Positions 1 through 64,000 of a stretch of DNA of 64,000 nucleotides are shown here, one piece after another. The notes under the pieces were generated by a model that worked only from the letters and a program-made list of their open reading frames with translations, made no database searches and was not told where the DNA came from. Positions within the stretch are counted from its first letter, which is position 1; the number at the start of each line of letters is the position of its first letter. The stretch covers positions 193,841 through 257,840 of the forward strand of contig CAZWKL010000001.1 in NCBI GenBank assembly GCA_964633875.1, given 5' to 3'. This DNA is from an uncultured Pseudomonadales bacterium. Lineage in GTDB: Bacteria; Patescibacteriota; Microgenomatia; UBA1400; PJMF01. Made by a program: the position numbers and the translations under genes.

Positions 1-253
1 TTTCAAGTCTGTACGAGCTAGGTTTATCAGCCACATTCTGGATTGAAAATGCCAGAGCAGGTAAAATGCCAAAACCAACTGTGGGCGGCGGGGGTGGCGG
101 CGGATGAGTGGCTCGCCAATAGGTAGCAAAGGCGCTGATAGCTACTCGAGAGACCATCAGCGTTATCAACAACAGCGCTCCATATTTGACAACTTTGCGG
201 CCCACAAGAGTAACTTGAGTCAAAGTAGGTCCGGTTTGGGCTTCGGTGCTCAT
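1..253 (-). CDS. Partial hypothetical membrane protein. Only the N-terminus is visible; the gene continues past the window start. Reads MSTEAQTGPTLTQVTLVGRKVVKYGALLLITLMVSRVAISAFATYWRATHPPPPPPPTVGF...
   Basis: ATG (complement of 'cat' at 251-253) is followed by a TM-like hydrophobic helix and a poly-Pro linker (the ggcggcgggggtggcggcgg run). The frame stays open to position 1. It is not in the supplied ORF track because it is truncated. Confidence 0.3.
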   Translation of the reverse strand, partial: MSTEAQTGPTLTQVTLVGRKVVKYGALLLITLMVSRVAISAFATYWRATHPPPPPPPTVGFGILPALAFSIQNVADKPSSYRLE

Positions 254-281
254 ATCTAGCGTCTATAGTATCAGGAATTAA

Positions 282-303
282 GGTGAGGTAAAATACCCTC
301 ACC
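282..303 (+). promoter_or_regulatory. Perfect 7-bp stem-loop (ggtgagg-taaaatac-cctcacc) abutting the trmD start codon
   Basis: Seen directly in the sequence. The inverted repeat ends 1 nt before ATG 304. No other SD is evident. Confidence 0.3.
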
Positions 304-951
304 ATGAAGATCACCATTTTAACGCTTTTTCCCACTTATTTCATCTCACCTTTTGAGCAGTCTATTTTGAAACGGGCCTTGGAACAGAAATTGGTAGAAG
401 TGGAAGTCGTTGATGTTCGCGATTTTTCCCAGGATAAACACAGAAAAGCCGATGACCGGCCTTTTGGTGGTGGTCCTGGCATGGTGATGATGGTTGAACC
501 GATTGATTTGGCGCTACAAAGTGTCAAAAAGAAAAGCCAAAGCGGCAAAAGGAAAGTGGTCCTCACTTCGGCTAAGGGGAAGTTGTACGACCAACAAAAA
601 GCTTTGGCTTATAGTAAACTTGACGAACTGGTGATCATTTGCGGTCATTACGAAGGGGTGGATGAGCGAGTGGCTGAGCACTTAATCGATGAAGAAATTA
701 GGATTGGCGACTATGTTTTAACCGGCGGTGAGCCAGCAGCAGCGGTGATTGCTGACAGCTTAATCCGTCTCCTCCCCGGAGTGTTGGGTAACGAAGAAAG
801 TTTTTTGGATGAATCGCACGCGGTTCCGGGCCAACTTGGTTATCCTCAATATACCAGGCCACAAAACTATCGAGGTTGGGAAGTGCCTGAGGTTTTAGTA
901 ACCGGTGATCATGCCAAGATCAAAGAGTGGCGGGAAAAACAGAAACAATAA
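304..951 (+). CDS. trmD: tRNA (guanine37-N1)-methyltransferase TrmD
   Basis: The N-terminus MKITILTLFPTYF..SPFEQSILKRA and the GGGPGMVM and ICGHYEGVDERV motifs are characteristic of the SPOUT-class TrmD. Confidence 0.9.
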   Translation: MKITILTLFPTYFISPFEQSILKRALEQKLVEVEVVDVRDFSQDKHRKADDRPFGGGPGMVMMVEPIDLALQSVKKKSQSGKRKVVLTSAKGKLYDQQKALAYSKLDELVIICGHYEGVDERVAEHLIDEEIRIGDYVLTGGEPAAAVIADSLIRLLPGVLGNEESFLDESHAVPGQLGYPQYTRPQNYRGWEVPEVLVTGDHAKIKEWREKQKQ

Positions 952-952
952 C

Positions 953-1831
953 TTAAAACTCGATTTGAGCAATTGCCTCAACAATAGGGGTAAATTTAAT
1001 TTCCAGCTCTCGCTGCAATTTTTCTGAGTTTAAAGCGGTATTTTTTTGGTAAGGCCGGTTGAGGCTGGCCAGATAACTATTGAGATCACCGGCTTGAATT
1101 TCGCTGTTAAAACCGTGAGCGTTTTTAATTGCCAAGGCAAAATCATAATCAGACCACTTTTCTCCACTGGCAGCATGGTAAAGACCGGTGCGGTTTTGGG
1201 CAATGACGGCATCAAGCACTCGAGCAAAGTCCGGCAAGAAAGTGGGGCCGAAAAAGTGATTTTTGAACTGAGGGTATAAGCTGTTGTTTTGCAGCCCTCC
1301 AACGATGCTATGGGCAATGTCTTTTTTAGGAAACGGTTTGGGCTTGAAAGGCTGGTCGATTCTGAGAATAGTCCAAGACAGCCCTTCAATATTCTGAATG
1401 ATCGTTTCCGCTTCAGCCTTGGTTTGGCCATACCACTCAATCGGGTTGATGGGGTCGTTCTCGAGGTAAAGCTCTGTTTTTTCACCATTAAAAACATAGG
1501 CGGTTGAAATGTGAATCAAGTGCTGGTTGTTTTTTTGAGCCTCTAAAGCAAGATTTTCAGTGCCAGTGACGTTAACTTTATAAGCCAGGCCATCTTTGTT
1601 ACCACGCTGCTCCCAGGCAGCGGTAACATCGGTAAAGGCCGCCAGATGAATAATCGCTTTAGCTTTAGATTCACCTAAAACTCGTGCCACCGCCTTACGG
1701 TTAGTAATATCAACCGGATTGACTGGATTACTAATATCTACTGGCTCAATCAAGTACTTATCACTAAAACTACTAATAAAACTTGAAGCTACCAAACCAT
1801 TAGAGCCAGTCACTAAAACGGGTTGCTTCAT
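953..1831 (-). CDS. rmlD: dTDP-4-dehydrorhamnose reductase (RmlD)
   Basis: Short SDR with VLVTGSNG and the ISTAYVFNG (STDYVFDG-like) RmlD motif. The likely start is the internal Met MKQPVLVTG, which overlaps the rmlC stop as ATGA. Confidence 0.8.
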   Translation of the reverse strand: MKQPVLVTGSNGLVASSFISSFSDKYLIEPVDISNPVNPVDITNRKAVARVLGESKAKAIIHLAAFTDVTAAWEQRGNKDGLAYKVNVTGTENLALEAQKNNQHLIHISTAYVFNGEKTELYLENDPINPIEWYGQTKAEAETIIQNIEGLSWTILRIDQPFKPKPFPKKDIAHSIVGGLQNNSLYPQFKNHFFGPTFLPDFARVLDAVIAQNRTGLYHAASGEKWSDYDFALAIKNAHGFNSEIQAGDLNSYLASLNRPYQKNTALNSEKLQRELEIKFTPIVEAIAQIEF

Positions 1832-2478
1832 GCAAATTTTTCCGGGTACTTGTCCCTGAGTGAGACAGAGCTTCTGTCTCTTTCCGAAATAATCATTTTT
1901 TCTTGAGGAATTGGCCAATTGACAGCCAGATCTTTATCAAATAAGGAGATAGCCAGGTCGTTATTGAGGTTGCGCCCAGCATACAGGGCATCAACGGCGT
2001 AAAGGTAATATGCTGGCCCTTCTAGCACCGCGAACGAATTGGCCAGCCCTCGGGAAATGTACAAAGAACCCTGTAGCTCGCCTTCATCCGGACCAAAAAC
2101 AAAAGTTTCGACTTTCCCAAACGTGGCGGAGCCAGGACGGACGTCGGCCAGGGCGGAGAAACACCGGCCGGTTAGCACGGTAGCCAGTTTATTCCAATCC
2201 TCAGCGTGCATACCTCTAGCGACATTAGTAACAGACATCGACAAGTTGGTTTGTTTGATCATAAACTTGTCACCGGTCAGCTCGTCAATTTCTGGAACGC
2301 GTGCCAGCTCGGTGTAAAAACCGCGATTGTCGGCAAATATCCGGTGAGGCAGGTAGTAAAGGCCATCAATGCCGGTGCTGAACACCCCTGGACGTAACTC
2401 TTCGGCCTCTTCTTTTGAGTAGCTAAAACTTATCACTGGCGCCTTTCTGTCATTTTGCTGGTTGATAATTAGCTGCAA
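1828..2478 (-). CDS. rmlC: dTDP-4-dehydrorhamnose 3,5-epimerase (RmlC, cupin)
   Basis: DNRGFYTE...RGMHAE resembles the RmlC core (D.RGFF...RGLH). It sits between rmlB and rmlD. Confidence 0.8.
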   Translation of the reverse strand: MQLIINQQNDRKAPVISFSYSKEEAEELRPGVFSTGIDGLYYLPHRIFADNRGFYTELARVPEIDELTGDKFMIKQTNLSMSVTNVARGMHAEDWNKLATVLTGRCFSALADVRPGSATFGKVETFVFGPDEGELQGSLYISRGLANSFAVLEGPAYYLYAVDALYAGRNLNNDLAISLFDKDLAVNWPIPQEKMIISERDRSSVSLRDKYPEKFA

Positions 2479-3469
2479 AAAAGTCTTGGCTTTTTAATTT
2501 GAGCGGTTGCCACCACTGTGGATTAGCTCTGTACCAATCAATAGTTTTGCTTAGGCCTTCTTCAATAGTCACTGAAGGCTTCCAGCCAAGGTCGCGATTA
2601 ATTTTTGTCCAATCCACACTGTAGCGCTTGTCGTGTCCGGCCCGGTCTTTAACATGTTCAATCATCTCGGTAGAAGCGCCCATGAGCGAGATAATCATTT
2701 CCAGCACTTGCTTGTTGGGGACGTCTTCAGTCAGGCCGCCCACCAGGTAAGTTTCGCCATTGTTGGCGTTATTAAGCACGACCTCGATAGCCGAACAATG
2801 ATCTTGCACGTACAGCCAGTCGCGCACTTGCAGGCCATCGCCGTAGAGTGGCACTTTTTTACCCTCAAGTAGCTGAGTAACGGCCAGGGCAATAAATTTC
2901 TCCGGGTGTTGGTACTCGCCGTAGTTGTTGGAGCAATTGGTGATGGTAAAAGGCAAACCGTAAGTTTCGCCGTAAGCGCGAACTAGATGGTCTGAGCCAG
3001 CTTTGCTGGCTGAATAAGGGCTGCGCGGATCATAGGGTGTGTTTTCATTGAACTGCTTATCGCTGCCCAGTTCCAGCGTGCCGAAAACTTCGTCTGTGGA
3101 AATGTGATGAAATTTTTTAATTTTGTGAGTCAAGGCAGCGTCCAACAAAACCTGAGTGCCCATGATATTAGTTTCCAAAAACACTGCCGGATTGAGAATT
3201 GATCTGTCTACGTGGCTTTCAGCCGCAAAATGAACAATCATCTCTACGTCTGCCACAATTTTATTAACCAACTCACGGTTAATAATATTGCCCTCCACAA
3301 AAGTGTAATTGGGATTGGTTTTCAAAGTCGCAAGATTTTCAAGATTGCCGGCATAAGTGAGAGCATCCAGATTGATGATTTTATCCTCGGGGTATTTTTT
3401 CATCCAGTAATGAATGAAGTTTGAGCCGATAAAGCCGGCTCCTCCGGTCACCAAAAGAGTATTGCTCAT
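2450..3469 (-). CDS. rmlB: dTDP-glucose 4,6-dehydratase (RmlB)
   Basis: N-terminal LLVTGGAGFIGSNF with catalytic YSASKAGSDHLVRAY, and an overall RmlB-like length of 339 aa. Confidence 0.9.
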   Translation of the reverse strand: MSNTLLVTGGAGFIGSNFIHYWMKKYPEDKIINLDALTYAGNLENLATLKTNPNYTFVEGNIINRELVNKIVADVEMIVHFAAESHVDRSILNPAVFLETNIMGTQVLLDAALTHKIKKFHHISTDEVFGTLELGSDKQFNENTPYDPRSPYSASKAGSDHLVRAYGETYGLPFTITNCSNNYGEYQHPEKFIALAVTQLLEGKKVPLYGDGLQVRDWLYVQDHCSAIEVVLNNANNGETYLVGGLTEDVPNKQVLEMIISLMGASTEMIEHVKDRAGHDKRYSVDWTKINRDLGWKPSVTIEEGLSKTIDWYRANPQWWQPLKLKSQDFFAANYQPAK

Positions 3470-3636
3470 CTTACTTCTCCTTGTTGCAGTTGCATGATTC
3501 TTTTTTCAAGGCGAGTGGTTTTTCTGACTTCATAGCCATAAACAGTGTAATAATAGCCGGCCATAATAGCCAAAATTACTACTAGAGCGACCAAAAATCT
3601 GAAGACTTGCTGGTGGGTGAATGGTGGTTTTTCCAT
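3466..3636 (-). CDS. Small predicted membrane protein (57 aa), not in the ORF track. Reads MEKPPFTHQQVFRFLVALVVILAIMAGYYYTVYGYEVRKTTRLEKRIMQLQQGEVR.
   Basis: I translated this by eye between the LCP gene and rmlB. It has a single TM helix. Its stop overlaps the rmlB start codon (ATGA-type coupling) on the same strand. Confidence 0.35.
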   Translation of the reverse strand: MEKPPFTHQQVFRFLVALVVILAIMAGYYYTVYGYEVRKTTRLEKRIMQLQQGEVR

Positions 3637-3640
3637 AGGT

Positions 3641-4735
3641 TTATTCGGTTTGACTAATTATAGCCGATTCGTTGGTGAAAATACTTTGCACTTGTTTTTC
3701 CAGAGCAGTTTGATCACGGACAGCATAAACCCACTGATTTTGATAAGCACGCACCGGCGGATGCCAAAGAGCGCCACTTTCGTCATCGGGGTAAATGGTG
3801 AGTGAGTGTGGGTTGAGGGCAATATCTTGGCGCACTGGAGCGAGTTGTTTCACTAAAGCCGCCAACTCGACTATGGGCAGGTACTGATCATATTGGTTGA
3901 GATAATGCTGGTAGAGTTTGCCCAAAAGCGCCAGGTCAAGGATGATATCGGGACTCATGATTTTCTGAATCAGCGAGTTAATAACCAGTTGTTGACGCTC
4001 AGACCTGGCTAGATCGTGACCTTGATCATCATCGCTGTGACGACTGCGAATATACTCCAGGGCTCTCTCCCCACTCATGGTTTCCGGACCCTCCACAAAC
4101 GTCACGGTTTTGTAAAGTTTGGCAGGATCCCGTTCGACTGTGACGTCAACATCAGAGCGCGGAAACTGCTCATCGGTAAAGCCCTGAGGCACGTCTATCT
4201 TGATACCGCCAATTAAATCAACCAACTCAGCCAGCGAATCCATAGAAATCACCACCGTATGATGAACTGGCACATCGAGCATCTCAGCGATAGTTTCAGC
4301 GGGAAATCTCTCCGGCTCAGTCGGGTAGCGCTCTTGTCCGTAATAGTAAAGAGCATTGATTTTGGTAAGGTAGGTATCGCTCCAAAGGTCTCGGGGCAGC
4401 GATAGGGTATTGATCCGGCCGCTGGGAAGGTGAACAGAGGCTAACATGATGGTGTCTGTGAGCGGCGGCGCTCCTCCACGATTTTCGTGAGAATCAATGC
4501 CTAGAATCAGGATGTTTTTGTAATCGTTGCTGGCAATGACGGGAGTCTGCCAAGCTTCCTGAGCTAAAGCTCTCATTTCTGTGAAAGTCAGACCGGAATG
4601 CTCAGAAAATATTTTTAGTTGAGAGTAAAGGTAAAAACCCATGCCGCCGGCAAAAACTGCTGAAAAAACAAAAACCACTGCCAAACCGGACAAAATTACT
4701 ACCAAAAGCCTCTTAGCCAGCTCTTTATTTGTCAT
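3641..4735 (-). CDS. LytR-CpsA-Psr (LCP) family glycopolymer-to-peptidoglycan phosphotransferase
   Basis: N-terminal TM, then ILILGIDSHENRGG...DTIMLASVH...TLSLPRDLW, which is the LCP core. Confidence 0.85.
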   Translation of the reverse strand: MTNKELAKRLLVVILSGLAVVFVFSAVFAGGMGFYLYSQLKIFSEHSGLTFTEMRALAQEAWQTPVIASNDYKNILILGIDSHENRGGAPPLTDTIMLASVHLPSGRINTLSLPRDLWSDTYLTKINALYYYGQERYPTEPERFPAETIAEMLDVPVHHTVVISMDSLAELVDLIGGIKIDVPQGFTDEQFPRSDVDVTVERDPAKLYKTVTFVEGPETMSGERALEYIRSRHSDDDQGHDLARSERQQLVINSLIQKIMSPDIILDLALLGKLYQHYLNQYDQYLPIVELAALVKQLAPVRQDIALNPHSLTIYPDDESGALWHPPVRAYQNQWVYAVRDQTALEKQVQSIFTNESAIISQTE

Positions 4736-4788
4736 ATTTATTGTTCTAATCTTATCACTCTTCCTTGTTTTAGGTTACAATAATTTCT

Positions 4789-6480
4789 ATGAACTTGAAA
4801 CGGCTGTTTGTACCACTTGCTCTGGTAATAATTATTTTTGCTTGTAGCTGGTCGCTATTCCGTCCTGGTTTATTCGTTGTGCATGATTATCTTCACGCGG
4901 CCAGGATTGGAGAAATGGTCAGCATGCTGGCCGATGGCCAGCTGCCTCCCCGGTGGAGCAGTAATTTTGGTTTTGGGTATGGAATGCCACTTTTTCAGTT
5001 TTACGCGCCGCTACCTTATTTGCTTGGTTCCGCCTTTCATTTTGGCGGCTTACCCCTGGAACTAAATATCAAATTGCTGTTTATCCTCACCAATATCATG
5101 ACCGCAGTCGGGACATACTTATTGGGTAAAAGATTGTTTGGAATTTATGGCGGAATTTTTGCCGCTGCCGCTGTGACGCTGGCTCCTTATCGGGCGCTAA
5201 ATTTGTTTGTCCGGGGGGCATTAAGTGAAGCCTTTGGCATGATGTTTTTTCCTTGGATTTTACTATCTTTGTACTTAATTATTATCGAAAACCGCTCCCG
5301 TTATTGGTTGTTACTCAGCGTTGCTGTCACGGCGCTGCTGTTGAGTCATAATTTGTCTGCCTTGATTTTCCTGCCTCTATCGGGAATCACGGCCTTGGGC
5401 ATGATTGTTTGGAAAAAATACTCTCAAGGCAGTAAGCTGGAGTTGCGTCAAAGTTTGTTTAGCTTAATTAAAGGATACAGCTTGGCAGCGCTGATTTCTG
5501 CGTTTTACACCGTGCCGGCGCTGTTGGAGAAAAGTCACACTAAAGTGGACCAATTTATTGTCGGTGGCTATTTTGATTACGCCGTGCATTTTTTGGGACT
5601 CAAGCAATTTTTCACGGAAAATTGGGGTTATGGGGCTTCGGCTTACGGCATGTATGATGAGATTTCTTTCTACCTGGGTTTTGGCCAAATTTTGGCCTTG
5701 GGAACGGCGTTGTTAGTGTTGATAGCCCTGATGATTAAAAACAAAAATATCAAAAGTTACGTCCCAAGTTTTTTTTGGGCAGGACTGCTGTTGATCACTC
5801 TTTATTTCACTCATGGTAAGTCGAAATTTGTTTGGGATTGGGTTGAGCCGCTCAAGTATCTGCAATTTCCTTGGAGGTGGTTAAGCGCCGCCACTCTTTT
5901 CCTAGCTTTATTCTCGGGGAGCGTGTTGGCCTTGTTGAAGCCAAAATTGAGTAAGTTGGTGTTCGTGAGCTTCTCTGTTTTAATAATTTTAGTCAATTGG
6001 CGCTATTTTACTCCGAGCGAATACTTGGAAAACAACAGCGAGCTTTATTATCTGGACGAGGCGCGGATCAAAAACGAGCTGAGCTACATTTTGCCTGATT
6101 ACATTCCTGTCGAACTTGAAGCAAACCTTGAACCGGCCAAAACTGAGTTTTTCGACGAGTACGCAGGATTGGAAGTAATCTCGTTCAACTCGGTGAGCAC
6201 AGAAATTAAAACCCATTTTGAGGAGGCGCAAACAATTATCTTTGCCCGGGCTGATTATCCTGGTTGGAAAGTTTATCTCAACGGCAAAGAAACCGCCAAG
6301 AGAGTGACGGAATCGGGTTTGATTGGCGTGGCGGTGCCTGCTGGCGAGAATCAAGTGGAAGTGAAGCTGGAAGCGACTCGAGTGAGGCAAGTCAGCGACC
6401 TCGTTGCTGCTGTTGGGTTGGTAATTTTGTTATTCTTCGCTACACTTGAGCTTATTAAAGGACAAAAAGCGCATGCCTGA
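4789..6480 (+). CDS. PTPS-related/YfhO-like polytopic membrane protein (putative GT-C fold glycosyltransferase)
   Basis: HDYLHAARIGEM..ADGQLPPRW...FGYGMPLFQFYAPLPY is the signature N-terminus of the '6-pyruvoyl-tetrahydropterin-synthase-related' membrane protein family. About 12 TM helices plus a C-terminal extracytoplasmic domain. Confidence 0.6.
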   Translation: MNLKRLFVPLALVIIIFACSWSLFRPGLFVVHDYLHAARIGEMVSMLADGQLPPRWSSNFGFGYGMPLFQFYAPLPYLLGSAFHFGGLPLELNIKLLFILTNIMTAVGTYLLGKRLFGIYGGIFAAAAVTLAPYRALNLFVRGALSEAFGMMFFPWILLSLYLIIIENRSRYWLLLSVAVTALLLSHNLSALIFLPLSGITALGMIVWKKYSQGSKLELRQSLFSLIKGYSLAALISAFYTVPALLEKSHTKVDQFIVGGYFDYAVHFLGLKQFFTENWGYGASAYGMYDEISFYLGFGQILALGTALLVLIALMIKNKNIKSYVPSFFWAGLLLITLYFTHGKSKFVWDWVEPLKYLQFPWRWLSAATLFLALFSGSVLALLKPKLSKLVFVSFSVLIILVNWRYFTPSEYLENNSELYYLDEARIKNELSYILPDYIPVELEANLEPAKTEFFDEYAGLEVISFNSVSTEIKTHFEEAQTIIFARADYPGWKVYLNGKETAKRVTESGLIGVAVPAGENQVEVKLEATRVRQVSDLVAAVGLVILLFFATLELIKGQKAHA

Positions 6481-7939
6481 AACTGAGCTAGCGATTATTA
6501 AACGCCGGTCGTTGGTGGGAGCGATCTCATACTTCCTCAGAACCTTGGTGCTACAAGGCATTGGTTTTATTTCCATTATAGTTTTGAGTAAATTTTTCTC
6601 ACCTGAGGACTTTGGGATTTACGGCATTGTCATTCAAATTATCGGGATTTTGATTTTCTTTTCCGATATTGGTTTGGCCGCTTCTTTGATTCAGAAAAAA
6701 GCAGAGCCCACTAAAAAAGATTTGCAAACAGTTTTTGCTATTCAACAAATCTTGTCCTGGCTAATTGTGGGCGCAGTAGTGCTTTTAAGCCAGCTGGCCT
6801 TAATCCAGAACAAACTTGGACCTGATGGCACTTGGGTTTTGTATGCTTTGGCTATTTCTTTCCCGCTGGCCACCCTCAAGACTATCCCCTCAGTAATTTT
6901 GGAAAGAAAGTTGGAGTTTTCCAAGTTGGTGCTGCCACAAATATTTGAACAACTGGTTTTTCACAGTATTCTGATTTATTTGGCTTGGAACGGTGTGGGA
7001 GTTTTGGCTTATGCTTACGCAGTCATTGCCCGCTCAATTATTGGCGTGATAGTGATGAGCCTGATTCAACCCTGGCCGTTTGGCATCCGGCTGGACAAAA
7101 AGTCATTACTGGGACTGATTAATTTTGGAGTCAAGTTTCAACTCAACGACTTTCTGGCTAGAGTTAAAGATCAGCTTTTTTATCTGACTCTAGGTTTGGT
7201 TATTCCCACTCGCCAGTTTGGTTATATTCAGTGGGCTAAAAGTTGGTCGATGTATCCTTATAATTTAACTGTCCAAAATGTTTTAGCCATCACCTTTCCC
7301 AGTTTTTCACGCTTACAACATAATAAAGCGGCGCTAGCTAAAGCTATAGAAAAATCTCTTTTCTTTATCACTTTGGTTATTTTTCCCATTATAGTTGGTA
7401 TGTCTTTGTTTATTATTCCTTTACTGACTTTGATTCCTGATTATCAAAAATGGCTGCCAGCCGCTGCCAGCTTGATTCTGTTTAGTGCCAGTATTGCTTG
7501 GGGAGCAGTTTCTACCCCACTCACCAACACCCTCAACGCCATCGGCCAAATCAACCAAACCCTCAAACTCATGCTTTTATGGACGACACTTACCTGGATA
7601 CTGACTCCGGTTTTGTATGTTCTTTTGGGTTTCAACGGTGTTGCTTGGGCGGCGTTATTGATCAGCTTTACTTCAGCGCTGTCGGTTTATTATGTGCAAA
7701 AAGCAGTCTCGTTCAGTTTTCTGGACCAAGTTTGGCGACAGACTCTCGCTAGCCTGGTGATGGTGGTGCTTGGCTTGTTTGGTTGGCAGTATTGGCAGCA
7801 AGGTTTTACTCAACTACTAACAGGAATGCTCTTGGTAGGAGCCAGCTATCCGGCTGTACTTTTATTGATAGGAAAAGATAAAATACTTTCAGAAATCAAC
7901 TTGATACTAGCTATTGTCCGCCGGAAAGGAACAGCGTGA
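6473..7939 (+). CDS. wzx: Wzx-type oligosaccharide flippase (MOP/PST family)
   Basis: About 12-14 TM segments and a polysaccharide-biosynthesis-protein-like architecture. The start ATGCCTGA overlaps the upstream stop. Confidence 0.8.
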   Translation: MPETELAIIKRRSLVGAISYFLRTLVLQGIGFISIIVLSKFFSPEDFGIYGIVIQIIGILIFFSDIGLAASLIQKKAEPTKKDLQTVFAIQQILSWLIVGAVVLLSQLALIQNKLGPDGTWVLYALAISFPLATLKTIPSVILERKLEFSKLVLPQIFEQLVFHSILIYLAWNGVGVLAYAYAVIARSIIGVIVMSLIQPWPFGIRLDKKSLLGLINFGVKFQLNDFLARVKDQLFYLTLGLVIPTRQFGYIQWAKSWSMYPYNLTVQNVLAITFPSFSRLQHNKAALAKAIEKSLFFITLVIFPIIVGMSLFIIPLLTLIPDYQKWLPAAASLILFSASIAWGAVSTPLTNTLNAIGQINQTLKLMLLWTTLTWILTPVLYVLLGFNGVAWAALLISFTSALSVYYVQKAVSFSFLDQVWRQTLASLVMVVLGLFGWQYWQQGFTQLLTGMLLVGASYPAVLLLIGKDKILSEINLILAIVRRKGTA

Positions 7940-8844
7940 GTTTATCTGCAGTGATCAACACCAAAAACGCCGTTAGCTCCAACTTTGACCATAAATTTGA
8001 GGACACTCTCAAGTCTGTCAAGTTTGCTGATGAAATTGTTGTGGTGGATATGCACAGTAGTGACGCAACGGTTAAAGTCGCCAAAAAGTACACTGATAAA
8101 ATTTTTGAATTTGATGATCTGGGCTTTGTGGAACCTGCCAGAAATTTCGCTATTTCCAAGGCCACTCAGGAGTGGGTGTTGATAGTAGACGCTGACGAAA
8201 TTATCAGTCCCACCCTAAAAAAACGTATCCAAGCCTTGGTGGGCGGTGATGCTACCGCCGATGCTTATTTCCTGCCGAGAAAAAATATTGTTTTCAAACG
8301 CTGGTACGAGCACGCCGGTTGGTGGCCGGATTATCAGCTCAGACTTTTTAAGAAAGAAGTAGTCACTTGGTCTGACAAAATACATTCTCAGCCAAGAATT
8401 AAAGGCACCGCTGATTACTTGGCCAAACGCGAGGACTACGCCATCGTTCACTACAACTACCAAACAGTCGAGCAGTATATTGAAAGGCTTAACCGCTATA
8501 CCAGTCACGAAGCACGGCAGCGTGAACAAAAAAATATTACGGGCGGCACCATCGTTGAGTCATTTAGCGCCGAAGCCATGAGCCGGCTTTTTCTTCATCG
8601 TGGGGTAGACGCTGGCGCTCACGGAGTTGGTATTTCTCTCTTGCAAACTTTTTATGAAGTGGCGGTAGTGCTAAAGCAGTGGGAGCTCCAGGGTTTTCCC
8701 AAATCAGATAACAAAAATGACACCATCAAAGAATTGGAAGCGTTGCAGTTTACCCTCAACTTTTGGTTAGCTGATTGGCACGCAAAAAATAATAAAGGTA
8801 TTTCTAGGCTTATTTGGAGGCTCCGGCGCAAGCTTGGGTTATAA
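7936..8844 (+). CDS. Glycosyltransferase family 2 (KdtX/WaaE-like subfamily)
   Basis: SAVINTKN...ADEIVVVDMHSSD..T..A..Y and a DADE motif. GTG start overlaps the wzx stop. Confidence 0.8.
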   Translation: MSLSAVINTKNAVSSNFDHKFEDTLKSVKFADEIVVVDMHSSDATVKVAKKYTDKIFEFDDLGFVEPARNFAISKATQEWVLIVDADEIISPTLKKRIQALVGGDATADAYFLPRKNIVFKRWYEHAGWWPDYQLRLFKKEVVTWSDKIHSQPRIKGTADYLAKREDYAIVHYNYQTVEQYIERLNRYTSHEARQREQKNITGGTIVESFSAEAMSRLFLHRGVDAGAHGVGISLLQTFYEVAVVLKQWELQGFPKSDNKNDTIKELEALQFTLNFWLADWHAKNNKGISRLIWRLRRKLGL

Positions 8845-8851
8845 TAATATC

Positions 8852-9766
8852 GTGTTGCATGTATCGATTATCATCGTTGATTATAATAGCCACCGGGACA
8901 CTCGGGAGTGCTTGCTGTCATTGGATAAAATCAAAGCCAAGGGCTTTAAGTGGAACGCCATTATTATTGATAATGGTTCCAAAGAACCGTTGGTATTGCC
9001 GCCAAACCTGATTAATAATAACTTCGAACTGATTCGCAGCTCTTCCAACCTGGGCTTTACCGGCGGCAACAACATGGGCATTTATCATTCTATTGAAAAA
9101 TATAACTCTGATTACGTGGTACTGCTCAATAATGACACCGTTGTGGATCCCCACTTCCTGCAAGCACTGTTTGAGTGTATTGAGGAAAATCCCAAGTACG
9201 GGATTGTCGGCTCGAAAATTTACTTTTATCAAGGTAACGAGTTCCACCAAAATAGCTACAAAAAAGACCAGCTTGGCCAGGTTTTGTGGTATGCCGGCGG
9301 CAGCATTGATTGGCAGCATCTGGCCGCATTTCACCGGGGAGTGGATGAAGTTGATCGAGGACAGTTTGACCAACAAAAAACCAGTGATTTTGCCACTGGT
9401 TGCTCGCTGATCATCGGGCGGGAAATCCTCGAAAAAGTAGGCACTTTGGATAAGCGCTACTTTTTGTATTTAGAAGATGTCGATCTGAGTATGAGAGCCA
9501 GAAAAGCCGGTTATGAAATTGGTTTTTGCCCGGAATCTAAGGTGTGGCACAAAAATGCCAGTTCATCGGGAGGTTCAGGTTCAACTATTCATGATTACTA
9601 TCAAGCCAGAAACAGATTGTTGTTTGCGGCTACTCACGGCGACTGGCAGGCTTGGTTGGCTGCCATCAGACTTGCTTGGCAAGATTTTTTATCAGGCAAC
9701 GAAAAAAAGCGCCAAGGAGTGCTGCATGCTCTTACCAATCAATTCGGAAAGCAACCGGTAGTATGA
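8852..9766 (+). CDS. Glycosyltransferase family 2 (WbbL/rhamnosyltransferase-like)
   Basis: VSIIIVDYNS...GFTGGNNMGI...DTVV...YLEDVDLSMR. The start is ambiguous (TTG 8834, or GTG 8852 which I prefer). Confidence 0.8.
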   Translation: MLHVSIIIVDYNSHRDTRECLLSLDKIKAKGFKWNAIIIDNGSKEPLVLPPNLINNNFELIRSSSNLGFTGGNNMGIYHSIEKYNSDYVVLLNNDTVVDPHFLQALFECIEENPKYGIVGSKIYFYQGNEFHQNSYKKDQLGQVLWYAGGSIDWQHLAAFHRGVDEVDRGQFDQQKTSDFATGCSLIIGREILEKVGTLDKRYFLYLEDVDLSMRARKAGYEIGFCPESKVWHKNASSSGGSGSTIHDYYQARNRLLFAATHGDWQAWLAAIRLAWQDFLSGNEKKRQGVLHALTNQFGKQPVV

Positions 9767-10587
9767 GTAAAAAACCCACCATCACCGCTCTAGTTATTGC
9801 CCGCAACGAAGAAACTATGATTGCCAGCTGTCTCAACACTTTGCGTTGGTGCAACGAAATTATTGTTCTGGATGACGGCTCGGTGGACGAAACAGCCACT
9901 ATTGCTGAGGAGTTGGGCGCTAAGATTATCTCTTTTAAACATCAATCTTTTGCCCGCAAAAGAGAAGAGTTGCTCAAACGGGCTAAAACCGACTGGGTCA
10001 TTTACGTGGATGCGGACGAAAGAATCATTCCTACTTTAGCCAAGGAAATTATGGTGCTTTTGGAAACAGGCACGGCTTCAGCGCTGAAGTTTCGCCGCAA
10101 CAATATTTATTATGGTAAAAGGCTCAAGTACGGTGGCTGGGGGCATGATTACGTTACCAGAGCTTTTCGGGCCGAAGCGCTCAAGGGTTGGTTCGGCGAG
10201 GTGCACGAAAGTCCTAAATTTATTGGCGACGAAGTGGAGGTTAAGACTCCAATTATTCATCTTACTCATCGTGACACTGCCAGCGGTTTGCTGAAATCGG
10301 CTTACTGGACACCGATGGAAGCCGAGGCTTTATATAAATCAGGAATCCCTAAAGTAGGCTTTTTTACCCTGATTAGAAAAGGCTCTTTAGAATTTTGCCG
10401 CCGGTTTATTTTTAAAGGCGGTTATAAAGAAGGCATGACTGGCTTCGTTGAGTCGCTGATTCAAGGTATTAACCGAGTGTTGGTTTATATTCAAGTCTGG
10501 GAAAGGCAGCAAAAGCCAACCATACAAGAGAAATATCAAAAGGTTGAAGACGAAATTCAAAACCTTTGGCAGGAGAAAAACGCTTAG
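9763..10587 (+). CDS. Glycosyltransferase family 2 (KdtX/WaaE-like subfamily)
   Basis: ALVIARNEE...CNEIIVLDDGSVDET..IAEELGAKII...YVDADE. The internal Met start overlaps the upstream stop by 4 bp. Confidence 0.8.
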   Translation: MSKKPTITALVIARNEETMIASCLNTLRWCNEIIVLDDGSVDETATIAEELGAKIISFKHQSFARKREELLKRAKTDWVIYVDADERIIPTLAKEIMVLLETGTASALKFRRNNIYYGKRLKYGGWGHDYVTRAFRAEALKGWFGEVHESPKFIGDEVEVKTPIIHLTHRDTASGLLKSAYWTPMEAEALYKSGIPKVGFFTLIRKGSLEFCRRFIFKGGYKEGMTGFVESLIQGINRVLVYIQVWERQQKPTIQEKYQKVEDEIQNLWQEKNA

Positions 10588-10595
10588 AAAAACCC

Positions 10596-11702
10596 ATGAA
10601 GATTGCCTTTTATTCTCCCTACATCCCCGACGTCACTATTGGTGGCGGCGAGAAACACTTGCTTGATATGGCGCTGGCTCTGGCAGACGAACACCAAGTT
10701 TATGTTTTAATTTCTGAAGGCAAGTATGATCGCGAACTTGAGTTCATCAAAGAAAAGTACGAGCGTTTTTTCGGTTTAGATTTAAGTCAGCTTAAGTTTA
10801 TCAGCACACCTCTCGGTTCAGTGGCCGGTTTTTTTCATAAACTTTTATTTACCAGGCAGTTTGATTACTTGTTTTACTGGACGGATGGCTCACTATTTTT
10901 CAGCTTGGCTAAAACTAACAACCTGCACTTACAGATTCCTTTTACGATTTCAAGAAATGGTTTTTTTGACCGGCTTAAGTTGGCCAACTGGCGACAAAAA
11001 AATGCTAACTCCCACTTTACCAAAAAAGTCATTGAGCAGCGTTGGCGCACTAAAGTTCCTTATGTGATCAATCCGATGGTAGATTTGGCAGAGTTCTCGC
11101 CCAACACTAAAAAAGAAAAAATCATTCTCAATGTGGGCCGGTTTTTTCGCCAACTCCACTCAAAAAGACAAGACGTGATGGTGGAGGCATTTAAGCAATT
11201 GGTTGATAAAAATCCTCAACTGATGAAAGGTTGGCAGCTGGTGTTAGTAGGCAATGTGGAAGATAAAAGTTATTTTAATCAGGTTAAACAGGCGACCGGC
11301 GAGTACCAAATCAAGATCATTGAAAACGCTAAAAGGGCCGACTTGCTTGAGTATTACAATCGCGCCAGCATTTATTGGCACGCGACCGGCTTTGCCATTG
11401 ATGAACAATTCGAACCGGAAAAAGTTGAACATTTTGGCATTACCACTCTGGAAGCCATGGCAGCCGGCGTCGTACCGGTAGTAATCAACAAAGGCGGCCA
11501 ACCGGAAGTGTTGGGAGCCAAATTAAGCACGCATCTCTGGGAAACTATTGATGAGTTGAAGGCCATTACCATTTCTCTAATCAAAAACAAAGACAAATTA
11601 GAAAAAGGGCGAAAATTGGCGCTGAAGCAAGCGACAACTTTTTCAAAAGAGCGTTTTACTAAACGAGTCAAGCAAATGATAGCGGAAACTCAAGCAAAAT
11701 AG
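10596..11702 (+). CDS. Glycosyltransferase family 4 (GT-B, GT1 clan)
   Basis: MKIAFYSPY..GGGEKHLL N-terminus and a C-terminal E..E..AAG.PV GT4 motif (GITTLEAMAAGVVPVV). Confidence 0.8.
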   Translation: MKIAFYSPYIPDVTIGGGEKHLLDMALALADEHQVYVLISEGKYDRELEFIKEKYERFFGLDLSQLKFISTPLGSVAGFFHKLLFTRQFDYLFYWTDGSLFFSLAKTNNLHLQIPFTISRNGFFDRLKLANWRQKNANSHFTKKVIEQRWRTKVPYVINPMVDLAEFSPNTKKEKIILNVGRFFRQLHSKRQDVMVEAFKQLVDKNPQLMKGWQLVLVGNVEDKSYFNQVKQATGEYQIKIIENAKRADLLEYYNRASIYWHATGFAIDEQFEPEKVEHFGITTLEAMAAGVVPVVINKGGQPEVLGAKLSTHLWETIDELKAITISLIKNKDKLEKGRKLALKQATTFSKERFTKRVKQMIAETQAK

Positions 11703-11717
11703 TATGATAAGCCCAAT

Positions 11718-12635
11718 ATGAATCATCCCATCGATACTTCACAGCCAATTAGTGTGGTGGTTCCGACTTACAACGGTAAGCATTTGTTAAAAAAACACCT
11801 GCCTTCAGTTTTGGCAACCATGCGCAGCGGTGATGAGCTATTAATTGTTGATGATGCCAGCACCGATGACACTGCTCATTGGCTCAAAAAAGCTTTTCAG
11901 CTCAAAGAGGTGAACTTTGACCCGGAAATTGATGATTTGCCAGCCAAATATTTCCCGCCAGTCAACGATATGCAACTGAGAGTTTTGTTTGGCAAGTTCG
12001 CAGAAGCAGCCAAAAAAATCAGAGTCACCGTGATTAGAAACAAGGACAACCTGAGGTTTGCTGCCAGTGTCAATCTTGGTTTTGTGTTGTCTTCAAACAG
12101 ACTAGTATTTTTACTTAATAATGACGTCAGTCCCGAACCCAACGTTGTTGAGAAACTGTTGCCGCACTTCAAAGACGAAGAAGTTTTTGGGGTTGCTTGT
12201 CTTGAATACGAAAACAACCGCGACGGCGAGATTTCTGGCAAAAATAAACTTTGGTTTGAAAAAGGTTTGTTTTGGCACAGCAAAGCTGATAATTTTATCA
12301 GTGGTGAAACCGCTTGGGTGAGCGGTGGTAGCGGTATGTTTGATCGGGAAAAATGGCTGGATCTAGAAGGTTTTGATCAGCGTTTTTATCCGGCTTACTG
12401 GGAAGACACAGATATTTCTTTCCGGGCTAAAAAATGGGGCTGGAAAGTTTTGTTTGAGGAAGAAGCCGTTGTTTATCACCAGCACGAATCCACCAACGAG
12501 AGCGTTTTTGGTCAAAAGAAAATAGAAGAAATCAGTTGGAAACACGCCAACGCTTTTGCCTGGAAAAATGGCAATTTATTCCAAAAACTGCAACACTTGC
12601 TTTGGAAACCATACTGGGCTTGGAAGCGATATTAA
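11718..12635 (+). CDS. Glycosyltransferase family 2
   Basis: ISVVVPTYNGKHLL...LLIVDDASTDDT...NNDV...YWEDTD. Confidence 0.8.
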   Translation: MNHPIDTSQPISVVVPTYNGKHLLKKHLPSVLATMRSGDELLIVDDASTDDTAHWLKKAFQLKEVNFDPEIDDLPAKYFPPVNDMQLRVLFGKFAEAAKKIRVTVIRNKDNLRFAASVNLGFVLSSNRLVFLLNNDVSPEPNVVEKLLPHFKDEEVFGVACLEYENNRDGEISGKNKLWFEKGLFWHSKADNFISGETAWVSGGSGMFDREKWLDLEGFDQRFYPAYWEDTDISFRAKKWGWKVLFEEEAVVYHQHESTNESVFGQKKIEEISWKHANAFAWKNGNLFQKLQHLLWKPYWAWKRY

Positions 12636-12660
12636 CAGTGAGGATAATGAGGGGAGATCG

Positions 12661-13767
12661 GTGTTTTTTAATTTTCAAAATCAACCTCAAAAATACCTGA
12701 CTACTATCGCACTGATAGTATTTTTGATTTTAATTCCAGTCATTCGTTATTGGGAGTATTTCTGCTGTTCAATAGATATCAATGAATACGAACAAAAATA
12801 TAGTACTTCACAATATGTTTTGGGTGAAAAATCACCACAAAAAATTAGCGATTCGGAATTGTATGTGTACGCCGGTTATGCTTATGTGAAAGGCGAGGAC
12901 CCGACCACTATCAATTTTGAACACCCTCCTTTGGCCAAATATTTCTATGGGCTGTTTCACCATCTCACCGGCAACCCCTACCGGGCTAACTTGCCTCTGT
13001 ATGGTGGTATTTTGGGCTTATTTTACTTGTTATCGGGACTAGTTACGTCTAAAAAAGTTTGGCGTTGGTTGGCCTTGATGGTGATGGGTACTTTTGCGCT
13101 GATCCAAGTGCATTTACGTTACGCGCTTTTAGATTTGCCGCTACTTTTTGCTTATTTATTGTTTTTTTATGGATTGTTGGGCAATTTCAAGGGTAATAAA
13201 AAAGCACTCATAGTTGGCATTGGTTTGGGCATTGCTGCAACCGTAAAATATCCGTTTCCACTCGTAGCTCTGTTGGTGATGTTTTTAGCCATTGATGCGT
13301 GGAAGAAAAAAGAACTGAGAGAAGCTGTTATTGCCTTGATTATTTCAGCAATTATTTATTTTGCTTCTTATACAATGTTTTTTGTTCATAATCACAACCT
13401 TCTTGATTGGTTTGCTTTTGAAAAATACCGCCTGAGTTGGTTTATGGGAAAAACTGATGCGCCGAAGTTTCTGAACCTTCACACACTTTTTACTGGCCAA
13501 TACAAAACTTGGTGGGAAGGAGGCGGTTACGAAAAAACTGCTCACTGGTCTATTACTTGGCCATTAGTGTTCGTGGGTTCGGTGGGAGGCTTTCTTCTTG
13601 GACTCAAAAGAAAAGAGTATCGTCTGTTGGTTTTAACTAGCTTTGCTTATTTACAACTTTTAATCTATGGACTAGGAGCAGCAGCTAGTGACAGGTTTTT
13701 CATCACACTGTTGCCGTTTTGGGTATTGGGAAGCGTTTATTTATTAATTACGATTAAAAAACTATGA
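12661..13767 (+). CDS. GT39/PMT-like (ArnT superfamily) polyprenyl-phosphate-sugar-dependent membrane glycosyltransferase
   Basis: SDSELYVYAGYAYVKGEDPTTINFEHPPLAKYFYG matches the PMT loop-1 'DE...HPPL(A/G)K' signature, followed by multiple TM helices. Probable GTG start at 12661 with an AGGGGAGA SD upstream; the ORF-track start lies inside the upstream gene. Confidence 0.65.
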   Translation: MFFNFQNQPQKYLTTIALIVFLILIPVIRYWEYFCCSIDINEYEQKYSTSQYVLGEKSPQKISDSELYVYAGYAYVKGEDPTTINFEHPPLAKYFYGLFHHLTGNPYRANLPLYGGILGLFYLLSGLVTSKKVWRWLALMVMGTFALIQVHLRYALLDLPLLFAYLLFFYGLLGNFKGNKKALIVGIGLGIAATVKYPFPLVALLVMFLAIDAWKKKELREAVIALIISAIIYFASYTMFFVHNHNLLDWFAFEKYRLSWFMGKTDAPKFLNLHTLFTGQYKTWWEGGGYEKTAHWSITWPLVFVGSVGGFLLGLKRKEYRLLVLTSFAYLQLLIYGLGAAASDRFFITLLPFWVLGSVYLLITIKKL

Positions 13768-15305
13768 AATTTTTTATGGCTGTAAAAAAATATTATTTAC
13801 CGATTTTGCTTTTATTTTTAGTAGCCTTAACCAGGTTGCCATATCTTATCGACGGAGTTATTCCCTTTGGTTTTGACCACGGCAAAGATTCGCTGGCGAT
13901 CATGAACATGTTGGTCTCCAAACAACTTACTTTTATTGGTCCCTGGACCAGTATTCCGGGTTTGTATTTTGGGCCGGGGTGGTATTACTTGCTGGCCCCC
14001 TTTTTCTTGTTTGGTAATTTTAATCCGGTTTCAGCTGTTTATGCCATGTTTATTTTGGTGATGATTCAAGTGTATTTGGCCTATAAGTATTTTGGTAAAA
14101 TTGCGGCCATTATTATAGCCGGCGCCCCATTCTGGCTGATGATTTCCACCAGCGCTTGGAATCCTTTTCCTATGACTTTACTGACTTTAATTATTCTGAT
14201 TGTTTTCAAAAAGATCAGAGAAGATGGGCTTTTAAATGAAAAACGAGCTTTAGTTTTAAGCTTAGCTGCCGGCTTTGGCTTTCATTTTTCGGCAGCTTAT
14301 GCGATTTTTTATTTTCCTGCCGTTGCTTTAGTATTATTTTATTTAAAACCTAAAACCAATATTAAGGCTGTAGCTGCGGGAGCACTCGGGTTATTATTGC
14401 CTTTTAGCCCCCAACTACTTTTTGAACTCAGAAATAACTTTATCCAAACCAAGTCGGTTATCGATTATTTTAAAGCTGGCGAACCACATACTTTTGGTTT
14501 AGACAAGATTGTTAATGTGATTCGTACTACCTTCAACGATTTAGGCAATGGTTTTTTGCCCGAATTTAGATTACTGTCTAAAAACACTAACCGCTTGATT
14601 AAGCAATTAGTCCTGCTCAGCTTTTTGCCAATTATTTACAGTCAAATTAAGAACAAAAACAAAACTGTTGCCAAAGATTTTAATTATTATTTAGTATTAT
14701 TCATTGCTTTCATACTGATTCCGATGATGGGCTTTTTCTTTCTGCACTTTAATGTTTGGTATGTTTACGCCATGATTCCGGTGATGGTGCTGTTGGTAGC
14801 TAGAATTATCATGATTGCTCCAAAATGGTACCAAATCATTTTTTGTACTTTAATGGTTCTGACTCCTGTTGTTAGTTATCTTGACTATTTGAGCGTTGAT
14901 AAAGCCAAATTACTAACCAATCATTCATTTTTGCCGGTAAAAAAGGAAGCAATCAGGACAATTAGAGAAAAAGCTGGTGCTGAGCCCTTTGCTTCATATC
15001 ATTACTTGCCGGATATTTATGATTTTTCTTACCAGTATTTGTATTTTAGTGATGCTCTCAATGGTAAAGAACTACCGGTTGAGTTTGCTTATATGCCAGA
15101 AGCGGTGCCCTATATAGTGCAAAAAGAATGGTTGTTGACCCAACTGCCTCGCCAACTGAAACAGCCAGACAAAATATTTTTCATAGTTGAAAAGCCAGAA
15201 AATGAAGAGTTTCTTTCTCAGTGGTGGGGTCAACAGCAGTTTGGCGAAATTACAGAAACCATCAAGATTAATGAGACAGTAACTGTTTATGTGGCTACGC
15301 CATAA
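13764..15305 (+). CDS. Polytopic membrane protein, putative GT-C type glycosyltransferase
   Basis: About 11 TM helices, an extracytoplasmic loop with FGFDHGKD near the N-terminus, and a soluble C-terminal domain. Architecture resembles ArnT/GT39, but the motif assignment is tentative. Confidence 0.5.
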   Translation: MKFFMAVKKYYLPILLLFLVALTRLPYLIDGVIPFGFDHGKDSLAIMNMLVSKQLTFIGPWTSIPGLYFGPGWYYLLAPFFLFGNFNPVSAVYAMFILVMIQVYLAYKYFGKIAAIIIAGAPFWLMISTSAWNPFPMTLLTLIILIVFKKIREDGLLNEKRALVLSLAAGFGFHFSAAYAIFYFPAVALVLFYLKPKTNIKAVAAGALGLLLPFSPQLLFELRNNFIQTKSVIDYFKAGEPHTFGLDKIVNVIRTTFNDLGNGFLPEFRLLSKNTNRLIKQLVLLSFLPIIYSQIKNKNKTVAKDFNYYLVLFIAFILIPMMGFFFLHFNVWYVYAMIPVMVLLVARIIMIAPKWYQIIFCTLMVLTPVVSYLDYLSVDKAKLLTNHSFLPVKKEAIRTIREKAGAEPFASYHYLPDIYDFSYQYLYFSDALNGKELPVEFAYMPEAVPYIVQKEWLLTQLPRQLKQPDKIFFIVEKPENEEFLSQWWGQQQFGEITETIKINETVTVYVATP

Positions 15306-15349
15306 AACTAGCATAGTCGAAAATAAATTTTTGCGTTAGGATAAAAGAT

Positions 15350-16408
15350 ATGAAGAAACACGTGCTGTCGGCTCTGATTATTTTTGCTTATTTTTTTCTA
15401 GTCCTAGATGCTTTTAATATACCCAATCCTTTTGATTCGATTTCTATTTTCGACTCCAGACTGATGGCGGTATTAGCGCCGCTACTTGGTTTTGCGTCCA
15501 TCAAATTTTTTGGAACTAAGCCAGATTCTTTTTTTTGGAAAATTCATAATTACTTGTTATTTCCACTTTGGGGAATAGTGGCGGCTATTTTTTTAGGTTT
15601 AGAGCTGTACCATTACAACACTTATGTCCAAGAAATTTTTGGTTTCAATGTTTCCCGTCTTGTTTATCTGCCTCTGGCAATAGGAGCGACGGCTTTATTC
15701 ACCAAGCCTGTTAAGTTCTACCAACAGCACTGGCGAGCGCTAATTTTTATTGCTCCTGGCGTATTGTTTGTGGCGGCGGCCCTAATTTATGTCAGAAATA
15801 ATTTTATTTTTCGCTGGCTGGTGGCAGAAGATTCGTTGGTGGAATACGTCCAGTTTTTACTACTGATGGGTTCAGCGATTCTGGCTGGCGTGAGCGCCAA
15901 ATTTTGGCTGAGGAAAAATAAATTAATTGGCCTTGTTTTGGTGGCAGCAACGCTTTTATTAGCGCTGGTAGCAGCAGAAGAAATATCCTGGGGACAGAGG
16001 CTCTTAAACATTGACACTCCGGAAGAGTTTGCGGCCAGAAATACCCAGGGAGAACTGACTTTACATAATATTAATTCAGTTTTTGGCTATGTTTATCGTG
16101 GCTACATGATCATTGGTTTGGTTGGCAGTTTGCTTTGGACTATTAAAGCTAGACTGGTGAAATTTTTTGGTGGTCAAATTGGAGCTTTACTGGAAGTATT
16201 GACACCGGATTGGTATTTGTTTTTTTACTTTTTTGTTGCTTTTGCTTATAATTTTGATCGGTTTTATGTGCGGCTCAGAAAAGGAGAGACTCTTTGGGAA
16301 GAGCCAATGGAGTTGTTGCTGATTCTGGGAATTTTCTTATTTTTTCTAGTTCAGTATTTTTCACTCACTCGCCTAGCAGCTAGGATACCGGCTCGTAAGG
16401 TGTCGTGA
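15350..16408 (+). CDS. Hypothetical polytopic membrane protein
   Basis: About 9 TM segments with a conserved-looking AEEISWGQRLLN loop. No family recognised. Confidence 0.5.
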   Translation: MKKHVLSALIIFAYFFLVLDAFNIPNPFDSISIFDSRLMAVLAPLLGFASIKFFGTKPDSFFWKIHNYLLFPLWGIVAAIFLGLELYHYNTYVQEIFGFNVSRLVYLPLAIGATALFTKPVKFYQQHWRALIFIAPGVLFVAAALIYVRNNFIFRWLVAEDSLVEYVQFLLLMGSAILAGVSAKFWLRKNKLIGLVLVAATLLLALVAAEEISWGQRLLNIDTPEEFAARNTQGELTLHNINSVFGYVYRGYMIIGLVGSLLWTIKARLVKFFGGQIGALLEVLTPDWYLFFYFFVAFAYNFDRFYVRLRKGETLWEEPMELLLILGIFLFFLVQYFSLTRLAARIPARKVS

Positions 16409-16420
16409 TATGATGATTCC

Positions 16421-17218
16421 ATGCTTTCTGTAGTGTTAGCCACTTACAATGAAGAAGCCAATCTCGAGCGTTGCTTGAGTTCGGTGGCTGAGTTTGCCGA
16501 TGAGATAGTGGTGGTGGATGGCAGCTCCACTGATAATACCCGTCAGTTGGCCAAAAAACTGGGTGCCCGGGTCATTAAAACCACCAACAAGCCCAACTTT
16601 CACATCAATAAACAAATGGCTATGGATGCTGCTAAAGGCAAACTGGTGCTACAACTGGACGCGGATGAGGTAGTGGATGATGATCTGGCCACTTTTATTC
16701 TCGATGAGTATAAGGCTAGGTTTGAACACAACACTAAGTCGCCCGAAGCTCAGCCGGTAGCCTGGTGGCTGAATCGAAAAAACTACTTTCTTGGCTCTTT
16801 TTTGAAAAAAGGCGGCCAATATCCTGATCCGGTAATTAGGCTTTATATCAATGGTTTTGCTAAGTTGCCACAAAAAGATGTTCACGAACAGATGACTGTG
16901 ACTGGTGAAGTTGGGGTGGCGGGCGGCCATCTTATCCACTACGGCAATCCTTCATTCGCGGATTACTTGAGAAAATTCAACACCTACACTTCTTTTAAGG
17001 CCGCCCAACTTAAAGAAGCGGGTACAAAAATTACCGTCGGCAACTCTTTTAAACACCTTGTTTGGCAACCGCTACAAACATTTTTTAGTCTTTACTGCCG
17101 CCACAAGGGTTTTGTGGATGGCGTACCCGGCTTTGTTTTTGCAGTGATGAGCGGACTGCATCATAGTATTGCTTACTTAAAATTATGGGAAACTTATGAA
17201 AGTACTGATCGACACTAG
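16421..17218 (+). CDS. Glycosyltransferase family 2 (KdtX/WaaE-like subfamily)
   Basis: SVVLATYNEEANL...ADEIVVVDGSSTDNT...LDADE. Confidence 0.8.
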   Translation: MLSVVLATYNEEANLERCLSSVAEFADEIVVVDGSSTDNTRQLAKKLGARVIKTTNKPNFHINKQMAMDAAKGKLVLQLDADEVVDDDLATFILDEYKARFEHNTKSPEAQPVAWWLNRKNYFLGSFLKKGGQYPDPVIRLYINGFAKLPQKDVHEQMTVTGEVGVAGGHLIHYGNPSFADYLRKFNTYTSFKAAQLKEAGTKITVGNSFKHLVWQPLQTFFSLYCRHKGFVDGVPGFVFAVMSGLHHSIAYLKLWETYESTDRH

Positions 17219-18248
17219 TCCGCTTTCCAGTGGTCACGCCATCAGAGGAGTGGGTACCTACACCAGAGAATTGGTGGAGCATCTTGAGCAAATCGAAGGC
17301 ATTGAGGTTTTTCGCTCATCCACTCTGGGAAAAAAGAAAGATGTTAAGCCTGACATCACTCACTTTCCTTTTTTTGACCTCTTTTTTAACACTTTGCCAA
17401 TTGAGATGAGTAAAAAGACGGTGGTGACAGTTCATGACGTTATTCCACTTAAATTTCCCGAATTTTATCCACCTGGAATCAAGGGCAAGTTGAGATTTGA
17501 GAAACAAAAGCTGGCTTTGAAAACGGCAAGCGGCGTTATTACCGACTCGGAGTCGTCAAAAACGGATATTATTGAACGTCTGGGAATTCCTGCAGAAAAA
17601 GTACACGTGGTTTATCTAGCAGCCAATCCCAATCTGGTAGCTCAAAAAGACGCAGTGATTGGTAAAATCCTCAAGCGCTACCAACTGCCCAAAGAGTACC
17701 TTTTGTACGTTGGTGACATTAATTACAATAAAAACATTCCTCAACTGATTAAAATGGTGAAGTTTTTACCTGAAAATCTGCACTTGGTTTGTGTGGGCAA
17801 GAACTTTGTTGAACAAGAAATTCCGGAATGGCAATGGGTTGAAACGCAGCTGGCGCTTAGCAACGTGGCGCCGAGAGTTCATTTTCTCACCAATGTTTTG
17901 ACCGATTCTGAGGAGGATTTGGCGGCTATTTACTCCGGCGCTCTTTGTTATATTCAGCCGAGCTTGTATGAAGGTTTTGGTCTACCGGTTTTGGAAGCGA
18001 TGCAGTGCCGCACTCCGGTGGTGGCCGCCAACACTTCCTCTCTACCCGAAGTAGGCGGAGAGCATGCTGTTTACACCGGTACCAGCGCGGAAGAGCTGGC
18101 GGCAGGAGTGGAACAAATTTTGAGCTGGTCTAAAACCAGACGCGAACAAAAAATCAAGGAAGCTTACAAATGGAGCCAAACTTTCAGTTGGCAAAAAACC
18201 GCGGCCAACACAGTTGAGGTTTACAAAAAAATACTGGGGCAAGAATAA
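17196..18248 (+). CDS. Glycosyltransferase family 4
   Basis: GT-B architecture with the C-terminal SLYEGFGLPVLEAM..G.PVV motif. Confidence 0.8.
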   Translation: MKVLIDTSPLSSGHAIRGVGTYTRELVEHLEQIEGIEVFRSSTLGKKKDVKPDITHFPFFDLFFNTLPIEMSKKTVVTVHDVIPLKFPEFYPPGIKGKLRFEKQKLALKTASGVITDSESSKTDIIERLGIPAEKVHVVYLAANPNLVAQKDAVIGKILKRYQLPKEYLLYVGDINYNKNIPQLIKMVKFLPENLHLVCVGKNFVEQEIPEWQWVETQLALSNVAPRVHFLTNVLTDSEEDLAAIYSGALCYIQPSLYEGFGLPVLEAMQCRTPVVAANTSSLPEVGGEHAVYTGTSAEELAAGVEQILSWSKTRREQKIKEAYKWSQTFSWQKTAANTVEVYKKILGQE

Positions 18249-18262
18249 AAAGAAAGGCAGTA

Positions 18263-19183
18263 ATGAAAATAATCGTGACAGGCGGAGCCGGCTTTTTAGG
18301 CAGGCATTTATGTCGGGCGCTCAAAAATGCCGGACATGAAATTAAGATCATAGACCTCAAAGAAAATCCGGAATTTCCCACTGTGATAGCCGATGTTCGT
18401 GATAGCAAAAAAATGCTTGAGGAAATCAAGGATGCCGAGGTGGTTTTTCATTTGGCCTCGCTGATTGAGGCCGGTGAGTCGGTGAAACAACCAGCCAGGT
18501 ACGCTGATTACAATATTATGGGCACGATTGCCGTGCTTGAGGCCATGAGGCAGAACAATATCAAGACTTTTATTTTTTCTTCAAGCGCGGCCATTTACGG
18601 TGAACCACTTCAAGTGCCGATTAAAGAAGACGATCGCACCCTGCCTATCAGCCCTTACGGGATGACCAAGCTAGCGATGGAGGGCTTGCTTTCTTCATAC
18701 TGTCAGGCCTATGATTTTACCGGTGTGGCTTTGCGCTACTTCAATCTGTATGGCCCGGAGGAACATCATCAGCCTGAAACGCATGCTATTCCTCGGTTTA
18801 TTAAACAAGTTCACGAGGGTAGTGAAGTAACGGTTTGGGGTGGTGGTGAACATCAGCGTGATTATGTTTATATTGATGATATTGTGGCAGCGCATTTGCA
18901 GGCTTTAAATTATGCGACCGCTCCGGAAAATCAGGCAAAATATCACTATTTCAATCTTTCGACGGAAAGAGCGGCTTCTGTCTTGGATATTGTGAAAATT
19001 GTTAGTGATGTTGTGAGTAAAGAAGCCAAGGTCAAGCATTTTCCTGAGAGGCCAGGGGATCCACTGGTGTTGGTGGCAGATGCCAGCAAAGCGAAGGAGC
19101 AATTGGGTTGGCAGGCAAAAGTGCAGCTGGAAGAAGGTTTGAAGAAAACAACGGAGTATTTTTTGAAGCTTTGGGAAAAGTAA
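18263..19183 (+). CDS. NAD-dependent sugar-nucleotide epimerase/dehydratase (GalE-like SDR)
   Basis: IIVTGGAGFLG Rossmann motif with catalytic YGMTKLAME (YxxxK). Confidence 0.85.
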   Translation: MKIIVTGGAGFLGRHLCRALKNAGHEIKIIDLKENPEFPTVIADVRDSKKMLEEIKDAEVVFHLASLIEAGESVKQPARYADYNIMGTIAVLEAMRQNNIKTFIFSSSAAIYGEPLQVPIKEDDRTLPISPYGMTKLAMEGLLSSYCQAYDFTGVALRYFNLYGPEEHHQPETHAIPRFIKQVHEGSEVTVWGGGEHQRDYVYIDDIVAAHLQALNYATAPENQAKYHYFNLSTERAASVLDIVKIVSDVVSKEAKVKHFPERPGDPLVLVADASKAKEQLGWQAKVQLEEGLKKTTEYFLKLWEK

Positions 19184-19184
19184 C

Positions 19185-19490
19185 TTACTGTCGCGGCTTG
19201 AACTTGATTTCCAAATTGCTGTTGAGCGCCTCCGCAAGTTTGGTTAAGAAATCAAGCGAAGGACTGGTATTACCGGCTTCAATTCTTGAGATCAAAGATT
19301 GACTGGTGCCAATTTTCTTGGCAAGTTGAGCTTGGGTGAGGTTGAGTTGATATCTTGCCCTAATTAAGTTGTTGACAACTTTTAGCCTGGGCTGTAATTT
19401 CTCATACTCCTTTTTAAATTCGGGATCTTTTAGCAACTCTTTTTTAACTTCAGAGTAAGGTATGGTTCTTGCTTTTAGTTTGTTTTTCAT
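19185..19490 (-). CDS. higA: XRE-family HTH antitoxin (HigA-like)
   Basis: LTQAQLAKKIGTSQSLISRIEAGNTSPSLDFLTKLAEAL is a canonical Cro/C1 helix-turn-helix. It lies directly downstream of the Gp49-like toxin on the same strand. Confidence 0.75.
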   Translation of the reverse strand: MKNKLKARTIPYSEVKKELLKDPEFKKEYEKLQPRLKVVNNLIRARYQLNLTQAQLAKKIGTSQSLISRIEAGNTSPSLDFLTKLAEALNSNLEIKFKPRQ

Positions 19491-19521
19491 AATGTTCTAA
19501 AATGTTTGATGCATCAGCATG

Positions 19522-19851
19522 TTACAGTATTTCATTTCTTCTCGCAATCGCCGTTTTGATCTCCCGAAACGGCACTTTATTGGTTTTCTTTTTGAATGCG
19601 TGCAGTAAAACAAAGACACCACCGATTATAGTATATAAAATTCTCACTTGAATTTTACCGGTAATTCTAAGTTCATATATATTTGAATCTAGTTTTTTGC
19701 TAAATTGTGGTGATATAAATGGACCATTTTCTTCCAATGCATCGATCGCAGAAGCAATTTTTACCCCTGTCTGTGGTTGCTGATTTTTTATAAAGATTTC
19801 AACCGGGTTGTCGCCCCTGGTGTTTTTATAAAATAATACTTCCCAACTCAT
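19522..19851 (-). CDS. higB: Type II toxin, RelE/ParE superfamily (Gp49/HigB-like)
   Basis: 109 aa, MSWEVLFYKNTRGDNPVEIF...NIYELRI...ILY, typical of the phage Gp49-like HigB toxin. Toxin-first order, 31 bp upstream of the XRE gene. Confidence 0.7.
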   Translation of the reverse strand: MSWEVLFYKNTRGDNPVEIFIKNQQPQTGVKIASAIDALEENGPFISPQFSKKLDSNIYELRITGKIQVRILYTIIGGVFVLLHAFKKKTNKVPFREIKTAIARRNEIL

Positions 19852-19907
19852 TTAACAGCCATTTTAAATTGAAAACCCTGCGCCAACCTTGCAAACAAGA
19901 ACCTACA

Positions 19908-19919
19908 AAATGTTACAAT
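19908..19919 (+). promoter_or_regulatory. Possible extended -10 promoter element (TGtTACAAT) for the epimerase gene. TTGCAA lies 19 nt upstream.
   Basis: TTGCAA at 19889-19894 and TGTTACAAT at 19911-19919. The ATG is only 9 nt downstream, so this is possibly a leaderless transcript. Read by eye only. Confidence 0.25.
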
Positions 19920-19928
19920 AAGCAAACA

Positions 19929-20879
19929 ATGACTATTCTTGTTACCGGCGCCGCTGGTTTTATCGGCTCACATACCTCTGAAGCGCTACTGAAGCAAGGC
20001 CATCAGGTGATTGGCCTTGACAATCTCAATGAGTATTACAATCCGGAATGGAAAAAAGAAAACCTGGTGCCGCTGCAAAAATACGACAGCTTTGTTTTCT
20101 ATCAACAAGACATCCGTGATGCTGCCGGAGTAGAGGAGTTGTTTGAGCTTCATCAAGTAGAAGCCATTGTCCACTTGGCTGCCAGGGCTGGCGTGAGAGC
20201 CTCCATAGAAAATCCGCTCATCTATGAAGAAACCAATGTCCGCGGCACACTCAATCTCCTCGAGATTGCCAGGCAAAAAAAGATCAAGCAGTTTGTTTTT
20301 GCTTCCTCGAGTTCGGTCTATGGTAACCAGAAAAAAGTGCCTTTCAGCGAAACCGATCCTTGTAATCAGCCTATTAGCCCTTATGCGGCCACTAAAAAAG
20401 CCACGGAAATGCTGGCTCACACCTACGCTCATCTTTACGATATCAACTGCATTGGTTTGCGGTTTTTTACCGTTTATGGCCCGGCAGGCAGACCAGATAT
20501 GGCGCCCTATCTTTTTACCGAGGCGATTTTGACAGGCCAACCGATTAAAAAATTTGGCGACGGCAATACCAGGAGGGATTACACTTATATCGATGACATT
20601 GTGGTGGGTGTGACAGCGGCCGTCAGCCTGAAAAGAAAGTTTGAAATTATTAATTTGGGCAATAATACTCCCGTTAGCCTCAATGAGTTTATTGAAACTT
20701 TGGAAAATATCACCGGCAAAAAGATGCTGATTGAGCAAAAAGAGCTGCAACCAGGCGATGTTGAGCAAACTTATGCTGATATTAGCAAGGCTCAGGAGTT
20801 GCTTGGTTTTCAGCCCAGGACGCCGTTTAGAGATGGGCTGGTAAAATTTGTCCAGTGGTATCAAGAAAATCGGCTTTAA
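19929..20879 (+). CDS. NAD-dependent epimerase (UDP-glucuronate 4-epimerase / WcaG-like SDR)
   Basis: MTILVTGAAGFIGSH...YAATKKATE (YxxxK) and LRFFTVYGP. The internal Met at 19929 is preferred. Confidence 0.8.
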   Translation: MTILVTGAAGFIGSHTSEALLKQGHQVIGLDNLNEYYNPEWKKENLVPLQKYDSFVFYQQDIRDAAGVEELFELHQVEAIVHLAARAGVRASIENPLIYEETNVRGTLNLLEIARQKKIKQFVFASSSSVYGNQKKVPFSETDPCNQPISPYAATKKATEMLAHTYAHLYDINCIGLRFFTVYGPAGRPDMAPYLFTEAILTGQPIKKFGDGNTRRDYTYIDDIVVGVTAAVSLKRKFEIINLGNNTPVSLNEFIETLENITGKKMLIEQKELQPGDVEQTYADISKAQELLGFQPRTPFRDGLVKFVQWYQENRL

Positions 20880-20930
20880 ATATTCATACATTCCCTTGCC
20901 ATAACCTCGATATAAGGGTACGATATCTCC

Positions 20931-21842
20931 ATGCACATTTCCTTTGTAATTCCCGTAGTTAATGAGAGAGAAAATGTAGCACAGCTGCATGCAGAAATAG
21001 TGGCTGCAGCCAAGAAAATAGGAAAAACTTATGAAATTATTTTTGTTGATGATGGCTCTACTGATGGTACTCAAAAAGAAATTCAAAAGCTAAAGCCGGT
21101 GCGATTGCTTGAAATGCGCCGCAACTTTGGCCAAACAGCGGCGCTCGATGCCGGCATTAAGGCTGCTCAGGGTGAGTTTTTAGTCACTTTGGATGGCGAT
21201 TTGCAAAATGATCCGGCTGATGTGCCGGCAATGCTCAAAATGCTTCAAGATGAGCAGTTGGACGTGGTTTGTGGCTGGCGATTCCAGCGCCATGACAGTT
21301 TCACCAAGCGGTTTATTTCTGCCGGGGCGAGAAAGTTCAGAGGGATTTTGGTGGAGGACGGTATTCATGATTCCGGCTGTACTCTGCGGGTGTATAAGAA
21401 AGAGGCTTTTGATGATTTGGATTTGCGCGGCGAGATGCACCGTTTTATTCCGGCCATCTTGAAGTGGCGAGGGTTTAAAATTGGGGAGATGAAGGTCAAT
21501 CACCGGCCCAGAATCCACGGACGCACCAAGTACGACATGAAGAGAACAGTTAAGGGCTTTTTGGATATGCTCAGCCTGTGGTTTTTTAGGAAGTATGCTA
21601 ATCGGCCGCTGCATTTTTTGGGGGCAGTTGGGTTGGGGTGCTTTGCTTTGGGAGTAGCCCTTGGGGGCTACTTGGCTGTAGGCAGGTTGCTCGGGTGGTT
21701 TGGCTTGTCTCAAAGCATCTGGCCACTGACAGCGGTATTTTTGGTGCTGTTTGGCATGCAGATGTTTGTGAGCGGGTTGATTATGGATTTGGTGATGACT
21801 AGTAGTAGAGCGAAGAATTATTTTACGAAAAAGAACTCTTAA
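20931..21842 (+). CDS. Polyprenyl-phosphate hexosyl/glycosyl transferase (DPM1/Ppm1/GtrB/ArnC family GT2)
   Basis: ISFVIPVVNERENV...YEIIFVDDGSTDGT...DGDLQNDP motif, with two C-terminal TM helices (LHFLGAVGLGCFALGVAL...IWPLTAVFLVLFGMQMFVSGL). Confidence 0.85.
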   Translation: MHISFVIPVVNERENVAQLHAEIVAAAKKIGKTYEIIFVDDGSTDGTQKEIQKLKPVRLLEMRRNFGQTAALDAGIKAAQGEFLVTLDGDLQNDPADVPAMLKMLQDEQLDVVCGWRFQRHDSFTKRFISAGARKFRGILVEDGIHDSGCTLRVYKKEAFDDLDLRGEMHRFIPAILKWRGFKIGEMKVNHRPRIHGRTKYDMKRTVKGFLDMLSLWFFRKYANRPLHFLGAVGLGCFALGVALGGYLAVGRLLGWFGLSQSIWPLTAVFLVLFGMQMFVSGLIMDLVMTSSRAKNYFTKKNS

Positions 21843-21855
21843 TAGAAGATCCCGC

Positions 21856-23613
21856 ATGCTTCAGATTATTCGAAAACTCAGCGATATTCTTCCCAGACGA
21901 GATAAGATCAGGATAGTGATTCTTTTTTTTATGATGCTTGGCGCTGGCATTCTTCAGTTGGTGGGCCTCGGAATGATTCTGGCTTTTATCTCCATTCTTG
22001 CTGATGCAGAAACTATTCTTAACCATGAACAGCTTGGCACCCTTTGGCAACTCCTCAACATTCAAGATTTTTATGGTTTACTTATTTGGGGATCGGCGGT
22101 TTTAGCTCTCATTTTTCTGATCAAAAGTCTTTACCTCATTTTTTACAACTACATACTGTCTAGATTTGCTCATAATAAGTTTCGCAATATTGCTACTGAA
22201 TTATTTGCCAGTTATATGTTTTTGCCATACAGCTTTCACTTGCAAAACAACTCAGCCACCTTGATTCGCAACGTGACTGTTGAAACCAACATGTTGCTTA
22301 AGTTTCTGCTTATCCCCATGCTCTCGATTCTGATGGAATCAGTGATGATTATCACTGTGCTGATTTTTCTGTTCATTGTTGAGCCAACGGTAACAATCAT
22401 GGCAGCTCTCTCGATTGGCCTAGCGGGCTTTTTGCTGATAAAACTGCTGAAAAAATATGAACAAGCCTATGGCAGAAAGGCTCAAAAAAGTCGAGGCGAG
22501 GTGATTCAGTACGTCAACGAAGGCTTGGGTGGTATTAAGGAAATTAAAGTACTTAATCGGCAGCAATACTTCATTAACAAACTTAGGTCCGCGATGGAAG
22601 TGCTTAAACAAGCCGAGACTTACAACGAAACTTCCAAAGAAAGCTTTCGGCCGGCAATAGAGTTGATTGCGGTGGGTGGGATGGTGACAATGGCGCTGAT
22701 TATGGCCATACAAGGCAGAGGAGCGGAAGATATTATTCCTGTGTTGACGCTATTTGGTGTGGGCGCTTTTCAATTGCTGCCTTCTTTTGCCAAAATCACC
22801 AACCAATACAGCAAGCTGGATTATCATAGTCACACCATCATCCCCATTCATGAGGATTTGATGAAAGTATCAAGGAAAGTTAGAACAAATTTAAAGAAGG
22901 CCAGTTTCGAAACCCTGCCTCTCAATCAAGCAATTAAGTTAGATAAGGTTGGTTTTGCTTACTCTGATGATAGTAAGCCTGTTCTTAAAAATATTTCACT
23001 AAGTATTCCTAAGGGGGCGGCTGTTGGGATAGTGGGTAAATCTGGTGCGGGTAAGACCACTCTGGTGGATCTGATTTTGGGATTATTTGAGCCGACAAAT
23101 GGGGAAATTTTGGTAGATGGAAAAGATATCAAAGAAAACCTGATTGCTTGGCAGAGCAATGTCGGCTATATTCCGCAAATTATCTATTTGGCCGATGATA
23201 CAGTACGCAAAAATATTGCCTTTGGCTTGAACGATGAGGAAATTGATGAAGAGAAACTAATAAAAGCAGCGGAAATGGCTCAGCTAATCGAGGTAATCGA
23301 TGAGTTACCAAAGGGTTTTGAGACACTAATCGGAGAGAATGGACTGAGGCTGAGTGGTGGCCAGAGGCAGAGAATAGGCATTGCTAGGGCTTTGTATCAC
23401 GACCCAGATGTACTGGTGATGGATGAAGCCACATCTGCTCTGGACAATGAGACTGAGCAGTATATTATCAAATCTATTGAACGACTGAGGGGCGAGCGAA
23501 CAATTATTATTATTGCTCATAGGCTGACCACGGTGCAAAATTGCGATCAGCTCTATTTACTTGAAGACGGAAAGGTGTTAAATTCGGGTACATATAAGGA
23601 GTTGTATGGGTAA
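21856..23613 (+). CDS. ABC exporter, fused permease-ATPase (MsbA/PglK-like lipid-linked-glycan flippase candidate)
   Basis: 6-TM N-domain, Walker A GKSGAGKTT, signature LSGGQRQRIGIARAL, Walker B VLVMDEATSALD, H-loop IIIAHRL. Confidence 0.85.
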   Translation: MLQIIRKLSDILPRRDKIRIVILFFMMLGAGILQLVGLGMILAFISILADAETILNHEQLGTLWQLLNIQDFYGLLIWGSAVLALIFLIKSLYLIFYNYILSRFAHNKFRNIATELFASYMFLPYSFHLQNNSATLIRNVTVETNMLLKFLLIPMLSILMESVMIITVLIFLFIVEPTVTIMAALSIGLAGFLLIKLLKKYEQAYGRKAQKSRGEVIQYVNEGLGGIKEIKVLNRQQYFINKLRSAMEVLKQAETYNETSKESFRPAIELIAVGGMVTMALIMAIQGRGAEDIIPVLTLFGVGAFQLLPSFAKITNQYSKLDYHSHTIIPIHEDLMKVSRKVRTNLKKASFETLPLNQAIKLDKVGFAYSDDSKPVLKNISLSIPKGAAVGIVGKSGAGKTTLVDLILGLFEPTNGEILVDGKDIKENLIAWQSNVGYIPQIIYLADDTVRKNIAFGLNDEEIDEEKLIKAAEMAQLIEVIDELPKGFETLIGENGLRLSGGQRQRIGIARALYHDPDVLVMDEATSALDNETEQYIIKSIERLRGERTIIIIAHRLTTVQNCDQLYLLEDGKVLNSGTYKELYG

Positions 23614-24727
23614 AAAAATTCAAAAACCAATCTATGTCACTCAACCAGCTTTACCACCCCTTAAAGAATTTAATAACTACCTAAAAACAATCTGGAACAA
23701 CAAAATTCTCACTAACAACGGACCGTTTCATGAGCAGTTTGAAGAGGAGTTAGCCGAATATTTGGGTGTAAAATATATCTCTCTTTTCTCTAATGGCACT
23801 CTGGCACTGATCACAGCCCTTCAGGCGCTCAGAATAACCGGCGAAGTCATTACTACCCCCTTTAGTTTTGTAGCCACCACTCACTCACTTTGGTGGAATA
23901 ACATCCAACCAGTCTTTGCAGACATTGAGCCAGATACATTTAATCTGGATCCAGAAAAAGTAGAGGCGGCAATCACTCCAAAAACTACTGCGATCATGCC
24001 GGTGCATGTTTATGGCAATCCCTGCAATGTACAAGAGCTACAAAATATTGCCGATAAATATAACTTAAAAATCATTTATGATGCTGCTCATGCCTTTGGG
24101 GTAGAAGTTGATGGTGAATCAATACTTAACTTTGGCAATTTATCTGTACTCAGCTTTCATGCCACCAAAGTATTTAATACCTTTGAGGGTGGAGCTATCA
24201 TCTCCCCAGACAAGAAAACTAAGCAGCACATCGATGATCTTAAAAACTTTGGCTTTAGGGGAGAAACTACTGTAGTAGCACCAGGCATAAATGCCAAGAT
24301 GAATGAAATGCAGGCTGCTATGGGTATTTTGCAGCTAAAGTATGTTGATAAATATATTGCTGAGCGAAAAAAAATAGCTGATTTATATAGAGAAAAGCTG
24401 AGTGATGTTGAGGGAATTAGTTATTTAGAGGACATTGAAAGTGTAAAACACAATTATGCATATTTTCCAATTCTTATAGACAAAGAAAAATATGGGAAAA
24501 GTAGAGATGAGGTATACGAAAAGCTTAAAGAGCATGGAATACACGGGCGAAGATACTTTTATCCGCTTATAAGTCAATTTCCAACGTATAAAGGGTTGGA
24601 TTCTGCTGATGTTGATAACTTGCCTGTGGCCGAGAGGATTACTAATCAAGTTTTATGTTTACCGATTTATCCAAACTTAGAAAAAAGTACCATTCAGAAT
24701 GTAAGTAAACTAATAGGAGATCAATAA
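23606..24727 (+). CDS. DegT/DnrJ/EryC1/StrS-family PLP-dependent sugar aminotransferase
   Basis: Typical N-terminus (...LPPLKEFNNYLKTIWNNKILTNNGPFHEQFEEELAEYLGVKY..) and PLP-lysine motif SFHATKVF. Confidence 0.85.
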   Translation: MGKKIQKPIYVTQPALPPLKEFNNYLKTIWNNKILTNNGPFHEQFEEELAEYLGVKYISLFSNGTLALITALQALRITGEVITTPFSFVATTHSLWWNNIQPVFADIEPDTFNLDPEKVEAAITPKTTAIMPVHVYGNPCNVQELQNIADKYNLKIIYDAAHAFGVEVDGESILNFGNLSVLSFHATKVFNTFEGGAIISPDKKTKQHIDDLKNFGFRGETTVVAPGINAKMNEMQAAMGILQLKYVDKYIAERKKIADLYREKLSDVEGISYLEDIESVKHNYAYFPILIDKEKYGKSRDEVYEKLKEHGIHGRRYFYPLISQFPTYKGLDSADVDNLPVAERITNQVLCLPIYPNLEKSTIQNVSKLIGDQ

Positions 24728-25248
24728 TGAAAGGTGATAGGATTCACTTGAGAATAATTAATAAGTCAGATTTAGATCAGATGATCGCTTGGCTTAATAC
24801 AGATGAAATAAGCCAAGTAATGGGATATTTGCCGATTTTTACGATCGAAAACCAAACACAATGGTATGAAGAAATGATATCTACTGATAACACATATGTT
24901 TTTGCAATATGTATAAATGATAGTAACAAACACATAGGAAATGTTGGTTTGGGTAATATAGACTACATCAACAGAAATGCTATGCTAAATATATTTATAG
25001 CGGACAAAGAAATGCAGGGGAAGGGATATGGCACAGAAACTATACGTCTAATTTTAAAGTTTGCGTTTAACAGATTAAATCTTCATAGAATATATTTGCA
25101 AACTTCAGAAAGGTTTACGGCTGCGTTGAAAATGTATGAAAAAATTGGATTTATAAAAGAGGGCATTAAAAGAGAGCATTATTACAGAAACGGCGACTAT
25201 GAAGACAAACTTCTTTTTTCTATATTAAGAGATGAATTTATCCAATAA
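24727..25248 (+). CDS. GNAT-family N-acetyltransferase (candidate amino-sugar N-acetyltransferase, WecD-like role)
   Basis: Acetyl-CoA motif MQGKGYGTETIRLILKFAF. The start overlaps the DegT stop. Confidence 0.8.
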   Translation: MKGDRIHLRIINKSDLDQMIAWLNTDEISQVMGYLPIFTIENQTQWYEEMISTDNTYVFAICINDSNKHIGNVGLGNIDYINRNAMLNIFIADKEMQGKGYGTETIRLILKFAFNRLNLHRIYLQTSERFTAALKMYEKIGFIKEGIKREHYYRNGDYEDKLLFSILRDEFIQ

Positions 25249-25934
25249 TGAAAACAGATAATAAAACTCGCCAGTCTCAAATTAATCATTATAAAAAGCT
25301 TTTTGACAAATATAAAGGTACTCCAATGGCTGTAAGTTCTGAGTCAGAGGCTCATAAAAGTTTACGGTTTACTAAAATTTCACAAATTTTCCTTAACGAA
25401 AATAAAATTCAGGTGCATGATGTTGGCATGGGGCTCGGTGATTATTATGAATATTTGAAAAAAACTTTTCCTAATAAAATAATTGAATATTCTGGTTCTG
25501 AAATAGTAGAAGAATACTTTAGTGAAACTAAAACAAAATTTCCAGAATCAGAATTTTACTTAAGAGATATTGCTGAGAAACCAGGTGAAGAAAAATATGA
25601 TTACGTAATATTAAGTGGTGTTTTCCATCAAAGAAGAGATTCTACAATTGGGGAGTGGGAAAATTTTGCTCAAAACATCATTAGAAATTCTTTTAAAATG
25701 TGCAATAAAGGAATTGCTTTTAATTTTATTAGCCCGTTTGTTGATTTTTATCAAACCGAAGTATATTACTGCAATCTTCCAAAACTAATTAATTTTATTA
25801 ATGATGACTTAAGTAGGTTTTTTACACTAAATCACAACTACCCACTTTTTGAGTTTACAATGTTTGTTTATAAAGAAGAATATATTAAAAGCTTATACAA
25901 AGAAAAAGAATTCCAAAAATATTTTAAAATATGA
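25248..25934 (+). CDS. Putative class I SAM-dependent methyltransferase
   Basis: Motif I-like VHDVGMGLGDY, an acidic residue after beta2 (EYSGSE), and motif II-like DYVILSGVFH. Weak call. Confidence 0.45.
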   Translation: MKTDNKTRQSQINHYKKLFDKYKGTPMAVSSESEAHKSLRFTKISQIFLNENKIQVHDVGMGLGDYYEYLKKTFPNKIIEYSGSEIVEEYFSETKTKFPESEFYLRDIAEKPGEEKYDYVILSGVFHQRRDSTIGEWENFAQNIIRNSFKMCNKGIAFNFISPFVDFYQTEVYYCNLPKLINFINDDLSRFFTLNHNYPLFEFTMFVYKEEYIKSLYKEKEFQKYFKI

Positions 25935-26944
25935 ACATCCTACTCACATCTTCAGGCAGAAGAAGTTATATTGTTAAATACTTTCAAGAACTTCTTAAAG
26001 ACAAAGGAGTAGTACACGCTGCAAACTCAGAATGGTCACCAGCATTACAAGTAGCTGACAAGGCAGTAACTACGCCTCTAATATATGATTCTACATACAT
26101 AGATTTTCTTCTTGATTATTCACTTGAACACGATATCAACGCCATTATTTCATTGTTTGATATTGATTTACCAATACTCGCTCAATCAAAAAAACGATTT
26201 GAGAGACATGGAATCCAAGTTGTCGTCTCAGATTATAATGTTACACAAATTTGCAATGATAAATGGAAAGCCTTTGAGTTTTTTAAACAAAATAATATAA
26301 ATACTCCTAATACATATATTTCAATCTCCGAAGCTGTAAAGGATCTAAAAAATGAAAATATTTCATATCCCCTGATAATTAAACCAAGATGGGGAATGGG
26401 ATCAATTGGCATTTATACTGCAGAAAATAAAAATGAGTTAGAAATTTTATATAAAAAGGTCAAAAATGAAATCCTTAAAACTTACTTGAAATTTGAATCT
26501 AAAGAGGATCTAAACAATGCAGTATTAATTCAAGAAAAACTCGATGGGCAAGAGTATGGCTTGGATATAGTTAATGACCTCAATAAAAATTATGTGACTA
26601 CTTTTGTGAAGCGAAAATCAGCTATGCGGTCAGGTGAAACAGACCGAGCAGTTACAGAAGACAATCCATCATTAGAAAAATTTGGGGAGAAGATATCTCT
26701 AGCTTTGCAGCATATTGGTAATTTAGATACAGATTGCTTCGTTGTGGATAATAAGCCACTTATACTCGAAATGAACTGTAGGTTTGGCGGTGGATATCCG
26801 TTTTCTCACTTAGCAGGCGCAAATATTCCTCAAGCAATAATCCATTGGTTGAATGGTGAACAACCTCCCGAAGAAGTATTTAACTTGACTTATGGGGTTG
26901 AAGCCATAAAAGATATAAATATGATTTTGTTAGAAAAGCGGTAA
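25931..26944 (+). CDS. ATP-grasp domain amidoligase (CPS-locus type)
   Basis: ILLTSSGRR N-terminus, ATP-binding PLIIKPRWGMGSIGI, catalytic EMNCRFGGGYP (E.N.R motif). Confidence 0.8.
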   Translation: MNILLTSSGRRSYIVKYFQELLKDKGVVHAANSEWSPALQVADKAVTTPLIYDSTYIDFLLDYSLEHDINAIISLFDIDLPILAQSKKRFERHGIQVVVSDYNVTQICNDKWKAFEFFKQNNINTPNTYISISEAVKDLKNENISYPLIIKPRWGMGSIGIYTAENKNELEILYKKVKNEILKTYLKFESKEDLNNAVLIQEKLDGQEYGLDIVNDLNKNYVTTFVKRKSAMRSGETDRAVTEDNPSLEKFGEKISLALQHIGNLDTDCFVVDNKPLILEMNCRFGGGYPFSHLAGANIPQAIIHWLNGEQPPEEVFNLTYGVEAIKDINMILLEKR

Positions 26945-26947
26945 ATA

Positions 26948-28006
26948 ATGTTTAAATTAAGTCAAAAAGAAATAATGGAAAACTGGGGTGATAATACAGA
27001 GCCCTTGGTTAGTGTTGGCTGTATCACTTATAATCATGAAGACTATATTGAAGAAGCAATTCAAAGCTTCTTGATGCAAAAAACAAATTTTCCATTTGAA
27101 GTAATTATTCACGATGATGCATCTACAGATGATACGGCTAAGATAATAAAAAGATATGCAAAAAAGTATCCAAATATTATTAAGCCAATTTTTCAAATAG
27201 AAAATCAGTATTCACAAATTAATGGGCCTATTTATCCCAGATTTGTATATCCAAAATGTAATGGGGAATACATTGCACTTTGTGAAGGTGATGATTACTG
27301 GACTGATCCATTTAAACTTCAGAAACAAGTTGACATATTGGAAAAACACTCGGGATGTAGCTGGAGTTTTCATCCTGCTCAAATTGTCAATCACATTAAA
27401 CCTACTGGTAAAATTTGCAGGATTACCAATAATAATAAAGTTTTTGGAGAGCAGGATATATTTAAAATTAATAAAACTCGGTTTTCGCCTACAGCATCGA
27501 TTCTATTTCGAACCCGACATATTAAACAACTTCCAAATTGGGTACTTAACGCACCAGTTGGCGATTTACCCTTAAAGTTATATTTAACAACTAAAGGTAA
27601 AGCATATTATATAAATGAAGCAATGTCTGCTTATCGTATAAATGTTGCCGTTTCTTGGAATTCAGACTATAAAAGTAACCTCAATAAGCGAAAAAAGCTT
27701 CATCTTGGCTTAATAAAAATGCTACATTCATTTAATATTTACACTAAGTACAAATATTATGAACAAATCATAAACAAACAAATTGAATATTTATTTAAAA
27801 TCGTAAAATACTACCCATTAAAACTAAGATTAAAGTATTTATTCCTTATTATTAATAATACTAAAGTACTAAATATAGTAAAAATCAATACTATAATTCG
27901 AATACTAATATTAACATTATTACCACAAAGTAGTAAGTTGCTTATTAGAATAAAAGAAATAACCACTGCAATTACTCATGAATGGAGAAGTTATGCAAAC
28001 ACTTAG
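26948..28006 (+). CDS. Glycosyltransferase family 2
   Basis: VSVGCITYNHEDYIEEAIQSF...EVIIHDDASTDDT...CEGDDYW. Confidence 0.75.
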   Translation: MFKLSQKEIMENWGDNTEPLVSVGCITYNHEDYIEEAIQSFLMQKTNFPFEVIIHDDASTDDTAKIIKRYAKKYPNIIKPIFQIENQYSQINGPIYPRFVYPKCNGEYIALCEGDDYWTDPFKLQKQVDILEKHSGCSWSFHPAQIVNHIKPTGKICRITNNNKVFGEQDIFKINKTRFSPTASILFRTRHIKQLPNWVLNAPVGDLPLKLYLTTKGKAYYINEAMSAYRINVAVSWNSDYKSNLNKRKKLHLGLIKMLHSFNIYTKYKYYEQIINKQIEYLFKIVKYYPLKLRLKYLFLIINNTKVLNIVKINTIIRILILTLLPQSSKLLIRIKEITTAITHEWRSYANT

Positions 28007-28832
28007 ATTTATTATTAGAAGAAATTCACTATTAAGATATTTGATATTTGATATGTTTTTAAAATACCAAAAACAACTATTACAAAAGATAAATGCTACT
28101 GGAAATACTCATCAATGTTATATTTGTAAAAATACTTTTAATGGTTTTACAAAATATAGAGGAGGTACTAAAAACAAAAGTGAATTTTCTAGATTGATGC
28201 AAACAGTGGGTAGTAATATAGATCATTTTGGTTGCATGTATTGTGGATGCCATGACAGAGCTAGACACATATTTATGTATTTTGACAAATTAAATTTTTG
28301 GGAAGAAATGACTGATGCCAATATACTTCATTTTGCACCAGAAATTAATCTTCAAAATAAAATAGAATTATTAAATCCTAATAGGTATATTAAAGGAGAT
28401 CTTTATCCTTATAAGGATGATCAAATAAAGATTGATATTACTAATATTCCATTTGAAAATGACTATTTTGACCTAGTTATTTCAAATCATGTTCTAGAAC
28501 ATATTCCAAATTATATTAAAGCATTGAAAGAAGTCCATAGAGTGCTTAAGCCGGGTGGAATTGCAATATTACAAACTCCTTACTCCAATGTCCTGAAGTA
28601 TAATTTTGAACTTTCAACTATTAAGACCGATTATTTAAAACTTAAATATTATGGTCAAGAAGATCATGTTAGATATTTTAGTGGCAAGCAATTGTTCAAA
28701 AGTATTGAAAAAGTGGGATTTAAATCTCATATCAAGAAACATCAAGATTTATTTAACAAAGGATCTGCGCACAAGTTTGGGGTTAATATGAATGAAGATC
28801 TTTTAATGTTTGAAAAAGTAAATAATTTATGA
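27978..28832 (+). CDS. Class I SAM-dependent methyltransferase (Methyltransf_11-like) with N-terminal Cys4 zinc-ribbon-like segment
   Basis: C..C (QCYICKN) ... C..C (GCMYCGC), then LVISNHVLEHIPN...LKPGGIAIL. Confidence 0.75.
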   Translation: MNGEVMQTLRFIIRRNSLLRYLIFDMFLKYQKQLLQKINATGNTHQCYICKNTFNGFTKYRGGTKNKSEFSRLMQTVGSNIDHFGCMYCGCHDRARHIFMYFDKLNFWEEMTDANILHFAPEINLQNKIELLNPNRYIKGDLYPYKDDQIKIDITNIPFENDYFDLVISNHVLEHIPNYIKALKEVHRVLKPGGIAILQTPYSNVLKYNFELSTIKTDYLKLKYYGQEDHVRYFSGKQLFKSIEKVGFKSHIKKHQDLFNKGSAHKFGVNMNEDLLMFEKVNNL

Positions 28833-29848
28833 AAAATAAAGCTGCAATTATAATCGTAAATTGGAACGGCTTAAAGTTTTTGGATGATTGTTTAACTGCT
28901 GTATTTGATCAAATATATAAAAACTTTGATGTCTATTTTGTAGACAATGGATCTAAAGATAGTTCAGTAAAATTTGTAGAATCTAAGTTTCCTAAGGTTG
29001 AGATTATTAAACTAGACAAGAATTATGGATTTGCTGAAGCAAATAATATTGGTATTAGACAAGCATTGTATGATAAAGATATCAAGTACCTTGTTTTTTT
29101 AAATAATGATACAAAGGTTGAGCCAGGTTGGTTGGCATCACTTGTAAATACTGCTGAAATGTCAAAAAATATAGGAATGGTTTCAAGTAAAGCATTATTT
29201 CCTAACGGAACAATACAAAATGCGGGGCTTAGTTTTGAAAAGGGGCTTGTCTCAGGAAAAAATGGTGGTTTGTCCTTAGGATACGGACTTCCAAAAAACC
29301 ATCCTTCCTTTGCAAGTGATATTGAAATCTTTGCACCAGGTGGAGTAGCATGTTTGTACAAACGGGAGGTAATAGAGGAGGTGGGCTTATTTGATGAAGA
29401 CTTTTTTGCCTATGCAGAAGATTATGATCTAGGATTCAGGGCACGATTGATGGGTTGGAAATCTTATTTGTCTGCAAAAGCACAACTAGTTCATTATCAT
29501 TCTCAAACTGGTGGTGATAACTCTTTATTCAAACTTTTTCATACAACAAGAAACATAATCTTTGTAGCTTATAAGAATTTACCAATAAAATTTTTTCTAG
29601 ATTTTTTTCTAAATTATCTAAAAAAAAGATATCTAGGAATTAAATTCAATCATACTAAAACTATAAAGACTCTAAAAAATAATAACAATTTCAGCTATTT
29701 TAGATTCGTGAGTAAATTAATTATTTCAATGGTCTACTACCTTCCAAAAATGACTTTGAAAAGAAATAAAATTCAAAGAGGAAGAAGAATTAAAAAAAAT
29801 AACATACTCGAGTGGTATAGTAGATTTTCAAGAAATAATTATGAATGA
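28829..29848 (+). CDS. Glycosyltransferase family 2 (WbbL-like)
   Basis: AAIIIVNWNGLKFL...YFVDNGSKD...NNDT...YAEDYDLGFR. Confidence 0.8.
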   Translation: MKNKAAIIIVNWNGLKFLDDCLTAVFDQIYKNFDVYFVDNGSKDSSVKFVESKFPKVEIIKLDKNYGFAEANNIGIRQALYDKDIKYLVFLNNDTKVEPGWLASLVNTAEMSKNIGMVSSKALFPNGTIQNAGLSFEKGLVSGKNGGLSLGYGLPKNHPSFASDIEIFAPGGVACLYKREVIEEVGLFDEDFFAYAEDYDLGFRARLMGWKSYLSAKAQLVHYHSQTGGDNSLFKLFHTTRNIIFVAYKNLPIKFFLDFFLNYLKKRYLGIKFNHTKTIKTLKNNNNFSYFRFVSKLIISMVYYLPKMTLKRNKIQRGRRIKKNNILEWYSRFSRNNYE

Positions 29849-29863
29849 AAATTTGACGAATAA

Positions 29864-30970
29864 TTAATTTAAATAAATTTGAGACAAATTCTTTAAGTAT
29901 AGCTCTTTATTATATTTTAAAATACTATTTCTCGCATTATTAGTTATTTCATTGTACACCCGATTATTTGATAACAAATATATGATTTTATTTGCTAAAT
30001 CTAGTGAATCATTATTGTTGAAATACAGTCCATTTTCACCATGTATTATAACTTCATCTAATCCAATACCATTGGAGGAAACAACAGGTAATTCCATTGC
30101 CAAGGCTTCTAATTGTGACATCGGGTGTCCTTCCCAATGGCTTGGTATTATGAATAAATCCAATATTGAATAAAAGTTAATCATATTTTTTTGATATCCA
30201 AGGAAGGTAACATATTCAGTCAGAGAGTTTGTTCGTATATATTGAAGCAACTCATTCTCATCTTGCCCAGTTCCGGCAATAATAAATCTAATATTACTTC
30301 GACTTATTTTAGTTTTGACAATTTTTGCAGCTTCAAGAAAAACTTTCCAGCCCTTTCTTTGTATAATTCGTCCAGCATAACCAATGATGAAATCATTTTT
30401 ATTTAAATTGTAAGATTTTTTTAATTTATCTTTGTCAAGTCTTAGCTGTTTTCTATCAAATTTATTCAAATCTACAAAATTGTGTAAAACGGTAATTTTT
30501 GATTTCATCAAGCCAGCATTAAAAATGAGCCTTTCCTCTAAAGCATTTGATACTGCTATATACCTGTATACAAATTGTTTTGATAATCTAATTAGAAAAT
30601 TGTAATATATACTCTCTTTTAAAATTGCACCGTGCTCATGGTAAATTAATGTAATTTTTGGAATAAAGAATAATTTAATAATAATCCCAATGAATAATGA
30701 TCTTAATAGATGACAATGTAAAATGTCAATTTTTTTATTTCTAATTATACTTACTAATCTAAATATTGGGATAATCGAAAATTTTGATTGTGAGTTATAT
30801 CGAAAAAAATTTTTGCTATCAATTTTATAATCATTATTTGTACTCCTTAATGAATACCCAAAATGGATAAACTTTTGATTCTTATCTTCACAAATTGTTT
30901 TTACAATTGTTTGTGCTCCACCAAGACCAATATGATCAATTATATGTAAAATTGTATAATTTTGTTTCAT
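29864..30970 (-). CDS. Glycosyltransferase family 4
   Basis: ILHIIDHIGLGGAQT N-terminus and C-terminal PSHWEGHPMSQLEALAMELPVV. Confidence 0.8.
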   Translation of the reverse strand: MKQNYTILHIIDHIGLGGAQTIVKTICEDKNQKFIHFGYSLRSTNNDYKIDSKNFFRYNSQSKFSIIPIFRLVSIIRNKKIDILHCHLLRSLFIGIIIKLFFIPKITLIYHEHGAILKESIYYNFLIRLSKQFVYRYIAVSNALEERLIFNAGLMKSKITVLHNFVDLNKFDRKQLRLDKDKLKKSYNLNKNDFIIGYAGRIIQRKGWKVFLEAAKIVKTKISRSNIRFIIAGTGQDENELLQYIRTNSLTEYVTFLGYQKNMINFYSILDLFIIPSHWEGHPMSQLEALAMELPVVSSNGIGLDEVIIHGENGLYFNNNDSLDLANKIIYLLSNNRVYNEITNNARNSILKYNKELYLKNLSQIYLN

Positions 30971-31623
30971 ATATCTAAGTTCAATCTCGCTATTACATTA
31001 AAGTTTGTTTTTAGAGGAACTGGCAAAATATCAGGATTGAAAACTTTCAATGCAGATACACCAAATACTCCGAATTGACTCCGAAGCTTGTCTACAAAAT
31101 ACTTGTTGACTAATGGAACTGAATGAAATTCAGTAGTAAAACTGTTATTTATGAGTTTATTTTTTAAACCCCAATAGGTATATACACTTGGGTGATATTT
31201 TTTATATTTAGTAAAACTTTTTTCCTTAATTATTTCAAATGGAACATTGGTAAGTTTATTTGGGGTACTAAAAATATACTGTCCATCTTCTTTTAAGACT
31301 CTTTTCACCTCTTTTAAATGCTGGTTGGTGTTAGGTATATGCTCCAACACATCGAAACTCATCACAATATCGAAACTATTATTCTTGAAAGGCAACTTTT
31401 TATCATTCAATTTTAATAATTTTATTCCAAATTCATCTTGCGAAAATTGTATGTAATTATCATTTACTTCTGTACCTGTAATATCATAGCCTTCATTTCT
31501 TAAAGTTTTGACCATATAACCTGTGCCAGAGCCAACTTCAAGGATTTTAGCCTTTTTGTTGAGCACTCCTGTTTTTTCCGAAAAAAACAAATTAGATTTA
31601 AAATTACCGCGGTTAATTTTCAT
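30967..31623 (-). CDS. Class I SAM-dependent methyltransferase
   Basis: KILEVGSGTGYM (motif I), DIVMSFDVLEHIPN (motif II region). Confidence 0.8.
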   Translation of the reverse strand: MKINRGNFKSNLFFSEKTGVLNKKAKILEVGSGTGYMVKTLRNEGYDITGTEVNDNYIQFSQDEFGIKLLKLNDKKLPFKNNSFDIVMSFDVLEHIPNTNQHLKEVKRVLKEDGQYIFSTPNKLTNVPFEIIKEKSFTKYKKYHPSVYTYWGLKNKLINNSFTTEFHSVPLVNKYFVDKLRSQFGVFGVSALKVFNPDILPVPLKTNFNVIARLNLDI

Positions 31624-32749
31624 AATATTTAATATAATGCGTTGAAATATTTCCCCATTTCATGTTTTCTGAGATTTGTTTGCTTTGCTTACCCATATCG
31701 CTTCTGTGTTGTGGATTATCAATGATTTTTGTTAGTGCAGCTGCAATTGCTTTACTGTTTCGTTTTTCGACCGCTATTCCATTCCCATCCAAAATCTCCT
31801 CAGTCCCACCAACATCAGTCAAAATAAGCGGTAACCCACAAGCTGCAGCCTCCAACACAGCATTACTCATCCCCTCAGCCAAAGAGGGTAGACACATAAC
31901 ATGACACTTAGGCAATGCTGTAGCAAGCTCATCGTGACTTAGTCTACCAGTAAACTCTACTGCATCTGTGATGCCTAGGGCGTTCACTTGCTGCTCTAGC
32001 TTTACTTTTAACTCACCCTCACCGATAAGCAGTAGCTTGCTTTTTGGGTGCTCTTCATGAAACGATGCAAACCCCTCAACCAGGTGCTCAAGTCCTTTTT
32101 TGGGACCCATTACCGTGCCACCAGCAGTAACGGTAAAGACCTTAAACTTGTCCTTTTCCGGCACTGGCTTGAATTTTTCGGTATCAACACCGTTAGAAAT
32201 AATCTCAATTTTCCGATCCAGCGTTTGTTTGGCCAAATCAGCCAGCCACTGGCTGTTGGCAACCACCGCCTTGGCGTATTTCCAAGATAATTTAGCCAGG
32301 GGTTTATACAAGTAATAATACCAACCATACTTCTGATTATATCCAGGCACATCAACACCTCTGAGCGAAATAATGTAAGGCGCTTTGTGTTTGAAAAGCA
32401 ACCCAGGAAGAGCGCTGGGGTAGCCAAAATAATGAGCCAGCTTATAATTATTTTTCCTCAACAGCGAAAAAATCTTTAAGGTTGAGAAAAAAGTAAACCT
32501 CAACATTTCCCAGGGTGTTTGCTTTTGATACTTTTCGGGCGGCTTTTTGCCAATGGGAACTCTATAAAGGGTGATATTTTTGCTAAATTTTTCCGTTGTC
32601 CAGGCATTATTGATTGAGCTGGTAATCACATCAATGGCCAAGTTTTCCTCTTTGGCAAACTCTCTTAGTAAATGGCTGGCAGCCGTAGCCACTCCGCCAC
32701 CAAGGGGAGGGAGTTCGTAGACAACGAAAAGAATGCGAGTGGCGCTCAT
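31613..32749 (-). CDS. Glycosyltransferase family 4
   Basis: ILFVVYELPPLGGGVATA N-terminus and C-terminal PSLAEGMSNAVLEAAACGLPLI. Confidence 0.85.
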   Translation of the reverse strand: MSATRILFVVYELPPLGGGVATAASHLLREFAKEENLAIDVITSSINNAWTTEKFSKNITLYRVPIGKKPPEKYQKQTPWEMLRFTFFSTLKIFSLLRKNNYKLAHYFGYPSALPGLLFKHKAPYIISLRGVDVPGYNQKYGWYYYLYKPLAKLSWKYAKAVVANSQWLADLAKQTLDRKIEIISNGVDTEKFKPVPEKDKFKVFTVTAGGTVMGPKKGLEHLVEGFASFHEEHPKSKLLLIGEGELKVKLEQQVNALGITDAVEFTGRLSHDELATALPKCHVMCLPSLAEGMSNAVLEAAACGLPLILTDVGGTEEILDGNGIAVEKRNSKAIAAALTKIIDNPQHRSDMGKQSKQISENMKWGNISTHYIKYYEN

Positions 32750-32791
32750 GCCAAATAGTATATCGCAGAATTAGCCAATACACAGCGAGAG

Positions 32792-34720
32792 TTGTATACT
32801 AAAAAGATGCGCTCTGTCTTGCTGATATTTTTATTTGGTGTAACTATAAAGTTTCTCCTCCTGCCTTTTGCCATGCATTCTGATTTACTCTCGATGTATT
32901 TTAGAGCTCATTTGATATCCGAGTATGGCCTCTGGGGATTACCCACCAATCAATACTTGGCCCACTTAATTTATGCAATCAATCTGAAAGTTATGTCACT
33001 TGTTGGCTTTGATGTTCAGAGCCTGTTTTCTTTACCATTTGGTTTGCGGGAAGGCTCACTAACTTCTTCGGTGGGGGATTGGTTGCGGTTTGCTGAAAAC
33101 CCCAATATCAATGCTGCTTTGTTTTGGTTTAAATTACCACATCTTTTTGCCGACACCATCATCTTTGCTTTACTGCTCAAGTATTTTCGTAACCACAAAC
33201 ACAGGCTCCTTATTTTAACTTCCTGGTGGCTCAATCCGGTCAATATTTATGCCTTTTATATTTTCTCTAGGCATGATGTTTTTACTTTATTGGCGCTTCT
33301 ATTAGCTATTCTTTTTACCACCAAAAACAAAATTGCGCCCGCAGCTCTCAGTCTTTTTGCCGCTATTCAAATAAGGGTGCAGCCTTTGTTGTTAGCGCCG
33401 GTGTTCTTGGTTAGTTGGTGGAAGAGCAACAGTTTTAAGAGCCTGATCAAGCCCGCTCTGATCTTTATGGCTGTCACTGCCGTCTATTTGTTAGCCATCA
33501 AATCCTTGCCTTTTGATTCCGAACTATACCTTAGTCTTGCTGGTTCAGCACCTCAAGCTTCAAATCAAGACAACGGACCAAGTGCCATTGGTATTCCCAG
33601 CAGGCACGCCGCGCAGGTATCGGGCACAACCATTTTGGGTATGCCTGTTTTTCTGGTTCTTTATGCTATTGTTGGATCAATTTATTTTTTTAGACATCAA
33701 AAGCCCAGTGCTGAAATGGCAAACCTGTGGCAGCTCAATCGAGTTTTACTAGTAGTGATGGCCATATATTTTGCTGTCAATCCCTTTTCTCCTCATTATT
33801 TTGTCTGGTTAAGCATTTTTATCACCCTGGCAATTGTTTTTCAGCCAAAGATTTTGCCTTGGTATGGATTGGGGGTGCTGGGTTGGGCAATAATGGGCAT
33901 TTTTGGCCATGATGTTACCTGGTTTAGCCAGAACCTTTTGGTGCCGATTTCTACTGATCTATTTAGAACTCCGCAACTGCCACTCATTCTTCAAACCAGA
34001 TTAAGCACGCTTGGATTTTTGCCGGAAATTGCTTATACCTTTGGCAGAATAACTCTGGCCACAGGTATGCTTGGAATTATCTGGACTTCAACTAGTAAAG
34101 AGTTGCTAAAAATAATGAAGCTTGTTTTGATACTGCCGCTCGCTTTCTTTTTATTATTGCCTGGTAACGTCCAAGCAGCGCCCGCTGCAATGCTAGAACA
34201 ACCAAACTACGATCAGCGCCTTGACATTACTTCAACTCCAATAGGGCAAACTTTTGTATCTCCAGTTGACAGCTTTGGTAGCATTGAAGTGCGTCTGGGT
34301 ACGGACAGGGTAGAGGGCGGCGAAGAATTCATTTTCCGACTGAAAGAAGCTAATAGTGAAGAATGGCTCTATGAGAATTTTTACAACCGACAAGATCTTT
34401 ACAATGGCTATTTTTATCCCTTTGGTTTTCCTGAAGTTCAAGAGGCTGAAAGCAAAGAGTATTATTTTGAGATTGCTAGACCGAATTATGCCGGTTTGCC
34501 ACTGCACGCATATCGTGATAGCTCCACCGAAAACTTGTCTTTTACCGTCATTGCCGATCAACCGATCAATATTTTAACCGAGAATATCAAGTCTGATTTG
34601 GTTGAGAAAATCGACCACCAAAAAGAGTTTTTTATTCTATATTTTCTTCTTCTGGCTCTAGTTGTTCTGTTAAATCTGGTTGTTCTGGGTCTGGCGGCAT
34701 TTGAAAGTAGGAAATCATGA
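32792..34720 (+). CDS. Large polytopic membrane protein with C-terminal extracytoplasmic domain (putative GT-C/DUF2029-like glycosyltransferase)
   Basis: About 13 TM helices, then a soluble segment of about 170 aa and a terminal TM. WFKLPHLFADTII..LNPVNIY resembles mannosyltransferase-type GT-C proteins, but the assignment is tentative. Confidence 0.5.
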   Translation: MYTKKMRSVLLIFLFGVTIKFLLLPFAMHSDLLSMYFRAHLISEYGLWGLPTNQYLAHLIYAINLKVMSLVGFDVQSLFSLPFGLREGSLTSSVGDWLRFAENPNINAALFWFKLPHLFADTIIFALLLKYFRNHKHRLLILTSWWLNPVNIYAFYIFSRHDVFTLLALLLAILFTTKNKIAPAALSLFAAIQIRVQPLLLAPVFLVSWWKSNSFKSLIKPALIFMAVTAVYLLAIKSLPFDSELYLSLAGSAPQASNQDNGPSAIGIPSRHAAQVSGTTILGMPVFLVLYAIVGSIYFFRHQKPSAEMANLWQLNRVLLVVMAIYFAVNPFSPHYFVWLSIFITLAIVFQPKILPWYGLGVLGWAIMGIFGHDVTWFSQNLLVPISTDLFRTPQLPLILQTRLSTLGFLPEIAYTFGRITLATGMLGIIWTSTSKELLKIMKLVLILPLAFFLLLPGNVQAAPAAMLEQPNYDQRLDITSTPIGQTFVSPVDSFGSIEVRLGTDRVEGGEEFIFRLKEANSEEWLYENFYNRQDLYNGYFYPFGFPEVQEAESKEYYFEIARPNYAGLPLHAYRDSSTENLSFTVIADQPINILTENIKSDLVEKIDHQKEFFILYFLLLALVVLLNLVVLGLAAFESRKS

Positions 34721-36641
34721 AACTTTCAATATCTGCCAGACATACAGATGTATCTGGACAAAAATAAACTTCAACTCTAGTATTATCAATCCCACGGCCG
34801 TGAATTTTTTCAAATCGCGCATTAATAAATGCTCTAATAATATCTTGCAAATGATAGCTTTTTCCGGATTCCCAAGATGCCCAAATCCTATTTGAACTAC
34901 CAGCGTCTGTTAAGAACTTTTGAAATTCATAAGTCTTGTTCCTTTCCATAGATATAATTTTGGGATCTTCTATACCCGACAGATAATAATTTCTGCCATA
35001 CTGCATCAGCAGCGCATCTGTTTCCGGATTATAATTATCAATAATTACTTGATATGCCACCGAGTGCTTGGCCTCCCCTTGGTCGTGATAACGAGCCTGC
35101 GAATTTAGAGCAAATTGCAAACCGACAACGACAATAACCAAAGCCAGCAACAAGGCTTGTGATAGTTTGGTCAAATGACGAGTCAAAACCCAAACTACAA
35201 TCAAGGCGCCAATAATCGCGAATAGAGTCAGGTGAGAGGTGTAAACAAAAGAGGCATACCTGTCTGCCATTTTAATAAAGAAAAATGTTCCAAAGCTCAA
35301 AAGCACTGGCAGGAATAGAATCCGTTTCATTGGCAATTGTTTAAAACTTTTGCCATATAAAACCAGGGAAACACCAGCCAACAGTCCCAAGGCCAACAAT
35401 AAATCTTTACTCAACGGATAACCGTAGATATGATTGAAATAGACCGTGTTGTTGCGGCCAAACCAACTAATCATCCCTGAAAACTTAAATAAGCCGGTGG
35501 CAATATAGGCCAGTCCTCCTAGAGCGCCAATAATTCCAACCAAACTAGGAATAGCATAGCGCTTGCTTCTAAAAAATAAAGCCAGCAGAATTACATAAAG
35601 CAAAAATGCTGGTAACAAGACTAGGCTATTAACATGAATGTGGTAGTTAAAATACAGCAGCACTAGGCTAATGACGGCTAAAGGGTAGTGATAGGGGAGA
35701 ACTTTTTCTAATTTTTTCAATTTTTCGGGAACGCGCTTTTCATGCAAGGCTCGCATCAGCCCATAAACCAAGAGGCCAAAAAGAGGCAATAACAAGACGT
35801 ACATCCTGATGTAGCGTGAAAGACTAATATAACTGGGAGCAAAAGTTGCAATTAGCGCCACTAGAATTCCAATCAGTACTGATCGAGAAAAATAATTGCC
35901 CAATAAATAAGCCACCGCGATAAGCAATACTCCAAAAATAACGGATGGAATCCTGGAACTCCACTCAGAAATACCGAAAATTTTGTAGGTTTGAGTAATT
36001 AGCCAAGTATGCGGCCATGCTCTCGAGTACATACAGCTACCATTACTGGTATCTAAGCAGGCTGGTTCGTTGTTAATCCAATTCCAGCGATGGTAATCTC
36101 CCGTATATAAAAGACCCGTCGCGGCGCTCACAACCTGAAATTCATCGCCTCTGAATTCTGACGCGCCCAAATTGTATGCCCTGACGCCCAATCCAATGAT
36201 CATTAAAGCAGCCACCACTAATATCGCGGTTTTATGACTGATTTTTGCTTCAATTTCGTCAATCACTGATTTGGTAGGCTTGGAGTAGATCACCAGCAGT
36301 AGCCCAGACAACAGCAAAGCAATCACTGGATAATCAACAAATCTCAATAGACTGGCAACCAACGGCATGCCAAAAATCAAATCAGAGCTAAACAAAATAT
36401 GCCTCAACAACAAATATCCGGTGCTGATTAAAAATACAACCTCAATTGCTGGTCGAAATTTATTAAATTGTGAGTGAGTTGCTTTCGCGAAAAGGTCTCT
36501 TCTGCTCCAAAACCAATAGATGGCAACTATCCACAAGAGCGGTAACATAATGTGATCGTAAGGAATAACAATTCCTACAGTGTATCTGGATAAAATTAGT
36601 AAAATGCTCAAAAATGCCGAAAAATCCAAATATTTTGTCAT
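34632..36641 (-). CDS. ArnT/PMT_2 (GT39/GT83)-like polyprenyl-phosphate-sugar-dependent membrane glycosyltransferase
   Basis: First extracytoplasmic loop RAYNLGASEFRGDEFQVVSAATGLL (R..L...DE.....A motif of PMT_2). About 13 TM helices and an acidic C-terminal tail. Confidence 0.65.
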   Translation of the reverse strand: MTKYLDFSAFLSILLILSRYTVGIVIPYDHIMLPLLWIVAIYWFWSRRDLFAKATHSQFNKFRPAIEVVFLISTGYLLLRHILFSSDLIFGMPLVASLLRFVDYPVIALLLSGLLLVIYSKPTKSVIDEIEAKISHKTAILVVAALMIIGLGVRAYNLGASEFRGDEFQVVSAATGLLYTGDYHRWNWINNEPACLDTSNGSCMYSRAWPHTWLITQTYKIFGISEWSSRIPSVIFGVLLIAVAYLLGNYFSRSVLIGILVALIATFAPSYISLSRYIRMYVLLLPLFGLLVYGLMRALHEKRVPEKLKKLEKVLPYHYPLAVISLVLLYFNYHIHVNSLVLLPAFLLYVILLALFFRSKRYAIPSLVGIIGALGGLAYIATGLFKFSGMISWFGRNNTVYFNHIYGYPLSKDLLLALGLLAGVSLVLYGKSFKQLPMKRILFLPVLLSFGTFFFIKMADRYASFVYTSHLTLFAIIGALIVVWVLTRHLTKLSQALLLALVIVVVGLQFALNSQARYHDQGEAKHSVAYQVIIDNYNPETDALLMQYGRNYYLSGIEDPKIISMERNKTYEFQKFLTDAGSSNRIWASWESGKSYHLQDIIRAFINARFEKIHGRGIDNTRVEVYFCPDTSVCLADIESFMISYFQMPPDPEQPDLTEQLEPEEENIE

Positions 36642-37228
36642 CGTAAAACCTCCGCGGGATCCTTGATTGAGAAATTACCAGCGCTAGTGCAATTGCCTCG
36701 AGCGTTACAGATTAATAAATCGTCTGTAAAATACTCTCCATAAACCGGTTGCTCTGCCACAACTCTTTTATTACCCCATGAAATTATCAAAAATTCTAAC
36801 TCTCCAACCCTTACTTTACTAGCCTCATCCGACTTGTCGCCAAAATTTTTTCCTTCTATCGCAATTCGATCCCCCTGAATACTCCAGTTTTTTGATACAG
36901 ATCTAATTTTGGGGATTCGTTCTAGGTTGTCATAAAACAAGGAGTATTGCTTGTAAGTGCCGAGAGTAAAGAGGAACAAAAGAAGACAAGCAACGAGCAC
37001 TTTGGAGCCAAGTTCTATTTTTTTACGCTCCAATTTGTTTAGAGTCAATAGCCCACCCGCAATCAGTAATAATAACCCTAAGAATCTCCACAATTGTGGA
37101 ATCGAGTCTCTCAGATATCGATGCGCTGTCACTCCGTACTCGACTGCTATAAAAATTAGCACCCAAAAACTAATGACGAGCATGGCAACGCTCAGCTGAT
37201 TTTTTACTTGCATAAGACTAAGAAACAT
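36638..37228 (-). CDS. Hypothetical membrane protein (3 TM, C-terminal extracytoplasmic domain)
   Basis: Its start overlaps the stop of the upstream GT-C gene by 4 bp. No recognised family. Confidence 0.45.
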   Translation of the reverse strand: MFLSLMQVKNQLSVAMLVISFWVLIFIAVEYGVTAHRYLRDSIPQLWRFLGLLLLIAGGLLTLNKLERKKIELGSKVLVACLLLFLFTLGTYKQYSLFYDNLERIPKIRSVSKNWSIQGDRIAIEGKNFGDKSDEASKVRVGELEFLIISWGNKRVVAEQPVYGEYFTDDLLICNARGNCTSAGNFSIKDPAEVLR

Positions 37229-37311
37229 TTTTTTCTTTATATTCTTTGTTGCTCACAATTCTAGTAGTTGTAATCTTAAAAATCTCCCGGGAATTAGTTG
37301 CTGCTTCAAGA

Positions 37312-37896
37312 CTACGGAGCCCCAGGAGCTAGGGTTGGTGTGGGTTGAGGTGAGATGTTAGGTAAAGCATAAAGCGGCTCACGATGTTCCGGCAATACTT
37401 CAAAAGGATAAACGTCAGGAATAAGCAACTCAATGTCGTATTGCAAAGTTCCTCTCATATTGTTTCTCATTTCGATTAACTTCGCCCCCACAAAAGGATC
37501 TCTTCCGGGACCATAGAACTTTTGAGCTAATTCAAAAAGAGTATCTCCCTTTTCGACAGGATATTTTGCACCCACAGGCCAAGTAGCTGGGTCTGATTTA
37601 ACTATTTCTATAATCAATTTTTCACTCATACTACCATGACCCGTCAATTCACCGAGACCCACTCCTGCTGTGTTCATTTCTTGACCAATCGTTGATTGAA
37701 ATTTAGATTCGTTAGAAGGTTTTAAAATTGGACCGCACCCCGTCATAGCAAGTAAAAATAGTAGTTCGAGGGATTGAGTTATTCGTCTCTGTTTTGGCCG
37801 TTCTCTTTCCTCAACTCCTTGAGTTTTACCAGCTCTATTCAATAACTCTCTGAGTTTATTAACATTTGGATTTTTAGTAAGTGCTTCTTCATTCAT
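37312..37896 (-). CDS. LysM-domain lipoprotein (peptidoglycan-binding), proline-rich C-terminus
   Basis: Lipobox-like LLFLLAMTGC. LysM core VEKGDTLFELAQKFYG. The N-terminal charged extension suggests the true start may be further downstream. Confidence 0.55.
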   Translation of the reverse strand: MNEEALTKNPNVNKLRELLNRAGKTQGVEERERPKQRRITQSLELLFLLAMTGCGPILKPSNESKFQSTIGQEMNTAGVGLGELTGHGSMSEKLIIEIVKSDPATWPVGAKYPVEKGDTLFELAQKFYGPGRDPFVGAKLIEMRNNMRGTLQYDIELLIPDVYPFEVLPEHREPLYALPNISPQPTPTLAPGAP

Positions 37897-37977
37897 AACC
37901 GTAATTATACACTTCCATCCTACTCAAAAAAACAAGCAATTGTTGTTGCCTCTCGGGATTTCCCGTACAATGCAATT

Positions 37978-39261
37978 GTGCCACCGCAACTGCAAACCAT
38001 CATCGCTTCCAAGGGCCTGCGTGACTCCCTCACCATGATTTTTGGTAATGCTGGCGCCGTCACTATGTCTGCCTTGGCAATTATCCTTATTTCCCGCTTG
38101 TTGGGGCCGGCCAGTTTTGGCGAGTTTAGTGTTGGTTTCGCGTTGGTGCTCCTGCTTTCGCGTGTCAATGATCTTGGGCTCACCAACGCCGTTCAACAGT
38201 ACATTCCCCGGGCCAAAAACAACGAGGAAAAGGCCAGAATTTTCTCTTACACCATCAAAATCAAGCTCATCACCAGTTTGGTTTTGTTTGTGATTGGCCT
38301 GCTGATCACTCCTTTTTTGGCCGAATGGCTGAACTTTTCACGCCCGAGCATCTTGTATGGCGCTTTTGCCGCCAACATCGCCACCGTGCTTTATGAACAC
38401 CTGGCCGCCATGTTGCAATCACTGCATAATATTAAAGGAACTGTCACCATTAACGCCCTTCAGGCAGGAACTAAGCTCATCGGCGCTTTGGTCTTTTTCC
38501 TTATTAGCTATACCAATCCGGTTCCGGTCTATTACTGGTATATGGCTGGCCCCATCGTGCCGGTCATTCTGGCTAGCCTGTTCTTGCCCAAATGGTTCAC
38601 CCTCAAACTCAAAGACGATTATAAAGCCGAGAGCAAATTATTGAAGGCCATGGCCAGTCATGCCGCGATTGGTTTTATTGCCGCCGGTATCATTGAAAAT
38701 GTTGATATTTTGTTTGTGCAAGGCTATCTCAATACTTACGAAACCGGCCTTTACAGTGGCGCTTCCCGCATTGCTATGATGTTGAGCTTGGCCGCTTACT
38801 CGCTGGCCAGCGTTCTCAACCCCAGAGTAGCTCGCTATACCGAAGCAGAGCACCTCAAGCGGTATCTCAAAAAAGCCATGTTGTTAATCGTTTTTTCTCT
38901 CCTGGGTTTTGTGCTTTCTATACCCTTGATCGAACCGCTAATTTTGTTCACCATTGGTCCCGAATACCTGGCCGCCGGCAATATTCTCATGATTTTGCTG
39001 GCCGCTTCTTTCCTCACTTTTGCTTCGGTGCCTTTGATCGCCCTCTTTTTTAGCTTCAAAAAAGCAGAGTGGTACTTTTCAGCCAGTGGCTTGATTCAAC
39101 TAGCCATTATTTTGAGCGGCAGCATTTTGTTGGTGCCTACCCACGGCCTGGCTGCCGCTGCCTGGACTCGCTTGGCTTCTAAAGTCGCCCTTTTTACTTT
39201 CACCGCTCTGATGGCGGCTTACTTTTACCGGCGGAAAAAACTCCAAACTGGCCAGTCTTAG
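37978..39261 (+). CDS. Second Wzx-type oligosaccharide flippase (MOP superfamily)
   Basis: 12 TM polysaccharide-biosynthesis-protein architecture. The start may be the internal MIFGNAGAV. Confidence 0.75.
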   Translation: MPPQLQTIIASKGLRDSLTMIFGNAGAVTMSALAIILISRLLGPASFGEFSVGFALVLLLSRVNDLGLTNAVQQYIPRAKNNEEKARIFSYTIKIKLITSLVLFVIGLLITPFLAEWLNFSRPSILYGAFAANIATVLYEHLAAMLQSLHNIKGTVTINALQAGTKLIGALVFFLISYTNPVPVYYWYMAGPIVPVILASLFLPKWFTLKLKDDYKAESKLLKAMASHAAIGFIAAGIIENVDILFVQGYLNTYETGLYSGASRIAMMLSLAAYSLASVLNPRVARYTEAEHLKRYLKKAMLLIVFSLLGFVLSIPLIEPLILFTIGPEYLAAGNILMILLAASFLTFASVPLIALFFSFKKAEWYFSASGLIQLAIILSGSILLVPTHGLAAAAWTRLASKVALFTFTALMAAYFYRRKKLQTGQS

Positions 39262-40256
39262 GCCGCTTTCAAAAGAGAAGAAAAATAGGTTATTGTTGGT
39301 TTCAAGCCGTCCTGAAAACTGGTTTGCGGCTCCCACTCGAGTATCTTTTTAGCCTTGCTGATATCCGGCCGCCGCCGGGTGGGATCGTCCGCCGGCAGTT
39401 TTTGGTACTCCAGTTTTGGCTCCCCGGCTTCCGGTCGAACAACTTGGTGCACTTCTGCAACCGTTTGCAAAACCGTATACTCATCAGCATTACCAATATT
39501 GATAGTTTCGCCCTTCAAACCCTCAAGCGCAGCCAGGCGCAGAATTCCTTCCACTTCATCATCAATAAAACAGTAGGAACGGGTCTGGCTGCCATCGCCA
39601 AAAATAGTGTAGGCTTCCTGGTTTAAGGCCTGGTTGATCAGGTTAGGAATGACCCGGCCATCCAAGGGATCCATCCGTGGGCCGTAAGTGTTGAAAATCC
39701 GCACAATCCTAATATCCATCTTAAAATCCCGCTCATGCACGCCGCAAATAGTTTCACCCATCCGCTTGCTTTCGTCATAGCAGGAACGCTCACCGTTGGG
39801 ATTAACATTGCCCCAATAGCTTTCTTTTTGCGGATGCTCCAGCGGATCACCATAAATTTCCGAAGTGCTGGCAAAAACAAAGCGTGCCTGCGGATTGGTG
39901 GAGCGCAAGTACTGCAACAAGTTGTGAGTGCCGACGGTGTTCACCAAGTAGGTTGCTACCGGCTCAGCCTGATATCGAGGCGGGCTGGCAGGGGAAGCAA
40001 AATGCAAAACCGCATCAAGCTTCAACTTTCCAGGCAGGTATGAGTCAGCCTGCGTTATTACATCGGCCTCAATAAAAGTAAAGTTCTCGCTCTCAATATG
40101 TGCCAGGTTTTCCCTGCGACCGGTCATAAAATTATCCACCCCCACCACTCGCGCCCCCAGCGCCAACAAACGGTCGCAAAGATGCGAACCAATAAACCCG
40201 GCGGCTCCGGTCACTAACACTGTTTTATCGGTAAAATATGAAAGACTGTGATGCAT
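39258..40256 (-). CDS. uxs: UDP-glucuronate decarboxylase (UDP-xylose synthase, UXS/ArnA-decarboxylase-like SDR)
   Basis: VLVTGAAGFIGSHLCDRLL..G..VVGVDNFMTGRREN, catalytic YDESKRMGE, RIFNTYGPRM. These signatures match the UXS family closely. Confidence 0.85.
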   Translation of the reverse strand: MHHSLSYFTDKTVLVTGAAGFIGSHLCDRLLALGARVVGVDNFMTGRRENLAHIESENFTFIEADVITQADSYLPGKLKLDAVLHFASPASPPRYQAEPVATYLVNTVGTHNLLQYLRSTNPQARFVFASTSEIYGDPLEHPQKESYWGNVNPNGERSCYDESKRMGETICGVHERDFKMDIRIVRIFNTYGPRMDPLDGRVIPNLINQALNQEAYTIFGDGSQTRSYCFIDDEVEGILRLAALEGLKGETINIGNADEYTVLQTVAEVHQVVRPEAGEPKLEYQKLPADDPTRRRPDISKAKKILEWEPQTSFQDGLKPTITYFSSLLKAA

Positions 40257-40351
40257 AAGGCAGATTAACTAGATAGCTTTTAAAAAATCAGCAATCAAGG
40301 TATGATTATATGGTTAAATTGAACTTAGCACAACACGCTTGAAATAAGTGT

Positions 40352-41872
40352 ATGAATAAATTCTGGCTTCTTTGGAGAAATTATCAACAATACTTGCCGC
40401 CCGCCATCATTTTATTAGTAGCTCTAATACTTAGATTGCCGTTGCTCAACGGCTCATTTTGGCTGGATGAAGCGGCACAAGCGCTTGAGTCCGCCCGGCC
40501 ACTCTCAGCCCAGCTCGATATCATTCCCGATTTTCAACCACCACTATTACATCTCATCACTCATTTTGCGCTTTATGTTTCTAGCGCCGAGTGGTGGCTC
40601 AGAACCATTGGCGCTCTTATTCCTGGACTAATCACTGTTTGGGCCACTTTTGAACTTGGCAAAAAACTGGCCGGTGGCTTTGCCGGTTCGATTGCCGCTT
40701 TGCTGCTGGCTACCAACTCTTTTCATATTTTTTATTCCCAAGAACTCAGACCTTATTCGTTAGCAACCATGTTCGCACTGCTGGGTTGGCTGATTCTAGC
40801 CAACTGGAAGAAGTACCGGCCCAAAAACAGAGTGCTGGGACTAAGCGTTGTCACCGCCCTGGGACTATATTCGAGCTACCTTTATCCTTTTGTAGTTTTT
40901 TCCCAGGCCCTCTACTGTTTTATTTTTAAGAAAAAATTTCATCAACAATTTGTTACTGCCTTCAGCTTTGGCGCTTTGGCTTTTTTGCCTTGGTTGCCTA
41001 CTTTTTTGCGACAACTTGAAGCAGGTCAGTATCTGCGCCAAGTTATACCAGGGTGGGAAACGGTGGTGAGTTTGTCACAGCTAAAAGCTCTACCTTTAAC
41101 TTTGGGCAAGTTTCTTTATGGAATTATCAACATTGATTTTACTCCGGCCTATATTATTCCCACGCTCATGATCTCGAGCTTGCTGGCAATGCTGTTAGCT
41201 TCCGATTACCTAACTAACCGCACCAAAACCAGAAAATATTTCAAGATCATGACTGTCTGGATACTTTTTCCGCTACTCACTGCTTGGACAATTTCTTTTG
41301 TTGTTCCCGTCATCAGCCCCAAGCGCATCCTGTTTTTACTACCTCTCATGTACCTTTATATCGCTATTGTTGTCGGTCCATATTTGCAAGATAAAGCTAC
41401 TAGTTTGAGAGGAGGCTTGGCGGTGTTAGTAATAATTATTCTGGCTCTCATCAACATGGGTGGCGTCATGCAATATTATTCGCAGCCAAGCTTGCAGCGC
41501 GAAAACTGGCGCCAACTCTACCGGCAAATGTCAATTCAATATCCAGCCGATACTAGTGTTGCGGTTTATTCCTTCCCGGAGCCTTTTGCGCCGATGCGCT
41601 GGTATGACACTCAAAATTATCCGGCAATCACTACTGGAGAATTGCATGTCGATCGGGTAAAAAACCTGCCTGGGCAGCTTAAAAACATCACCAATTATAG
41701 ATATGTTTTGGTTTTTGATTACCTCATGGATCTGACTGATCCTCAACGAAAAGTACTCGCGGTGATTCGTGATTTCGGCTATCATGAAGTTGACCAGTTG
41801 GATTATCCCAACATCGGTTTTGTCAGGGTTTTTACTCAAAGCGAAACCGTAACCGCGCAATTATCAAACTAA
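40352..41872 (+). CDS. ArnT-like GT-C membrane glycosyltransferase (GT39/GT83)
   Basis: LRLPLLNGSFWLDEAAQAL is the loop-1 DE motif. About 11 TM helices plus a C-terminal soluble domain. Confidence 0.65.
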   Translation: MNKFWLLWRNYQQYLPPAIILLVALILRLPLLNGSFWLDEAAQALESARPLSAQLDIIPDFQPPLLHLITHFALYVSSAEWWLRTIGALIPGLITVWATFELGKKLAGGFAGSIAALLLATNSFHIFYSQELRPYSLATMFALLGWLILANWKKYRPKNRVLGLSVVTALGLYSSYLYPFVVFSQALYCFIFKKKFHQQFVTAFSFGALAFLPWLPTFLRQLEAGQYLRQVIPGWETVVSLSQLKALPLTLGKFLYGIINIDFTPAYIIPTLMISSLLAMLLASDYLTNRTKTRKYFKIMTVWILFPLLTAWTISFVVPVISPKRILFLLPLMYLYIAIVVGPYLQDKATSLRGGLAVLVIIILALINMGGVMQYYSQPSLQRENWRQLYRQMSIQYPADTSVAVYSFPEPFAPMRWYDTQNYPAITTGELHVDRVKNLPGQLKNITNYRYVLVFDYLMDLTDPQRKVLAVIRDFGYHEVDQLDYPNIGFVRVFTQSETVTAQLSN

Positions 41873-41884
41873 CCGGAAAGTCTT

Positions 41885-43030
41885 ATGCGCCTGGGTATTG
41901 ATATTACTTCGATTTTGTATCAGCGGGGAGTATCGCGCTATACCAATAATTTAGTGCGGGCTTTGGCTCAAGAAAAGAACTTAGAGCTGAATTTGTTTGG
42001 CTCTTCGCTCAGGCAATACAGCCAACTCAACAACATTGCTGATGACATTCTTGACTTAACTGAAAATGGTAAAAAAAGGATTTTCCGCCTACCTCCGACT
42101 GCTTTAGCTAAACTTTGGCGTTTTGGTCAAAAGAAAATTCATCCGGAAATGCCTGGTATTGAGGTTTTTCATTCCTGGGATTGGCTCCAGCCGCCAGATC
42201 AAACTTTTCCTCTGGTTTCTACTGTTCACGATTTGGCTTTGTTGAAGTTTCCTGAAACGGCCCACTCAAAGATCAAAAAAATGCATCAGCGTTCTTGGGA
42301 AGTGCTGAAAAAAAGACAGTCCCACCTGATCGCGGTCAGCCGCAGCACTAAAAAAGATCTTGTTGAGTTGCTTGGCTACCCGCCGTATTTGGTTCATGTC
42401 ATTTATGAAGCTTTGCCGCGCGAGTACCGCCAGGTTTCTGATAGTCTTGATGAAGAAAAGTATGAAGTCATTAAATCTCGACTTGAACTGAACAAGCCTT
42501 ATGTTTTTTTTGTTGGCACCAGAGAGCCGCGCAAAAATCTGGTGAGGCTGATTCAAGCCTGGGAACCGTTACACCAAGACGTTGCTTTGGTTATCGCCGG
42601 CGAGAGCGGCTGGGACGAAACCGAGGAATTCAATTCTGAAAAAATGCGCCAGAAAGGACTGAGGTTTCTGGACAAAGTCAGCGATGAAGAATTGGCCGTG
42701 CTTTACGCCGAAGCCCAAGTTTTTGCTTATCCGTCTTTGTATGAAGGTTTTGGCCTACCCATTTTGGAAGCTTTCCATGAAGGCACACCCGTGATCACCA
42801 GCAATAACTCAGGAATGCTGGAGGTGGCTGGCAATGCGGCCGAACTAATTGATCCCTACGAAGTAGCCAGTATCCGCCAAGGTTTGGAAAAAATCCTCAG
42901 CGAAAGTACGGCCGAGCAACAAAAACGCTTGCAACGGATGATTATTAGATTACAAATGTTTGGTTGGGACAGGGTAGCCAAAGAAACTCTCGAGGTGTAT
43001 AAACAAGCTATCACGGATTTTAATGAATAA
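41885..43030 (+). CDS. Glycosyltransferase family 4
   Basis: C-terminal PSLYEGFGLPILEAFHEGTPVI. Confidence 0.8.
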   Translation: MRLGIDITSILYQRGVSRYTNNLVRALAQEKNLELNLFGSSLRQYSQLNNIADDILDLTENGKKRIFRLPPTALAKLWRFGQKKIHPEMPGIEVFHSWDWLQPPDQTFPLVSTVHDLALLKFPETAHSKIKKMHQRSWEVLKKRQSHLIAVSRSTKKDLVELLGYPPYLVHVIYEALPREYRQVSDSLDEEKYEVIKSRLELNKPYVFFVGTREPRKNLVRLIQAWEPLHQDVALVIAGESGWDETEEFNSEKMRQKGLRFLDKVSDEELAVLYAEAQVFAYPSLYEGFGLPILEAFHEGTPVITSNNSGMLEVAGNAAELIDPYEVASIRQGLEKILSESTAEQQKRLQRMIIRLQMFGWDRVAKETLEVYKQAITDFNE

Positions 43031-44228
43031 GCCAAAAACCATTCACATCGCCCTTGATGGCAACGAAGCCAATATTACTGATCGCGTCGGCAGCAATGTT
43101 TATGCTTTTGAAATTTTGTCTGCTCTCGAGAAAATCACCAGAAACAAACCAGACGTGCAATTTTCCGTGCTGCTGCGCTCAGAGCCAATTACTGACTTAC
43201 CAACAGCCCGTGCCGGCTGGGAATACCAAATTTTTGGTCCGGCCAAGCTCTGGACTCAATGGGCGCTGCCACTGCACTTGTTTATGCATCGCCAGAAGTA
43301 CGATCTTTTGTTCAGTCCCGGTCACTACACACCGCAACTCTGTCCTGTACCCTATGTTTCCTCGGTAATGGATACCGCTTATCTGGAATACCCTCAGTAT
43401 TTCCAGCAAAAAGACTTGTTGCAACTGACTAAATGGACGGAAAGAGCCGTGAAGCACGCGGCTAAAGTGGTGGCCATCAGCGAGCAAACCAAAAAATCGG
43501 TCATTAAACATTACCACCGCTCTCCCAATGATGTCGTAGTGGCCTATCCGGCTTTCACCGGTCAAAATCTGGCGCTCAATTATCAGGAAACCAAAGCATT
43601 TTTTAAACGCCATACCATTTCCGAGCCTTACCTGCTTTTTGTCGGCACCCTTCAGCCCAGAAAAAACATTGTCACCTTAATTGAGGCTTTTGAAATTTTT
43701 AGCCGCATGGTGGCGGGCCGGGCTTTGAAATCCAGACGGTCTAAGCGCAAAACCACCCGACTCAAGCCTGCTAAGCTGGTGTTGGCGGGCAAAGTGGGTT
43801 GGCTGGCTGATGATATTCTTGAGCGTATTGAAAGCTCACCTGTCAAAAAACGGATCATTCGCACCGGCTTCATCAGTCAAGCAGAGAAGGGCACTTTGTA
43901 CAAAAATGCTTTCGCCAGTATTTTAGTAGGCTTGTATGAAGGTTTCGGCATTCCGCCTCTGGAATCTTTAACCTGGCAGACCCCCCCCATTGTTTCCAAC
44001 ACCAGCAGTTTGCCTGAGGTAGTTGGCAAAGCCGGTTTGACCGCCCACCCGCTTAATCCACAACAAATCGCTGAGCAAATTTGGCAAGCTTACACCATGA
44101 ACAACTCCCAAAAAGCCAGTTTCCGGCGCAAAGCCCGCGAACAACTCAAAAAATTTTCCTGGGAAAAATCAGCAGCAACCATTCTTGACACGCTGGAGGA
44201 TCTCGCCCGTCATCAGTCACAGCACTAA
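43023..44228 (+). CDS. Glycosyltransferase family 4 (with a basic insert RRSKRKTTRLK)
   Basis: GT-B with FVGTLQPRKN and a C-terminal YEGFGIPPLES motif. Confidence 0.8.
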   Translation: MNKPKTIHIALDGNEANITDRVGSNVYAFEILSALEKITRNKPDVQFSVLLRSEPITDLPTARAGWEYQIFGPAKLWTQWALPLHLFMHRQKYDLLFSPGHYTPQLCPVPYVSSVMDTAYLEYPQYFQQKDLLQLTKWTERAVKHAAKVVAISEQTKKSVIKHYHRSPNDVVVAYPAFTGQNLALNYQETKAFFKRHTISEPYLLFVGTLQPRKNIVTLIEAFEIFSRMVAGRALKSRRSKRKTTRLKPAKLVLAGKVGWLADDILERIESSPVKKRIIRTGFISQAEKGTLYKNAFASILVGLYEGFGIPPLESLTWQTPPIVSNTSSLPEVVGKAGLTAHPLNPQQIAEQIWQAYTMNNSQKASFRRKAREQLKKFSWEKSAATILDTLEDLARHQSQH

Positions 44229-44231
44229 ATT

Positions 44232-44768
44232 ATGAAAACCAACACCACCGTCATTAGCATTGACCCGGGCTTTGACCGGGTGGGTTGGGCAGTCGGCAGG
44301 ATCAGCGGTAATAATTATACTTTGGTAGCGGCCGGCTGCCTGGAAACCAACAAAAAAACCGCCATTTTTGACCGCTATGGCGAGATTTTACAAGGCTTGG
44401 AAGAGATTTTAAGCCAGCACACTCCCCTTGAAGCTGCCATCGAAACTCTTTATTTTTCCAAAAATCGCAAAACCGCTATTCGCGTTAGTGAAGCCAGAGG
44501 CCTGATCATTGGTGCGCTGATGAAACATCAACTGAGTATTTTTGAGTACCATCCTGGTGAAGTTAAGCTCGCTGTCACCGGTTATGGTAATGCTGACAAG
44601 CCAGCCATAGCCAAAATGGTTCGTCTGCAGACCAATCTCAACCATGACAAACTCATCGACGACGCCATCGACGCGATTGCTGTTGGTATGACTCACGCCA
44701 TCACTGCCGGCATGCGCCAGGCTACGGAACAGACCAAAGCAACACTCAACAAAGCCCGAAGTTCATAG
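44232..44768 (+). CDS. ruvC: Holliday junction resolvase RuvC
   Basis: ISIDPGFDRVGWAV...YGNADK, RNase-H-like RuvC catalytic residues. Confidence 0.85.
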   Translation: MKTNTTVISIDPGFDRVGWAVGRISGNNYTLVAAGCLETNKKTAIFDRYGEILQGLEEILSQHTPLEAAIETLYFSKNRKTAIRVSEARGLIIGALMKHQLSIFEYHPGEVKLAVTGYGNADKPAIAKMVRLQTNLNHDKLIDDAIDAIAVGMTHAITAGMRQATEQTKATLNKARSS

Positions 44769-44780
44769 TATGCTCAACTT

Positions 44781-45359
44781 ATGTTTGCTTTAATTACGGG
44801 AAAACCTCTTATTTTCAAAGATCAACTGATTCTTGATGTTAATGGGGTTGGTTATGATATTCAGGCCAGCAACGCCACTCTTCAACACTGCGCCAACCAA
44901 GATGAAGTTTCTTTACACATTTATACTCATGTTCGTGAAGACAGAATTGAGCTGTATGGCTTTGTTCAGCCACAAGAAAAGGAGTTGTTTGAGCTGCTCA
45001 TCGATGTGTCCGGGGTTGGTCCCAAGACTGCCTTGAGCATTACTGAAAAGGGTAGTGCCGCTTTGGTAGAAGCCGTGCAGCAAGCCAATGTTGCCTTTTT
45101 TAATAAAGTACCTCGAGTGGGTAAAAAATCTGCTCAAAAAATTATTATTGAGCTGAAAACCAAGTTGGGTGGGCTGAAGGACCTGGATCTCAAGCCTCTC
45201 TCCAGCAAAGAGTGGGAAATTAGCGAGGCGCTTCAATCTCTGGGTTTTTCCGAAAGTGACAGCGAGATGGTTTTAAAACAACTGGACGTGGAGGAGTTGG
45301 CTCTTGAAGAAGCCGTACAAAAGGCGATACAGTTAATGGGCAAAAGGCAGTATGAATAG
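44781..45359 (+). CDS. ruvA: Holliday junction branch-migration protein RuvA
   Basis: MFALITGKP....VNGVGYDIQ...GVGPKTAL (HhH), immediately upstream of ruvB. Confidence 0.8.
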   Translation: MFALITGKPLIFKDQLILDVNGVGYDIQASNATLQHCANQDEVSLHIYTHVREDRIELYGFVQPQEKELFELLIDVSGVGPKTALSITEKGSAALVEAVQQANVAFFNKVPRVGKKSAQKIIIELKTKLGGLKDLDLKPLSSKEWEISEALQSLGFSESDSEMVLKQLDVEELALEEAVQKAIQLMGKRQYE

Positions 45360-46362
45360 CATCAACAACAACTTAGTCGATGAGTCCAACAATGAAGAAG
45401 AACTACTGTTCACTTCTCTTAGGGCTTCTGATTGGGGAGAGTTTCGAGGTCAAGAACAAATTAAACAATCGCTGCAAATTGCTATTCAAGCCGCCCGTGG
45501 GCGCCAGGAGTCTTTAGATCATATTTTGTTTTATGGCCCGCCAGGACTCGGCAAAACTACCCTCTCTCACCTGATTGCCAAGGAACTTGATGTCAATATT
45601 CGCATCACCTCGGGCACTGCTCTCACCAAAACCGGCGATTTAGCCGCTATTCTCACCAACCTCAGCCCGGGCGACATCTTGTTTGTAGATGAAATTCACC
45701 GCCTGCCCAAAAATGTCGAAGAAACCCTTTATCCGGCTATGGAAGATTTTGCCCTGGATATTGTGATTGGTAAAGGTCCCTCGGCGCGAACGATCAGGCT
45801 TGATTTGCCCAAGTTTACTTTAGTTGGGGCTACTACCAGGTTTGGTTTGTTGACTGGGCCGTTTCGCGACCGTTTTGGCCTGACCCACCGGCTCGAATAC
45901 TACGACCCCGATATCCTGGCAGTAATTTTGCACAAAGCGGCAGAAAAACTCAGTATCAATTTGGAAGAACAGGCAGCTTTAGAAATTTCCAGACGCTCTC
46001 GCGGCACTCCCCGGATTGCCCTCAAATTGCTCAAGCGCGTGCGTGATTACGTGCAAGTAGGCGGCCGTGACGCTATTGAGCCTCAAGACGTAGTTTCAGC
46101 CCTAAAAATGTTTGCCATTGATGAAAGAGGCTTGAATGAGTCCGACCGCAAGCTAATTTTGCAAATCATCGAAAAACATCGAGGTGGCCCGGTGGGAATT
46201 TCTACTATTGCTGCTACCCTCAACGAAGACGCACTCACTATTGAAGAAGTTTTTGAGCCCTACCTGCTCCAGATTGGTATTCTCAAACGTACGCCCAAAG
46301 GCAGGATGATTACCAAAGCCGGCTACGAGCATCTGGGTCTCAACTACCCCCATACCGAGTAA
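45352..46362 (+). CDS. ruvB: Holliday junction ATP-dependent DNA helicase RuvB
   Basis: Walker A GPPGLGKTTL, Walker B ILFVDEIHRL, sensor and arginine finger GATTRFGLLTGPFRDRFG. Confidence 0.9.
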   Translation: MNSINNNLVDESNNEEELLFTSLRASDWGEFRGQEQIKQSLQIAIQAARGRQESLDHILFYGPPGLGKTTLSHLIAKELDVNIRITSGTALTKTGDLAAILTNLSPGDILFVDEIHRLPKNVEETLYPAMEDFALDIVIGKGPSARTIRLDLPKFTLVGATTRFGLLTGPFRDRFGLTHRLEYYDPDILAVILHKAAEKLSINLEEQAALEISRRSRGTPRIALKLLKRVRDYVQVGGRDAIEPQDVVSALKMFAIDERGLNESDRKLILQIIEKHRGGPVGISTIAATLNEDALTIEEVFEPYLLQIGILKRTPKGRMITKAGYEHLGLNYPHTE

Positions 46363-46381
46363 ATTCTGTTAGAATAAGGAT

Positions 46382-46990
46382 ATGAAGACTTCCAATACCG
46401 GCCGCACCTCCCTGAGTGAAAAAATTATCAACCGCCTGATTACTCTTTGGCTAGAGTTGGTCACCGGCTTTCTGTGGTGGTTGGTGGGTGAAATTCCCTC
46501 TCATACTTTTCGTAAATTTTTCTACCGCCTGGCCGGGATGAAAATTGGCAAAGGTAGTACTTTGCACATGCGAGCCAGAATTTTTGATCCCCGCCACATT
46601 GCAATCGGGAAAGACACCATCGTTGGTGAGCGGGCCACTTTAGATGGTCGCCAACAGCTCAAAAACTCTGAGGGTGGCCTGGAAATTGGTAGCCATGTCG
46701 ATATCGCCTCCGAAGTAATGATCTGGACCAGCCAACATGATCTGGCCGACCCAAACCTTAAACCCATAGAAGCAAAAGTGAGCATTGGTGATTATGTTTT
46801 TATTGGCCCGCGTGCCATCATTCTTCCTGGAGTGAAGATTGGTAAAGGCGCGGTGGTGGCAGCTGGCGCGGTGGTTACCAAAAACGTACCTGACTTTACC
46901 ATGGTAGCCGGAGTGCCCGCGGCTAAAATCGGCATGCGCCGGAATCAAAATCCAAATTACACCCTAGGCAGAGCCAGGTTGTTTCAATAA
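46382..46990 (+). CDS. Left-handed beta-helix (hexapeptide-repeat) acyl/acetyltransferase (WcaF/sugar O-acetyltransferase-like)
   Basis: Hexapeptide repeats IGKGSTL../IGKDTIV../IGDYVFI../IGKGAVV and a VPA.KIG end. Confidence 0.75.
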   Translation: MKTSNTGRTSLSEKIINRLITLWLELVTGFLWWLVGEIPSHTFRKFFYRLAGMKIGKGSTLHMRARIFDPRHIAIGKDTIVGERATLDGRQQLKNSEGGLEIGSHVDIASEVMIWTSQHDLADPNLKPIEAKVSIGDYVFIGPRAIILPGVKIGKGAVVAAGAVVTKNVPDFTMVAGVPAAKIGMRRNQNPNYTLGRARLFQ

Positions 46991-46999
46991 ACTAAAATT

Positions 47000-48007
47000 A
47001 TGGCTAAGCAAGAGACGCTTCTCACCATTATTGTTGTTTCGTACAACACCAAAGACTTGACGCTCCAAGCGCTTTACTCAGCCATTCAAGATATTCTGGC
47101 TTCTCCCGAATTAGCAGAAAAATGCGAAATTATTGTTATAGATAATAATTCCAAGGACGACTCCGTCGCCGCCTTGAAAAAATTTGCTAAAACCAGCTCG
47201 GTGCCGATCAAAATCATCACCAACTCAAGAAATCTGGGATTTTCAGCCGCTAATAATCAAGGCATTGATCAAGCTGCTGGCGAGTACCTGCTGCTGCTGA
47301 ACTCAGACACGCTGGTACAAGCCGGCGCGCTGCAAAAAATGGTGATGAGCTTTCAGGAAATTCAGCGGGCCGAAAGCACGGCGGTACTAAGCAGCGAATC
47401 CGGCAAACTTGACAAACTGGGAATTTTGGCCGCTTCTCTCATTAACTGGGACGGCACTTATCAGCCGCAAGGTGGGGACAAACCCGCTCTCTTTTCGATT
47501 TTCACCCACATGTTTTTCTTGGATGATATCCCTTTTCTGGGCCGGTTTTTGCCCTCAACTCAGCATACTGGCAAAAATACCAGGTTCAGCAATCCCGACA
47601 ACGACAAGCTGATTCAAAAATACTGGGTCGGTGGCACAGCCATGATGATTCATCGCGATGTCATTAAAGAAATCGGCAATTTGGACTCCAATATTTTCAT
47701 GTACGGAGAAGACGTGGAATTTTGTATCAGAGCTAAAAAGCATCACTGGGACGTAGCCGAGCATCCCAATGCTAAAATTACTCACTTTTCCAGTGCCAGT
47801 GCCGGCAGCAAAAACGCCATTGTTGGTGAATTCAAGGGCTATTATTACATCTGGTCAAAACACCTGCCTTTGTGGCAACTGCCAATGCTGCGACTGATCC
47901 TGCAAGCCGGCGCTCTCCTGAGAAAATTTATCTTTGGTACAATGATGAAGGACGAAGCGCGGGCGGCGATTTACACCGAAGCCATGCAGGCGCTGCCTAA
48001 GAAATAA
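47000..48007 (+). CDS. Glycosyltransferase family 2 (WbbL-like)
   Basis: LTIIVVSYNTKDL...IIVIDNNSKDD...NSDT...YGEDVEFC. Confidence 0.8.
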   Translation: MAKQETLLTIIVVSYNTKDLTLQALYSAIQDILASPELAEKCEIIVIDNNSKDDSVAALKKFAKTSSVPIKIITNSRNLGFSAANNQGIDQAAGEYLLLLNSDTLVQAGALQKMVMSFQEIQRAESTAVLSSESGKLDKLGILAASLINWDGTYQPQGGDKPALFSIFTHMFFLDDIPFLGRFLPSTQHTGKNTRFSNPDNDKLIQKYWVGGTAMMIHRDVIKEIGNLDSNIFMYGEDVEFCIRAKKHHWDVAEHPNAKITHFSSASAGSKNAIVGEFKGYYYIWSKHLPLWQLPMLRLILQAGALLRKFIFGTMMKDEARAAIYTEAMQALPKK

Positions 48008-48010
48008 AAT

Positions 48011-49744
48011 ATGTTAAAAACTCGAGTACGCCGCTTGGTCAAGTGGCTTGACAAAAATATTCTCCTGGTATTAGGTGGTTTTTTGCTGGCTTTTATCCCG
48101 CTTTTTCCCAAGTTACCGCTGTTTGACGCCATTCCCGGCTACATTGTTCGCGTCAGACTTGAGGATCTTTTGGTAGGTGTGACCGCGATTGTTTGGCTGA
48201 TTCAAGTCATTAGAAAAAAAGCCGAGTGGAAAACTCCCCTCACGCCATTTATTTTGGCCTATGCGGTTATTGGACTGCTATCAACCCTGTCTGCCGTATT
48301 TATCACTCAAACAGTACCGCTGGAGCCACTTCATGTTGGCAAAACCGTGCTGCATTACTTCCGTTATCTTGAGTATTTTGCCTTATTTTTCTTTATTTCC
48401 AGCGCGGTCAAAACTCGTAGAGATCTAAAAATCCTGATTTTTATCGTGCTGGGTACTCTTTTGGGCATTGGTATTTATGGCATCGGCCAAAAATACTTTT
48501 ACTGGCCAGTGTACTCCACTATGAACCGAGAGTTTAGTAAAGGAATCAGGCTTTATCTCACCGAACACGCCCGGGTTCAGTCTACTTTTGGCGGTCATTA
48601 TGACTTAGCTGGCTATTTGGTTTTGGTTTTGCCAATGCTTTTAGCTCTTTATTTAAGTGTTGCAAATGGTCTAAAAAAACACGGCCTGGGTATTTTATTT
48701 ATCCTCAGTTTGTGGTTGGTGGTTGTCAGTGGCGCCAGATCTTCGTTCATTGCTTTTGTGGCCGCTTCAGCTTTAGTAGTACTTTTAAAAGCCTTAAAAC
48801 AAGCCGCCTGGAAACAAAAAATTTTATATTTCCTGAGCAGGTATGCGGCAGTAATGTTCGCTACTCTAATCATGTTGTTCACCTTCGGAGACGATATGTA
48901 TGATCGGTTAGTTCAAGGTTTGGAAGGTTATCCCACTGTTTATAATGCTTACAGGACCACCATCAAAGCTAGTAATAAAATCTCTGAAAACTATATCTTG
49001 ATTCCACTGGGAGTGACTAAAGAATTTAGAAATAAACTGAGAAGCGGACAATTTTTTGGCAAACCGGAAAACGCCATTTCCACTGAAGACGCGGAGGTGT
49101 TGGTGGCATCAGATCAACGCCCTGTTTCTGACAAGCCCAGTGATGTTTATGTAGACGTTCCGGATATTAAAAGAGTAGCCACGATTTCAGCCGAGGGCAA
49201 TCTTGAGTATCAAAACATTGAAGTTCCTCGCACTTACTCAGAAAATGCTAAAAAATATGGTTTGTCTGTAGCCATCCGTCTTGATTATCTTTGGCCCAAA
49301 GCTATTGAGGGTTTTATGTCCAATCCACTTCTGGGCAGTGGTTATGCCACTCTCACCAAAGAAACGGTTTATCACTTCACCGAAGCTGAAAGCACGGACA
49401 ATAATTTCCTGAGAACGCTAGGTGAAACCGGCATTTTGGGCTTTGCTACTTTTTACGGCGCCATTGCCTTTGCCATCTATTGGGCCTATCAACTTTATAA
49501 GAAAGGCAGCAAGTCTGTTTTTGTCACTTCACTGGCCATTGGCTATATTGCTGCCAGTGTTGGCTTGCTGATTAACGCCACCTACATAGATGTTTACGCT
49601 GCTTCAAAAGTAGCTTTCACTTTCTGGAGTATGACCGGAATTCTGTTTGCTTTGGTGCAAATTGAGTTCGGCAACCAAGCTATTCCTTTTCTTAAATACA
49701 TGAATCGTTTTGAAAATAGGCTGCGTCAATTTGTCGCTCGATAA
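48011..49744 (+). CDS. Wzy_C (O-antigen ligase/polymerase/PglL-like) family membrane protein
   Basis: About 10 TM helices, a conserved loop Arg (SGARSSFIAF), a large extracytoplasmic loop of about 170 aa, and a Wzy_C-like TDNNFLRTLGETGILGF motif (consensus AHN.yL...E.G..G). Confidence 0.65.
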   Translation: MLKTRVRRLVKWLDKNILLVLGGFLLAFIPLFPKLPLFDAIPGYIVRVRLEDLLVGVTAIVWLIQVIRKKAEWKTPLTPFILAYAVIGLLSTLSAVFITQTVPLEPLHVGKTVLHYFRYLEYFALFFFISSAVKTRRDLKILIFIVLGTLLGIGIYGIGQKYFYWPVYSTMNREFSKGIRLYLTEHARVQSTFGGHYDLAGYLVLVLPMLLALYLSVANGLKKHGLGILFILSLWLVVVSGARSSFIAFVAASALVVLLKALKQAAWKQKILYFLSRYAAVMFATLIMLFTFGDDMYDRLVQGLEGYPTVYNAYRTTIKASNKISENYILIPLGVTKEFRNKLRSGQFFGKPENAISTEDAEVLVASDQRPVSDKPSDVYVDVPDIKRVATISAEGNLEYQNIEVPRTYSENAKKYGLSVAIRLDYLWPKAIEGFMSNPLLGSGYATLTKETVYHFTEAESTDNNFLRTLGETGILGFATFYGAIAFAIYWAYQLYKKGSKSVFVTSLAIGYIAASVGLLINATYIDVYAASKVAFTFWSMTGILFALVQIEFGNQAIPFLKYMNRFENRLRQFVAR

Positions 49745-49747
49745 ATT

Positions 49748-51214
49748 ATGAAGAATTTTGTTGCTCGCTATCCGCTGCTAATTTTGATTGTGCTACTGGC
49801 TTTTGCGGTGCGGCTCTATCGGCTTAATTATCCCTTGCTTGACTGGCACAGTTGGCGGCAAGCAGACACAGCCTCAGTCACCAGGGAATTCCAAAAAAAC
49901 GGCATCGACCTCTTGGAGCCAAAGTACCACGATGTTTCCAGCATCCCCAGCGGCAGAGACAACCCGGCAGGCTACCGGATGGTTGAGCTTCCTTTAGTGA
50001 ACGCTTTGATTGCCGGCTTACTGAGCATTTTTCCATCTTTGCCTTTGGTACCAACCAGCAGAATGGTTTCAATACTTTTTTCCTTGGGCACTTTGATAGC
50101 CATATTTTTACTGGTTAAAGAGTGGTCCGGCAAGAGAGTGGCTTACTTGTCCGCGCTAACTTTTGCAGTCTTGCCATACTCTATTTATTACTCACGCGCT
50201 ATTTTGCCTGAACCAGCCATGCTTTTCTTTTCTACTTTTGCCATTTACAGCTTTGATAGATGGACTAGAATTCAACACGCCGGTTGGTACTTAAGCTCAG
50301 CTCTAAGTTTGGCCATCGCGCTACTGCTCAAACCTTTTGTGGTGTTTTTAGCGCCAGTATTTGCCGTGATAGTTTGGTTACAATTTGGCAAAAATTTTTG
50401 GAAAAACCTTTGGTTATATCTCTATGGCTTAATGGCTGTAGCGCCTCTTTTGCTTTGGCGCGACTGGATTGCCAACTACCCGGAGGGCATTCCTGCCTCT
50501 GATTGGCTTTACAACGGCAACGGTATTCGTTTCCGCCCGGCTTGGTTCAGGTGGCTGGGTTATGAACGGCTCACCAAACTGATGTTGGGCTTCTCGGGTT
50601 TGGTATTTTTACCTTTCGGCCTCATTGACAAAAACAAAGATACTCTTTTGTATCTAGCGTGGTGGTTGGGAATCGGCAGTTACCTGACAGTTTTCGCCAC
50701 CGGTAACGTTCAACACGATTATTACCAAATCATCATGTTGCCAATTCTCAGCATTACTGTCGGCAAGGGTGTGGTTAAATTTTATCAATTCATCAACTAC
50801 CAGTGGAAAAAAAGATTTTACCAGTTGCCTGTCTACAGCCATGTTACTGCTTTGACCTTGGTCAGTTGCGCCTTCCTCATCATGATTGCTTTTTCCTGGA
50901 CTCAAGTGCGTGGTTATTTTAATGTTAATCATTGGGAGTATGTTCGGGCTGGTCAAATTGTTCGTGATAAAACACCCTCAGATGCTTTAATCATCGCTCC
51001 AGCCATGGGAGATACCGCCTTCCTCTTCCAAACCGACCGGCGCGGTTGGCCTATCGGTAGTGATATCAGCGACAAAATCGACAAAGGCGCCACTCATTAC
51101 CTCACCACTTCGTATGATGATGAAGCTAAAACATTGGAAGAGAAATACTTTATCATCGAAAAAACCGACGAACACTTGCTGCTCGACCTCACTAACAGAA
51201 GGGAGGCAGAATGA
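49748..51214 (+). CDS. ArnT/GT39-like GT-C membrane glycosyltransferase
   Basis: LYRLNYPLLDWHSWRQADTASVTREF loop-1 motif, about 11 TM helices, and a C-terminal soluble domain. Confidence 0.65.
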   Translation: MKNFVARYPLLILIVLLAFAVRLYRLNYPLLDWHSWRQADTASVTREFQKNGIDLLEPKYHDVSSIPSGRDNPAGYRMVELPLVNALIAGLLSIFPSLPLVPTSRMVSILFSLGTLIAIFLLVKEWSGKRVAYLSALTFAVLPYSIYYSRAILPEPAMLFFSTFAIYSFDRWTRIQHAGWYLSSALSLAIALLLKPFVVFLAPVFAVIVWLQFGKNFWKNLWLYLYGLMAVAPLLLWRDWIANYPEGIPASDWLYNGNGIRFRPAWFRWLGYERLTKLMLGFSGLVFLPFGLIDKNKDTLLYLAWWLGIGSYLTVFATGNVQHDYYQIIMLPILSITVGKGVVKFYQFINYQWKKRFYQLPVYSHVTALTLVSCAFLIMIAFSWTQVRGYFNVNHWEYVRAGQIVRDKTPSDALIIAPAMGDTAFLFQTDRRGWPIGSDISDKIDKGATHYLTTSYDDEAKTLEEKYFIIEKTDEHLLLDLTNRREAE

Positions 51215-52413
51215 TGAAGGTTTTGATGCTAACCCCCTATCTCCCATATCCGCTGCTTTCTGGAGGACAGATCAGAACTTACAACCTGCTCAAAAAGCTT
51301 TCCAGTAAATACGATGTCACTCTTTTTGCTTTAATTAAAGACGAAGAAGAAAAAAAGTTTATTCCTGAACTTAAAAAATACTGTTCCCAAGTCAAGGTTT
51401 TCAAAAGATCCAGTCACCCTTTCACTTTAAGCAACATTCTCAAAACCGGCTTTTCTACTTTCCCGTTTTTAGTGATGCGCAATTTGGTTCCCGAAGTCAT
51501 TTCTGCCGTTAGCAAAGAACTCAAAACTAACAATTACGACCTTATTCATGCCGAAACTTTCTACATGATGCCGCATATTCCCAAAACCCGGACTCCGATT
51601 ATTTTGGTGGAACAAACCATTGAGTACCTGGGTTATGAAAGCTACGCCAAAAAAGCCAACTTTTTTTTGAAGCCCTTATTGATGATCGACATTTTCAAAA
51701 TTAAATACTGGGAAAAACACTATTGGAATCTGGCTGATCGTCTGGTGGTGATGAGCAATGAAGACAAGCGCCTGGTTGCCAAAGACATTAGAAATCCAGA
51801 AAAAGTAGCTGTGGTTGAAAATGGCGTAGACACAGCTTGGTTTAACGAAATCAAACGCCAAGAGCCAAAAACACCCACGCTTCTTTCTGTTGGTACTTTC
51901 AAATGGCTGCCCAATATTGAAGCTGTCAGGTTTCTTGTCAACCAAGTTTGGCCGCTAGTCAAAAAGCGGGTGCCTCAGTTAAAACTTAATATCGTTGGTA
52001 ACGCACCTACCGAAGAAGTGCTGGCTTATAGCAAAATGGCTGGTATTTCGGTTCCCGGCAGAGTAGAAGACATCAGAAAAGCTTTTGCTCAGGCTCATAT
52101 TTTAGTGGCTCCCGTTTTCAGCGGCAAGGGCACCCGCTATAAAATTCTTGAGGCGATGGCTTCGGGAACACCAACCGTAGCTACCAGTACTGCGGTAGAA
52201 GGACTCAGAGTAGAACACAGCAAACATGTTATGATTGGCAATACTGCCGAAGAGCTGACAGACATGATTGTAGAGTTGATTGAGAATGAAGAAAAAAGAA
52301 AAACTTTGGCAAAAAATGGTAAAGCCTTTGTGCGCAGTCAATATGATTGGCAATTGATTTCACAAAAACTTGATAAAATATATCAAAAGATCGGTAATAC
52401 TAGGAAGAAATAA
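51211..52413 (+). CDS. Glycosyltransferase family 4
   Basis: MKVLMLTPYLPYPLLSGGQIRTYNL N-terminus and GTRYKILEAMASGTPTV. Confidence 0.85.
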   Translation: MMKVLMLTPYLPYPLLSGGQIRTYNLLKKLSSKYDVTLFALIKDEEEKKFIPELKKYCSQVKVFKRSSHPFTLSNILKTGFSTFPFLVMRNLVPEVISAVSKELKTNNYDLIHAETFYMMPHIPKTRTPIILVEQTIEYLGYESYAKKANFFLKPLLMIDIFKIKYWEKHYWNLADRLVVMSNEDKRLVAKDIRNPEKVAVVENGVDTAWFNEIKRQEPKTPTLLSVGTFKWLPNIEAVRFLVNQVWPLVKKRVPQLKLNIVGNAPTEEVLAYSKMAGISVPGRVEDIRKAFAQAHILVAPVFSGKGTRYKILEAMASGTPTVATSTAVEGLRVEHSKHVMIGNTAEELTDMIVELIENEEKRKTLAKNGKAFVRSQYDWQLISQKLDKIYQKIGNTRKK

Positions 52414-52418
52414 GAAAA

Positions 52419-53279
52419 ATGCTAGAAATTATCATCGTCAATTACAACAGTCAATTCTGGTTGAAAAAAACTCTCACTTCGCTCAAAGAAGAGTACTTGG
52501 ATCAAACTAAAACCAAGGTTAAGGTCACCGTTGTTGATAATGGTTCTGAAGATGATTCGCTCAAGATGCTCAGAAGAGAGTATAGGTGGGTAGATATTGT
52601 TGAACTGGGTCAAAATCATGGTTTTGCTTATGCCAATAACCGCGCTCTGGAAAAATCTAAAGCTAAGTATGTGATGTTGTTGAACTCAGACGTCGAATTT
52701 ACTTCCCAATCAAACTTGGATGTTTTGCTGGAGTTTATTGAAACTCATCCTCAAGTGGCCGCCATCAGTCCCAGGGTAGAGTTCACCAACGGCGAGATTG
52801 ATCCTGCCAGCCACCGTGGCGAGCCCTCACTTTGGCCATCTATTACTTACATGTTGGGTCTGGAAAGTCTTTTTCCCAAAAGCAAGTTGTTTGGCCAGTA
52901 TCATCAGTTTTATAAAGACTTGTCTTCAATCCACGTAGTGGACGCCGTTTCGGGAGCGGCCATGATTGTTAGGCAAGCGGCTATTGCTGAAGTTGGTTTG
53001 TTAGATGAACGATTTTTCATGTATGCTGAAGACCTGGATTGGTGCAAACGCTTTCGCGAAGCCGGCTACCAAATTATTTTTCATCCAGAAGTAAAAGTCA
53101 TCCATCACAAAAATAAATCGGGTATAAAAAGTAGTTCGCAAAAAATTGCCAGAAAAACCAGAAGATACTTTTATGACACCATGTTACAATACTACGATAA
53201 ACACTATAAAGATTTGTATCCAGGTTTTTTTAGGTCAGTAATTAAGTACATATTAGTTATTAAAAAAGGAGCACTCTAA
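52419..53279 (+). CDS. Glycosyltransferase family 2 (WbbL-like)
   Basis: LEIIIVNYNSQFWL...VVDNGSEDDS...NSDV...YAEDLDWC. Confidence 0.8.
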   Translation: MLEIIIVNYNSQFWLKKTLTSLKEEYLDQTKTKVKVTVVDNGSEDDSLKMLRREYRWVDIVELGQNHGFAYANNRALEKSKAKYVMLLNSDVEFTSQSNLDVLLEFIETHPQVAAISPRVEFTNGEIDPASHRGEPSLWPSITYMLGLESLFPKSKLFGQYHQFYKDLSSIHVVDAVSGAAMIVRQAAIAEVGLLDERFFMYAEDLDWCKRFREAGYQIIFHPEVKVIHHKNKSGIKSSSQKIARKTRRYFYDTMLQYYDKHYKDLYPGFFRSVIKYILVIKKGAL

Positions 53280-53785
53280 TGCATTCCCCAATCTATTTTG
53301 AAATAAGAGATCTGCGCGCCCAGAATACTCAAAAAGTTTTGGAGGCTATTTTGGTAGTTTTGGCTGCGCTTTTCGTCATCGCCTTGCTGCCGTCACTTTT
53401 GTATACCTACGTTTACGCTCAGGCTCAACTGTTGGAACAACCGCTGTTACTGGAATTACTGCCGGTGGTTACCTTTGCTCTCGCAGTTTTATATGTAATT
53501 TATGTGGTTGTCGGCAACATTCGCCGCACCAACCAAATCAAAGCTCTCAAGCTTCAAGTGGCTGAGTATGTCAATTTTGGCAAAGATACTGCTGATGAGA
53601 TGATCACTCAAAAAGAACTTGACGAATTGGAGAACATCGTCGAACAAGCCATTAGCGAAGTCGAAGGAGCTGAAGCCAAAACCGGCAGAAGAAAAGCCTC
53701 CAGAAAGTCAGCTGCCAGAAAAACCAGTGCTAGAAGAACCACAAAGCCAGCTGCTAAAAGGAGAGCTACTAAGAAAAGTAAATGA
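53279..53785 (+). CDS. Small bitopic/2-TM membrane protein with coiled-coil and Lys/Arg-rich C-terminal tail
   Basis: Two hydrophobic helices (VLEAILVVLAALFVIALLPSLLY; LLPVVTFALAVLYVIYVVVG), an acidic helical segment, then KTGRRKASRKSAARKTSARRTTKPAAKRRATKKSK. 1-bp and 4-bp overlaps with the flanking GT genes. Confidence 0.5.
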   Translation: MHSPIYFEIRDLRAQNTQKVLEAILVVLAALFVIALLPSLLYTYVYAQAQLLEQPLLLELLPVVTFALAVLYVIYVVVGNIRRTNQIKALKLQVAEYVNFGKDTADEMITQKELDELENIVEQAISEVEGAEAKTGRRKASRKSAARKTSARRTTKPAAKRRATKKSK

Positions 53786-54873
53786 GAATTGGCATAGATT
53801 GCCGGCTCGCAGGAACCAAGCACGCAGGCATAGGTAGGTATATTGAAAACCTCCTGCGCCACGCCTTAACAAACAACAATCACAACTGGGTGCTGTTTTT
53901 CTACGATGAAGAACAGGCCCAGTTAGTTTTGGGAAAGCTCTTCGGCCTGCCGCACGTTGCAATTATTTATTCACCAGTAAAGCATTATTCCGTTGCTGAG
54001 CAACTGAAGATGCCTGTTTATTTTTACCAAGCCAAACTCGACTTACTCCACGTTCCTCATTTCAATGCTCCTCTTTTGTATTTCAAACCTTTCGTAGTAA
54101 CCATCCATGATTTACTTTGGCATCAACACCGTGGTTCAGCTGTCACCACTCTCAGCGCCCTGCAATACTGGCTTAAATACTTTTCTTATCGACTGACTGT
54201 GCGCAACGCTATTATGCGGGCCAGAAAAGTGATTGTACCGGCAAAAACAATTAAGCAAACGGTTGGCGAACGTTTTCCCATGGCTAAAAATAAAATCAAA
54301 GTAACCTATGAGGGTGTAGAAAAGTCACTGTTGAAAACAACTACCGAAAAACGCAAAAAAAATACTTTGCTTTATGTTGGCTCGCTTTACCCACACAAAA
54401 ACGTCCGCTTGGTGATTGCCGCCCTACACCAACTGCCCCAATACAAACTGGAACTGGTAGGATCCAGAAATATTTTCGTCAAACAAACTCAAGATTTTAT
54501 CAACTCTTTAGGATTGCAAAAACAAGTGCGCTTTCTCGGGTATTTGCCTGATCAGGCGTTGCAGAAAAAATACGCCCAAGTGACGGCCTTAGTGCAACCC
54601 TCCTTGTCGGAAGGCTTCGGTCTCACGGGAGTAGAAGCTATGGCTCAAGGCACACCCATTTTGGCATCTGATATTCCCATTTTTCGTGAAATTTATGGCG
54701 ATGGAGCAATTTTATTCAACCCACACAAAATTGCTGCTTTTGTGGCTGCGATCAAAAAACTAGAAACCACAAAACTAGACTCCCTCAAAGAAAGAGCTAA
54801 AAAAATTGCCAATAGTTACAGTTGGCAGAAAATGGCCAAACAAACTATCTTTATTTATGAAAAAGCTCTCTGA
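53782..54873 (+). CDS. Glycosyltransferase family 4
   Basis: PSLSEGFGLTGVEAMAQGTPIL. Confidence 0.8.
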   Translation: MRIGIDCRLAGTKHAGIGRYIENLLRHALTNNNHNWVLFFYDEEQAQLVLGKLFGLPHVAIIYSPVKHYSVAEQLKMPVYFYQAKLDLLHVPHFNAPLLYFKPFVVTIHDLLWHQHRGSAVTTLSALQYWLKYFSYRLTVRNAIMRARKVIVPAKTIKQTVGERFPMAKNKIKVTYEGVEKSLLKTTTEKRKKNTLLYVGSLYPHKNVRLVIAALHQLPQYKLELVGSRNIFVKQTQDFINSLGLQKQVRFLGYLPDQALQKKYAQVTALVQPSLSEGFGLTGVEAMAQGTPILASDIPIFREIYGDGAILFNPHKIAAFVAAIKKLETTKLDSLKERAKKIANSYSWQKMAKQTIFIYEKAL

Positions 54874-56086
54874 TCTGGCCGTTGCTTTCGTTTATGACAA
54901 AGCTACCACTCCATATGGTGGCGCTGAGCAAGTCATTAAATCTTTGCACAGCATTTTTCCAAATGCGCCACTTTTCACTTCTGTCTTTAATAAAAATGCT
55001 CTCAACTGGACAAAGGGTATGGAAATCCAACCCTCCTTTCTGCAAAAATTACCATATTTCAAAAATCATCCACAATTACTGGCAGCCTTGATGCCGATGG
55101 CCTTTGAATCACTCAATTTAGACAATTACGACCTGATCATTTCTGTTACCAGTGGGGAAGCTAAGGGTGTGATTACCAAGCCGCACCAACTTCATCTTTG
55201 TTACTTACTCACTCCACCGCGCTATATTTATTCTCATCGTCTGGAATACCTCGACGCTCAATTAATCACCCGACTGCCTATACTCCGGCAAATTGCTCAC
55301 GCTCTGTTGGATTACCTGCGCTGGTGGGATCAGGCAGCTATTCATCGTCCGGATTTTATCGTACCAATTTCTGAATTAGTTAAAAGCAGAGCAGCAACCT
55401 ATTATTCCCGACCTAGTGAGGCGGTTTTGTACCCGCCTGTACCGGAAATTTCAGAATCCAAAAAAGAGATCGGTTCCCTGCCTATTTCAGAATTTTATCT
55501 TTGCGCTTCAAGGTTGGTTCGGTACAAAAGAATTGATTTAGCCATCAAAGCAGCTCTCTATCTTCATAAAAAACTGGTGATCGTCGGTACGGGCAACCAA
55601 CAAAAAGCACTGATTAAATTAGCCGGCAAAAGAGCGGCAGTACGCCGCCAAGACGAAACTTTAACAAAATTCTTTCACCGGACAACCGATAAAAACATCT
55701 TGTTCGTAGGAAAAACTACCAACTCGAACTTACTACAATTGATGCAACACACTCGAGCGCTACTAATGCCGGGTATAGAAGATTTTGGTATCACCGCTCT
55801 TCAAGCTAATCTTTATGGCAAACCGGTAATTCTTCACCAAAAAAGTGGCGCTGCTGAGTTGATTGAAAACCAGGTTCACGGCCTGCATCTAGAAGAAGAA
55901 AGTGAGTCAGCTTTGATCGCGGCCATAAAAAAACTTGAGGTAACAAGCCTAGATTCGAACCGTTTAATCAAAAATGCCCAGCGTTTTAAAACCCAATCTT
56001 TTACTACCCAATTCAGCAAAAAAGTGTATGATTTGTTCATAACATACTCGAAAAATCTGAGGAAAGGCGTTCATGAATCACCTTGA
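54857..56086 (+). CDS. Glycosyltransferase family 4
   Basis: Internal Met MKKLSDLAVAFVYDKATTPYGGAEQ (GT4 N-terminus). GT-B C-domain. Confidence 0.75.
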   Translation: MKKLSDLAVAFVYDKATTPYGGAEQVIKSLHSIFPNAPLFTSVFNKNALNWTKGMEIQPSFLQKLPYFKNHPQLLAALMPMAFESLNLDNYDLIISVTSGEAKGVITKPHQLHLCYLLTPPRYIYSHRLEYLDAQLITRLPILRQIAHALLDYLRWWDQAAIHRPDFIVPISELVKSRAATYYSRPSEAVLYPPVPEISESKKEIGSLPISEFYLCASRLVRYKRIDLAIKAALYLHKKLVIVGTGNQQKALIKLAGKRAAVRRQDETLTKFFHRTTDKNILFVGKTTNSNLLQLMQHTRALLMPGIEDFGITALQANLYGKPVILHQKSGAAELIENQVHGLHLEEESESALIAAIKKLEVTSLDSNRLIKNAQRFKTQSFTTQFSKKVYDLFITYSKNLRKGVHESP

Positions 56087-57176
56087 TCATACTTACGCAG
56101 TTATTTTGGCCGGCGGCGGCGGCACTAGGCTTTGGCCAAAATCACGAACCAAAACACCCAAACAATTTCTCAAGCTCCTGAGCGAAAACACACTCATCCA
56201 GCAAACAGCCAACCGCATTACCAAACTCATTCCTTGGGAAAGAGTTATTGTAGTAACCAACAAAAAATATCAAAAAGATGTCGAGAAACAATTGCCAAAT
56301 GTCCTTAAAGAAAATATTATTGGTGAGCCGCAAAAACGCGACACTGCCCTAGCCATGTTGGTCGGCTCACTTTTTGCTAAAAATCTTGATCCTAAAGCAG
56401 TGGTCATTAATCTGGCTTCCGATCATGGCGTCACCGATGAAATCGAGTTTGTTAGAGTAATTAACTCAGCCGCTCAAGTAGCAGCGGAGAGCGATTATTT
56501 GGTCACTGTTGGTATCACTCCCACCCACCCATCAACTGGTCTTGGTTACATCAAAATCGGCCAAGACATCAAAAAGTTGGCAAATAGCCTGACTCTTTTT
56601 AAAGTGGAAAGCTTTACCGAAAAACCCAACGAAGCCACCGCTAGAGGATTTATTTCTACCGGCAAGTATTTCTGGAATGCCAACAACTACGTCTGGAATG
56701 TTGATACTTTAGAACGAACATTTCAAAAATACATGCCAGAAATGTGGCAGCAAGCCAAGATTCTTTCCGGCCTTTCGATTCAGAAATTTCACGACCAACT
56801 TGAAGATCTATATGAGCAAGCCGAGTCAATCTCGATTGATTATGCGGTTTCTGAAAAAGCAGACAACTTAGTGCTCATTCCCGGTGATTTTGGCTGGAGT
56901 GATGTCGGTGATTGGAAAGTGGTTTATGATCTGGAAAAAAAGAATATTTCCGGCAACGTCGTTTTGGGGGAAGGCACTAATATTCACACTCTTTCTATTG
57001 AATCCCACAACAACTTAATTCATACTAATGGCCGGTTGGTGGCCATTGTTGGTGTGAATGACCTGGTGATCATTGACACTGATGAAATCTTGATGATCGT
57101 GCCTAAAAACAAAACCCAGGATGTAAAAAAAATAGTCACTCGCCTCAAAGAAGAAAAACAGAAAGAATATCTTTAG
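56073..57176 (+). CDS. manC: Mannose-1-phosphate guanylyltransferase (GDP-mannose pyrophosphorylase, ManC/CpsB-like, no PMI domain)
   Basis: YAVILAGGGGTRLWPKSRTKTPKQFLKL N-terminus and ...GDFGWSDVGDW nucleotidyltransferase signatures. Confidence 0.8.
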   Translation: MNHLDHTYAVILAGGGGTRLWPKSRTKTPKQFLKLLSENTLIQQTANRITKLIPWERVIVVTNKKYQKDVEKQLPNVLKENIIGEPQKRDTALAMLVGSLFAKNLDPKAVVINLASDHGVTDEIEFVRVINSAAQVAAESDYLVTVGITPTHPSTGLGYIKIGQDIKKLANSLTLFKVESFTEKPNEATARGFISTGKYFWNANNYVWNVDTLERTFQKYMPEMWQQAKILSGLSIQKFHDQLEDLYEQAESISIDYAVSEKADNLVLIPGDFGWSDVGDWKVVYDLEKKNISGNVVLGEGTNIHTLSIESHNNLIHTNGRLVAIVGVNDLVIIDTDEILMIVPKNKTQDVKKIVTRLKEEKQKEYL

Positions 57177-57185
57177 GCCCCCGGC

Positions 57186-57806
57186 ATGCAATACGAACAG
57201 CAAAAACGAATTTTGGATCTTCTGGTGGCAGTCGTGTTAACGATCCTGTTTTTACCCATTTGGATTATTGTGCCATTTTTGATTTATCTTGAATCCGGCA
57301 CGCCCATAATTTTCAAACATCGGCGCGTGGGCCAGGGCGGTGAAGAGTTTTACCTTTATAAATTTCGCTCAATGATTAAAAATGCTGATGAGATTCTCCA
57401 CAAACATAACAAAAAATTGCTGAAAAAATTTAAAGAAAATGATTGGAAAATTGAAAATGACCCCAGAGTGACTACGCTCGGCAAAGCCTTGAGGTCGTTG
57501 ACAATTGATGAGTTTCCACAAATTTATAATGTCCTCAGGGGCGAGATGAGCATGGTAGGGCCGAGAGCCTATGTTAAAAAAGAACTGGCAGAACAATCAA
57601 AGCGCTATCCCAAAACCAAAAACTTGATTAGAAACATCGTTTCTGTCAAACCGGGGATTACCGGCCCGTGGCAGACAAGCGGCAGAAACGAGATTCCTTT
57701 TGCCACTCGAGCTAAAATGGACGCCGATTACGCCCAAAAACGCTCCATCATCGAAGACATTAAAATCCTTTTGAAAACCCCGCGCGCCATGATTTCCAAA
57801 TGGTAA
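57186..57806 (+). CDS. Initiating polyprenyl-phosphate phosphoglycosyl transferase (small PglC/WbaP C-domain type bacterial sugar transferase)
   Basis: Single N-terminal TM, then PIIFKHRRVGQGGEEFYLYKFRSM...DEFPQ...MSMVGPRA, the Bac_transf core. Confidence 0.85.
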   Translation: MQYEQQKRILDLLVAVVLTILFLPIWIIVPFLIYLESGTPIIFKHRRVGQGGEEFYLYKFRSMIKNADEILHKHNKKLLKKFKENDWKIENDPRVTTLGKALRSLTIDEFPQIYNVLRGEMSMVGPRAYVKKELAEQSKRYPKTKNLIRNIVSVKPGITGPWQTSGRNEIPFATRAKMDADYAQKRSIIEDIKILLKTPRAMISKW

Positions 57807-57834
57807 GCTGGCAAGACCTTAAATATTTGCTAGA

Positions 57835-59835
57835 ATGTGGTTTATGTTCAATTTTTCTACTGCTCAAATACCATTGCTGAAAAGAAAAAAGGCAGTTCCT
57901 GATACTGATGGAGTAGACACCAAAGCAACTGCGCTGGCAATGGATGGCACACTCAAATTACCCTGGTATCGCCGGCTAAGCAAACTACAAATTGGTCTGC
58001 TGGCAGGAGTAATAATTTTACTAACCGCCCTGATTACCATTGGTATTTTTACTTATGTGATAGCTAAAAACTTGTCCGTCCAAGCAAGAGAGGCCGAATT
58101 TACTGCCATGGAGGCTTATGACGCCTTTAAAGGCCAAAATCTGCCTTTAACAGAGGAAAAACTTTTGGTTTTGGATGCTCAACTGCAGGATTTTACTACT
58201 ACCTACAAACAGCTTTCCTTCTATAAATTTGTGCCTTTTGCCAAAACTTACTATCTTGACGGTGAGCATGGTTTGAAAGCAGCCGCGGCAGGTATGTCGG
58301 CTGGAGAAAAAGCCATCGCCGCCATTACACCTTACGCCGACGTGCTGGGCTTTACCGGCGAAGACTCTTTTGAAGGCGGCACTACCGAAGACCGGATTAA
58401 GGTGATTTTGGACACCATTGATTTAGTTATGCCTGTTTTCAATGATATGACTGCTGATCTGCAAATCATGGAACAAGAATTGCTTGAGATAGATCCTAAT
58501 GATTATCCTGAGTCTTTGGCGGGTAAACCGGTAAGACAATACGTCGAGCAAGTCCATGAACTAGCAAGCGGAGCAGTCACTGCTGTTACTGAGTACCGGC
58601 CAGTGATTGAGCAAATTCCTTACGTGGCCGGCGCCAATGGCGAAACCAGAAAGTACCTGATCTTGTTCCAAAACGACAACGAATTACGCCCCACCGGCGG
58701 TTTTCTTACCGCTTACGCCATTATTAATGTCACTGACGGGAAAGTTGAGGCTCAAAAATCTGATGACATTTACGAGCTTGATCAAAAATTCCGGGCTAAC
58801 TTGCCGATTCCGGAAAAACTCGGCAGGTACCTTACCTCGGAGCGGTACTGGAACTTGAGAGATATGAATGTTTCACCCGACTTCAAGTCTTCCATGGATA
58901 CTTTTTTTGAGAATTATCAAAACGTTCCTGGCGAACCCTCAGACGAGATTGATGGCATTATTGCTGTTGATACTCACTTTCTTACCAACTTACTCACCGT
59001 GTTGGGGCCGGTAGCAGTGCCTGGATACGGTACTTTTTCTTCAGAAATTGATCCGCGCTGCGACTGTCCACAAATCATTTACGTACTTTCCGAAATCATT
59101 ACCCGTCCCACTCCATACATGCGCGAGGACAGAAAAGGCATTCTTGGCCCGCTCATGAGCGCGATTCTCAGCAAAGCCTATGGTGCACCTAAACAACAGT
59201 GGCCCGATCTTTTCGCCACCGGTTTTGCCAGCGTGCAAAATAAACACGCTCAGTTCTACTTCCTTAATGACGACATTCAAAAAGCCGCTGAAACTGTTGA
59301 AGTTGCAGGCAGAATGCTTCCGGTCGAAAACTCAGACTTCTTGGCCATCATCAACTCCAACTTGGCCGGAGCAAAATCCAACCTCTTTATTAATTACGAC
59401 GTCAAACAAACCGTTGCCGAGCCTGAAAGCGGTTATATCACTAAAACTGTAGAAATAACCTACCGCAACACCCGCCGCGCTGACAACTGCAATCTTGAGG
59501 CCGGCCTGCTTTGCCTCAACGCCACTCTCAGAGACTGGACCAGAATTTATGTGCCCGCCGGCTCCGAACTGATTCAAGCCCAAGGTTTTTCCGAAGAACC
59601 GGAAACATACGAAGAAAGTGGCTTCACCGTCTTTGATGGCTTTTTCACCTTAGAGCCGCTGGCTCAAGCCAAGCTGGTCCTGACTTACAAAGTTCCTTAC
59701 TTAGACACACAAAATTATCGCTTGCAAATCTGGAAACAGGGCGGAATTGAATCTTACAAATCTCTGCTTGATGTTACTGGCGGCCAAGAAGAAGTCTGGG
59801 TGGAAAAAGACACCACCTATCAGGTTGTTTTCTAA
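57835..59835 (+). CDS. DUF4012-domain protein (N-terminal membrane anchor, large extracytoplasmic domain)
   Basis: N-terminal TM, then the YLILFQNDNELRPTGGFLTAYAIINV motif typical of DUF4012. Confidence 0.7.
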   Translation: MWFMFNFSTAQIPLLKRKKAVPDTDGVDTKATALAMDGTLKLPWYRRLSKLQIGLLAGVIILLTALITIGIFTYVIAKNLSVQAREAEFTAMEAYDAFKGQNLPLTEEKLLVLDAQLQDFTTTYKQLSFYKFVPFAKTYYLDGEHGLKAAAAGMSAGEKAIAAITPYADVLGFTGEDSFEGGTTEDRIKVILDTIDLVMPVFNDMTADLQIMEQELLEIDPNDYPESLAGKPVRQYVEQVHELASGAVTAVTEYRPVIEQIPYVAGANGETRKYLILFQNDNELRPTGGFLTAYAIINVTDGKVEAQKSDDIYELDQKFRANLPIPEKLGRYLTSERYWNLRDMNVSPDFKSSMDTFFENYQNVPGEPSDEIDGIIAVDTHFLTNLLTVLGPVAVPGYGTFSSEIDPRCDCPQIIYVLSEIITRPTPYMREDRKGILGPLMSAILSKAYGAPKQQWPDLFATGFASVQNKHAQFYFLNDDIQKAAETVEVAGRMLPVENSDFLAIINSNLAGAKSNLFINYDVKQTVAEPESGYITKTVEITYRNTRRADNCNLEAGLLCLNATLRDWTRIYVPAGSELIQAQGFSEEPETYEESGFTVFDGFFTLEPLAQAKLVLTYKVPYLDTQNYRLQIWKQGGIESYKSLLDVTGGQEEVWVEKDTTYQVVF

Positions 59836-59849
59836 GCTATACTAGAGGC

Positions 59850-60392
59850 ATGGACAGCCGCACACTTACCACTACGGGCATTGTGCTCAAACGCAAAAAT
59901 ATTGGTGAAACTGACCGCCTGGTTTCGTTGCTGACGGCTGATTACGGCAAAATCATGGTGGTAGCCAAAGGCATTCGCAAACTCAACTCTTCCAAAGGAG
60001 CCTACTTGGAGCCGGGCAATTTTGTGAAGGCCTTCCTAATCAACACCAAAAGTATGCCTCTGCTTACCCAAGCTATGCTTCTGGAAGATTGTGGCAGCAT
60101 GGAGCAATCACTGCCTAATTTACGCGCTCTCTCCCAACTACTGGAAATCTTTGAAAAACTTTTTGTGGAAGAAAAAATCGAACCTCACACCTATGCTCTA
60201 GTGCTCAAACTCAGAAAACAAATTATCACCAACCAAGTTTCGCCCAAACACATGCGGGCGTTGCTTGGCCAACTAATCAACTCTCTTGGCTACCAACATC
60301 CTCAGGAATCAAAGTACGATACCATCAGCGACTACATCAGCGCTCTAACCGACAAACCGATGAACAGTTATGAGTTCTTAATGGTAAAATAA
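59850..60392 (+). CDS. recO: DNA repair protein RecO (short form, lacks C-terminal Zn-binding region)
   Basis: GIVLKRKNIGETDRLVSLLTADYGKIMVVAKGIRK...LEPGNFV aligns with the E. coli RecO OB-fold (AFVLHSRPWSETSLML..GRVRLVAKGARS). The ORF ends after the LGY helix. Confidence 0.65.
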   Translation: MDSRTLTTTGIVLKRKNIGETDRLVSLLTADYGKIMVVAKGIRKLNSSKGAYLEPGNFVKAFLINTKSMPLLTQAMLLEDCGSMEQSLPNLRALSQLLEIFEKLFVEEKIEPHTYALVLKLRKQIITNQVSPKHMRALLGQLINSLGYQHPQESKYDTISDYISALTDKPMNSYEFLMVK

Positions 60393-60395
60393 CAT

Positions 60396-61817
60396 TTGAT
60401 GTCAGACACAACTGCGCCACCAACTTTAGAAAATATTGCTTCTTTGTGCAAGCGAAGAGGTTTTGTTTTTCCCACCTCTGAGATTTATGGCGGTTTAGCC
60501 AGCTCGTATGACTACGGACCGCTGGGATCAGTGCTGCTGCACAACATCCGCAATGCCTGGTGGCACGAATTTATCACTCTCCGCCCAGATATGGTAGGCC
60601 TGGATTCTCAGATTTTACTCCATCCGGAAACTTGGGTGGCATCCGGCCACGTCGACTCCTTTAATGATCCGATGGTGGAAGACACCGTTACTCACCTGAG
60701 GTATCGAGCCGACCACTTAATTGAAAAATGGCTTGAACAACAACGGCAGGCAGGTAAATTCGATTGGGAAAACCTGGTGGTTGAAGATTTGACCATCGAG
60801 GAAATGGCTGCTTTTATTGCTGAACACCAGCTGCAAAGTCCTGATGGTCACCCCGTTACTCCGCCCAAGTCGTTTAACTTGCTTTTCGAAACCGAGTTAG
60901 GCTCGGTGATGGGCGACAAAACCAAAGCCTATCTCAGGGGAGAAACGGCTCAAGGAATTTTTAGCAACTTCAAGCAAATCCTGGATTCTACCAGAGTGAG
61001 CATGCCTTTTGGCGCGGGGCAGATCGGCAAGAGTTTCCGCAATGAAATTACCACCGGCCAGTTTGTGTTTAGAACTTTAGAATTTGAGCAGGCCGAAATT
61101 GAGTATTTCTTCAACCCCGAAGAACAAAATTGGCAAGAGCTCTTCCAGATGTGGCAGGAGGCGATGTGGAATTTTGTCACCAAAACTTTGGGCATCAATG
61201 AAAAAAACCTGCAATGGCGCCAACACACCGATAAAGAACGCAGTCACTACAGCAAAGACACCTGGGACCTGGATTATAACTTCCCCTTTGGCTGGAAAGA
61301 ACTCTGGGGTGTTGCTTACCGCGCCGATTACGACCTCAAACAGCAACAAAACCATTCCGGGCACAATCTTGAGTACCGCGACCCTCACTCGGGCAAGACT
61401 TATCTGCCGCACGTGATCGAGCCGGCAGTAGGGATCAATCGTATTTTCCTGATGCTCATCACCGATGCTTACTGGGAAGACCAGGCTAACAACCGGCTAG
61501 TGCTCAAACTTAAGCCTGCTTTGGCACCTTACAAAGTGGCGGTTTTCCCGTTGCTCAAAAACAAGCCGGAGCTGGTCAATAAAGCCAAAGAAGTTTTTGC
61601 CAAATTAAGCCAAAATTTTGCTGCAGCCTGGGATGATCGCGGCAACATTGGCAAGCGATATTTGTACCAAGACGAAATTGGCACGCCTTACTGTGTGACT
61701 GTAGATTTTGAAAGTCTCACCGACAATACAGTCACTGTCAGGGACCGTGACACCACCAAACAGGAAAGAGTGCAAGTTTCAGAGTTGAAAGAGTACCTTC
61801 GCCAGAGAATGAGCTAA
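60396..61817 (+). CDS. glyQS: Glycine--tRNA ligase, dimeric alpha2 (GlyQS) type
   Basis: FVFPTSEIYGGLASSYDYGPLG, class II aaRS motifs (FRNEITTGQFVFRTLEFEQAEIEYF), and an anticodon-binding C-terminus. Confidence 0.9.
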   Translation: MMSDTTAPPTLENIASLCKRRGFVFPTSEIYGGLASSYDYGPLGSVLLHNIRNAWWHEFITLRPDMVGLDSQILLHPETWVASGHVDSFNDPMVEDTVTHLRYRADHLIEKWLEQQRQAGKFDWENLVVEDLTIEEMAAFIAEHQLQSPDGHPVTPPKSFNLLFETELGSVMGDKTKAYLRGETAQGIFSNFKQILDSTRVSMPFGAGQIGKSFRNEITTGQFVFRTLEFEQAEIEYFFNPEEQNWQELFQMWQEAMWNFVTKTLGINEKNLQWRQHTDKERSHYSKDTWDLDYNFPFGWKELWGVAYRADYDLKQQQNHSGHNLEYRDPHSGKTYLPHVIEPAVGINRIFLMLITDAYWEDQANNRLVLKLKPALAPYKVAVFPLLKNKPELVNKAKEVFAKLSQNFAAAWDDRGNIGKRYLYQDEIGTPYCVTVDFESLTDNTVTVRDRDTTKQERVQVSELKEYLRQRMS

Positions 61818-61842
61818 AAACACCTCTACGCAGGTGTTTTTA
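61818..61842 (+). terminator. Rho-independent terminator after glyQS
   Basis: aaacacct-ctacgc-aggtgttt hairpin followed by a T-run (ttttta). Confidence 0.6.
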
Positions 61843-61897
61843 CCCTCTGGTCAAGAAAATGTAGCTTTTGCTAAAATATTTGAGACTGAGGTGAAAC

Positions 61898-62713
61898 ATG
61901 AATATGAAAAAAAATAAAAAGCTACTCGCCGGTATCGGCGCTTTGGTAATCTTAGTGATTGCCGGCGGCATCTTTGCCTACACTCAGCTCACCAAAAAAC
62001 CTGCGACAACTGAGGGCGCGGAAAAAAGGAAAATTGCCGAGCCTCTCAACGTTATCCCCATAGCTGAGAGGCCTTACTTGCAAATAGCACCAGTGGCTGA
62101 TGGCAGAAATATTCAGATCATTGTCAAAGAACTGAAAAAACCAGCCAACAACATGGAGTACGAACTAGAGTACCAGTCAGGCACGCTGCTACAAGGCATT
62201 TTCGGCTTACTTGATCTGAGCACCATTCCTGCCAGTGTTACTGAGTTGATGGGCAGTTGCAGCGCCGGTGGCGCCTGTACCTACCACGAAGATATTAAAG
62301 GCGGCACTTTGCTCACCAGATATGAAGGGCCAGAAAATTATGCGCTGAAATCTGACTGGAAATACTTTAACAATGTCGGTAGAGAAACCGAAATTAGTTC
62401 GAAAGATGCTAAATTTCAATTAAATTCCAGCGCTCTCTCGACTATTCGTTACCTGGTGATCTTCAATACCGCGGGCTACCCCGAGGGTCTGGAAGGACAG
62501 CTGGTATCTGAGATTTACTCTTTTGCCACCTCCGCCAATGTTTTATCTGGCACCGGCACCTTAACTATGCGGGCCGCAGAGGAGGGGGAGTTGAAAATCA
62601 TGGGCTGGAACGGCACTGAGTGGGTGGAATTTGCAGGCGAGATTGATCCTGAAGATCCTAAAATGATCAGTGCTGAGGTTGAACTGATGGAACTTTATCT
62701 GGTAGTCAAATAA
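61898..62713 (+). CDS. Hypothetical N-terminally membrane-anchored secreted protein
   Basis: MNMKKNKKLLAGIGALVILVIAGGIFAY signal-anchor. No recognised domain. Confidence 0.5.
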   Translation: MNMKKNKKLLAGIGALVILVIAGGIFAYTQLTKKPATTEGAEKRKIAEPLNVIPIAERPYLQIAPVADGRNIQIIVKELKKPANNMEYELEYQSGTLLQGIFGLLDLSTIPASVTELMGSCSAGGACTYHEDIKGGTLLTRYEGPENYALKSDWKYFNNVGRETEISSKDAKFQLNSSALSTIRYLVIFNTAGYPEGLEGQLVSEIYSFATSANVLSGTGTLTMRAAEEGELKIMGWNGTEWVEFAGEIDPEDPKMISAEVELMELYLVVK

Positions 62714-62740
62714 CTTTTTCATTTCTAAATTACAATGCAA

Positions 62741-62768
62741 ACAGGGCTTATCAACAGCCCTGTTTTTT
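62741..62768 (+). terminator. Rho-independent terminator
   Basis: acagggct-tatcaac-agccctgt hairpin followed by TTTTTT. Confidence 0.6.
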
Positions 62769-62892
62769 AATCTTCATATAATTTTCTATAAGATAGTTGT
62801 TTTCGGATTAACTTTGTCTTTACAGCCCTGATTGCTACTGTCATACTAGCTTTAATTCTAAATGGAAGAAAATGGAGAATAAGCTTATATAA

Positions 62893-63324
62893 ATGTTCAT
62901 CGGCAAATATTATCACAAACTAGAAAGCAATGGCAGGATCGCCTTACCCAAAAGCTTTCGCGATGAACAAAACGACTGGGTAATTACTCGAGGACTGGAT
63001 GGTAGCTTATTTCTCTTCTCGGCGGAGAGCTTTGCAACAGAAGTTGCCAAATTTGAAGCTCGCTCTTTTACAAAAAAGATTAATCGCGATTTTGTTCGTC
63101 TAATGACCAACGAAGCGCAAAAGGTGGGTGTGGACAAAAACGGTCGAGTGCAACTGCCCGAGTACTTGATTGAGTTTGCTCAATTACAAAAAGATATTGT
63201 CATTGTTGGCAGTTTGTCCCGGGTGGAAATCTGGGACCGCAATCGCTATCACCATTATCTTGACGAAATTGAGAATCAAGCAGAGGCAATAGCCGAAGCA
63301 TTAAGTGAAAGCGCCAATGAATAA
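62893..63324 (+). CDS. mraZ: Transcriptional regulator MraZ
   Basis: MFIGKYYHKLESNGRIALPKSFR ... GRVQLPEYL. Duplicated SpoVT/AbrB-like halves, directly upstream of rsmH. Confidence 0.85.
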   Translation: MFIGKYYHKLESNGRIALPKSFRDEQNDWVITRGLDGSLFLFSAESFATEVAKFEARSFTKKINRDFVRLMTNEAQKVGVDKNGRVQLPEYLIEFAQLQKDIVIVGSLSRVEIWDRNRYHHYLDEIENQAEAIAEALSESANE

Positions 63325-64000
63325 TCAACATCTTACTGTTTTACGAACCGAGGCAGTGGCTGCTCTCCAGATTCAGCCTGAACGCTGGTATCTTGACGCT
63401 ACTTTTGGCGGAGGCGGACACACCGCAGCTATCCTCAGTCAGGGTGGCAAAGTAATTGCTTTTGATTGGGATCAACAAGCCATCGCTGACGGCGAAGAAA
63501 AGTTCGCGACCGCAATTAAAGCCGGAAAGTTGATTTTAATCCGGGAAAGCTTCAGCAAAGTGGACACGGAAATCACCGCTCTCTTGGAAGCACAAAAAAT
63601 CAGCCCCATTGATGGTGCCCTTTTTGATTTCGGCACCAGCACGGAACAGCTTACTTCCAGCGACAGAGGTTTCAGCTTTGAAGGTGAAGGCAAGCTTGAC
63701 ATGAGAATGGACACCAGGCTTGGCGTCACCGCTGCGGATATTTTGCAAGCTATCCCTGAGGCTCAGTTGGCGCGGTTGTTTTTTGATTACGGCGGAGAAA
63801 CAGAGAGTAGAAAAATCGCTAAAGCTATTAAAAACTCACCCGAGCCAATTATCACCACTGGCCAACTCAGCCGGTTGATTGAAAAGGTCAAAGGCGGCAG
63901 GCGTGGCAAACTCCACCCCGCCACCAAAGTCTTTCAGGCTTTAAGAATCGCGGTTAATAGTGAGCTTGAGGAAATTGAGGCCGCCTTGCCTCAAACACTT
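63317..64000 (+). CDS. rsmH: 16S rRNA (cytosine1402-N4)-methyltransferase RsmH (MraW), 3' truncated by the window end
   Basis: DATFGGGGHT, SSDRGFSF..LDMRMD, HPATKVFQALRIAVNSEL. The start overlaps the mraZ stop. The frame is open to position 64000. Confidence 0.8.
   Translation, partial: MNNQHLTVLRTEAVAALQIQPERWYLDATFGGGGHTAAILSQGGKVIAFDWDQQAIADGEEKFATAIKAGKLILIRESFSKVDTEITALLEAQKISPIDGALFDFGTSTEQLTSSDRGFSFEGEGKLDMRMDTRLGVTAADILQAIPEAQLARLFFDYGGETESRKIAKAIKNSPEPIITTGQLSRLIEKVKGGRRGKLHPATKVFQALRIAVNSELEEIEAALPQTL

Follow-up and report, generated by a model that had tools for sequence, protein, structure and literature searches.

A composite cell-envelope glycan locus with ruvCAB embedded in its conserved core in a Microgenomatia-like CPR bacterium

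Our analysis of a 64,000-nucleotide stretch of metagenome-assembled DNA (the window) revealed a glycan locus of about 59 kb (953–59,835), with trmD and further housekeeping genes on its left and recO, glyS and the dcw cluster on its right, the boundaries that an earlier note made from the sequence had drawn. The host belongs to the Patescibacteria (CPR) and is Microgenomatia-like; its closest RuvB and GT-C homologues are from Patescibacteria/Microgenomates, and near-complete related contigs of about 1.1 Mb fit the small genome supposed in that note. Pfam scanning of all 60 ORFs between 304 and 62,713, together with an NCBIfam scan, confirmed that the glycan locus is real: 26 glycosyltransferases (GTs) and one phosphoglycosyl transferase occur among its 56 ORFs, roughly half of the genes, at a coding density of 98.6%. 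GTs usually account for about 1–2% of a genome's genes, a share that this locus far exceeds. The domain searches returned 10 GT2 (PF00535 above cutoff), nine GT4 (PF00534 above cutoff) and seven GT-C-type membrane transferases, the numbers estimated earlier, and reassigned none of these ORFs; four GT-Cs were recognized by Pfam, one by AlphaFold and Foldseek, one by transitive homology and one by a motif only. None of ten GT2/GT4 enzymes compared with NCBIfam reached a curated equivalog cutoff, so their sugars and linkages cannot be assigned. The other genes previously listed are all present, namely two Wzx flippases, a Wzy_C protein, an ABC exporter, an LCP enzyme, a hexapeptide acetyltransferase and sugar-nucleotide enzymes (RmlB/C/D, UXS, ManC, DegT/GNAT and a UDP-GlcA-epimerase-like protein), and with them occur an ATP-grasp and a GalE-like protein; no function could be assigned to five ORFs in the interval. 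Coordinates below are those of the window, on the plus strand unless marked (-).

The left end encodes the dTDP-rhamnose branch, with rmlD (953–1918 (-); PF04321, 156 bits), rmlC (1828–2478 (-); PF00908, 105 bits) and an rmlB-type 4,6-dehydratase (2450–3469 (-); PF16363, 276 bits), followed by an LCP (LytR-CpsA-Psr) ligase with one N-terminal TM helix (3641–4735 (-); PF03816, 101 bits). Next come a PTPS_related/YfhO-like GT-C (4789–6480; PF10131 above cutoff at 35 bits, YfhO and PMT_2 below cutoff), a first Wzx-type flippase with 12 TM helices (6446–7939; PF13440, 160 bits) and five cytoplasmic GTs, four of them GT2 (7936–8844, 8834–9766, 9763–10587 and 11718–12635) and one GT4 (10566–11702). 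This left module, running from LCP to the last GT2 (3641–12635) and continuing into a GT-C array, is conserved among closer relatives by sequence comparison: it is collinear in two of them (L084, 81.5% nucleotide identity; L087, 44–76% amino-acid identity), both of which keep the GT-C at 4789–6480, and the five cytoplasmic GTs are collinear and 55–76% identical in L087.

Four polytopic ORFs escaped Pfam, three of which are GT-C-like. The weakest call, a probable GT-C (12661–13767), carries a PMT-type loop-1 motif (SDSELY...EHPPLAKY) that is retained in its L084 and L087 homologues, with a weak PMT match (E=0.057). Its neighbor (13764–15305) matches neither Pfam nor NCBIfam and belongs to an unannotated family of more than 230 homologues, met so far only in CPR, with invariant F35, D38 and D42 following TM1; its AF2 model (pLDDT 95) predicts a GT-C fold, with ArnT (E=3e-7), ALG12, STT3, ALG9, PglB and AftA as top PDB matches in Foldseek. 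The third (32792–34720) combines a GT87/PIG-M-like membrane domain (residues ~4–410) with a C-terminal domain of about 190 residues, and is assigned as GT-C-like through its 531 relatives, 57 of which include matches to GT87 (13), PIG-M (5) and PIG-U (2). The fourth (15350–16408) is a conserved membrane protein of no class, with an invariant AGEEISWGQR and 47 unnamed homologues, the labelled ones from Patescibacteria; its AF2 model (pLDDT 90) found no fold match in the PDB.

Beyond a GT2 (16421–17218) and a GT4 (17196–18248) lies the variable middle of the locus (~18–39 kb), whose content differs in L084 and in L002–L004. Two epimerases stand here, which the note had taken for UDP-uronate epimerases: the one at 19869–20879 is indeed a UDP-glucuronate 4-epimerase-like SDR (best PDB 5u4q, 314 bits, then B. 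cereus UGAepi 6zl6, 195 bits), and the one at 18263–19183 is instead a GalE-like UDP-hexose 4-epimerase (galE TIGR01179, 229 bits, below cutoff; best PDB 4zrm, 191 bits). Between them is embedded the non-glycan toxin–antitoxin pair already noticed, an HTH_3 antitoxin (19185–19490 (-)) and a Gp49/HigB-like toxin (19522–19851 (-); PF01381 and PF05973 for the pair), also present in L084. A GtrB/ArnC/PgfS-type polyprenyl-phosphate glycosyltransferase of family GT2 (20931–21842) aligns full-length with the ArnC model (2–288 of 316), scores 116 bits to PgfS and has two C-terminal TM helices (232–250 and 262–280). The fused MsbA/HepA/PglK-like ABC exporter (21856–23613; PF00664 and PF00005; MsbA 334, HepA 330 and PglK 324 bits, all below cutoffs) is a candidate lipid-linked glycan flippase. 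An amino-sugar branch (23606–26944) comprises a DegT/DesI-like 4-aminotransferase (23606–24727; PF01041, 369 bits; DesI, 325 bits, below cutoff), a GNAT protein (24727–25248; PF13302), a weakly matched methyltransferase (25248–25934) and an ATP-grasp protein (25931–26944; PF21360/PF02655; PRK12767-3 above cutoff at 366 bits). There follow GT2 enzymes (26948–28006 and 28829–29848) flanking a methyltransferase (27978–28832), and GT4 enzymes (29864–30970 (-) and 31613–32749 (-)) flanking another (30967–31623 (-)). Much of this stretch forms a 7.3-kb low-GC island (24300–31600; GC ~0.29, range 0.26–0.33, versus 0.42–0.50) with a sharp right edge at ~31.6 kb. The middle closes with a 13-TM PMT_2 GT-C (34632–36641 (-); PF13231 above cutoff at 32.8 bits), two proteins of unassigned function, a TIG-domain membrane protein (36638–37228 (-); TIG E=1.3e-4, no further domain match) and a 194-residue protein (37312–37896 (-); no domain match), and a second Wzx-type flippase (37978–39261; PF01943, 59 bits), with a homologue at the equivalent position in L003 and L004.

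The right-hand core begins with a UDP-glucuronate decarboxylase (UXS, 39258–40256 (-); human UXS1 2b69 at 288 bits versus 158 for the next class), which is conserved in L002–L004, L015, L089, L090 and L094. A PMT_2/PMT GT-C (40352–41872; Pfam above cutoff) and two GT4 enzymes (41885–43030 and 43023–44228) precede ruvC (44232–44768), ruvA (44781–45359) and ruvB (45352–46362). Then come a WcaF-like hexapeptide acetyltransferase (46382–46990), a GT2 (47000–48007), the Wzy_C protein (48011–49744), another PMT_2/PMT GT-C (49748–51214; Pfam above cutoff), a GT4 (51211–52413), a GT2 (52419–53279) with a 2-TM protein (53279–53785), two GT4 enzymes (53782–54873 and 54806–56086), a ManC-type nucleotidyltransferase (56073–57176), a small monotopic Bac_transf phosphoglycosyl transferase (57186–57806) and a membrane-anchored DUF4012 protein (57835–59835). 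The phosphoglycosyl transferase had been called PglC-like; its class holds, with the WbaP catalytic domain (138 bits) closer than PglC (94 bits). The glycan genes were also described as bracketing ruvCAB. There is no insertion: ruvCAB, separated from its neighbors by gaps of 3–19 bp, is a built-in and conserved component of an extended run of co-directional genes, to which recO, glyS and dcw belong as well; gaps are at most 28 bp throughout 40352–61817, and the dcw cluster comes directly after. Gene spacing alone would suggest that core and ruvCAB are co-transcribed.

Comparison with relatives showed a shared gene order. The core, from UXS to DUF4012 with ruvCAB inside and recO, glyS and dcw after it, is collinear in at least eight related genomes, ruvCAB having the same position in eight: it occurs in L002–L004 (44–70% identity), in L089, L090 and L094 (RuvB labelled Pacebacteria) and on a JGI contig labelled Woesebacteria, and in a minimal form in L015, where the remainder of the locus is absent. 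The stretch 46382–56086 is collinear in L002–L004, L089, L090, L094, L096 and L100. The right end keeps its order (Wzy_C, then manC, phosphoglycosyl transferase, DUF4012, recO, glyS, an unknown gene and mraZ) with proteins about 27–49% identical in the most distant contigs, manC–phosphoglycosyl transferase–DUF4012 persisting down to 37–49% identity. As a control, only four of 80 loci from species-representative genomes had at least five core glycan genes near RuvB, and Gottesman- and Daviesbacteria had none. The locus, earlier called near-contiguous, is a composite of conserved right-hand core, conserved left module and variable middle rather than one unit. Its "exceptional" size probably holds only against other bacteria, such large loci being the norm within the lineage, because homologous genes in one relative span at least 72 kb (two stretches read, the 29 kb between them unseen).

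What does the locus make? From what is directly observed, namely which gene families occur, in what order they stand and how far relatives conserve them, we infer sugars, product and target (wall versus protein), and favor, at a probability of about 0.6, a composite cell-envelope super-locus that makes at least one peptidoglycan-anchored heteropolysaccharide, built on polyprenyl phosphate and decorated outside the membrane. Precursors would be dTDP-Rha (RmlB/C/D), GDP-Man (ManC), UDP-Xyl (UXS), UDP-GalA (uronate epimerase), UDP-Gal (GalE-like enzyme) and an N-acylated 4-amino-6-deoxyhexose (DegT, GNAT, ATP-grasp). The single small phosphoglycosyl transferase would initiate synthesis on polyprenyl phosphate; GT4 and GT2 enzymes would elongate at the cytoplasmic face, the WcaF-like enzyme O-acetylating the chain; Wzx flippases, possibly with the PglK/MsbA-like ABC exporter, would export it, the Wzy_C protein polymerize or ligate it, and the LCP enzyme anchor it to peptidoglycan. 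The approximately seven GT-Cs may add side residues from polyprenyl-phosphate monosaccharides supplied by the GtrB/ArnC-type GT2 (20931–21842) and perhaps by the GT2/small-TM pair (52419–53785), in a scheme that would parallel the multi-component transmembrane glycosylation systems of Gram-positive bacteria. Such GT-A/flippase/GT-C systems decorate wall polymers, often via PMT_2, YfhO or Pfam-negative GT-Cs (PMC8035078). The core (39258–59835) may be an ancient, vertically inherited block joined to ruvCAB, recO, glyS and dcw that behaves like a housekeeping wall-polymer pathway; the partly horizontally acquired middle would diversify the surface. Several features count against this reading: apparently more than one pathway shares a single initiating transferase in the window, one clear polyprenyl-phosphate-sugar synthase faces about seven GT-Cs, and Pfam scanning of the window's ORFs found no rmlA, ugd, Wzz/PCP chain-length regulator or GtrA-type flippase. 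Moreover, a Wzy_C domain fits a polymerase, a ligase or a protein O-oligosaccharyltransferase equally, and proteins are among the possible substrates of PMT-type GT-Cs.

Known systems offer partial precedents. The rhamnose-rich wall polysaccharide loci of lactococci, streptococci and enterococci (cwps/rgp/gac/epa; PMC8035078, PMC9574508) likewise place rml beside GT2/GT4 sets, use LCP-type attachment, join a conserved to a variable part, and combine a GtrB/CsbB-type polyprenyl-phosphate glycosyltransferase and a flippase (Wzx-type in GAC) with PMT_2, YfhO or Pfam-negative GT-C decorators acting outside the membrane; the GT2/small-TM pair may recall GacI/GacJ. Unlike them, the locus lacks a Wzm/Wzt ABC-2 exporter, a WecA/TagO-type initiator and a GtrA-type flippase, has about seven GT-Cs where they have one to three, is about double their size, and has a core conserved over deep lineages and interleaved with ruvCAB, recO, glyS and dcw. 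With Wzx/Wzy capsule and O-antigen clusters it shares a Bac_transf initiator (WbaP/PglC), Wzx, a Wzy_C protein, a WcaF-like acetyltransferase and ManC; in contrast to these, it yielded neither a Wzz/PCP nor a tyrosine-kinase co-polymerase, outer-membrane export is absent, in keeping with the monoderm-like envelope expected of CPR, and the core is conserved, not hypervariable. Mycobacterial and corynebacterial arabinogalactan and lipoglycan machinery (Emb, Aft, MptA/B GT87, PimE) also has many GT-C paralogues, lipid-linked monosaccharide donors, GT87-like relatives and LCP ligation to peptidoglycan, but shows no sequence-level orthology and a different sugar-nucleotide set; the relation is one of fold and logic, and essential wall-polymer status is likened by analogy only. 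That part of the cluster, ruvCAB included, is conserved lineage-wide makes it look like a core cell-wall polymer pathway, not a one-off oddity, in a tiny-genome CPR bacterium that gives about 59 kb to building surface sugars.

Could the main product instead be a protein glycan? In that case the Wzy_C protein, as a PglL/PilO/WsaB-like O-oligosaccharyltransferase, would transfer a glycan from its polyprenol carrier to S-layer or pilin proteins, with PMT-type GT-Cs O-glycosylating secreted proteins directly. We regard this as unlikely, though it draws on the Wzy_C domain and its weak match to a "putative O-glycosylation ligase" model, on three GT-Cs that match PMT/PMT_2 and another that carries a PMT-type motif, on the resemblance of the GT2 at 20931–21842 to PgfS (S. 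mutans protein glycosylation) and AglJ, and on the glycosylated S-layers suggested for CPR bacteria (PMC5220378). Geobacillus/Paenibacillus S-layer glycan (slg) clusters and S. mutans Pgf have several components in common with the locus: rml, an initiator of WbaP type, a WsaB-like transferase of Wzy_C type, and a GT2 resembling PgfS that is accompanied by GT-C partners and an epimerase. However, no S-layer, pilin or adhesin target gene lies within the locus or in either flank, the LCP ligase at the head of the left module and the adjoining peptidoglycan (dcw) cluster point to the wall, and wall polymers in Gram-positives are usually decorated by GT-Cs of the PMT_2, YfhO or Pfam-negative kind (PMC8035078).

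That all 59 kb serve a single pathway to one very complex polymer seems improbable. Phosphoglycosyl transferase, LCP and Wzy_C protein do each occur just once in the interval, and in one relative (GCA_964455555.1) left module and core lie on one contig and the same strand, 50.9 kb apart versus 31.6 kb here. Against this stand the presence of an ABC exporter beside two Wzx flippases, nine strand switches that yield ten same-strand blocks, sharply different conservation of the three parts and the minimal core of L015.

The GC drop over 24.3–31.6 kb could hint at an assembly or binning artefact joining unrelated glycan islands around ruvCAB, a reading that deserves very little credence and is already contradicted by independent contigs and by the gene order common to many relatives: the RuvB neighborhood was found on four contigs and the low-GC island on five, and an independent Logan assembly (L083) is 99.96% identical over 24523–32173, across the island and right junction. 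Since independent assemblies reproduce it, the locus is not chimeric. It is hardly credible, finally, that many of the GT4 genes serve anti-phage "conflict" systems and not glycan biosynthesis: PF20706 (GT4-conflict) matches most of them, but always much more weakly than generic PF00534/PF13692 in the same proteins, partner defence genes are absent, and the genes stand in a conserved biosynthetic order.

The locus (953-59,835) ends on the right in a core block (39258-59835) in which ruvCAB is embedded among glycan genes in a fixed order: UXS on the reverse strand, GT-C, GT4, GT4, ruvC, ruvA, ruvB, acetyltransferase, GT2, Wzy_C, GT-C, GT4, GT2, a small TM protein, GT4, GT4 and manC. The same order is collinear in three relatives' contigs (L002-L004) at 44-70% amino-acid identity, and also in GCA_964455555.1, a Logan contig, a contig with a Pacebacteria-labelled RuvB and a Woesebacteria-labelled JGI contig, its spread across the lineage being judged from about a dozen contigs. 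Further metagenome contigs repeat the right end, which runs from Wzy_C to manC and on through the phosphoglycosyl transferase, DUF4012, recO, glyS, a conserved unknown gene and mraZ; in the remotest of these contigs protein identity is 27-49%. The source contig continues directly with the dcw genes rsmH, PBP, mur ligases, murB, murA and mraY. A more distant contig, L015 (CAZRWP010000004.1), keeps UXS, GT-C, GT4, GT4, ruvCAB and the acetyltransferase and then passes directly to mraZ/dcw. As a control, at least five core glycan genes lay within 10 kb at 4 of 80 species-representative RuvB loci, all four with CPR-like content. A surface-glycan locus is as a rule hypervariable. This core is deeply conserved and is fused to ruvCAB, recO, glyS and dcw, two unusual features that suggest a housekeeping pathway for a wall polymer.

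The earlier note described the locus as bracketing ruvCAB. A recent insertion between trmD and recO that would have left ruvCAB so bracketed is rejected: the ruvCAB genes of Gottesman- and Daviesbacteria have no GTs, trmD or recO nearby, and within the relevant lineage ruvCAB lies inside the glycan core at every locus examined. Gaps of at most 28 bp from 40352 to 61817 are consistent with the predicted co-transcription of this stretch; a search for promoters and terminators that might bound the operon gave no difference from shuffles.

The left module (3641-12635) has the order LCP, GT-C, Wzx, three GT2, GT4, GT2, and is collinear in the relative L084 (81.5% nucleotide identity) and in GCA_964455555.1 (44-76% amino-acid identity), where it is followed by at least eight large membrane ORFs, several of them GT-C-like. 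In GCA_964455555.1 the two blocks, left module and core, share contig and strand and stand 50.9 kb apart, versus 31.6 kb in the window, so that the homologous genes probably cover more DNA there, as judged from two stretches with 29 kb between them. The middle of the locus is variable: L084 holds an extra GT-C, a truncated SDR, an extra GNAT and a PIN toxin-antitoxin pair; in L002-L004 the genes on the left of UXS are different ones, UDP-galactopyranose mutase among them; and the window has a low-GC island of amino-sugar, methyltransferase and GT genes. Left of trmD there are housekeeping genes only. Between two epimerase genes of the middle lies a HigB(Gp49)/HTH toxin-antitoxin pair of lower GC (19185-19851, reverse strand; 0.35-0.39). 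The 81%-identical relative L084 (16785-19714) keeps this pair and adds a GNAT, a PIN-type pair, a 399-aa GT-C and a truncated epimerase, additions that mark the site as an indel hotspot.

The low-GC island occupies 24.3-31.6 kb (7.3 kb) at a GC of about 0.29 (0.26-0.33), versus 0.42-0.50 around it. Its right edge is sharp, at a methyltransferase/GT4 junction, its cargo comprises a GNAT, an ATP-grasp, two GT2, one GT4 and two to three methyltransferases, and Rfam and tRNA scans found no landmarks in it. The window is contained in a 202,543-bp ENA metagenome contig (ERZ27247346), and an identical RuvB with unchanged neighbours occurs on four contigs. The island's ATP-grasp is found on the same contigs as RuvB and on an independent 7.6-kb Logan contig, which is 99.96% identical over 24523-32173 and spans the right junction. 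A chimeric assembly, which the earlier note had named as a refuting outcome, is rejected. Among species-representative genomes RuvB is nearest to Patescibacteria UBA924 (70%), LaPlata bin-1529 (69%) and a Paceibacterota MAG (66%), and it stands at 61% against Gottesman- and Daviesbacteria. To judge from related contigs (1.08-1.17 Mb), the genome probably measures about 1 Mb, of which the locus would take up about 5%.

For the gene inventory, ORFs of at least 100 aa were listed, a non-nested set of 62 was chosen and 60 of these were scanned against Pfam. Across 953-59,835, GT2 (PF00535) exceeds its cutoff in 10 proteins and GT4 (PF00534) in 9, and four polytopic membrane proteins carry PMT_2/PMT or PTPS_related above cutoff. 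One 206-aa protein is Bac_transf, two 12-TM-class proteins are Polysacc_synt(_3), and Wzy_C, ABC_membrane+ABC_tran, LytR_cpsA_psr and Hexapep occur once each. RmlD, RmlC, an RmlB-type dehydratase and three more SDR epimerase/dehydratases are joined by an NTP_transferase+ManC pair, DegT, GNAT, ATP-grasp, two clear methyltransferases and a weak one, as well as DUF4012, RuvC/A/B and the Gp49+HTH pair; coding density is 98.6%. The total is 26 GTs, 7 of them of GT-C type, plus one initiating phosphoglycosyl transferase. These family counts bear out the earlier inventory almost gene for gene, including its estimate of about seven GT-C proteins (four found by Pfam, one by structure, one by relatives and one by motif). 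No GT2 or GT4 scanned reached a curated NCBIfam cutoff that would name its sugar or linkage, phmmer gave no paralogy signal among the membrane proteins, and two new family profiles aligned with each other by hhalign gave none either. Two genes at 36638-37896 on the reverse strand are unexplained: one product has three TM helices and a weak TIG/IPT domain, the other is soluble, 194 aa long and without a family match.

Families and gene order are observed; from them we infer the steps of the pathway, which sugars the enzymes use, how many different products are made and whether wall or protein is the acceptor. The locus would provide sugar nucleotides of Rha, Man, Xyl, GalA, Gal and an N-acylated 4-amino-6-deoxyhexose. 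Assignment of 39258-40256 as a putative UXS is supported by its score against human UDP-glucuronate decarboxylase (288 bits, versus 158 for the next enzyme class). The product of 19869-20879 is nearest to 5u4q and next to a B. cereus UDP-glucuronate 4-epimerase, that of 18263-19183 is GalE-like, the DegT protein is nearest to DesI-type dTDP-4-keto-6-deoxyglucose aminotransferases with a score below cutoff, and the ATP-grasp protein exceeds the PRK12767-3 cutoff. The window contains no homologues of rmlA, ugd, Wzz or GtrA.

Initiation on polyprenyl phosphate would fall to the single phosphoglycosyl transferase (57186-57806; PF02397, 199 bits), which scores 138 bits against the WbaP catalytic domain versus 94 against PglC; the predicted enzyme has a minimal, PglC-like size, yet its catalytic domain is closer to that of WbaP. 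Cytoplasmic GT4 and GT2 enzymes would lengthen the unit. It would also be O-acetylated, and would be flipped by two MOP-family Wzx proteins (6446-7939, PF13440, 160 bits; 37978-39261, PF01943, 59 bits), perhaps also by a PglK-like ABC exporter, the ABC protein being of the fused MsbA/HepA/PglK type. Polymerisation or ligation would be the task of the Wzy_C protein (48011-49744; 50 bits), which the repeat-unit polymerase model matches only at E=0.0014 and whose domain is common to ligases and O-OTases; a PDB sequence search with it returned zero matches. Attachment to peptidoglycan would be carried out by the LCP protein (3641-4735; PF03816, 101 bits; TM 10-28), the gene for which lies at the equivalent position in L084, in L087 (the left-module stretch of GCA_964455555.1) and in L092. 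A chain-length regulator (Wzz/PCP or CpsC/D) was sought, and the ORFs from 304 to 62,713 gave no Wzz/PCP match at E<=0.001; the DUF4012 protein (57835-59835), of a family flagged as enriched in CPR and Gram-positive bacteria (PMC6744442), is a candidate accessory in such a role.

GT-C enzymes would add further residues from polyprenyl-P-monosaccharides made by an ArnC/GtrB-type GT2. The product of 20931-21842 aligns with the ArnC model over its full length, scores 116 bits against PgfS and has two C-terminal TM helices, with scores below the equivalog cutoffs; its architecture is predicted to be that of a polyprenyl-phosphate glycosyltransferase, a membrane-linked GT-A making a polyprenyl-P-sugar. 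By analogy, the GT2 at 52419-53279 and the 2-TM protein at 53279-53785 may form a second, GacI/GacJ-like donor synthase. Pfam matched no GtrA-family flippase among the ORFs; two Wzx and one ABC exporter are present. That all of these components serve a single pathway with one polymer is unlikely, given the three export routes, the three conservation regimes and the minimal core of L015.

A GT-C-fold transferase of such a system is expected to be polytopic and to carry acidic residues in outer loop 1. PF02366 (PMT), which in protein O-mannosylation (GT39) goes with a loop-1 DE motif and MIR domains, scores 42 bits for 49748-51214 and 26 bits for 34632-36641, with no MIR domains present; a PDB sequence search with 49748-51214 gave zero matches. 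The product of 13764-15305 has more than 230 homologues. Those with a name all belong to Microgenomates, Pace-, Woese- or Beckwithbacteria, a stray EpsG being the only Pfam domain among them. Directly after the first TM helix, F35, D38 and D42 are invariant in this family. An AlphaFold2 model from 66 sequences (pLDDT 95) has ArnT (5f15; E=3e-7, TM 0.57/0.55) as its top Foldseek match in the PDB, and the following 20 informative matches are all GT-C (ALG12, STT3, ALG9, PglB, AftA/B, Pmt1, DPY19, EmbC and AftD among them). This likeness to solved enzymes over the membrane core places the modelled protein in the GT-C fold superfamily, as a predicted enzyme of an unannotated family. The family has no Pfam model, and in L087 and L088 it forms adjacent arrays of diverged paralogues (26-30% identity), accompanied by other large Pfam-negative membrane ORFs.

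Two further GT-C assignments come from relatives and from a motif. The product of 32792-34720 has 531 relatives in a 50%-identity library; since sampled relatives match GT87 (13/57), PIG-M (5/57) and PIG-U (2/57), its membrane domain is predicted, by transitive homology, to be GT-C-like. That of 12661-13767 matches PMT weakly (E=0.057) and carries a PMT-type loop-1 motif, SDSELY...EHPPLAKY, kept in two homologues; it is probably GT-C, a weak call by motif only. After the 13764-15305-type gene, in the window and also in L084 and L086, comes a gene for a 352-aa membrane protein of about eight helices (15350-16408, forward strand). It has 47 unnamed homologues, the labelled ones Patescibacteria, with invariant AGEEISWGQR (208-217) and NxQxE..HN (231-240); Pfam and NCBIfam gave no match, and its confident AlphaFold model (pLDDT 90) found no fold relative in the PDB (best Foldseek E=0.66).

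What might this locus make? We give a chance of about one in four to the reading that the core, fused to recO, glyS and dcw, builds an essential wall glycopolymer defining Microgenomatia, in the role of teichoic acid or arabinogalactan; that this is done partly by so far CPR-only GT-C families absent from Pfam and NCBIfam (the 13764-15305 type) with 15350-16408, an unclassified membrane protein, as partner; and that the variable middle tunes host or phage recognition in episymbionts. Protein O-glycosylation, with the Wzy_C protein as O-OTase and proteins as the acceptors of PMT-type GT-Cs, may take place alongside the synthesis of a wall polymer; the LCP protein and the dcw linkage favour the wall. 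Readings of the locus as an artefact and of the GT4 genes as a conflict system are rejected.

CPR/Patescibacteria are generally regarded as living attached to other cells, and to our knowledge almost nothing is known of their envelope chemistry. With about 5% of a genome of about 1 Mb given to glycan synthesis, the locus offers a concrete candidate pathway. Its core keeps one gene order in Pacebacteria-, Woesebacteria- and UBA924-type genomes and is joined to ruvCAB, recO, glyS and the peptidoglycan cluster, which makes it a testable candidate for the lineage's main wall polymer. The block can serve as a marker for comparative genomics, and points to GT-C-type enzymes missed by family databases and to a conserved membrane protein without a known fold relative. 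Because the individual parts all belong to known enzyme classes, no new principle is involved.

The GT-C decoration step proposed here follows the same logic as the multi-component transmembrane glycosylation (GT-A, flippase, GT-C) of Gram-positives, where PMT_2, YfhO or Pfam-negative proteins usually serve as the GT-Cs (PMC8035078). Closest in logic are Rha-CWPS loci (cwps, rgp, gac, epa) with such decoration. Classical Wzx/Wzy clusters stand near as well, and the multiplicity of GT-C enzymes has a counterpart in the mycobacterial GT-C arrays. Membership among streptococcal or lactococcal Rha-CWPS loci fails because the window has rmlB/C/D without rmlA, a fused MsbA/PglK-type ABC protein rather than a Wzm/Wzt ABC-2 exporter, no WecA-type initiator (PF00953 occurs solely in mraY of the dcw cluster) and no rhamnosyltransferase equivalog (NCBIfam subfamily scores of only 53-59 bits versus a cutoff of 200). 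CPR genome papers do record large numbers of GTs: a published Parcubacterium whole genome holds 20 GTs and rmlABCD (PMC5220378), and a CPR genome paper speaks of an 'elaborate cell surface' (PMC8080830); in an incomplete coverage of the literature we found such general statements only, and no description of a CPR glycan cluster of similar conserved-core type.

Relatives add some detail around the core. Small foreign ORFs (a 325-aa ORF, DUF805, a 115-aa ORF and KilA-N) lie between ruvC, ruvA, ruvB and the acetyltransferase in the Logan contig L090 (8317-9294) and in L094, the contig with the Pacebacteria-labelled RuvB (8933-9307 and 11028-12258), the block staying unbroken. L094 (96-3368) and the JGI 3300042731 contig encode a giant Wzy_C-domain protein (1,090-1,140 aa) upstream of UXS, in the position of the window's second Wzx. 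To the right, 59850-63324 and beyond form a co-directional string of recO, glyS, an unknown TM protein, mraZ and dcw/mur, and this conserved TM protein (61898-62713) is 29-57% identical in the contigs L096, L098 and L100. The genome of L015 is labelled 'Pseudomonadales', and several RuvB matches at 70-72% are labelled Pseudomonadales or Vitreimonas in NCBI (P0291, P0313, P0378), perhaps because CPR contigs were binned wrongly.

Follow-up and report, generated by a model that had tools for sequence, protein, structure and literature searches.

Surface-glycan super-locus with a GtrB/ArnC-like synthase and seven divergent GT-C proteins in a Patescibacterium of the Microgenomates type

Introduction

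Three-component systems, in which a synthase, a flippase and a GT-C enzyme act together, modify the O-antigens of Shigella, Salmonella, Klebsiella and Citrobacter (PMC11127046), act on LTA and WTA in Bacillus and Listeria (PMC7389260) and decorate the wall polysaccharide of lactococci (PMC10821137). Protein O-glycosylation in streptococci is performed by GtrB/PgtC2 and Pgf (PMC12041528). A preliminary description of the DNA analysed here held that such a system had been characterised only in Actinobacteria and in lipid A modification, which is contradicted by Gtr, YfhO, Gac and Pgf, three-component systems of Gram-negatives and Firmicutes. Pgf, for instance, consists of a synthase resembling GtrB, a 4-epimerase and membrane enzymes of GT-C type. 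As the lipid-linked-sugar mechanism is well known in other bacteria, the present locus is a new example and not a new principle; its novelty lies in three families that lack annotation, two of them GT-C families and the third a family of membrane proteins, 15350, found fused to one of the two.

The locus

The source is a metagenomic contig of a tiny uncultured bacterium, a Patescibacterium (CPR) of the Microgenomates type, with about 55 kb given over to surface-sugar genes. In the window, meaning the whole stretch of 64,000 nucleotides that was analysed, positions ~950 to 59,800 form a surface-glycan super-locus (Table 1; genes are named by the first number of their position). The gene order trmD, rml, LCP, Wzx, a 13764-family gene and then further GT-C genes is common to Pacebacteria-like contigs. 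The Pfam scan of the window took in about 60 main ORFs, and the wall-polysaccharide set of the locus consists of LCP, two Wzx, Wzy_C, a phosphoglycosyl transferase (PGT), rmlBCD, manC and about 20 GT2 and GT4 genes. Proteins of the LCP family ligate glycopolymers to peptidoglycan, and the position of the LCP gene is kept in the related loci L002 and L090. The manC gene, the many GT4 genes and the LCP ligase of the preliminary description are thereby confirmed, as are all of its quoted ORFs and motifs (DGDLQNDP, DE, WRQADTA and the PMT-like loop). Its LysM protein at 37312-37896 has no Pfam match at E ≤ 1e-3 and is LysM-like by eye only.

Table 1 Features of the super-locus, with positions in the window
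Feature	Position	Strand	Basis
LCP (LytR-CpsA-Psr) family protein	3641..4735	-	LytR_cpsA_psr 7e-29
GT-C, PTPS_related/YfhO-like type	4789..6480	+	PTPS_related 35.3 bits (cut-off 26.4); sub-threshold PMT_2 25.0 and YfhO C-terminus 23.3
Wzx-type (MOP) flippase	6446..7939	+	Polysacc_synt_3 1.3e-46
Short PMT-like GT-C, 368 aa	12661..13767	+	PMT 21.9 bits, E=1.5e-4; extracytoplasmic loop-1 motif GEDP..FEHPPLAKY
Unannotated GT-C family	13764..15305	+	Invariant FDHGKD loop right past TM1; C-terminal alpha/beta domain
Unannotated multi-pass membrane protein	15350..16408	+	Invariant W-G-Q-R, N-x-Q-x-E-x3-H-N and E/E motifs
Second GalE-like SDR epimerase	18263..19183	+	Pfam Epimerase 3e-62; NCBIfam GalE 229 bits (cut-off 262)
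GalE-like SDR sugar-nucleotide epimerase or dehydratase	19929..20879	+	Pfam Epimerase, GDP_Man_Dehyd; NCBIfam GalE 218 bits (cut-off 262)
Polyprenyl-phosphate sugar synthase, GtrB/ArnC/PgfS type	20931..21842	+	GT2 domain, DGD motif, C-terminal two-helix membrane hairpin
Fused ABC exporter, MsbA/PglK/HepA type	21856..23613	+	Pfam ABC_membrane and ABC_tran; NCBIfam MsbA 334 and PglK 324 bits, under cut-offs
Unannotated GT-C resembling ALG3, PIG-M, ALG6 and PIG-U	32792..34720	+	Fold; extracytoplasmic CBM-like beta-sandwich ~residues 475-590, C-terminal TM helix
PMT_2-family GT-C, 669 aa	34632..36641	-	PMT_2 32.8 bits, PMT 25.9 bits
Second Wzx-type flippase	37978..39261	+	Polysacc_synt 6e-16
PMT_2-family GT-C with loop-1 DE motif	40352..41872	+	PMT_2 28.1 bits; FWLDEAAQ
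Wzy_C membrane protein (O-antigen ligase or polymerase family)	48011..49744	+	Wzy_C 3.7e-13
PMT_2/PMT-family GT-C with WRQADTA loop-1 motif	49748..51214	+	PMT_2 46.7 bits, PMT 42 bits; HSWRQADTA
ManC-type mannose-1-phosphate guanylyltransferase	56073..57176	+	NTP_transferase and ManC_GMP_beta-helix
Small initiating phosphoglycosyl transferase (Bac_transf)	57186..57806	+	Bac_transf 6.7e-59; NCBIfam EPS_sugtrans 228 bits

The synthase

The product of 20931 matches Pfam Glycos_transf_2 (E=4e-32) and carries the motif VTLDGDLQNDP as well as two C-terminal hydrophobic helices (~residues 232-290). Among solved structures in the PDB, ArnC aligns with it over the full length, membrane helices included (residues 3-287, E=5e-33), and GtrB sll0501 likewise aligns full-length (1e-23), whereas DPMS of P. 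furiosus is matched in the catalytic domain only (5e-16). The best NCBIfam match is ArnC with 129 bits, and the PgfS model reaches 116 bits (E=1.7e-33); both scores are far under the equivalog cut-offs of 529 and 500 bits, and none of the NCBIfam matches is at equivalog level. A C-terminal TM hairpin is present in one of the ten GT2 ORFs in the window, namely 20931. This supports the proposal of the preliminary description that the predicted enzyme is a polyprenyl-phosphate sugar synthase, which groups with membrane-anchored polyprenyl-phosphate glycosyltransferases and not with cytosolic GT2s. By its alignments and profile scores, it is also closer to the UDP-sugar users ArnC, GtrB and PgfS, against which it scores much better, than to DPM1-type enzymes.

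Gene neighbourhood of the synthase

Directly upstream of the synthase lies the GalE-like SDR gene 19929, which probably supplies its donor sugar. The second GalE-like gene, 18263, is the last of the plus-strand cluster upstream, and an opposite-strand toxin-antitoxin pair sits between this cluster and the synthase. An epimerase gene and a GtrB-like gene lie no more than 500 nt apart in six or seven related loci, and all but one of these loci belong to the 18 best hits. An aminotransferase of DegT type and an SDR are encoded in the vicinity; DesI-type dTDP-sugar enzymes are the best NCBIfam matches of the aminotransferase. On the downstream side, the ABC exporter gene begins 13 nt past the synthase; an ABC exporter adjoins the GtrB-like gene in only 2 of 81 related loci, and the one here is a flippase candidate only. 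No small GtrA/GtcA-type flippase gene is present in the window.

None of the GT-C genes in the window adjoins the synthase: even the nearest, 13764-15305 upstream and 32792 downstream, are about 5.6 kb and about 11 kb away. In relatives the arrangement is closer: L015 (Woesebacteria) has the order epimerase, 12661-family GT-C, GtrB-like gene, with the GT-C directly upstream of the GtrB-like gene, and a PMT_2 gene adjoins the GtrB-like gene in L038 (Saccharibacteria) and L024. There is thus good support, backed by this adjacency in other Patescibacteria, for a lipid-phosphate-sugar synthase that works together with GT-C enzymes. Its best-linked partner is the short PMT-like 12661.

The same neighbourhood bears on the actinobacterial Ppm1/Pmt logic of the preliminary description, in which 20931 would make polyprenyl-phosphate mannose from the GDP-mannose of ManC and PMT-like enzymes (12661, 49748 and others) would mannosylate Ser/Thr residues of secreted proteins. 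The manC gene is indeed in the window, yet it lies 34 kb from the synthase, and 20931 is flanked by GalE-like epimerases instead, an arrangement that recurs in several of its closest relatives. Mannose is thus not supported, because the synthase is closer to UDP-sugar users, with a much better and full-length fit, and because of these adjoining epimerases.

GT-C enzymes

All seven membrane candidates are of GT-C type by Pfam profile search or fold comparison, as had been proposed for them, and are not transporters. Their highest pairwise identity in BLAST is 29%, between 13764 and 40352 over 240 aa, so they are highly divergent families and not recent paralogues; the earlier term "multi-paralog" was overstated. 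Catalytic aspartates of GT-C enzymes are located in the first segment past TM1 (PMC12041525). In this segment, the invariant acidic residues are D64, D80 and E87 in the 12661 family and D38 and D42 in the 13764 family, and D31 is near-invariant in the 32792 family. Gene 4789, the first past the divergent LCP gene, has orthologues in L002 and L003.

The short ORF 12661, which contains YVKGEDPTTINFEHPPLAKY and whose start is placed at 12661 by the metagenome gene caller as well, was previously noted for a protein-O-mannosyltransferase loop signature. The motif is present, and N85, F86, E87, H88, P89, P90, K93 and Y94 are invariant in the family, but it is not a canonical PMT, given its 368 aa, a Pfam score just under the PMT cut-off of 22.7 bits and a spacing between the ED pair and HPPLAK that is much shorter than in yeast Pmt1. 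Its relatives match PMT in 10 of 30 cases and PMT_2 in 9 of 30. Protein O-mannosylation could draw on this borderline match with its HPPLAK-type motif and on the Pfam PMT matches of 49748 and 34632, but PMT_2 and PMT matches are generic for ArnT-like GT-C enzymes. In addition, ALG12 and ArnT score level with Pmt4 in the fold comparison of 13764, for which these three are the best matches, and a scan of six window proteins, five of them predicted to be membrane or extracytoplasmic proteins, found no disordered segment rich in Ser/Thr. We therefore consider protein O-mannosylation distinctly improbable.

The GT-C class also includes oligosaccharyltransferases with diphosphate-linked donors, so that several of the GT-Cs might act as oligosaccharyltransferases, ligases or polymerases on Wzx-exported diphosphate-linked oligosaccharides, with 20931 serving one or two at most. 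Two Wzx accompany a PGT and about 20 cytoplasmic glycosyltransferases that would make Und-PP-linked repeat units, GT-C 49748 begins 4 nt past the Wzy_C gene 48011, a 13764-family gene is directly behind Wzx in L002, and the fold comparison also returns AglB, STT3 and PglB. Users of monophosphate sugars nevertheless rank first in that comparison, namely Pmt4, ALG12 and ArnT for 13764 and ALG3, PIG-M and ALG6 for 32792, and no STT3, PglB or AglB family HMM passes its threshold (archaeal STT3 against 4789: E=0.006, 14.9 bits, cut-off 450). The adjacency of synthase and GT-C in L015, L024 and L038 favours monophosphate donors, at least for the PMT-like members, and the diphosphate alternative is unlikely, though the least so of those considered here.

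A lipoglycan like lipomannan or lipoarabinomannan would require the GT-Cs to extend and branch a membrane-anchored glycolipid stepwise outside the cell. Mycobacterial PimE, MptA, MptB, MptC, Emb and Aft enzymes elongate lipoglycans stepwise from polyprenyl-phosphate sugars in this way. The presence of seven divergent GT-Cs alongside many GT4 (PimA-like) enzymes would fit, as would PimE, AftA, AftB, AftD and EmbA among the fold matches, but the mycobacterial enzymes rank lower there. Moreover, none of the ~60 main ORFs matches a Pfam family for the synthesis of phosphatidylinositol or another glycolipid anchor, and the LCP ligase and Wzx/Wzy-type genes indicate a peptidoglycan-linked polymer, which makes a lipoglycan very improbable.

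Membrane family 15350

The protein encoded by 15350 has no match in Pfam, NCBIfam or the PDB, and its family comprises 3544 representatives at 50% identity and is found inside glycan loci in metagenomes. In the natural fusions P0167 and P0194 an N-terminal 15350-like part is joined to a 13764-like GT-C. This points to 15350 as a partner of the 13764 GT-C; as a flippase it is a candidate only.

A model for the locus

The preliminary interpretation as a whole is partly supported: 20931 is of the membrane-anchored type and the seven membrane proteins are of GT-C type, so that neither a cytosolic GT2 grouping nor a transporter or other non-GT-C fold applies. We consider it reasonably probable that a UDP-sugar-fed synthase and outward GT-C enzymes decorate extracytoplasmic acceptors, chiefly wall polysaccharides. 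This model builds on observed family and fold assignments and on gene adjacency in relatives; for the sugar, the flippase, the acceptors and the wiring of one synthase to many GT-Cs, we infer the following. On the cytoplasmic membrane face, 20931 would use a UDP-sugar to load polyprenyl (undecaprenyl) monophosphate with a single sugar, probably a hexose or hexosamine that the adjacent GalE-like SDRs have epimerised at position 4. The lipid-linked sugar would then be flipped, with the neighbouring ABC exporter and the product of 15350 as candidates only, and GT-C enzymes with acidic loop-1 catalytic residues facing outward would pass it to extracytoplasmic acceptors. The likeliest acceptors are wall polysaccharides: the PGT, GT2 and GT4 enzymes encoded here would assemble them on lipid carriers, the two Wzx would export them and LCP would join them to peptidoglycan. 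Surface proteins come second as possible acceptors. Probably not all of the seven GT-Cs but only some depend on 20931, others may use different lipid-linked donors, and further synthases may be encoded elsewhere in the genome; in L002, a GT2-GtrA fusion adjoins a PMT_2 gene. The three-component systems provide a precedent for this mechanism (PMC11127046, PMC7389260, PMC12041528).

Comparison with known systems

The actinobacterial network of Ppm1/Pmt and PimE/Mpt/Emb/Aft enzymes resembles the locus in that a single polyprenyl-phosphate sugar pool feeds many envelope-building GT-Cs, and its enzymes appear as fold matches of the window GT-Cs. It differs in lineage and envelope type; the window synthase is nearer to UDP-sugar users than to DPM1-type enzymes, and the main ORFs have no family match to the phosphatidylinositol, arabinose or decaprenyl-phosphoribose pathways. 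As for the ArnC/ArnT lipid A pathway, 20931 has its best match in ArnC both among solved structures and in NCBIfam, the best fold matches of 13764 include ArnT, and a DegT-type aminotransferase and an SDR are close by. In contrast to that pathway, none of the main ORFs matches a lipid A or LPS biosynthesis family in Pfam, the ArnC score is well below its cut-off, the aminotransferase has its best matches in DesI-type dTDP-sugar enzymes, and ArnA formyltransferase, ArnD and ArnE/F were not found.

Streptococcal Pgf (PgfS, PgfM1, PgfE, PgfM2) and GtrB/PgtC2 bring together a GtrB-like synthase, a 4-epimerase and GT-C enzymes of the membrane (PMC12041528), with the PgfS match of 20931 and the GalE-like epimerases directly upstream as points of likeness. 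That PgfS score is far from equivalog level, however, the window proteins checked have no Ser/Thr-rich acceptor region, and the sequences of the window GT-Cs show no relationship to any solved protein.

The three-component systems (GtrA/GtrB/Gtr* of Shigella and Salmonella, CsbB/GtcA/YfhO of Bacillus and Listeria, GacI-L, and lactococcal Csd/CflA) have a small GtrA/GtcA-type flippase, which the window lacks, and one or two GT-Cs in place of seven very divergent ones. The window synthase is not beside a GT-C, although it is in relatives, and the host is an uncultured CPR bacterium. Like the locus, these systems have a membrane-anchored GT2 making Und-P-sugar and one or more GT-Cs decorating an exported glycan (PMC11127046, PMC7389260, PMC10821137), a likeness that extends to the full-length alignment of 20931 with solved GtrB and ArnC and to the PTPS_related and YfhO-like signatures of 4789.

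The synthase and the GT-C enzymes

ORF 20931 (ORFs are named by their start in the window, with c for the minus strand) belongs with the polyprenyl-phosphate sugar synthases of the GtrB/ArnC/PgfS type and not with the cytosolic GT2 enzymes. Residues 4-163 match Glycos_transf_2 of Pfam (E=4e-32), giving a GT2 catalytic domain of the GT-A fold, in which D88-G-D90, aligned with D-A-D in ArnC, provides the DxD motif; two hydrophobic helices at about 232-250 and 262-290 make up a C-terminal TM hairpin of the GtrB/ArnC type. The assignment follows from the full-length alignment with solved ArnC, which includes both C-terminal membrane helices and reaches residue 287 (E=5e-33), and from the hairpin, which is found in none of the nine other GT2 ORFs of the window. 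The alignment with GtrB sll0501 (1e-23) extends to residue 252, and that with archaeal DPMS (5e-16) covers the catalytic domain only. The enzyme is predicted to use a nucleotide sugar to form a polyprenyl-monophosphate sugar. In a scan of representative genomes its closest relatives are only 50-56% identical and are spread across many bacterial and archaeal phyla, which indicates a widespread enzyme family that is probably mobile.

All seven proteins that had been proposed as GT-C enzymes (4789, 12661, 13764, 32792, 34632c, 40352 and 49748) hold up as such, by Pfam match or by a multi-pass membrane fold like that of solved GT-C enzymes, and nothing indicates that they are transporters or adopt another fold. 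No two of them are close paralogues; pairwise identity is 29% at best. Four pass Pfam gathering scores, 4789 with PTPS_related and 34632c, 40352 and 49748 with PMT_2; 49748 also passes PMT with 42 bits, yet scores higher with PMT_2. ORF 12661, with an ATG start at 12661, is borderline: it reaches 21.9 bits with PMT (PF02366, the GT39 protein O-mannosyltransferases) against a cut-off of 22.7, while PMT is matched by 10 of 30 of its relatives, and PMT or PMT_2 by a third. The remaining two have no match in Pfam, NCBIfam or PDB sequences. For 13764, a structure predicted from the collected homologues (pLDDT 93) finds ALG12 and ArnT at the top of the Foldseek ranking, and for 32792 the corresponding model (pLDDT 85.5) shows an additional CBM-like beta-sandwich ahead of the C-terminal helix. 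In this way two conserved “hypothetical” families gain a fold-level annotation. The family profiles of 12661, 13764 and 32792 found nothing real among the sequences of solved structures, single-sequence searches with 4789, 34632c, 40352 and 49748 found nothing there either, and profile-profile comparison among the GT-C families and with 49748 was uninformative, no probability exceeding about 5%.

The catalytic aspartates of GT-C enzymes are located in the first segment after TM1 (PMC12041525), and by this rule of position several conserved acidic residues become candidates for catalytic JM1 residues. These are D38 and D42 of the 13764 family, invariant in 40 sequences and situated where helix 37-52 begins, directly behind TM1; D31 of the 32792 family, near-invariant at the start of helix 30-45; and D64 and E87 of the 12661 family, both invariant and accompanied by a near-invariant D80. 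As far as the positive-inside rule can tell, the conserved acidic residues of loop 1 would face outward. The label “GT-C_B” for 32792 was dropped, as ALG6, ArnT, PglB and PimE are assigned to GT-C_A (PMC12041525).

Conserved neighbours of the synthase

The synthase and the GT-C enzymes share one 60-kb locus, and in the window 20931 adjoins no GT-C gene: two GalE-like SDR genes lie upstream and an MsbA/PglK-type ABC exporter gene downstream. In other genomes the genes come closer together. In the closest Patescibacterial locus (L015, Woesebacteria) an SDR epimerase gene is followed by a 12661-family GT-C gene and then by a GtrB-like synthase gene, the synthase gene of L038 (Saccharibacteria) directly adjoins a PMT_2 gene, and in a further Patescibacteria locus (L024) the two are less than 2 kb apart. 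Six to seven loci have a GalE-like SDR gene no more than 500 nt from the synthase gene, and with a single exception they rank among the 18 best matches. From these neighbours it follows that epimerase, synthase and GT-C genes pair up recurrently.

The ABC exporter 21856 was considered as a dedicated flippase, but it stands beside the GtrB-like gene in just 2 of 81 related loci and is therefore a weak candidate only. No dedicated small flippase of the GtrA/GtcA/ArnEF type is evident in the window: GtrA_DPMS_TM has no match among the approximately 60 ORFs scanned (at least 100 aa), between which the intergenic gaps measure 179 nt at most. A Pacebacteria-like contig (L002) carries, in order, trmD, rml genes, LCP, Wzx and a 13764-family gene, after which come four large unannotated membrane proteins and GT2 genes. 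The other flank of trmD carries SDR and UDP-glucose dehydrogenase genes and then a GT2-GtrA fusion beside a PMT_2 gene (Table); the fusion is a few kb from trmD, and the window has no such fusion. L003 and several metagenomic loci resemble L002; the arrangement is a trait of the lineage and not a quirk of the source contig.

Layout of the locus

Pfam scans of the window ORFs assign nearly all genes from about 950 to 59,800 to glycan synthesis, a run broken only by ruvCAB and a toxin-antitoxin pair.

Table. Features of the glycan locus in the window and of the related L002 contig. Single numbers are ORF starts.
Feature	Position	Strand	Remarks
rmlD, rmlC, rmlB	953-3469		
LCP ligase	3641-4735		
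Wzx-type flippases (two)	6446 and 37978		
15350	15350-16408	+	unannotated multi-pass membrane family; directly after the 13764 GT-C gene
Toxin-antitoxin pair	19185-19851	-	HTH_3 antitoxin, Gp49/HigB-like toxin
Synthase 20931	20931-21842		candidate
Low-GC island	24727-31623		26-33% GC against 42-50% in the flanks
Small protein	37312-37896	-	lipobox-like signal LAMTGC; segment LysM-like by eye (YPVEKGDTLFELAQKF)
ruvC, ruvA, ruvB	44232-46362		between two glycosyltransferase gene blocks, all on the same strand
Wzy_C protein	48011		
manC	56073		
Small phosphoglycosyl transferase	57186		
DUF4012 protein	57835-59835	+	666 aa, one N-terminal TM helix
GT2 and GT4 genes (about 10 and 11)	glycan run		
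SDR epimerases or dehydratases (four)	glycan run		
Acetyltransferase (one)	glycan run		
L002 PMT_2 gene	1-183	-	beside the GT2-GtrA fusion
L002 GT2-GtrA_DPMS_TM fusion	188-1360	-	390 aa; synthase plus flippase in one protein

The toxin-antitoxin pair sits between the two GalE-like SDR genes, on the strand opposite to them, and separates the upstream glycan operon from the epimerase and synthase genes; its GC content of 35-39% is below that of the neighbouring genes. The low-GC island holds a GNAT gene, three methyltransferase genes (one with a weak Pfam match only), a PylC/CPS-like ATP-grasp ligase gene, two GT2 genes and one GT4 gene, and probably entered the locus by horizontal transfer, as a glycan-modification cassette. 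An Arn-like aminosugar pathway composed of SDR, DegT, GNAT and ArnC-like genes was considered and rejected: the best match of the DegT protein is to DesI-type dTDP-sugar enzymes, and the GNAT gene and the genes downstream of it fall within the island, probably of separate origin.

The GT-C genes at 32792-34720 (+) and 34632-36641 (-) are convergent, with 3' ends that overlap by 89 nt (34632-34720). The small protein at 37312 has no Pfam match at E<=1e-3, so that Pfam does not bear out the LysM call of the preliminary description. The DUF4012 gene lies directly 3' of the gene for the initiating phosphoglycosyl transferase, and its product may act in the polysaccharide pathway, in a co-polymerase-like role or in export. 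The 20931 and trmD proteins have exact matches on one 202-kb metagenomic contig (ena:ERZ27247346:k141_1866340), which bears housekeeping genes on the upstream side of the window. Wherever relatives of three membrane ORFs carry a taxon name, it is nearly always a Patescibacterial one, with Pacebacteria, Woesebacteria, Beckwithbacteria and Microgenomates among the taxa; this places the organism with the CPR bacteria of Microgenomates type.

Donor sugar and acceptor

A mannose system of the Ppm1/Pmt kind had been proposed from manC and a PMT-like motif. The synthase speaks indirectly against mannose, as 20931 scores best against ArnC and PgfS, above the dolichyl-phosphate hexose or mannose synthases, and has a GalE-like epimerase as its conserved neighbour. 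Nor does it reach any NCBIfam equivalog cut-off (ArnC 129.5 bits against 529, PgfS 116.2 against 500, AglJ 81.6 against 325, PpgS 64.9 against 370). To judge from these sequence relationships, a UDP-hexose or UDP-hexosamine is a more likely donor than GDP-mannose. The observation made in the preliminary description is confirmed, down to every motif quoted there. Its interpretation finds partial support, in that the general logic holds and the mannose/Pmt specifics do not.

As to the acceptor, the presence of LCP, Wzx, Wzy_C and PGT genes argues for a polysaccharide that is linked to peptidoglycan and receives its side chains or extensions outside the cell. Extracytoplasmic addition of side chains is known for lactococcal and streptococcal rhamnopolysaccharides and for teichoic acids (PMC10821137, PMC7389260). 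The system may instead serve protein O-glycosylation, as do streptococcal GtrB/PgtC2 and Pgf (PMC12041528). No Ser/Thr-rich tails were seen in the few envelope proteins checked within the window. Some of the GT-C enzymes may also handle diphosphate-linked oligosaccharides instead.

The 15350 family

The family of ORF 15350 comprises 3544 representatives at 50% identity and has no Pfam or PDB relative; matches of its profile to ubiquitin among solved structures come from a short spurious motif. Since the profile shows no similarity to those of 13764 and 32792, 15350 is not called a GT-C enzyme. A partnership with GT-C enzymes is suggested by natural fusions, in which a 15350-like N-terminal part is joined to a 13764-like GT-C (P0167, 846 aa; P0194, 864 aa). 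Other family members have a TupA-type ATP-grasp domain (P0282) or TPR repeats (P0350) as the fusion partner of the 15350-like part. Where metagenomic loci measure at least 6 kb, the family is often found among rml, LCP, Wzx, GT2, GT4, GtrB-like and GT-C genes, and in about a third of these loci the gene has no recognisable neighbour. Its invariant polar motifs are W214-G-Q-R217, N231, Q233, E235, H239-N240, E318 and E321, of which the WGQR and NxQxExxxHN motifs are probably outward-facing. The protein could be a flippase or donor-delivery component in place of GtrA, or else a new extracytoplasmic glycan-modifying enzyme. There is a slim chance that in Microgenomates-type CPR much of the surface glycan is built outside the cell by a lineage-specific battery of GT-C enzymes, with the 15350 family as their new partner.

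Significance and comparison with known systems

CPR genomes are about 1 Mb in size and most CPR live attached to other cells, which makes the cell surface central to their biology, and to our knowledge almost nothing is known of its chemistry. A literature search for such glycosylation in CPR or Patescibacteria yielded no relevant paper. The organism of the window devotes more than 55 kb to envelope glycans and holds the full logic for extracytoplasmic glycosylation. With 15350, a large unannotated family that is physically fused to GT-C enzymes in some genomes is now flagged, and the 13764, 32792 and 15350 families are concrete targets for study in the few cultivated Patescibacteria.

The mechanism of synthase plus GT-C is well established elsewhere, and the window reveals no new principle. 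“Three-component” systems of synthase, flippase and GT-C are described as widespread in the modification of O-antigen in Gram-negative bacteria and also occur in Firmicutes (PMC11127046, PMC7389260, PMC12041528), so that the earlier claim that systems of this type had yet to be characterised beyond Actinobacteria and Gram-negative lipid A modification is wrong. The window differs from them in its lineage, which is CPR, in having no GtrA-type gene among the ORFs scanned, in two conserved GT-C families that carry no database annotation at all, and in the many, divergent GT-C enzymes that are brought together in a single locus.

Follow-up and report, generated by a model that had tools for sequence, protein, structure and literature searches.

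Gene content of the locus

Between positions 21856 and 32749 of the window, by which I mean the whole stretch of 64,000 nucleotides that was analysed, a plus-strand run of genes for a flippase, a sugar aminotransferase and a series of tailoring and transfer enzymes converges on a shorter minus-strand run of two GT4 glycosyltransferases and a methyltransferase, with a 15-bp gap between GT2b and GT4a (Table 1). All of the gene identities given in the original prediction, which had been read from the letters alone, hold up in Pfam searches (DegT, GNAT, a weak class I methyltransferase, ATP-grasp, GT2, a CxxC methyltransferase and GT2, then convergent GT4, methyltransferase and GT4), and the tight packing of tailoring and transfer genes bears out its description of a sugar-tailoring cassette inside a glycan locus. 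It had also described the genes as translationally coupled by 1-4 bp overlaps, which is so at four junctions (1, 1, 4 and 4 bp) but not at the others, where there is a 3-bp gap, an overlap that comes to 14-29 bp according to which start is taken and, at the right edge, an overlap of 11 bp.

Table 1. Genes of the AT-rich block and its two anchors (positions are those of the window)
Gene	Position	Strand	Predicted product	Domain evidence	GC
ABC	21856..23613	+	Fused ABC transporter (PglK/MsbA-like lipid-linked-glycan flippase)	Pfam ABC_membrane + ABC_tran	0.416
DegT	23606..24727	+	DegT/DesI/VioA-like PLP sugar 4-aminotransferase	PF01041, E=4.5e-110	0.374 (GC3 0.329)
GNAT	24727..25248	+	GNAT N-acetyltransferase (RimJ/PseH/SpeG-like)	PF13302, E=3.9e-21	0.310
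MT-like	25248..25934	+	Class I SAM-dependent methyltransferase, unnamed family	Motif I VHDVGMGLGD	0.274
ATP-grasp	25931..26944	+	ATP-grasp carboxylate-amine ligase	NCBIfam NF009404 'carbamoyl phosphate synthase-like protein'; Pfam PylC-like_N + ATP-grasp_3	0.334
GT2a	26948..28006	+	GT2 glycosyltransferase	PF00535	0.290
MTzn	27978..28832 (start per gene callers 27993)	+	SAM methyltransferase, N-terminal CxxC...CxxC (zinc-ribbon-like)	Methyltransf_23/11, E ~1e-14, residues 144-249	0.268
GT2b	28829..29848	+	GT2 glycosyltransferase; last gene of the plus-strand operon	PF00535, E=6.4e-23	0.301
GT4a	29864..30970	-	GT4 glycosyltransferase	Glycos_transf_1, E=1.3e-39	0.262
MTc	30967..31623	-	Class I SAM methyltransferase; last AT-rich gene	Methyltransf_11, E=3.3e-20	0.298
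GT4b	31613..32749	-	GT4 glycosyltransferase	Glycos_transf_1, E=1.8e-33	0.430

The host is assigned to the Patescibacteria (CPR; NCBI phylum Minisyncoccota), as an uncultured and ultra-small bacterium, on the best-match names of two proteins: RuvB, with named best matches (70-73%) mainly from Ca. Pacebacteria, Woesebacteria and Patescibacteria and a few proteobacterial labels, and the ABC transporter, whose homologues carry the JGI name PglK and whose closest named relatives (~50%) are Ca. Kerfeldbacteria and Nomurabacteria. Among the enzymes, DegT has DesI as its best match both in NCBIfam (TIGR04427, 325 bits, below the cutoff of 650) and in the PDB (2po3, E=3.3e-72), and the GNAT scores 63.8 against PseH (TIGR03585), under the cutoff of 93.1. 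The MT-like protein gives sub-threshold Pfam matches as a single sequence, and it belongs to a family of 2526 representative homologues whose 46-member profile matches 66 methyltransferases in the PDB (best 8.7e-9), with 37 of the 46 members matching Methyltransf_25. The ATP-grasp enzyme passes the cutoff of NF009404 (366 bits against 316) and matches the PDB entries 2pn1 ('Carbamoylphosphate synthase large subunit', 1.7e-41) and 3vot (an L-amino-acid ligase, 3e-12); no substrate-indicating name was found for NF009404 members in the libraries searched. The translation of MTzn shows C47-x2-C50 and C86-x2-C89.

Composition and boundaries of the AT-rich block

The original prediction had placed an AT-rich block at 24400-31650, and maximum-likelihood change points at ~24324 and 31681 agree with it, the left one gradual and within the 3' third of the DegT gene, the right one sharp and at the methyltransferase/GT4 junction, just beyond the MTc start, so that GT4b is left outside with its normal GC, as the end coordinate of the prediction implies. 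The 1-kb GC profile falls from 0.40-0.50 to 0.27-0.35 across 24001-32000 (the AT-rich 60-mer quoted at the outset lies at 27841-27900), and the eight cassette ORFs at 24727-31623 have per-gene GC of 0.262-0.334 and GC3 of 0.179-0.299, with GT4a the lowest in GC of the whole window, whereas the window's other 50 ORFs average 0.443 (sd 0.031) and 0.464 (sd 0.056), which gives the cassette genes GC z-scores of -3.5 to -5.9 and confirms the higher GC claimed for the flanking genes. The GC3 difference is strong (p = 1e-9, Mann-Whitney), and the first two codon positions are also lower than in the rest of the window (GC1 0.374 vs 0.508, GC2 0.272 vs 0.357). The proteins, described as K/N/I/Y-rich, do have a K/N/I/Y/F content of 0.34-0.43 vs 0.21-0.35 elsewhere in the window. 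Within-family codon fractions of the cassette correlate with those of the rest of the window at r = 0.71 against a baseline of 0.99, and the tetranucleotide correlation to background drops from ~0.94-0.96 outside to 0.70-0.73 in the block. The GC/GC3, codon and tetranucleotide analyses proposed with the prediction thus all show a marked shift, and the block is confirmed as a real compositional feature, foreign at all three codon positions. A search for repeats flanking the block returned nothing beyond chance-level AT-rich matches, no tRNA was found at the block, and the Pfam results for the window's genes contain no integrase, transposase or IS element.

Alternative gene sets between conserved anchors

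In the sister genome (GCA_964515115.1), protein identity is 78-95% over core and other glycan genes (RuvB 92%, upstream glycan genes 79-90%, 12 downstream glycan genes 78-95%), and it drops at the block to 70% for the ABC transporter, 79-80% for DegT, 56% for GT2a, 64% for MTzn, 62% for GT2b and 67% for GT4b, with just 37% for the GT4 at the position equivalent to GT4a and 34% for a differently placed GNAT. The sister shares the anchors (PglK-like ABC flippase and DegT on the left, GT4 on the right) and carries between them a different, partly homologous AT-rich cassette (WbqC, a 320-aa unknown, GNAT, GT2, methyltransferase, GT2, RIO1-like, methyltransferase, GT4) with GC of 0.28-0.34 against 0.40-0.47 in its flanks. 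The window's GNAT, MT-like and ATP-grasp genes occupy the place of the sister's WbqC, unknown and GNAT genes, and neither ATP-grasp nor an MT-like orthologue is present in the sister; MTc also has no orthologue there, where another methyltransferase and a RIO1-like kinase stand instead. The WbqC-family gene (PF08889) sits at the N-acylating position after DegT; the family takes its name from a gene of an E. coli O-antigen cluster.

The same slot holds three further AT-rich gene sets in three relatives at a greater distance: L045/L046 has DegT (77% identical to that of the window), a different ATP-grasp, an MT-like gene, a GT2 and two GT4 (GC 0.33-0.36), L040 lacks DegT and has small ORFs, a methyltransferase and a GT4 (0.25-0.37), and L038/L039 has a reverse-strand GT2 and another gene (0.28-0.29). 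The slot alleles in these four related Patescibacteria lineages are therefore all AT-rich, at 0.25-0.37 against 0.40-0.50 in the flanks. ABC transporter orthologues (63-71% identity) lie upstream of the variable region every time, and GT4b orthologues (65-67%) delimit it in L037, L040 and L045, making the ABC flippase the conserved left anchor and GT4b the conserved right anchor. Nucleotide identity to the relatives over the ABC and DegT genes is flat at 0.6-0.8 and marks no recombination breakpoint; these relatives are species-level, and the diversity seen is between species.

A module shared with many phyla

The arrangement DegT-GNAT-x-ATP-grasp-GT2 recurs across many phyla, as a rule again with an AT-rich composition. 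More than 6900 homologues of the ATP-grasp enzyme exist, at 56-65% identity in many phyla, and its named best matches all lie outside the Patescibacteria (Balneolota, Bacillota, Atribacterota, Omnitrophota, Spirochaetota, Fusobacterium and an Asgard archaeon). In 13 of 19 genome loci, across Bacillota, Bacteroidota, Planctomycetota, Cloacimonadota and Providencia, ATP-grasp has a DegT homologue no more than 2.5 kb upstream, with DegT identity of at most 72% in non-CPR loci; a GNAT precedes ATP-grasp in nearly all loci, GNAT-ATP-grasp fusions also occur, and a PALP-family PLP enzyme is a frequent neighbour. This ATP-grasp is usually followed by GT2a, whose homologue lies immediately downstream in seven of these genome loci and, by contig, in L005, L006, L008, L009, L014, L016, L020, L041 and L043, with identity of at most 48% in other phyla. 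In one locus of 53.5% GC (L007), the ATP-grasp gene has a GC of only 0.39, AT-rich relative to its surroundings. The 7-kb contig L005, which is binned as Bacillota and is short and of low coverage so that its binning is unreliable, is collinear over all five genes at 67% (DegT), 55% (GNAT), 55-74% (a frameshifted MT-like homologue), 63% (ATP-grasp) and 45% (GT2) identity.

In the contig with the nearest ATP-grasp (L041, 85%), the adjoining GT2, which matches GT2a of the window best, is just 57% identical, the GNAT is of another type and the MT-like gene is absent; because adjacent genes differ in this way in their nearest-neighbour distance, the block was not inherited as a single unit. Compared gene by gene, the window allele is a mosaic of three parts, in which DegT and the GT2-MT-GT2 trio are deeply diverged versions of genes that the sister genome has too, the GNAT/MT/ATP-grasp sub-block belongs to the many-phyla module, and the GT4-methyltransferase pair (GT4a, MTc) has no close relative. 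GT2b itself is below 30% identity anywhere except in the sister.

A probable hypervariable slot and its alternatives

I consider it probable that a very large glycan locus for the cell surface has in the AT-rich block a hypervariable, serotype-like slot, whose allele sets are exchanged by recombination via the flanks, because the sister and three other relatives carry different AT-rich sets between the same anchors and no tRNA, integrase, IS or flanking repeat accompanies the block. The swap of gene sets would be the work of homologous recombination in the conserved flanking genes, not of a mobile element, and the low GC would then quite likely mirror the composition of an exchangeable pool of cassette genes and point to no single donor organism.

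The original prediction had instead argued for horizontal acquisition from a low-GC donor, and here the exchange itself stands, the sister having different genes at this place, but the single donor of another lineage is not supported. One acquisition of the whole cassette, with a low-GC member of some other phylum as donor, would fit the shift at GC1, GC2 and GC3, as expected if the genes had evolved in an AT-rich genome, the ATP-grasp matches outside the phylum and the collinearity with L005, but matches to any non-CPR sequence are just 45-74% identical, so there was no recent donor, and L005 is a poor witness for the reasons given above. The proposed comparison of best hits is split, with the best named relatives of ATP-grasp outside the host phylum and those of RuvB and the ABC transporter within the Patescibacteria, but with DegT (77-80%), GT2a (56-57%), MTzn and GT2b nearest to related Patescibacteria alleles. 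Neighbouring genes also differ in nearest distance, all other slot alleles are AT-rich too and mobility machinery is absent, leaving a single acquisition doubtful. Still less probable is that a native region turned AT-rich in place with no foreign DNA, through a mutational bias towards AT (where selection is relaxed or expression is low) or by escaping GC-biased gene conversion where non-homologous alleles are unable to recombine. The slot alleles of four lineages are AT-rich while the surrounding conserved glycan genes are not, GT2a, MTzn and GT2b are common to the sister at a GC of 0.27-0.34 in both without sign of amelioration, the ATP-grasp family is AT-rich relative to its neighbours in unrelated hosts, and Reeves et al. 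remark of the low GC in genes of this kind that it 'needs explanation' (PMC3715488). Drift alone, however, accounts neither for the divergence of the shared cassette genes (56-64% vs 78-95% in the flanks) nor for the non-homologous replacement between sisters (ATP-grasp and MT-like vs WbqC and an unknown gene, MTc vs a kinase and another methyltransferase); the in-place process may well help to keep the pool AT-rich and so complements recombinational exchange.

Assembly chimerism is unlikely. The source is a metagenome contig (k141_1866340) and the Logan assembly of SRR13001968 has the cassette on a separate 7.65-kb contig (L002), but that independent contig spans 24523-32173 with 3 mismatches, crossing the right boundary ~490 bp into the normal-GC GT4b, the same neighbourhood recurs on five contigs (NCBI, JGI, ENA and Logan) of up to 294 kb, each of the two junctions is crossed by overlapping ORFs (1 bp for DegT/GNAT, 11 bp for MTc/GT4b), and the sister keeps the same anchors around its AT-rich cassette; that a fragment of an AT-rich organism was mis-joined into a Patescibacteria contig is hardly credible.

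In the predicted chemistry, RmlB, which is encoded in the window, would supply dTDP-4-keto-6-deoxyglucose (RmlA was not found within the window), DegT would convert it to a 4-amino-4,6-dideoxyhexose, ATP-grasp would join that amine to a small carboxylate or amino acid via an amide, the GNAT would acetylate a free amine, and the methyltransferases would methylate. GT2a, GT2b and GT4a may then add the sugar so decorated, together with its neighbours, to a lipid-linked glycan, to be exported by the adjacent ABC flippase. This chemistry (N-acylated amino sugar, methylation, an ATP-grasp amide bond) is reasonable, and gene association makes the likely product a side group of 4-amino-6-deoxyhexose that is methylated and either N-acylated or aminoacylated.

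Comparison with known systems

The AT-rich block is a tidy but ordinary example of a swappable surface-sugar cassette, since the pattern has long been known from O-antigen and capsule loci. Of wall polymer, lipid and protein as candidate acceptors of the glycan, a wall polymer or a protein seems the more probable, because, unlike in O-antigen loci, genes for LytR-CpsA-Psr and several GT-C (PMT_2) enzymes lie among those of the window's locus; the host, as a member of the Patescibacteria, is assumed to have no outer membrane and no LPS. The ATP-grasp enzyme is in the fold family of NF009404 and the L-amino-acid ligases (BL00235, PDB 3vot), which form amide bonds through acyl-phosphates; however, unlike the names of NF009404 and 2pn1, which hint at no sugar, its near-constant neighbours DegT, GNAT and GT2, often with PALP, point to a sugar-nucleotide rather than a free amino acid as its putative substrate. 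The order of a DegT 4-aminotransferase followed by N-acylating enzymes recalls VioA/VioB in the N-acyl pathways of dTDP-D-Qui4N (viosamine) from E. coli O7 and Shigella dysenteriae type 7 (Wang et al., 2007, cited in PMC7685785), and, with RmlB in the window, DesI of Streptomyces venezuelae, but the window's DegT is under all three equivalog cutoffs (VioA, DesI and PseC) and its acylating set is GNAT, methyltransferase and ATP-grasp, not a VioB acetyltransferase.

A close parallel is the galactose-initiated O-antigen set of Salmonella enterica, likewise a glycosyltransferase and sugar-modification block ~15 GC points under its genome, with GT, wzx and wzy genes of 28-37% GC in a genome of 51-52% and a GC gradient within adjacent shared sugar-pathway genes; low GC is the rule in the variable regions of O-antigen- and capsule-type loci (PMC3715488). 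As in those loci, conserved flanking genes would serve as recombination anchors for non-homologous sets at one position, mobility genes are absent, and a gradient of GC and divergence runs through the adjacent shared genes (rml there, DegT and ABC here), but in this case the host is an uncultured member of the Patescibacteria, a PglK-like ABC flippase and a GT4 take the place of galF and gnd as anchors, and the diversity lies between species, not strains.

A hypervariable slot in the glycan locus

The interval between the PglK-like ABC flippase gene, followed by DegT, and the glycosyltransferase gene GT4b is a hypervariable slot. In the sister species GCA_964515115.1 (locus L037), RuvB is 92% identical to that of the window, and identity is 78-95% over the twelve glycan genes downstream of RuvB, which are also nearly equal in length, and 79-90% over those upstream of the cassette; values for the slot itself are given in the table. 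Where the window has GNAT, MT-like and ATP-grasp genes, the sister carries a WbqC-family gene, a gene for a 320-aa protein of unknown function and a GNAT, and at the position of the last methyltransferase (MTc) it carries another methyltransferase and a RIO1-like kinase, all within a cassette that is AT-rich as well (GC 0.28-0.34, flanks 0.40-0.47).

Features of the glycan locus, with positions in the window and amino acid identity to the sister genome
Feature	Position (strand)	Identity to sister, or remark
RmlB-like	2450-3469	
Three ORFs, no Pfam match	12556-16408	GC 0.37-0.40
Epimerase	18263-19183	seemingly split into fragments in sister
HTH_3 antitoxin	19185-19490 (-)	
Gp49/DUF891 toxin	19522-19851 (-)	
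ABC flippase	21856-23613	70%
DegT	23606-24727	79%
GNAT		34%, differently placed in sister
MT-like	25248-25934	no counterpart
ATP-grasp	25931-26944	no counterpart
GT2a		56%
MTzn		64%
GT2b		62%
60-mer quoted in the original prediction	27841-27900	
GT4a		37%
MTc		no counterpart
GT4b	31613-32749	67%
194-aa ORF	37312-37896 (-)	no Pfam match
ManC-like NTP transferase	56073-57176	
DUF4012 protein	57835-59835	

Three further alleles stand downstream of the same ABC gene in more distant relatives. One (L045/L046) consists of DegT, a different ATP-grasp, an MT-like gene, a GT2 and two GT4 genes, then GT4b (GC 0.33-0.36), and comparison rejects its ATP-grasp and MT-like genes as orthologues of those in the window; another (L040) has small ORFs, a methyltransferase and a GT4 ahead of GT4b (GC 0.25-0.37); and the third (L038/L039) has a reverse-strand GT2 and one other gene (GC 0.28-0.29). 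The left anchor (ABC and DegT) and the right anchor (GT4b) are conserved in L037, L040 and L045, apart from a DegT that is missing from L040. With the window this makes five alleles among relatives that are separate species rather than strains (RuvB 78-92% identical where measured), and every allele seen is AT-rich, the four outside the window having GC 0.25-0.37 between flanks of 0.40-0.50. A scan of metagenome contigs with the ABC transporter returned only relatives at no more than 34% identity and no comparative loci.

The compositional shift itself is real and well delimited. In 1-kb steps, GC drops from 0.40-0.50 to 0.27-0.35 over 24001-32000; by gene it is 0.262-0.334 in the eight ORFs from 24727 to 31623 versus 0.443 ± 0.031 in the other 50 ORFs of the window (0.292 versus 0.443; z-scores -3.5 to -5.9), while GC3 is 0.179-0.299 versus 0.464 ± 0.056 (Mann-Whitney p = 1e-9) and the K/N/I/Y/F content of the proteins is 0.34-0.43 versus 0.21-0.35. 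GC1 (0.374 versus 0.508) and GC2 (0.272 versus 0.357) are both lowered, synonymous codon fractions correlate with the rest of the window at r = 0.71 (0.99 in a split-half control), and the tetranucleotide correlation with background falls from ~0.95 to ~0.71. A two-segment likelihood places the change points at 24324, where composition shifts gradually within the 3' third of DegT, and at 31681, where it shifts sharply as MTc meets GT4b, which has normal GC and lies outside the block. The original prediction of a compositionally foreign, AT-rich block at 24400-31650 between flanks of higher GC is thus borne out, with limits that essentially agree, as are its gene list (by Pfam) and the tight packing it described, the overlaps being mostly 1-4 bp.

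Elsewhere in the window, a milder GC dip coincides with three ORFs that encode 7-8 hydrophobic segments each and are probably Wzy-like or GT-C-like membrane proteins. A second variable cassette was considered here and discarded, as these are polytopic membrane proteins of which two are 79-86% identical in the sister genome, and the dip is a composition effect of conserved membrane proteins. The 194-aa ORF, whose neighbours encode a TIG-domain protein and a Wzx-like flippase, is unusual in its GC by codon position (GC1 0.53, GC2 0.41, GC3 0.29). Promoter and terminator scans gave chance-level results, uninformative in AT-rich DNA, and Rfam had no match anywhere in the window.

The host and its wider glycan locus

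Most of the best named matches to RuvB come from Ca. Pacebacteria, Ca. Woesebacteria and 'Patescibacteria group' (70-73%; a few carry other labels), and the ABC transporter has its best ones in Ca. Kerfeldbacteria and Ca. Nomurabacteria. These groups fall in the NCBI phylum Minisyncoccota, and the best-match names place the host among the Patescibacteria (CPR). Approximately 45 of the 59 ORFs in the 64-kb window are glycan-related, including RmlB, RmlC, RmlD, a LytR-CpsA-Psr ligase, Wzx-like flippases, a Wzy_C protein, five GT-C/PMT_2-type enzymes, ~25 GT2/GT4 enzymes and a Bac_transf initiating transferase, which is followed by the DUF4012 protein. Housekeeping genes lie among them, and the glycan genes, about three quarters of the ORFs, form at least three clusters divided by TrmD, by RuvCAB, and by RecO (short, at 180 aa), a class II aminoacyl-tRNA synthetase and MraZ. 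Patescibacteria genomes are typically only ~1 Mb, and surface glycans would claim a strikingly large part of a genome of that size.

The sister genome also differs outside the slot: an extra 399-aa Mannosyl_trans2/PMT_2 gene follows the GT4, the orthologue of the epimerase is seemingly broken up, and a GNAT and a small ORF/PIN-domain pair are inserted ahead of the GT2 that precedes the ABC gene (L037 positions 3822-5021, 5041-6116 and 7811-9054). Several lesser indel hot spots are thus present in the locus. A HigB/HigA-like toxin-antitoxin pair (GC 0.35-0.39), on the opposite strand amid a plus-strand glycan operon, is kept at the same place in the sister, at 61-72% identity versus 82-90% for its neighbours.

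Exchange and origin of the cassettes

An abrupt change in composition within a metagenome contig, here one of 202 kb, could be a mis-assembly, and against this the same proteins and neighbourhood are present in NCBI, JGI, ENA and Logan assemblies on contigs of up to 294 kb, an independent Logan contig (L002) covers 24523-32173 with three mismatches and spans the right-hand GC boundary, and ORFs overlap at both block junctions. Those mismatches cluster at 32138-32143. L002, which is 7.65 kb long and belongs to the Logan assembly of SRR13001968, has the cassette on its own and stops just within DegT at one end and within GT4b at the other. Short pieces of DegT (125 aa) and GT4b (43 aa) at contig ends are a repeated find in ENA, JGI and Logan data; such ends could arise if strains with different cassettes live side by side, or if coverage depends on GC. 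The block also lacks the marks of a classical genomic island delivered by a mobile element: between 12556 and 44228 no ORF has a mobility-family Pfam match, the 64 kb contain neither a tRNA nor a tmRNA gene, and the only repeats are short AT-rich pairs, none of which bracket the block boundaries. The natural mechanism to propose is that cassettes would be exchanged by homologous recombination within the conserved flanks; sliding nucleotide identity across ABC and DegT against two relatives is flat at 0.6-0.8, with no step to mark a recombination breakpoint. In-place AT drift may help to keep the cassettes AT-rich but cannot account for gene replacements, and the different gene sets at the same slot in relatives support a horizontal exchange of the block.

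What the data do not point to is one acquisition from one low-GC donor. DegT is 77-80% identical to related CPR genomes versus at most 72% in other phyla, GT2a 56-57% versus at most 48%, MTzn 64% versus 34% and GT2b 62% versus under 30%. The ATP-grasp family, on the other hand, has more than 6900 homologues at E<=1e-10, with members 56-65% identical in Balneolota, Bacillota, Atribacterota, Omnitrophota, Spirochaetota, Bacteroidota, Fusobacterium and an Asgard archaeon MAG; its best named relatives lie outside the phylum of the host, unlike the nearest versions of DegT, GT2a, MTzn and GT2b. A 3-kb AT-rich contig (L041) carries the closest ATP-grasp relative (85%), and there the adjacent GT2 is only 57% identical (its best match is GT2a of the window), the GNAT is of another type and the MT-like gene is missing; neighbouring cassette genes therefore differ in history. 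The best collinear match to DegT-GNAT-MT-like-ATP-grasp-GT2 (67, 55, 55-74, 63 and 45% identity) is a distant one on a 7-kb contig (L005) binned as 'Bacillota bacterium', a size at which binning is unreliable. Together, these comparisons favour a lasting pool of AT-rich cassettes that recombine at one fixed position, mostly between CPR lineages related to each other.

Furthermore, at least the ATP-grasp sub-block belongs to a module common to several phyla. Among 19 genome loci from many phyla, a GNAT is just upstream of ATP-grasp in nearly all, a DegT homologue lies within 2.5 kb upstream in 13, a PALP-family PLP enzyme stands between GNAT and ATP-grasp in eight and a GT2a homologue is directly downstream in seven; in those hosts the ATP-grasp gene is usually lower in GC than the DNA around it (e.g., 0.39 in a 0.535 locus in L007). 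In other phyla a small GNAT and a PALP-family enzyme of ~300 aa, which we take to be ACC-deaminase/D-cysteine-desulfhydrase-like by its GGGNKxRKL motif, usually precede ATP-grasp (e.g., L009, L012-L015, L017, L023, L043; proteins P0073, P0077, P0103 and P0108 are listed with the same observation). GNAT and PALP are fused in L008 (8577-10004), GNAT-ATP-grasp fusions of 486-492 aa exist, and the PALP position is held by the MT-like methyltransferase in the window and L005 and by a formyltransferase in L020. The metagenome contig L043, with an ATP-grasp at 67% identity, carries a DDE_Tnp_1 transposase fragment (2480-3151, GC 0.50) within a DegT-MT-GNAT-PALP-ATP-grasp-GT2 module, the sole mobility gene seen near any module copy.

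Predicted product of the cassette

The chemistry is inferred from sequence and all substrates are putative. DegT is certain as a PF01041 member, with DesI as its best NCBIfam (TIGR04427, 325 against a cutoff of 650; PseC 238 against 423) and best PDB match (2po3, 3.3e-72), and because DesI is nearest and RmlB is in the window, the likeliest intermediate would be a dTDP-4-amino-4,6-dideoxyhexose. In place of an RmlA-type thymidylyltransferase, the window yielded only the ManC-like NTP transferase. The ATP-grasp protein scores above the cutoff of NF009404 ('carbamoyl phosphate synthase-like protein'; 366.2 bits over residues 1-336, cutoff 316), and just one of its structural relatives, an L-amino-acid ligase, is informative. 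This points to ATP-dependent amide formation; in the simplest case the enzyme would join the 4-amino group of the sugar to a small carboxylate or amino acid, and GNAT would then acetylate a free amine. The WbqC family takes its name from a gene in an O-antigen cluster of E. coli, and its presence in the sister at the equivalent step would fit alternative N-acyl decorations of the same amino sugar. A literature search linking ATP-grasp enzymes to Qui4N or WbqC found no relevant paper.

As a single sequence, the MT-like protein is under the Pfam cutoffs, with motif I present; in its family, 37 of 46 members match Methyltransf_25 at E<=1e-3 and the profile matches 66 PDB methyltransferases, and by this profile it is a genuine class I SAM-dependent methyltransferase. 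Two more methyltransferases, one with a CxxC...CxxC segment, would add methyl groups, GT2a, GT2b and GT4a would install sugars, and the adjacent PglK-like protein would act as flippase for the lipid-linked product. A route of the Arn type, with GT2a transferring the sugar to polyprenyl phosphate for use by a GT-C enzyme, was set aside, as GT2a best matches TuaG/EpsE/PglI-type enzymes and not ArnC/GtrB.

Meaning and comparison with known polysaccharide loci

We tentatively suggest, with somewhat more doubt than conviction, that ultra-small Patescibacteria keep a serotype-like switchable slot fed by an AT-rich pool that reaches beyond the phylum and includes a widespread N-acylation module. This module, DegT-GNAT-(PLP enzyme or methyltransferase)-ATP-grasp-GT2, with an ATP-grasp of the large, biochemically uncharacterised NF009404 family, would yield a 4-amino-6-deoxy sugar that bears an aminoacyl or other N-acyl group. 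The conserved neighbours of that ATP-grasp family suggest a part in amino-sugar N-acylation, which is a concrete biochemical target. To our knowledge the surface structures of Patescibacteria are almost unstudied, and presumably they mediate host-cell attachment and phage exposure; if the suggestion is true, slot switching could govern host range or phage escape in host-attached organisms.

Low-GC cassettes that replace one another at a locus are a familiar feature of the O-antigen and capsule loci of enterobacteria. Like those variable regions, the block sits in a glycan locus between conserved genes, holds partly non-homologous gene sets at one position (here between species-level relatives) and has GC clearly under that of its flanks; it thus shows the testable defining features of a variable surface-polysaccharide region and lacks those of a mobile-element island. 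In Salmonella O-antigen loci, shared rml genes beside the specific genes show a gradient of GC and divergence toward them; the study takes transfer from lower-GC sources as the accepted inference, and adds that the especially low GC of wzx/wzy 'needs explanation' (PMC3715488). A paper on horizontal gene transfer in Patescibacteria contained nothing on glycan loci. What is new here is the Patescibacteria host and the particular anchors, the block being otherwise an expected feature of glycan loci, and the low-GC, cassette-swapping regions of surface-polysaccharide loci thereby extend to Patescibacteria.
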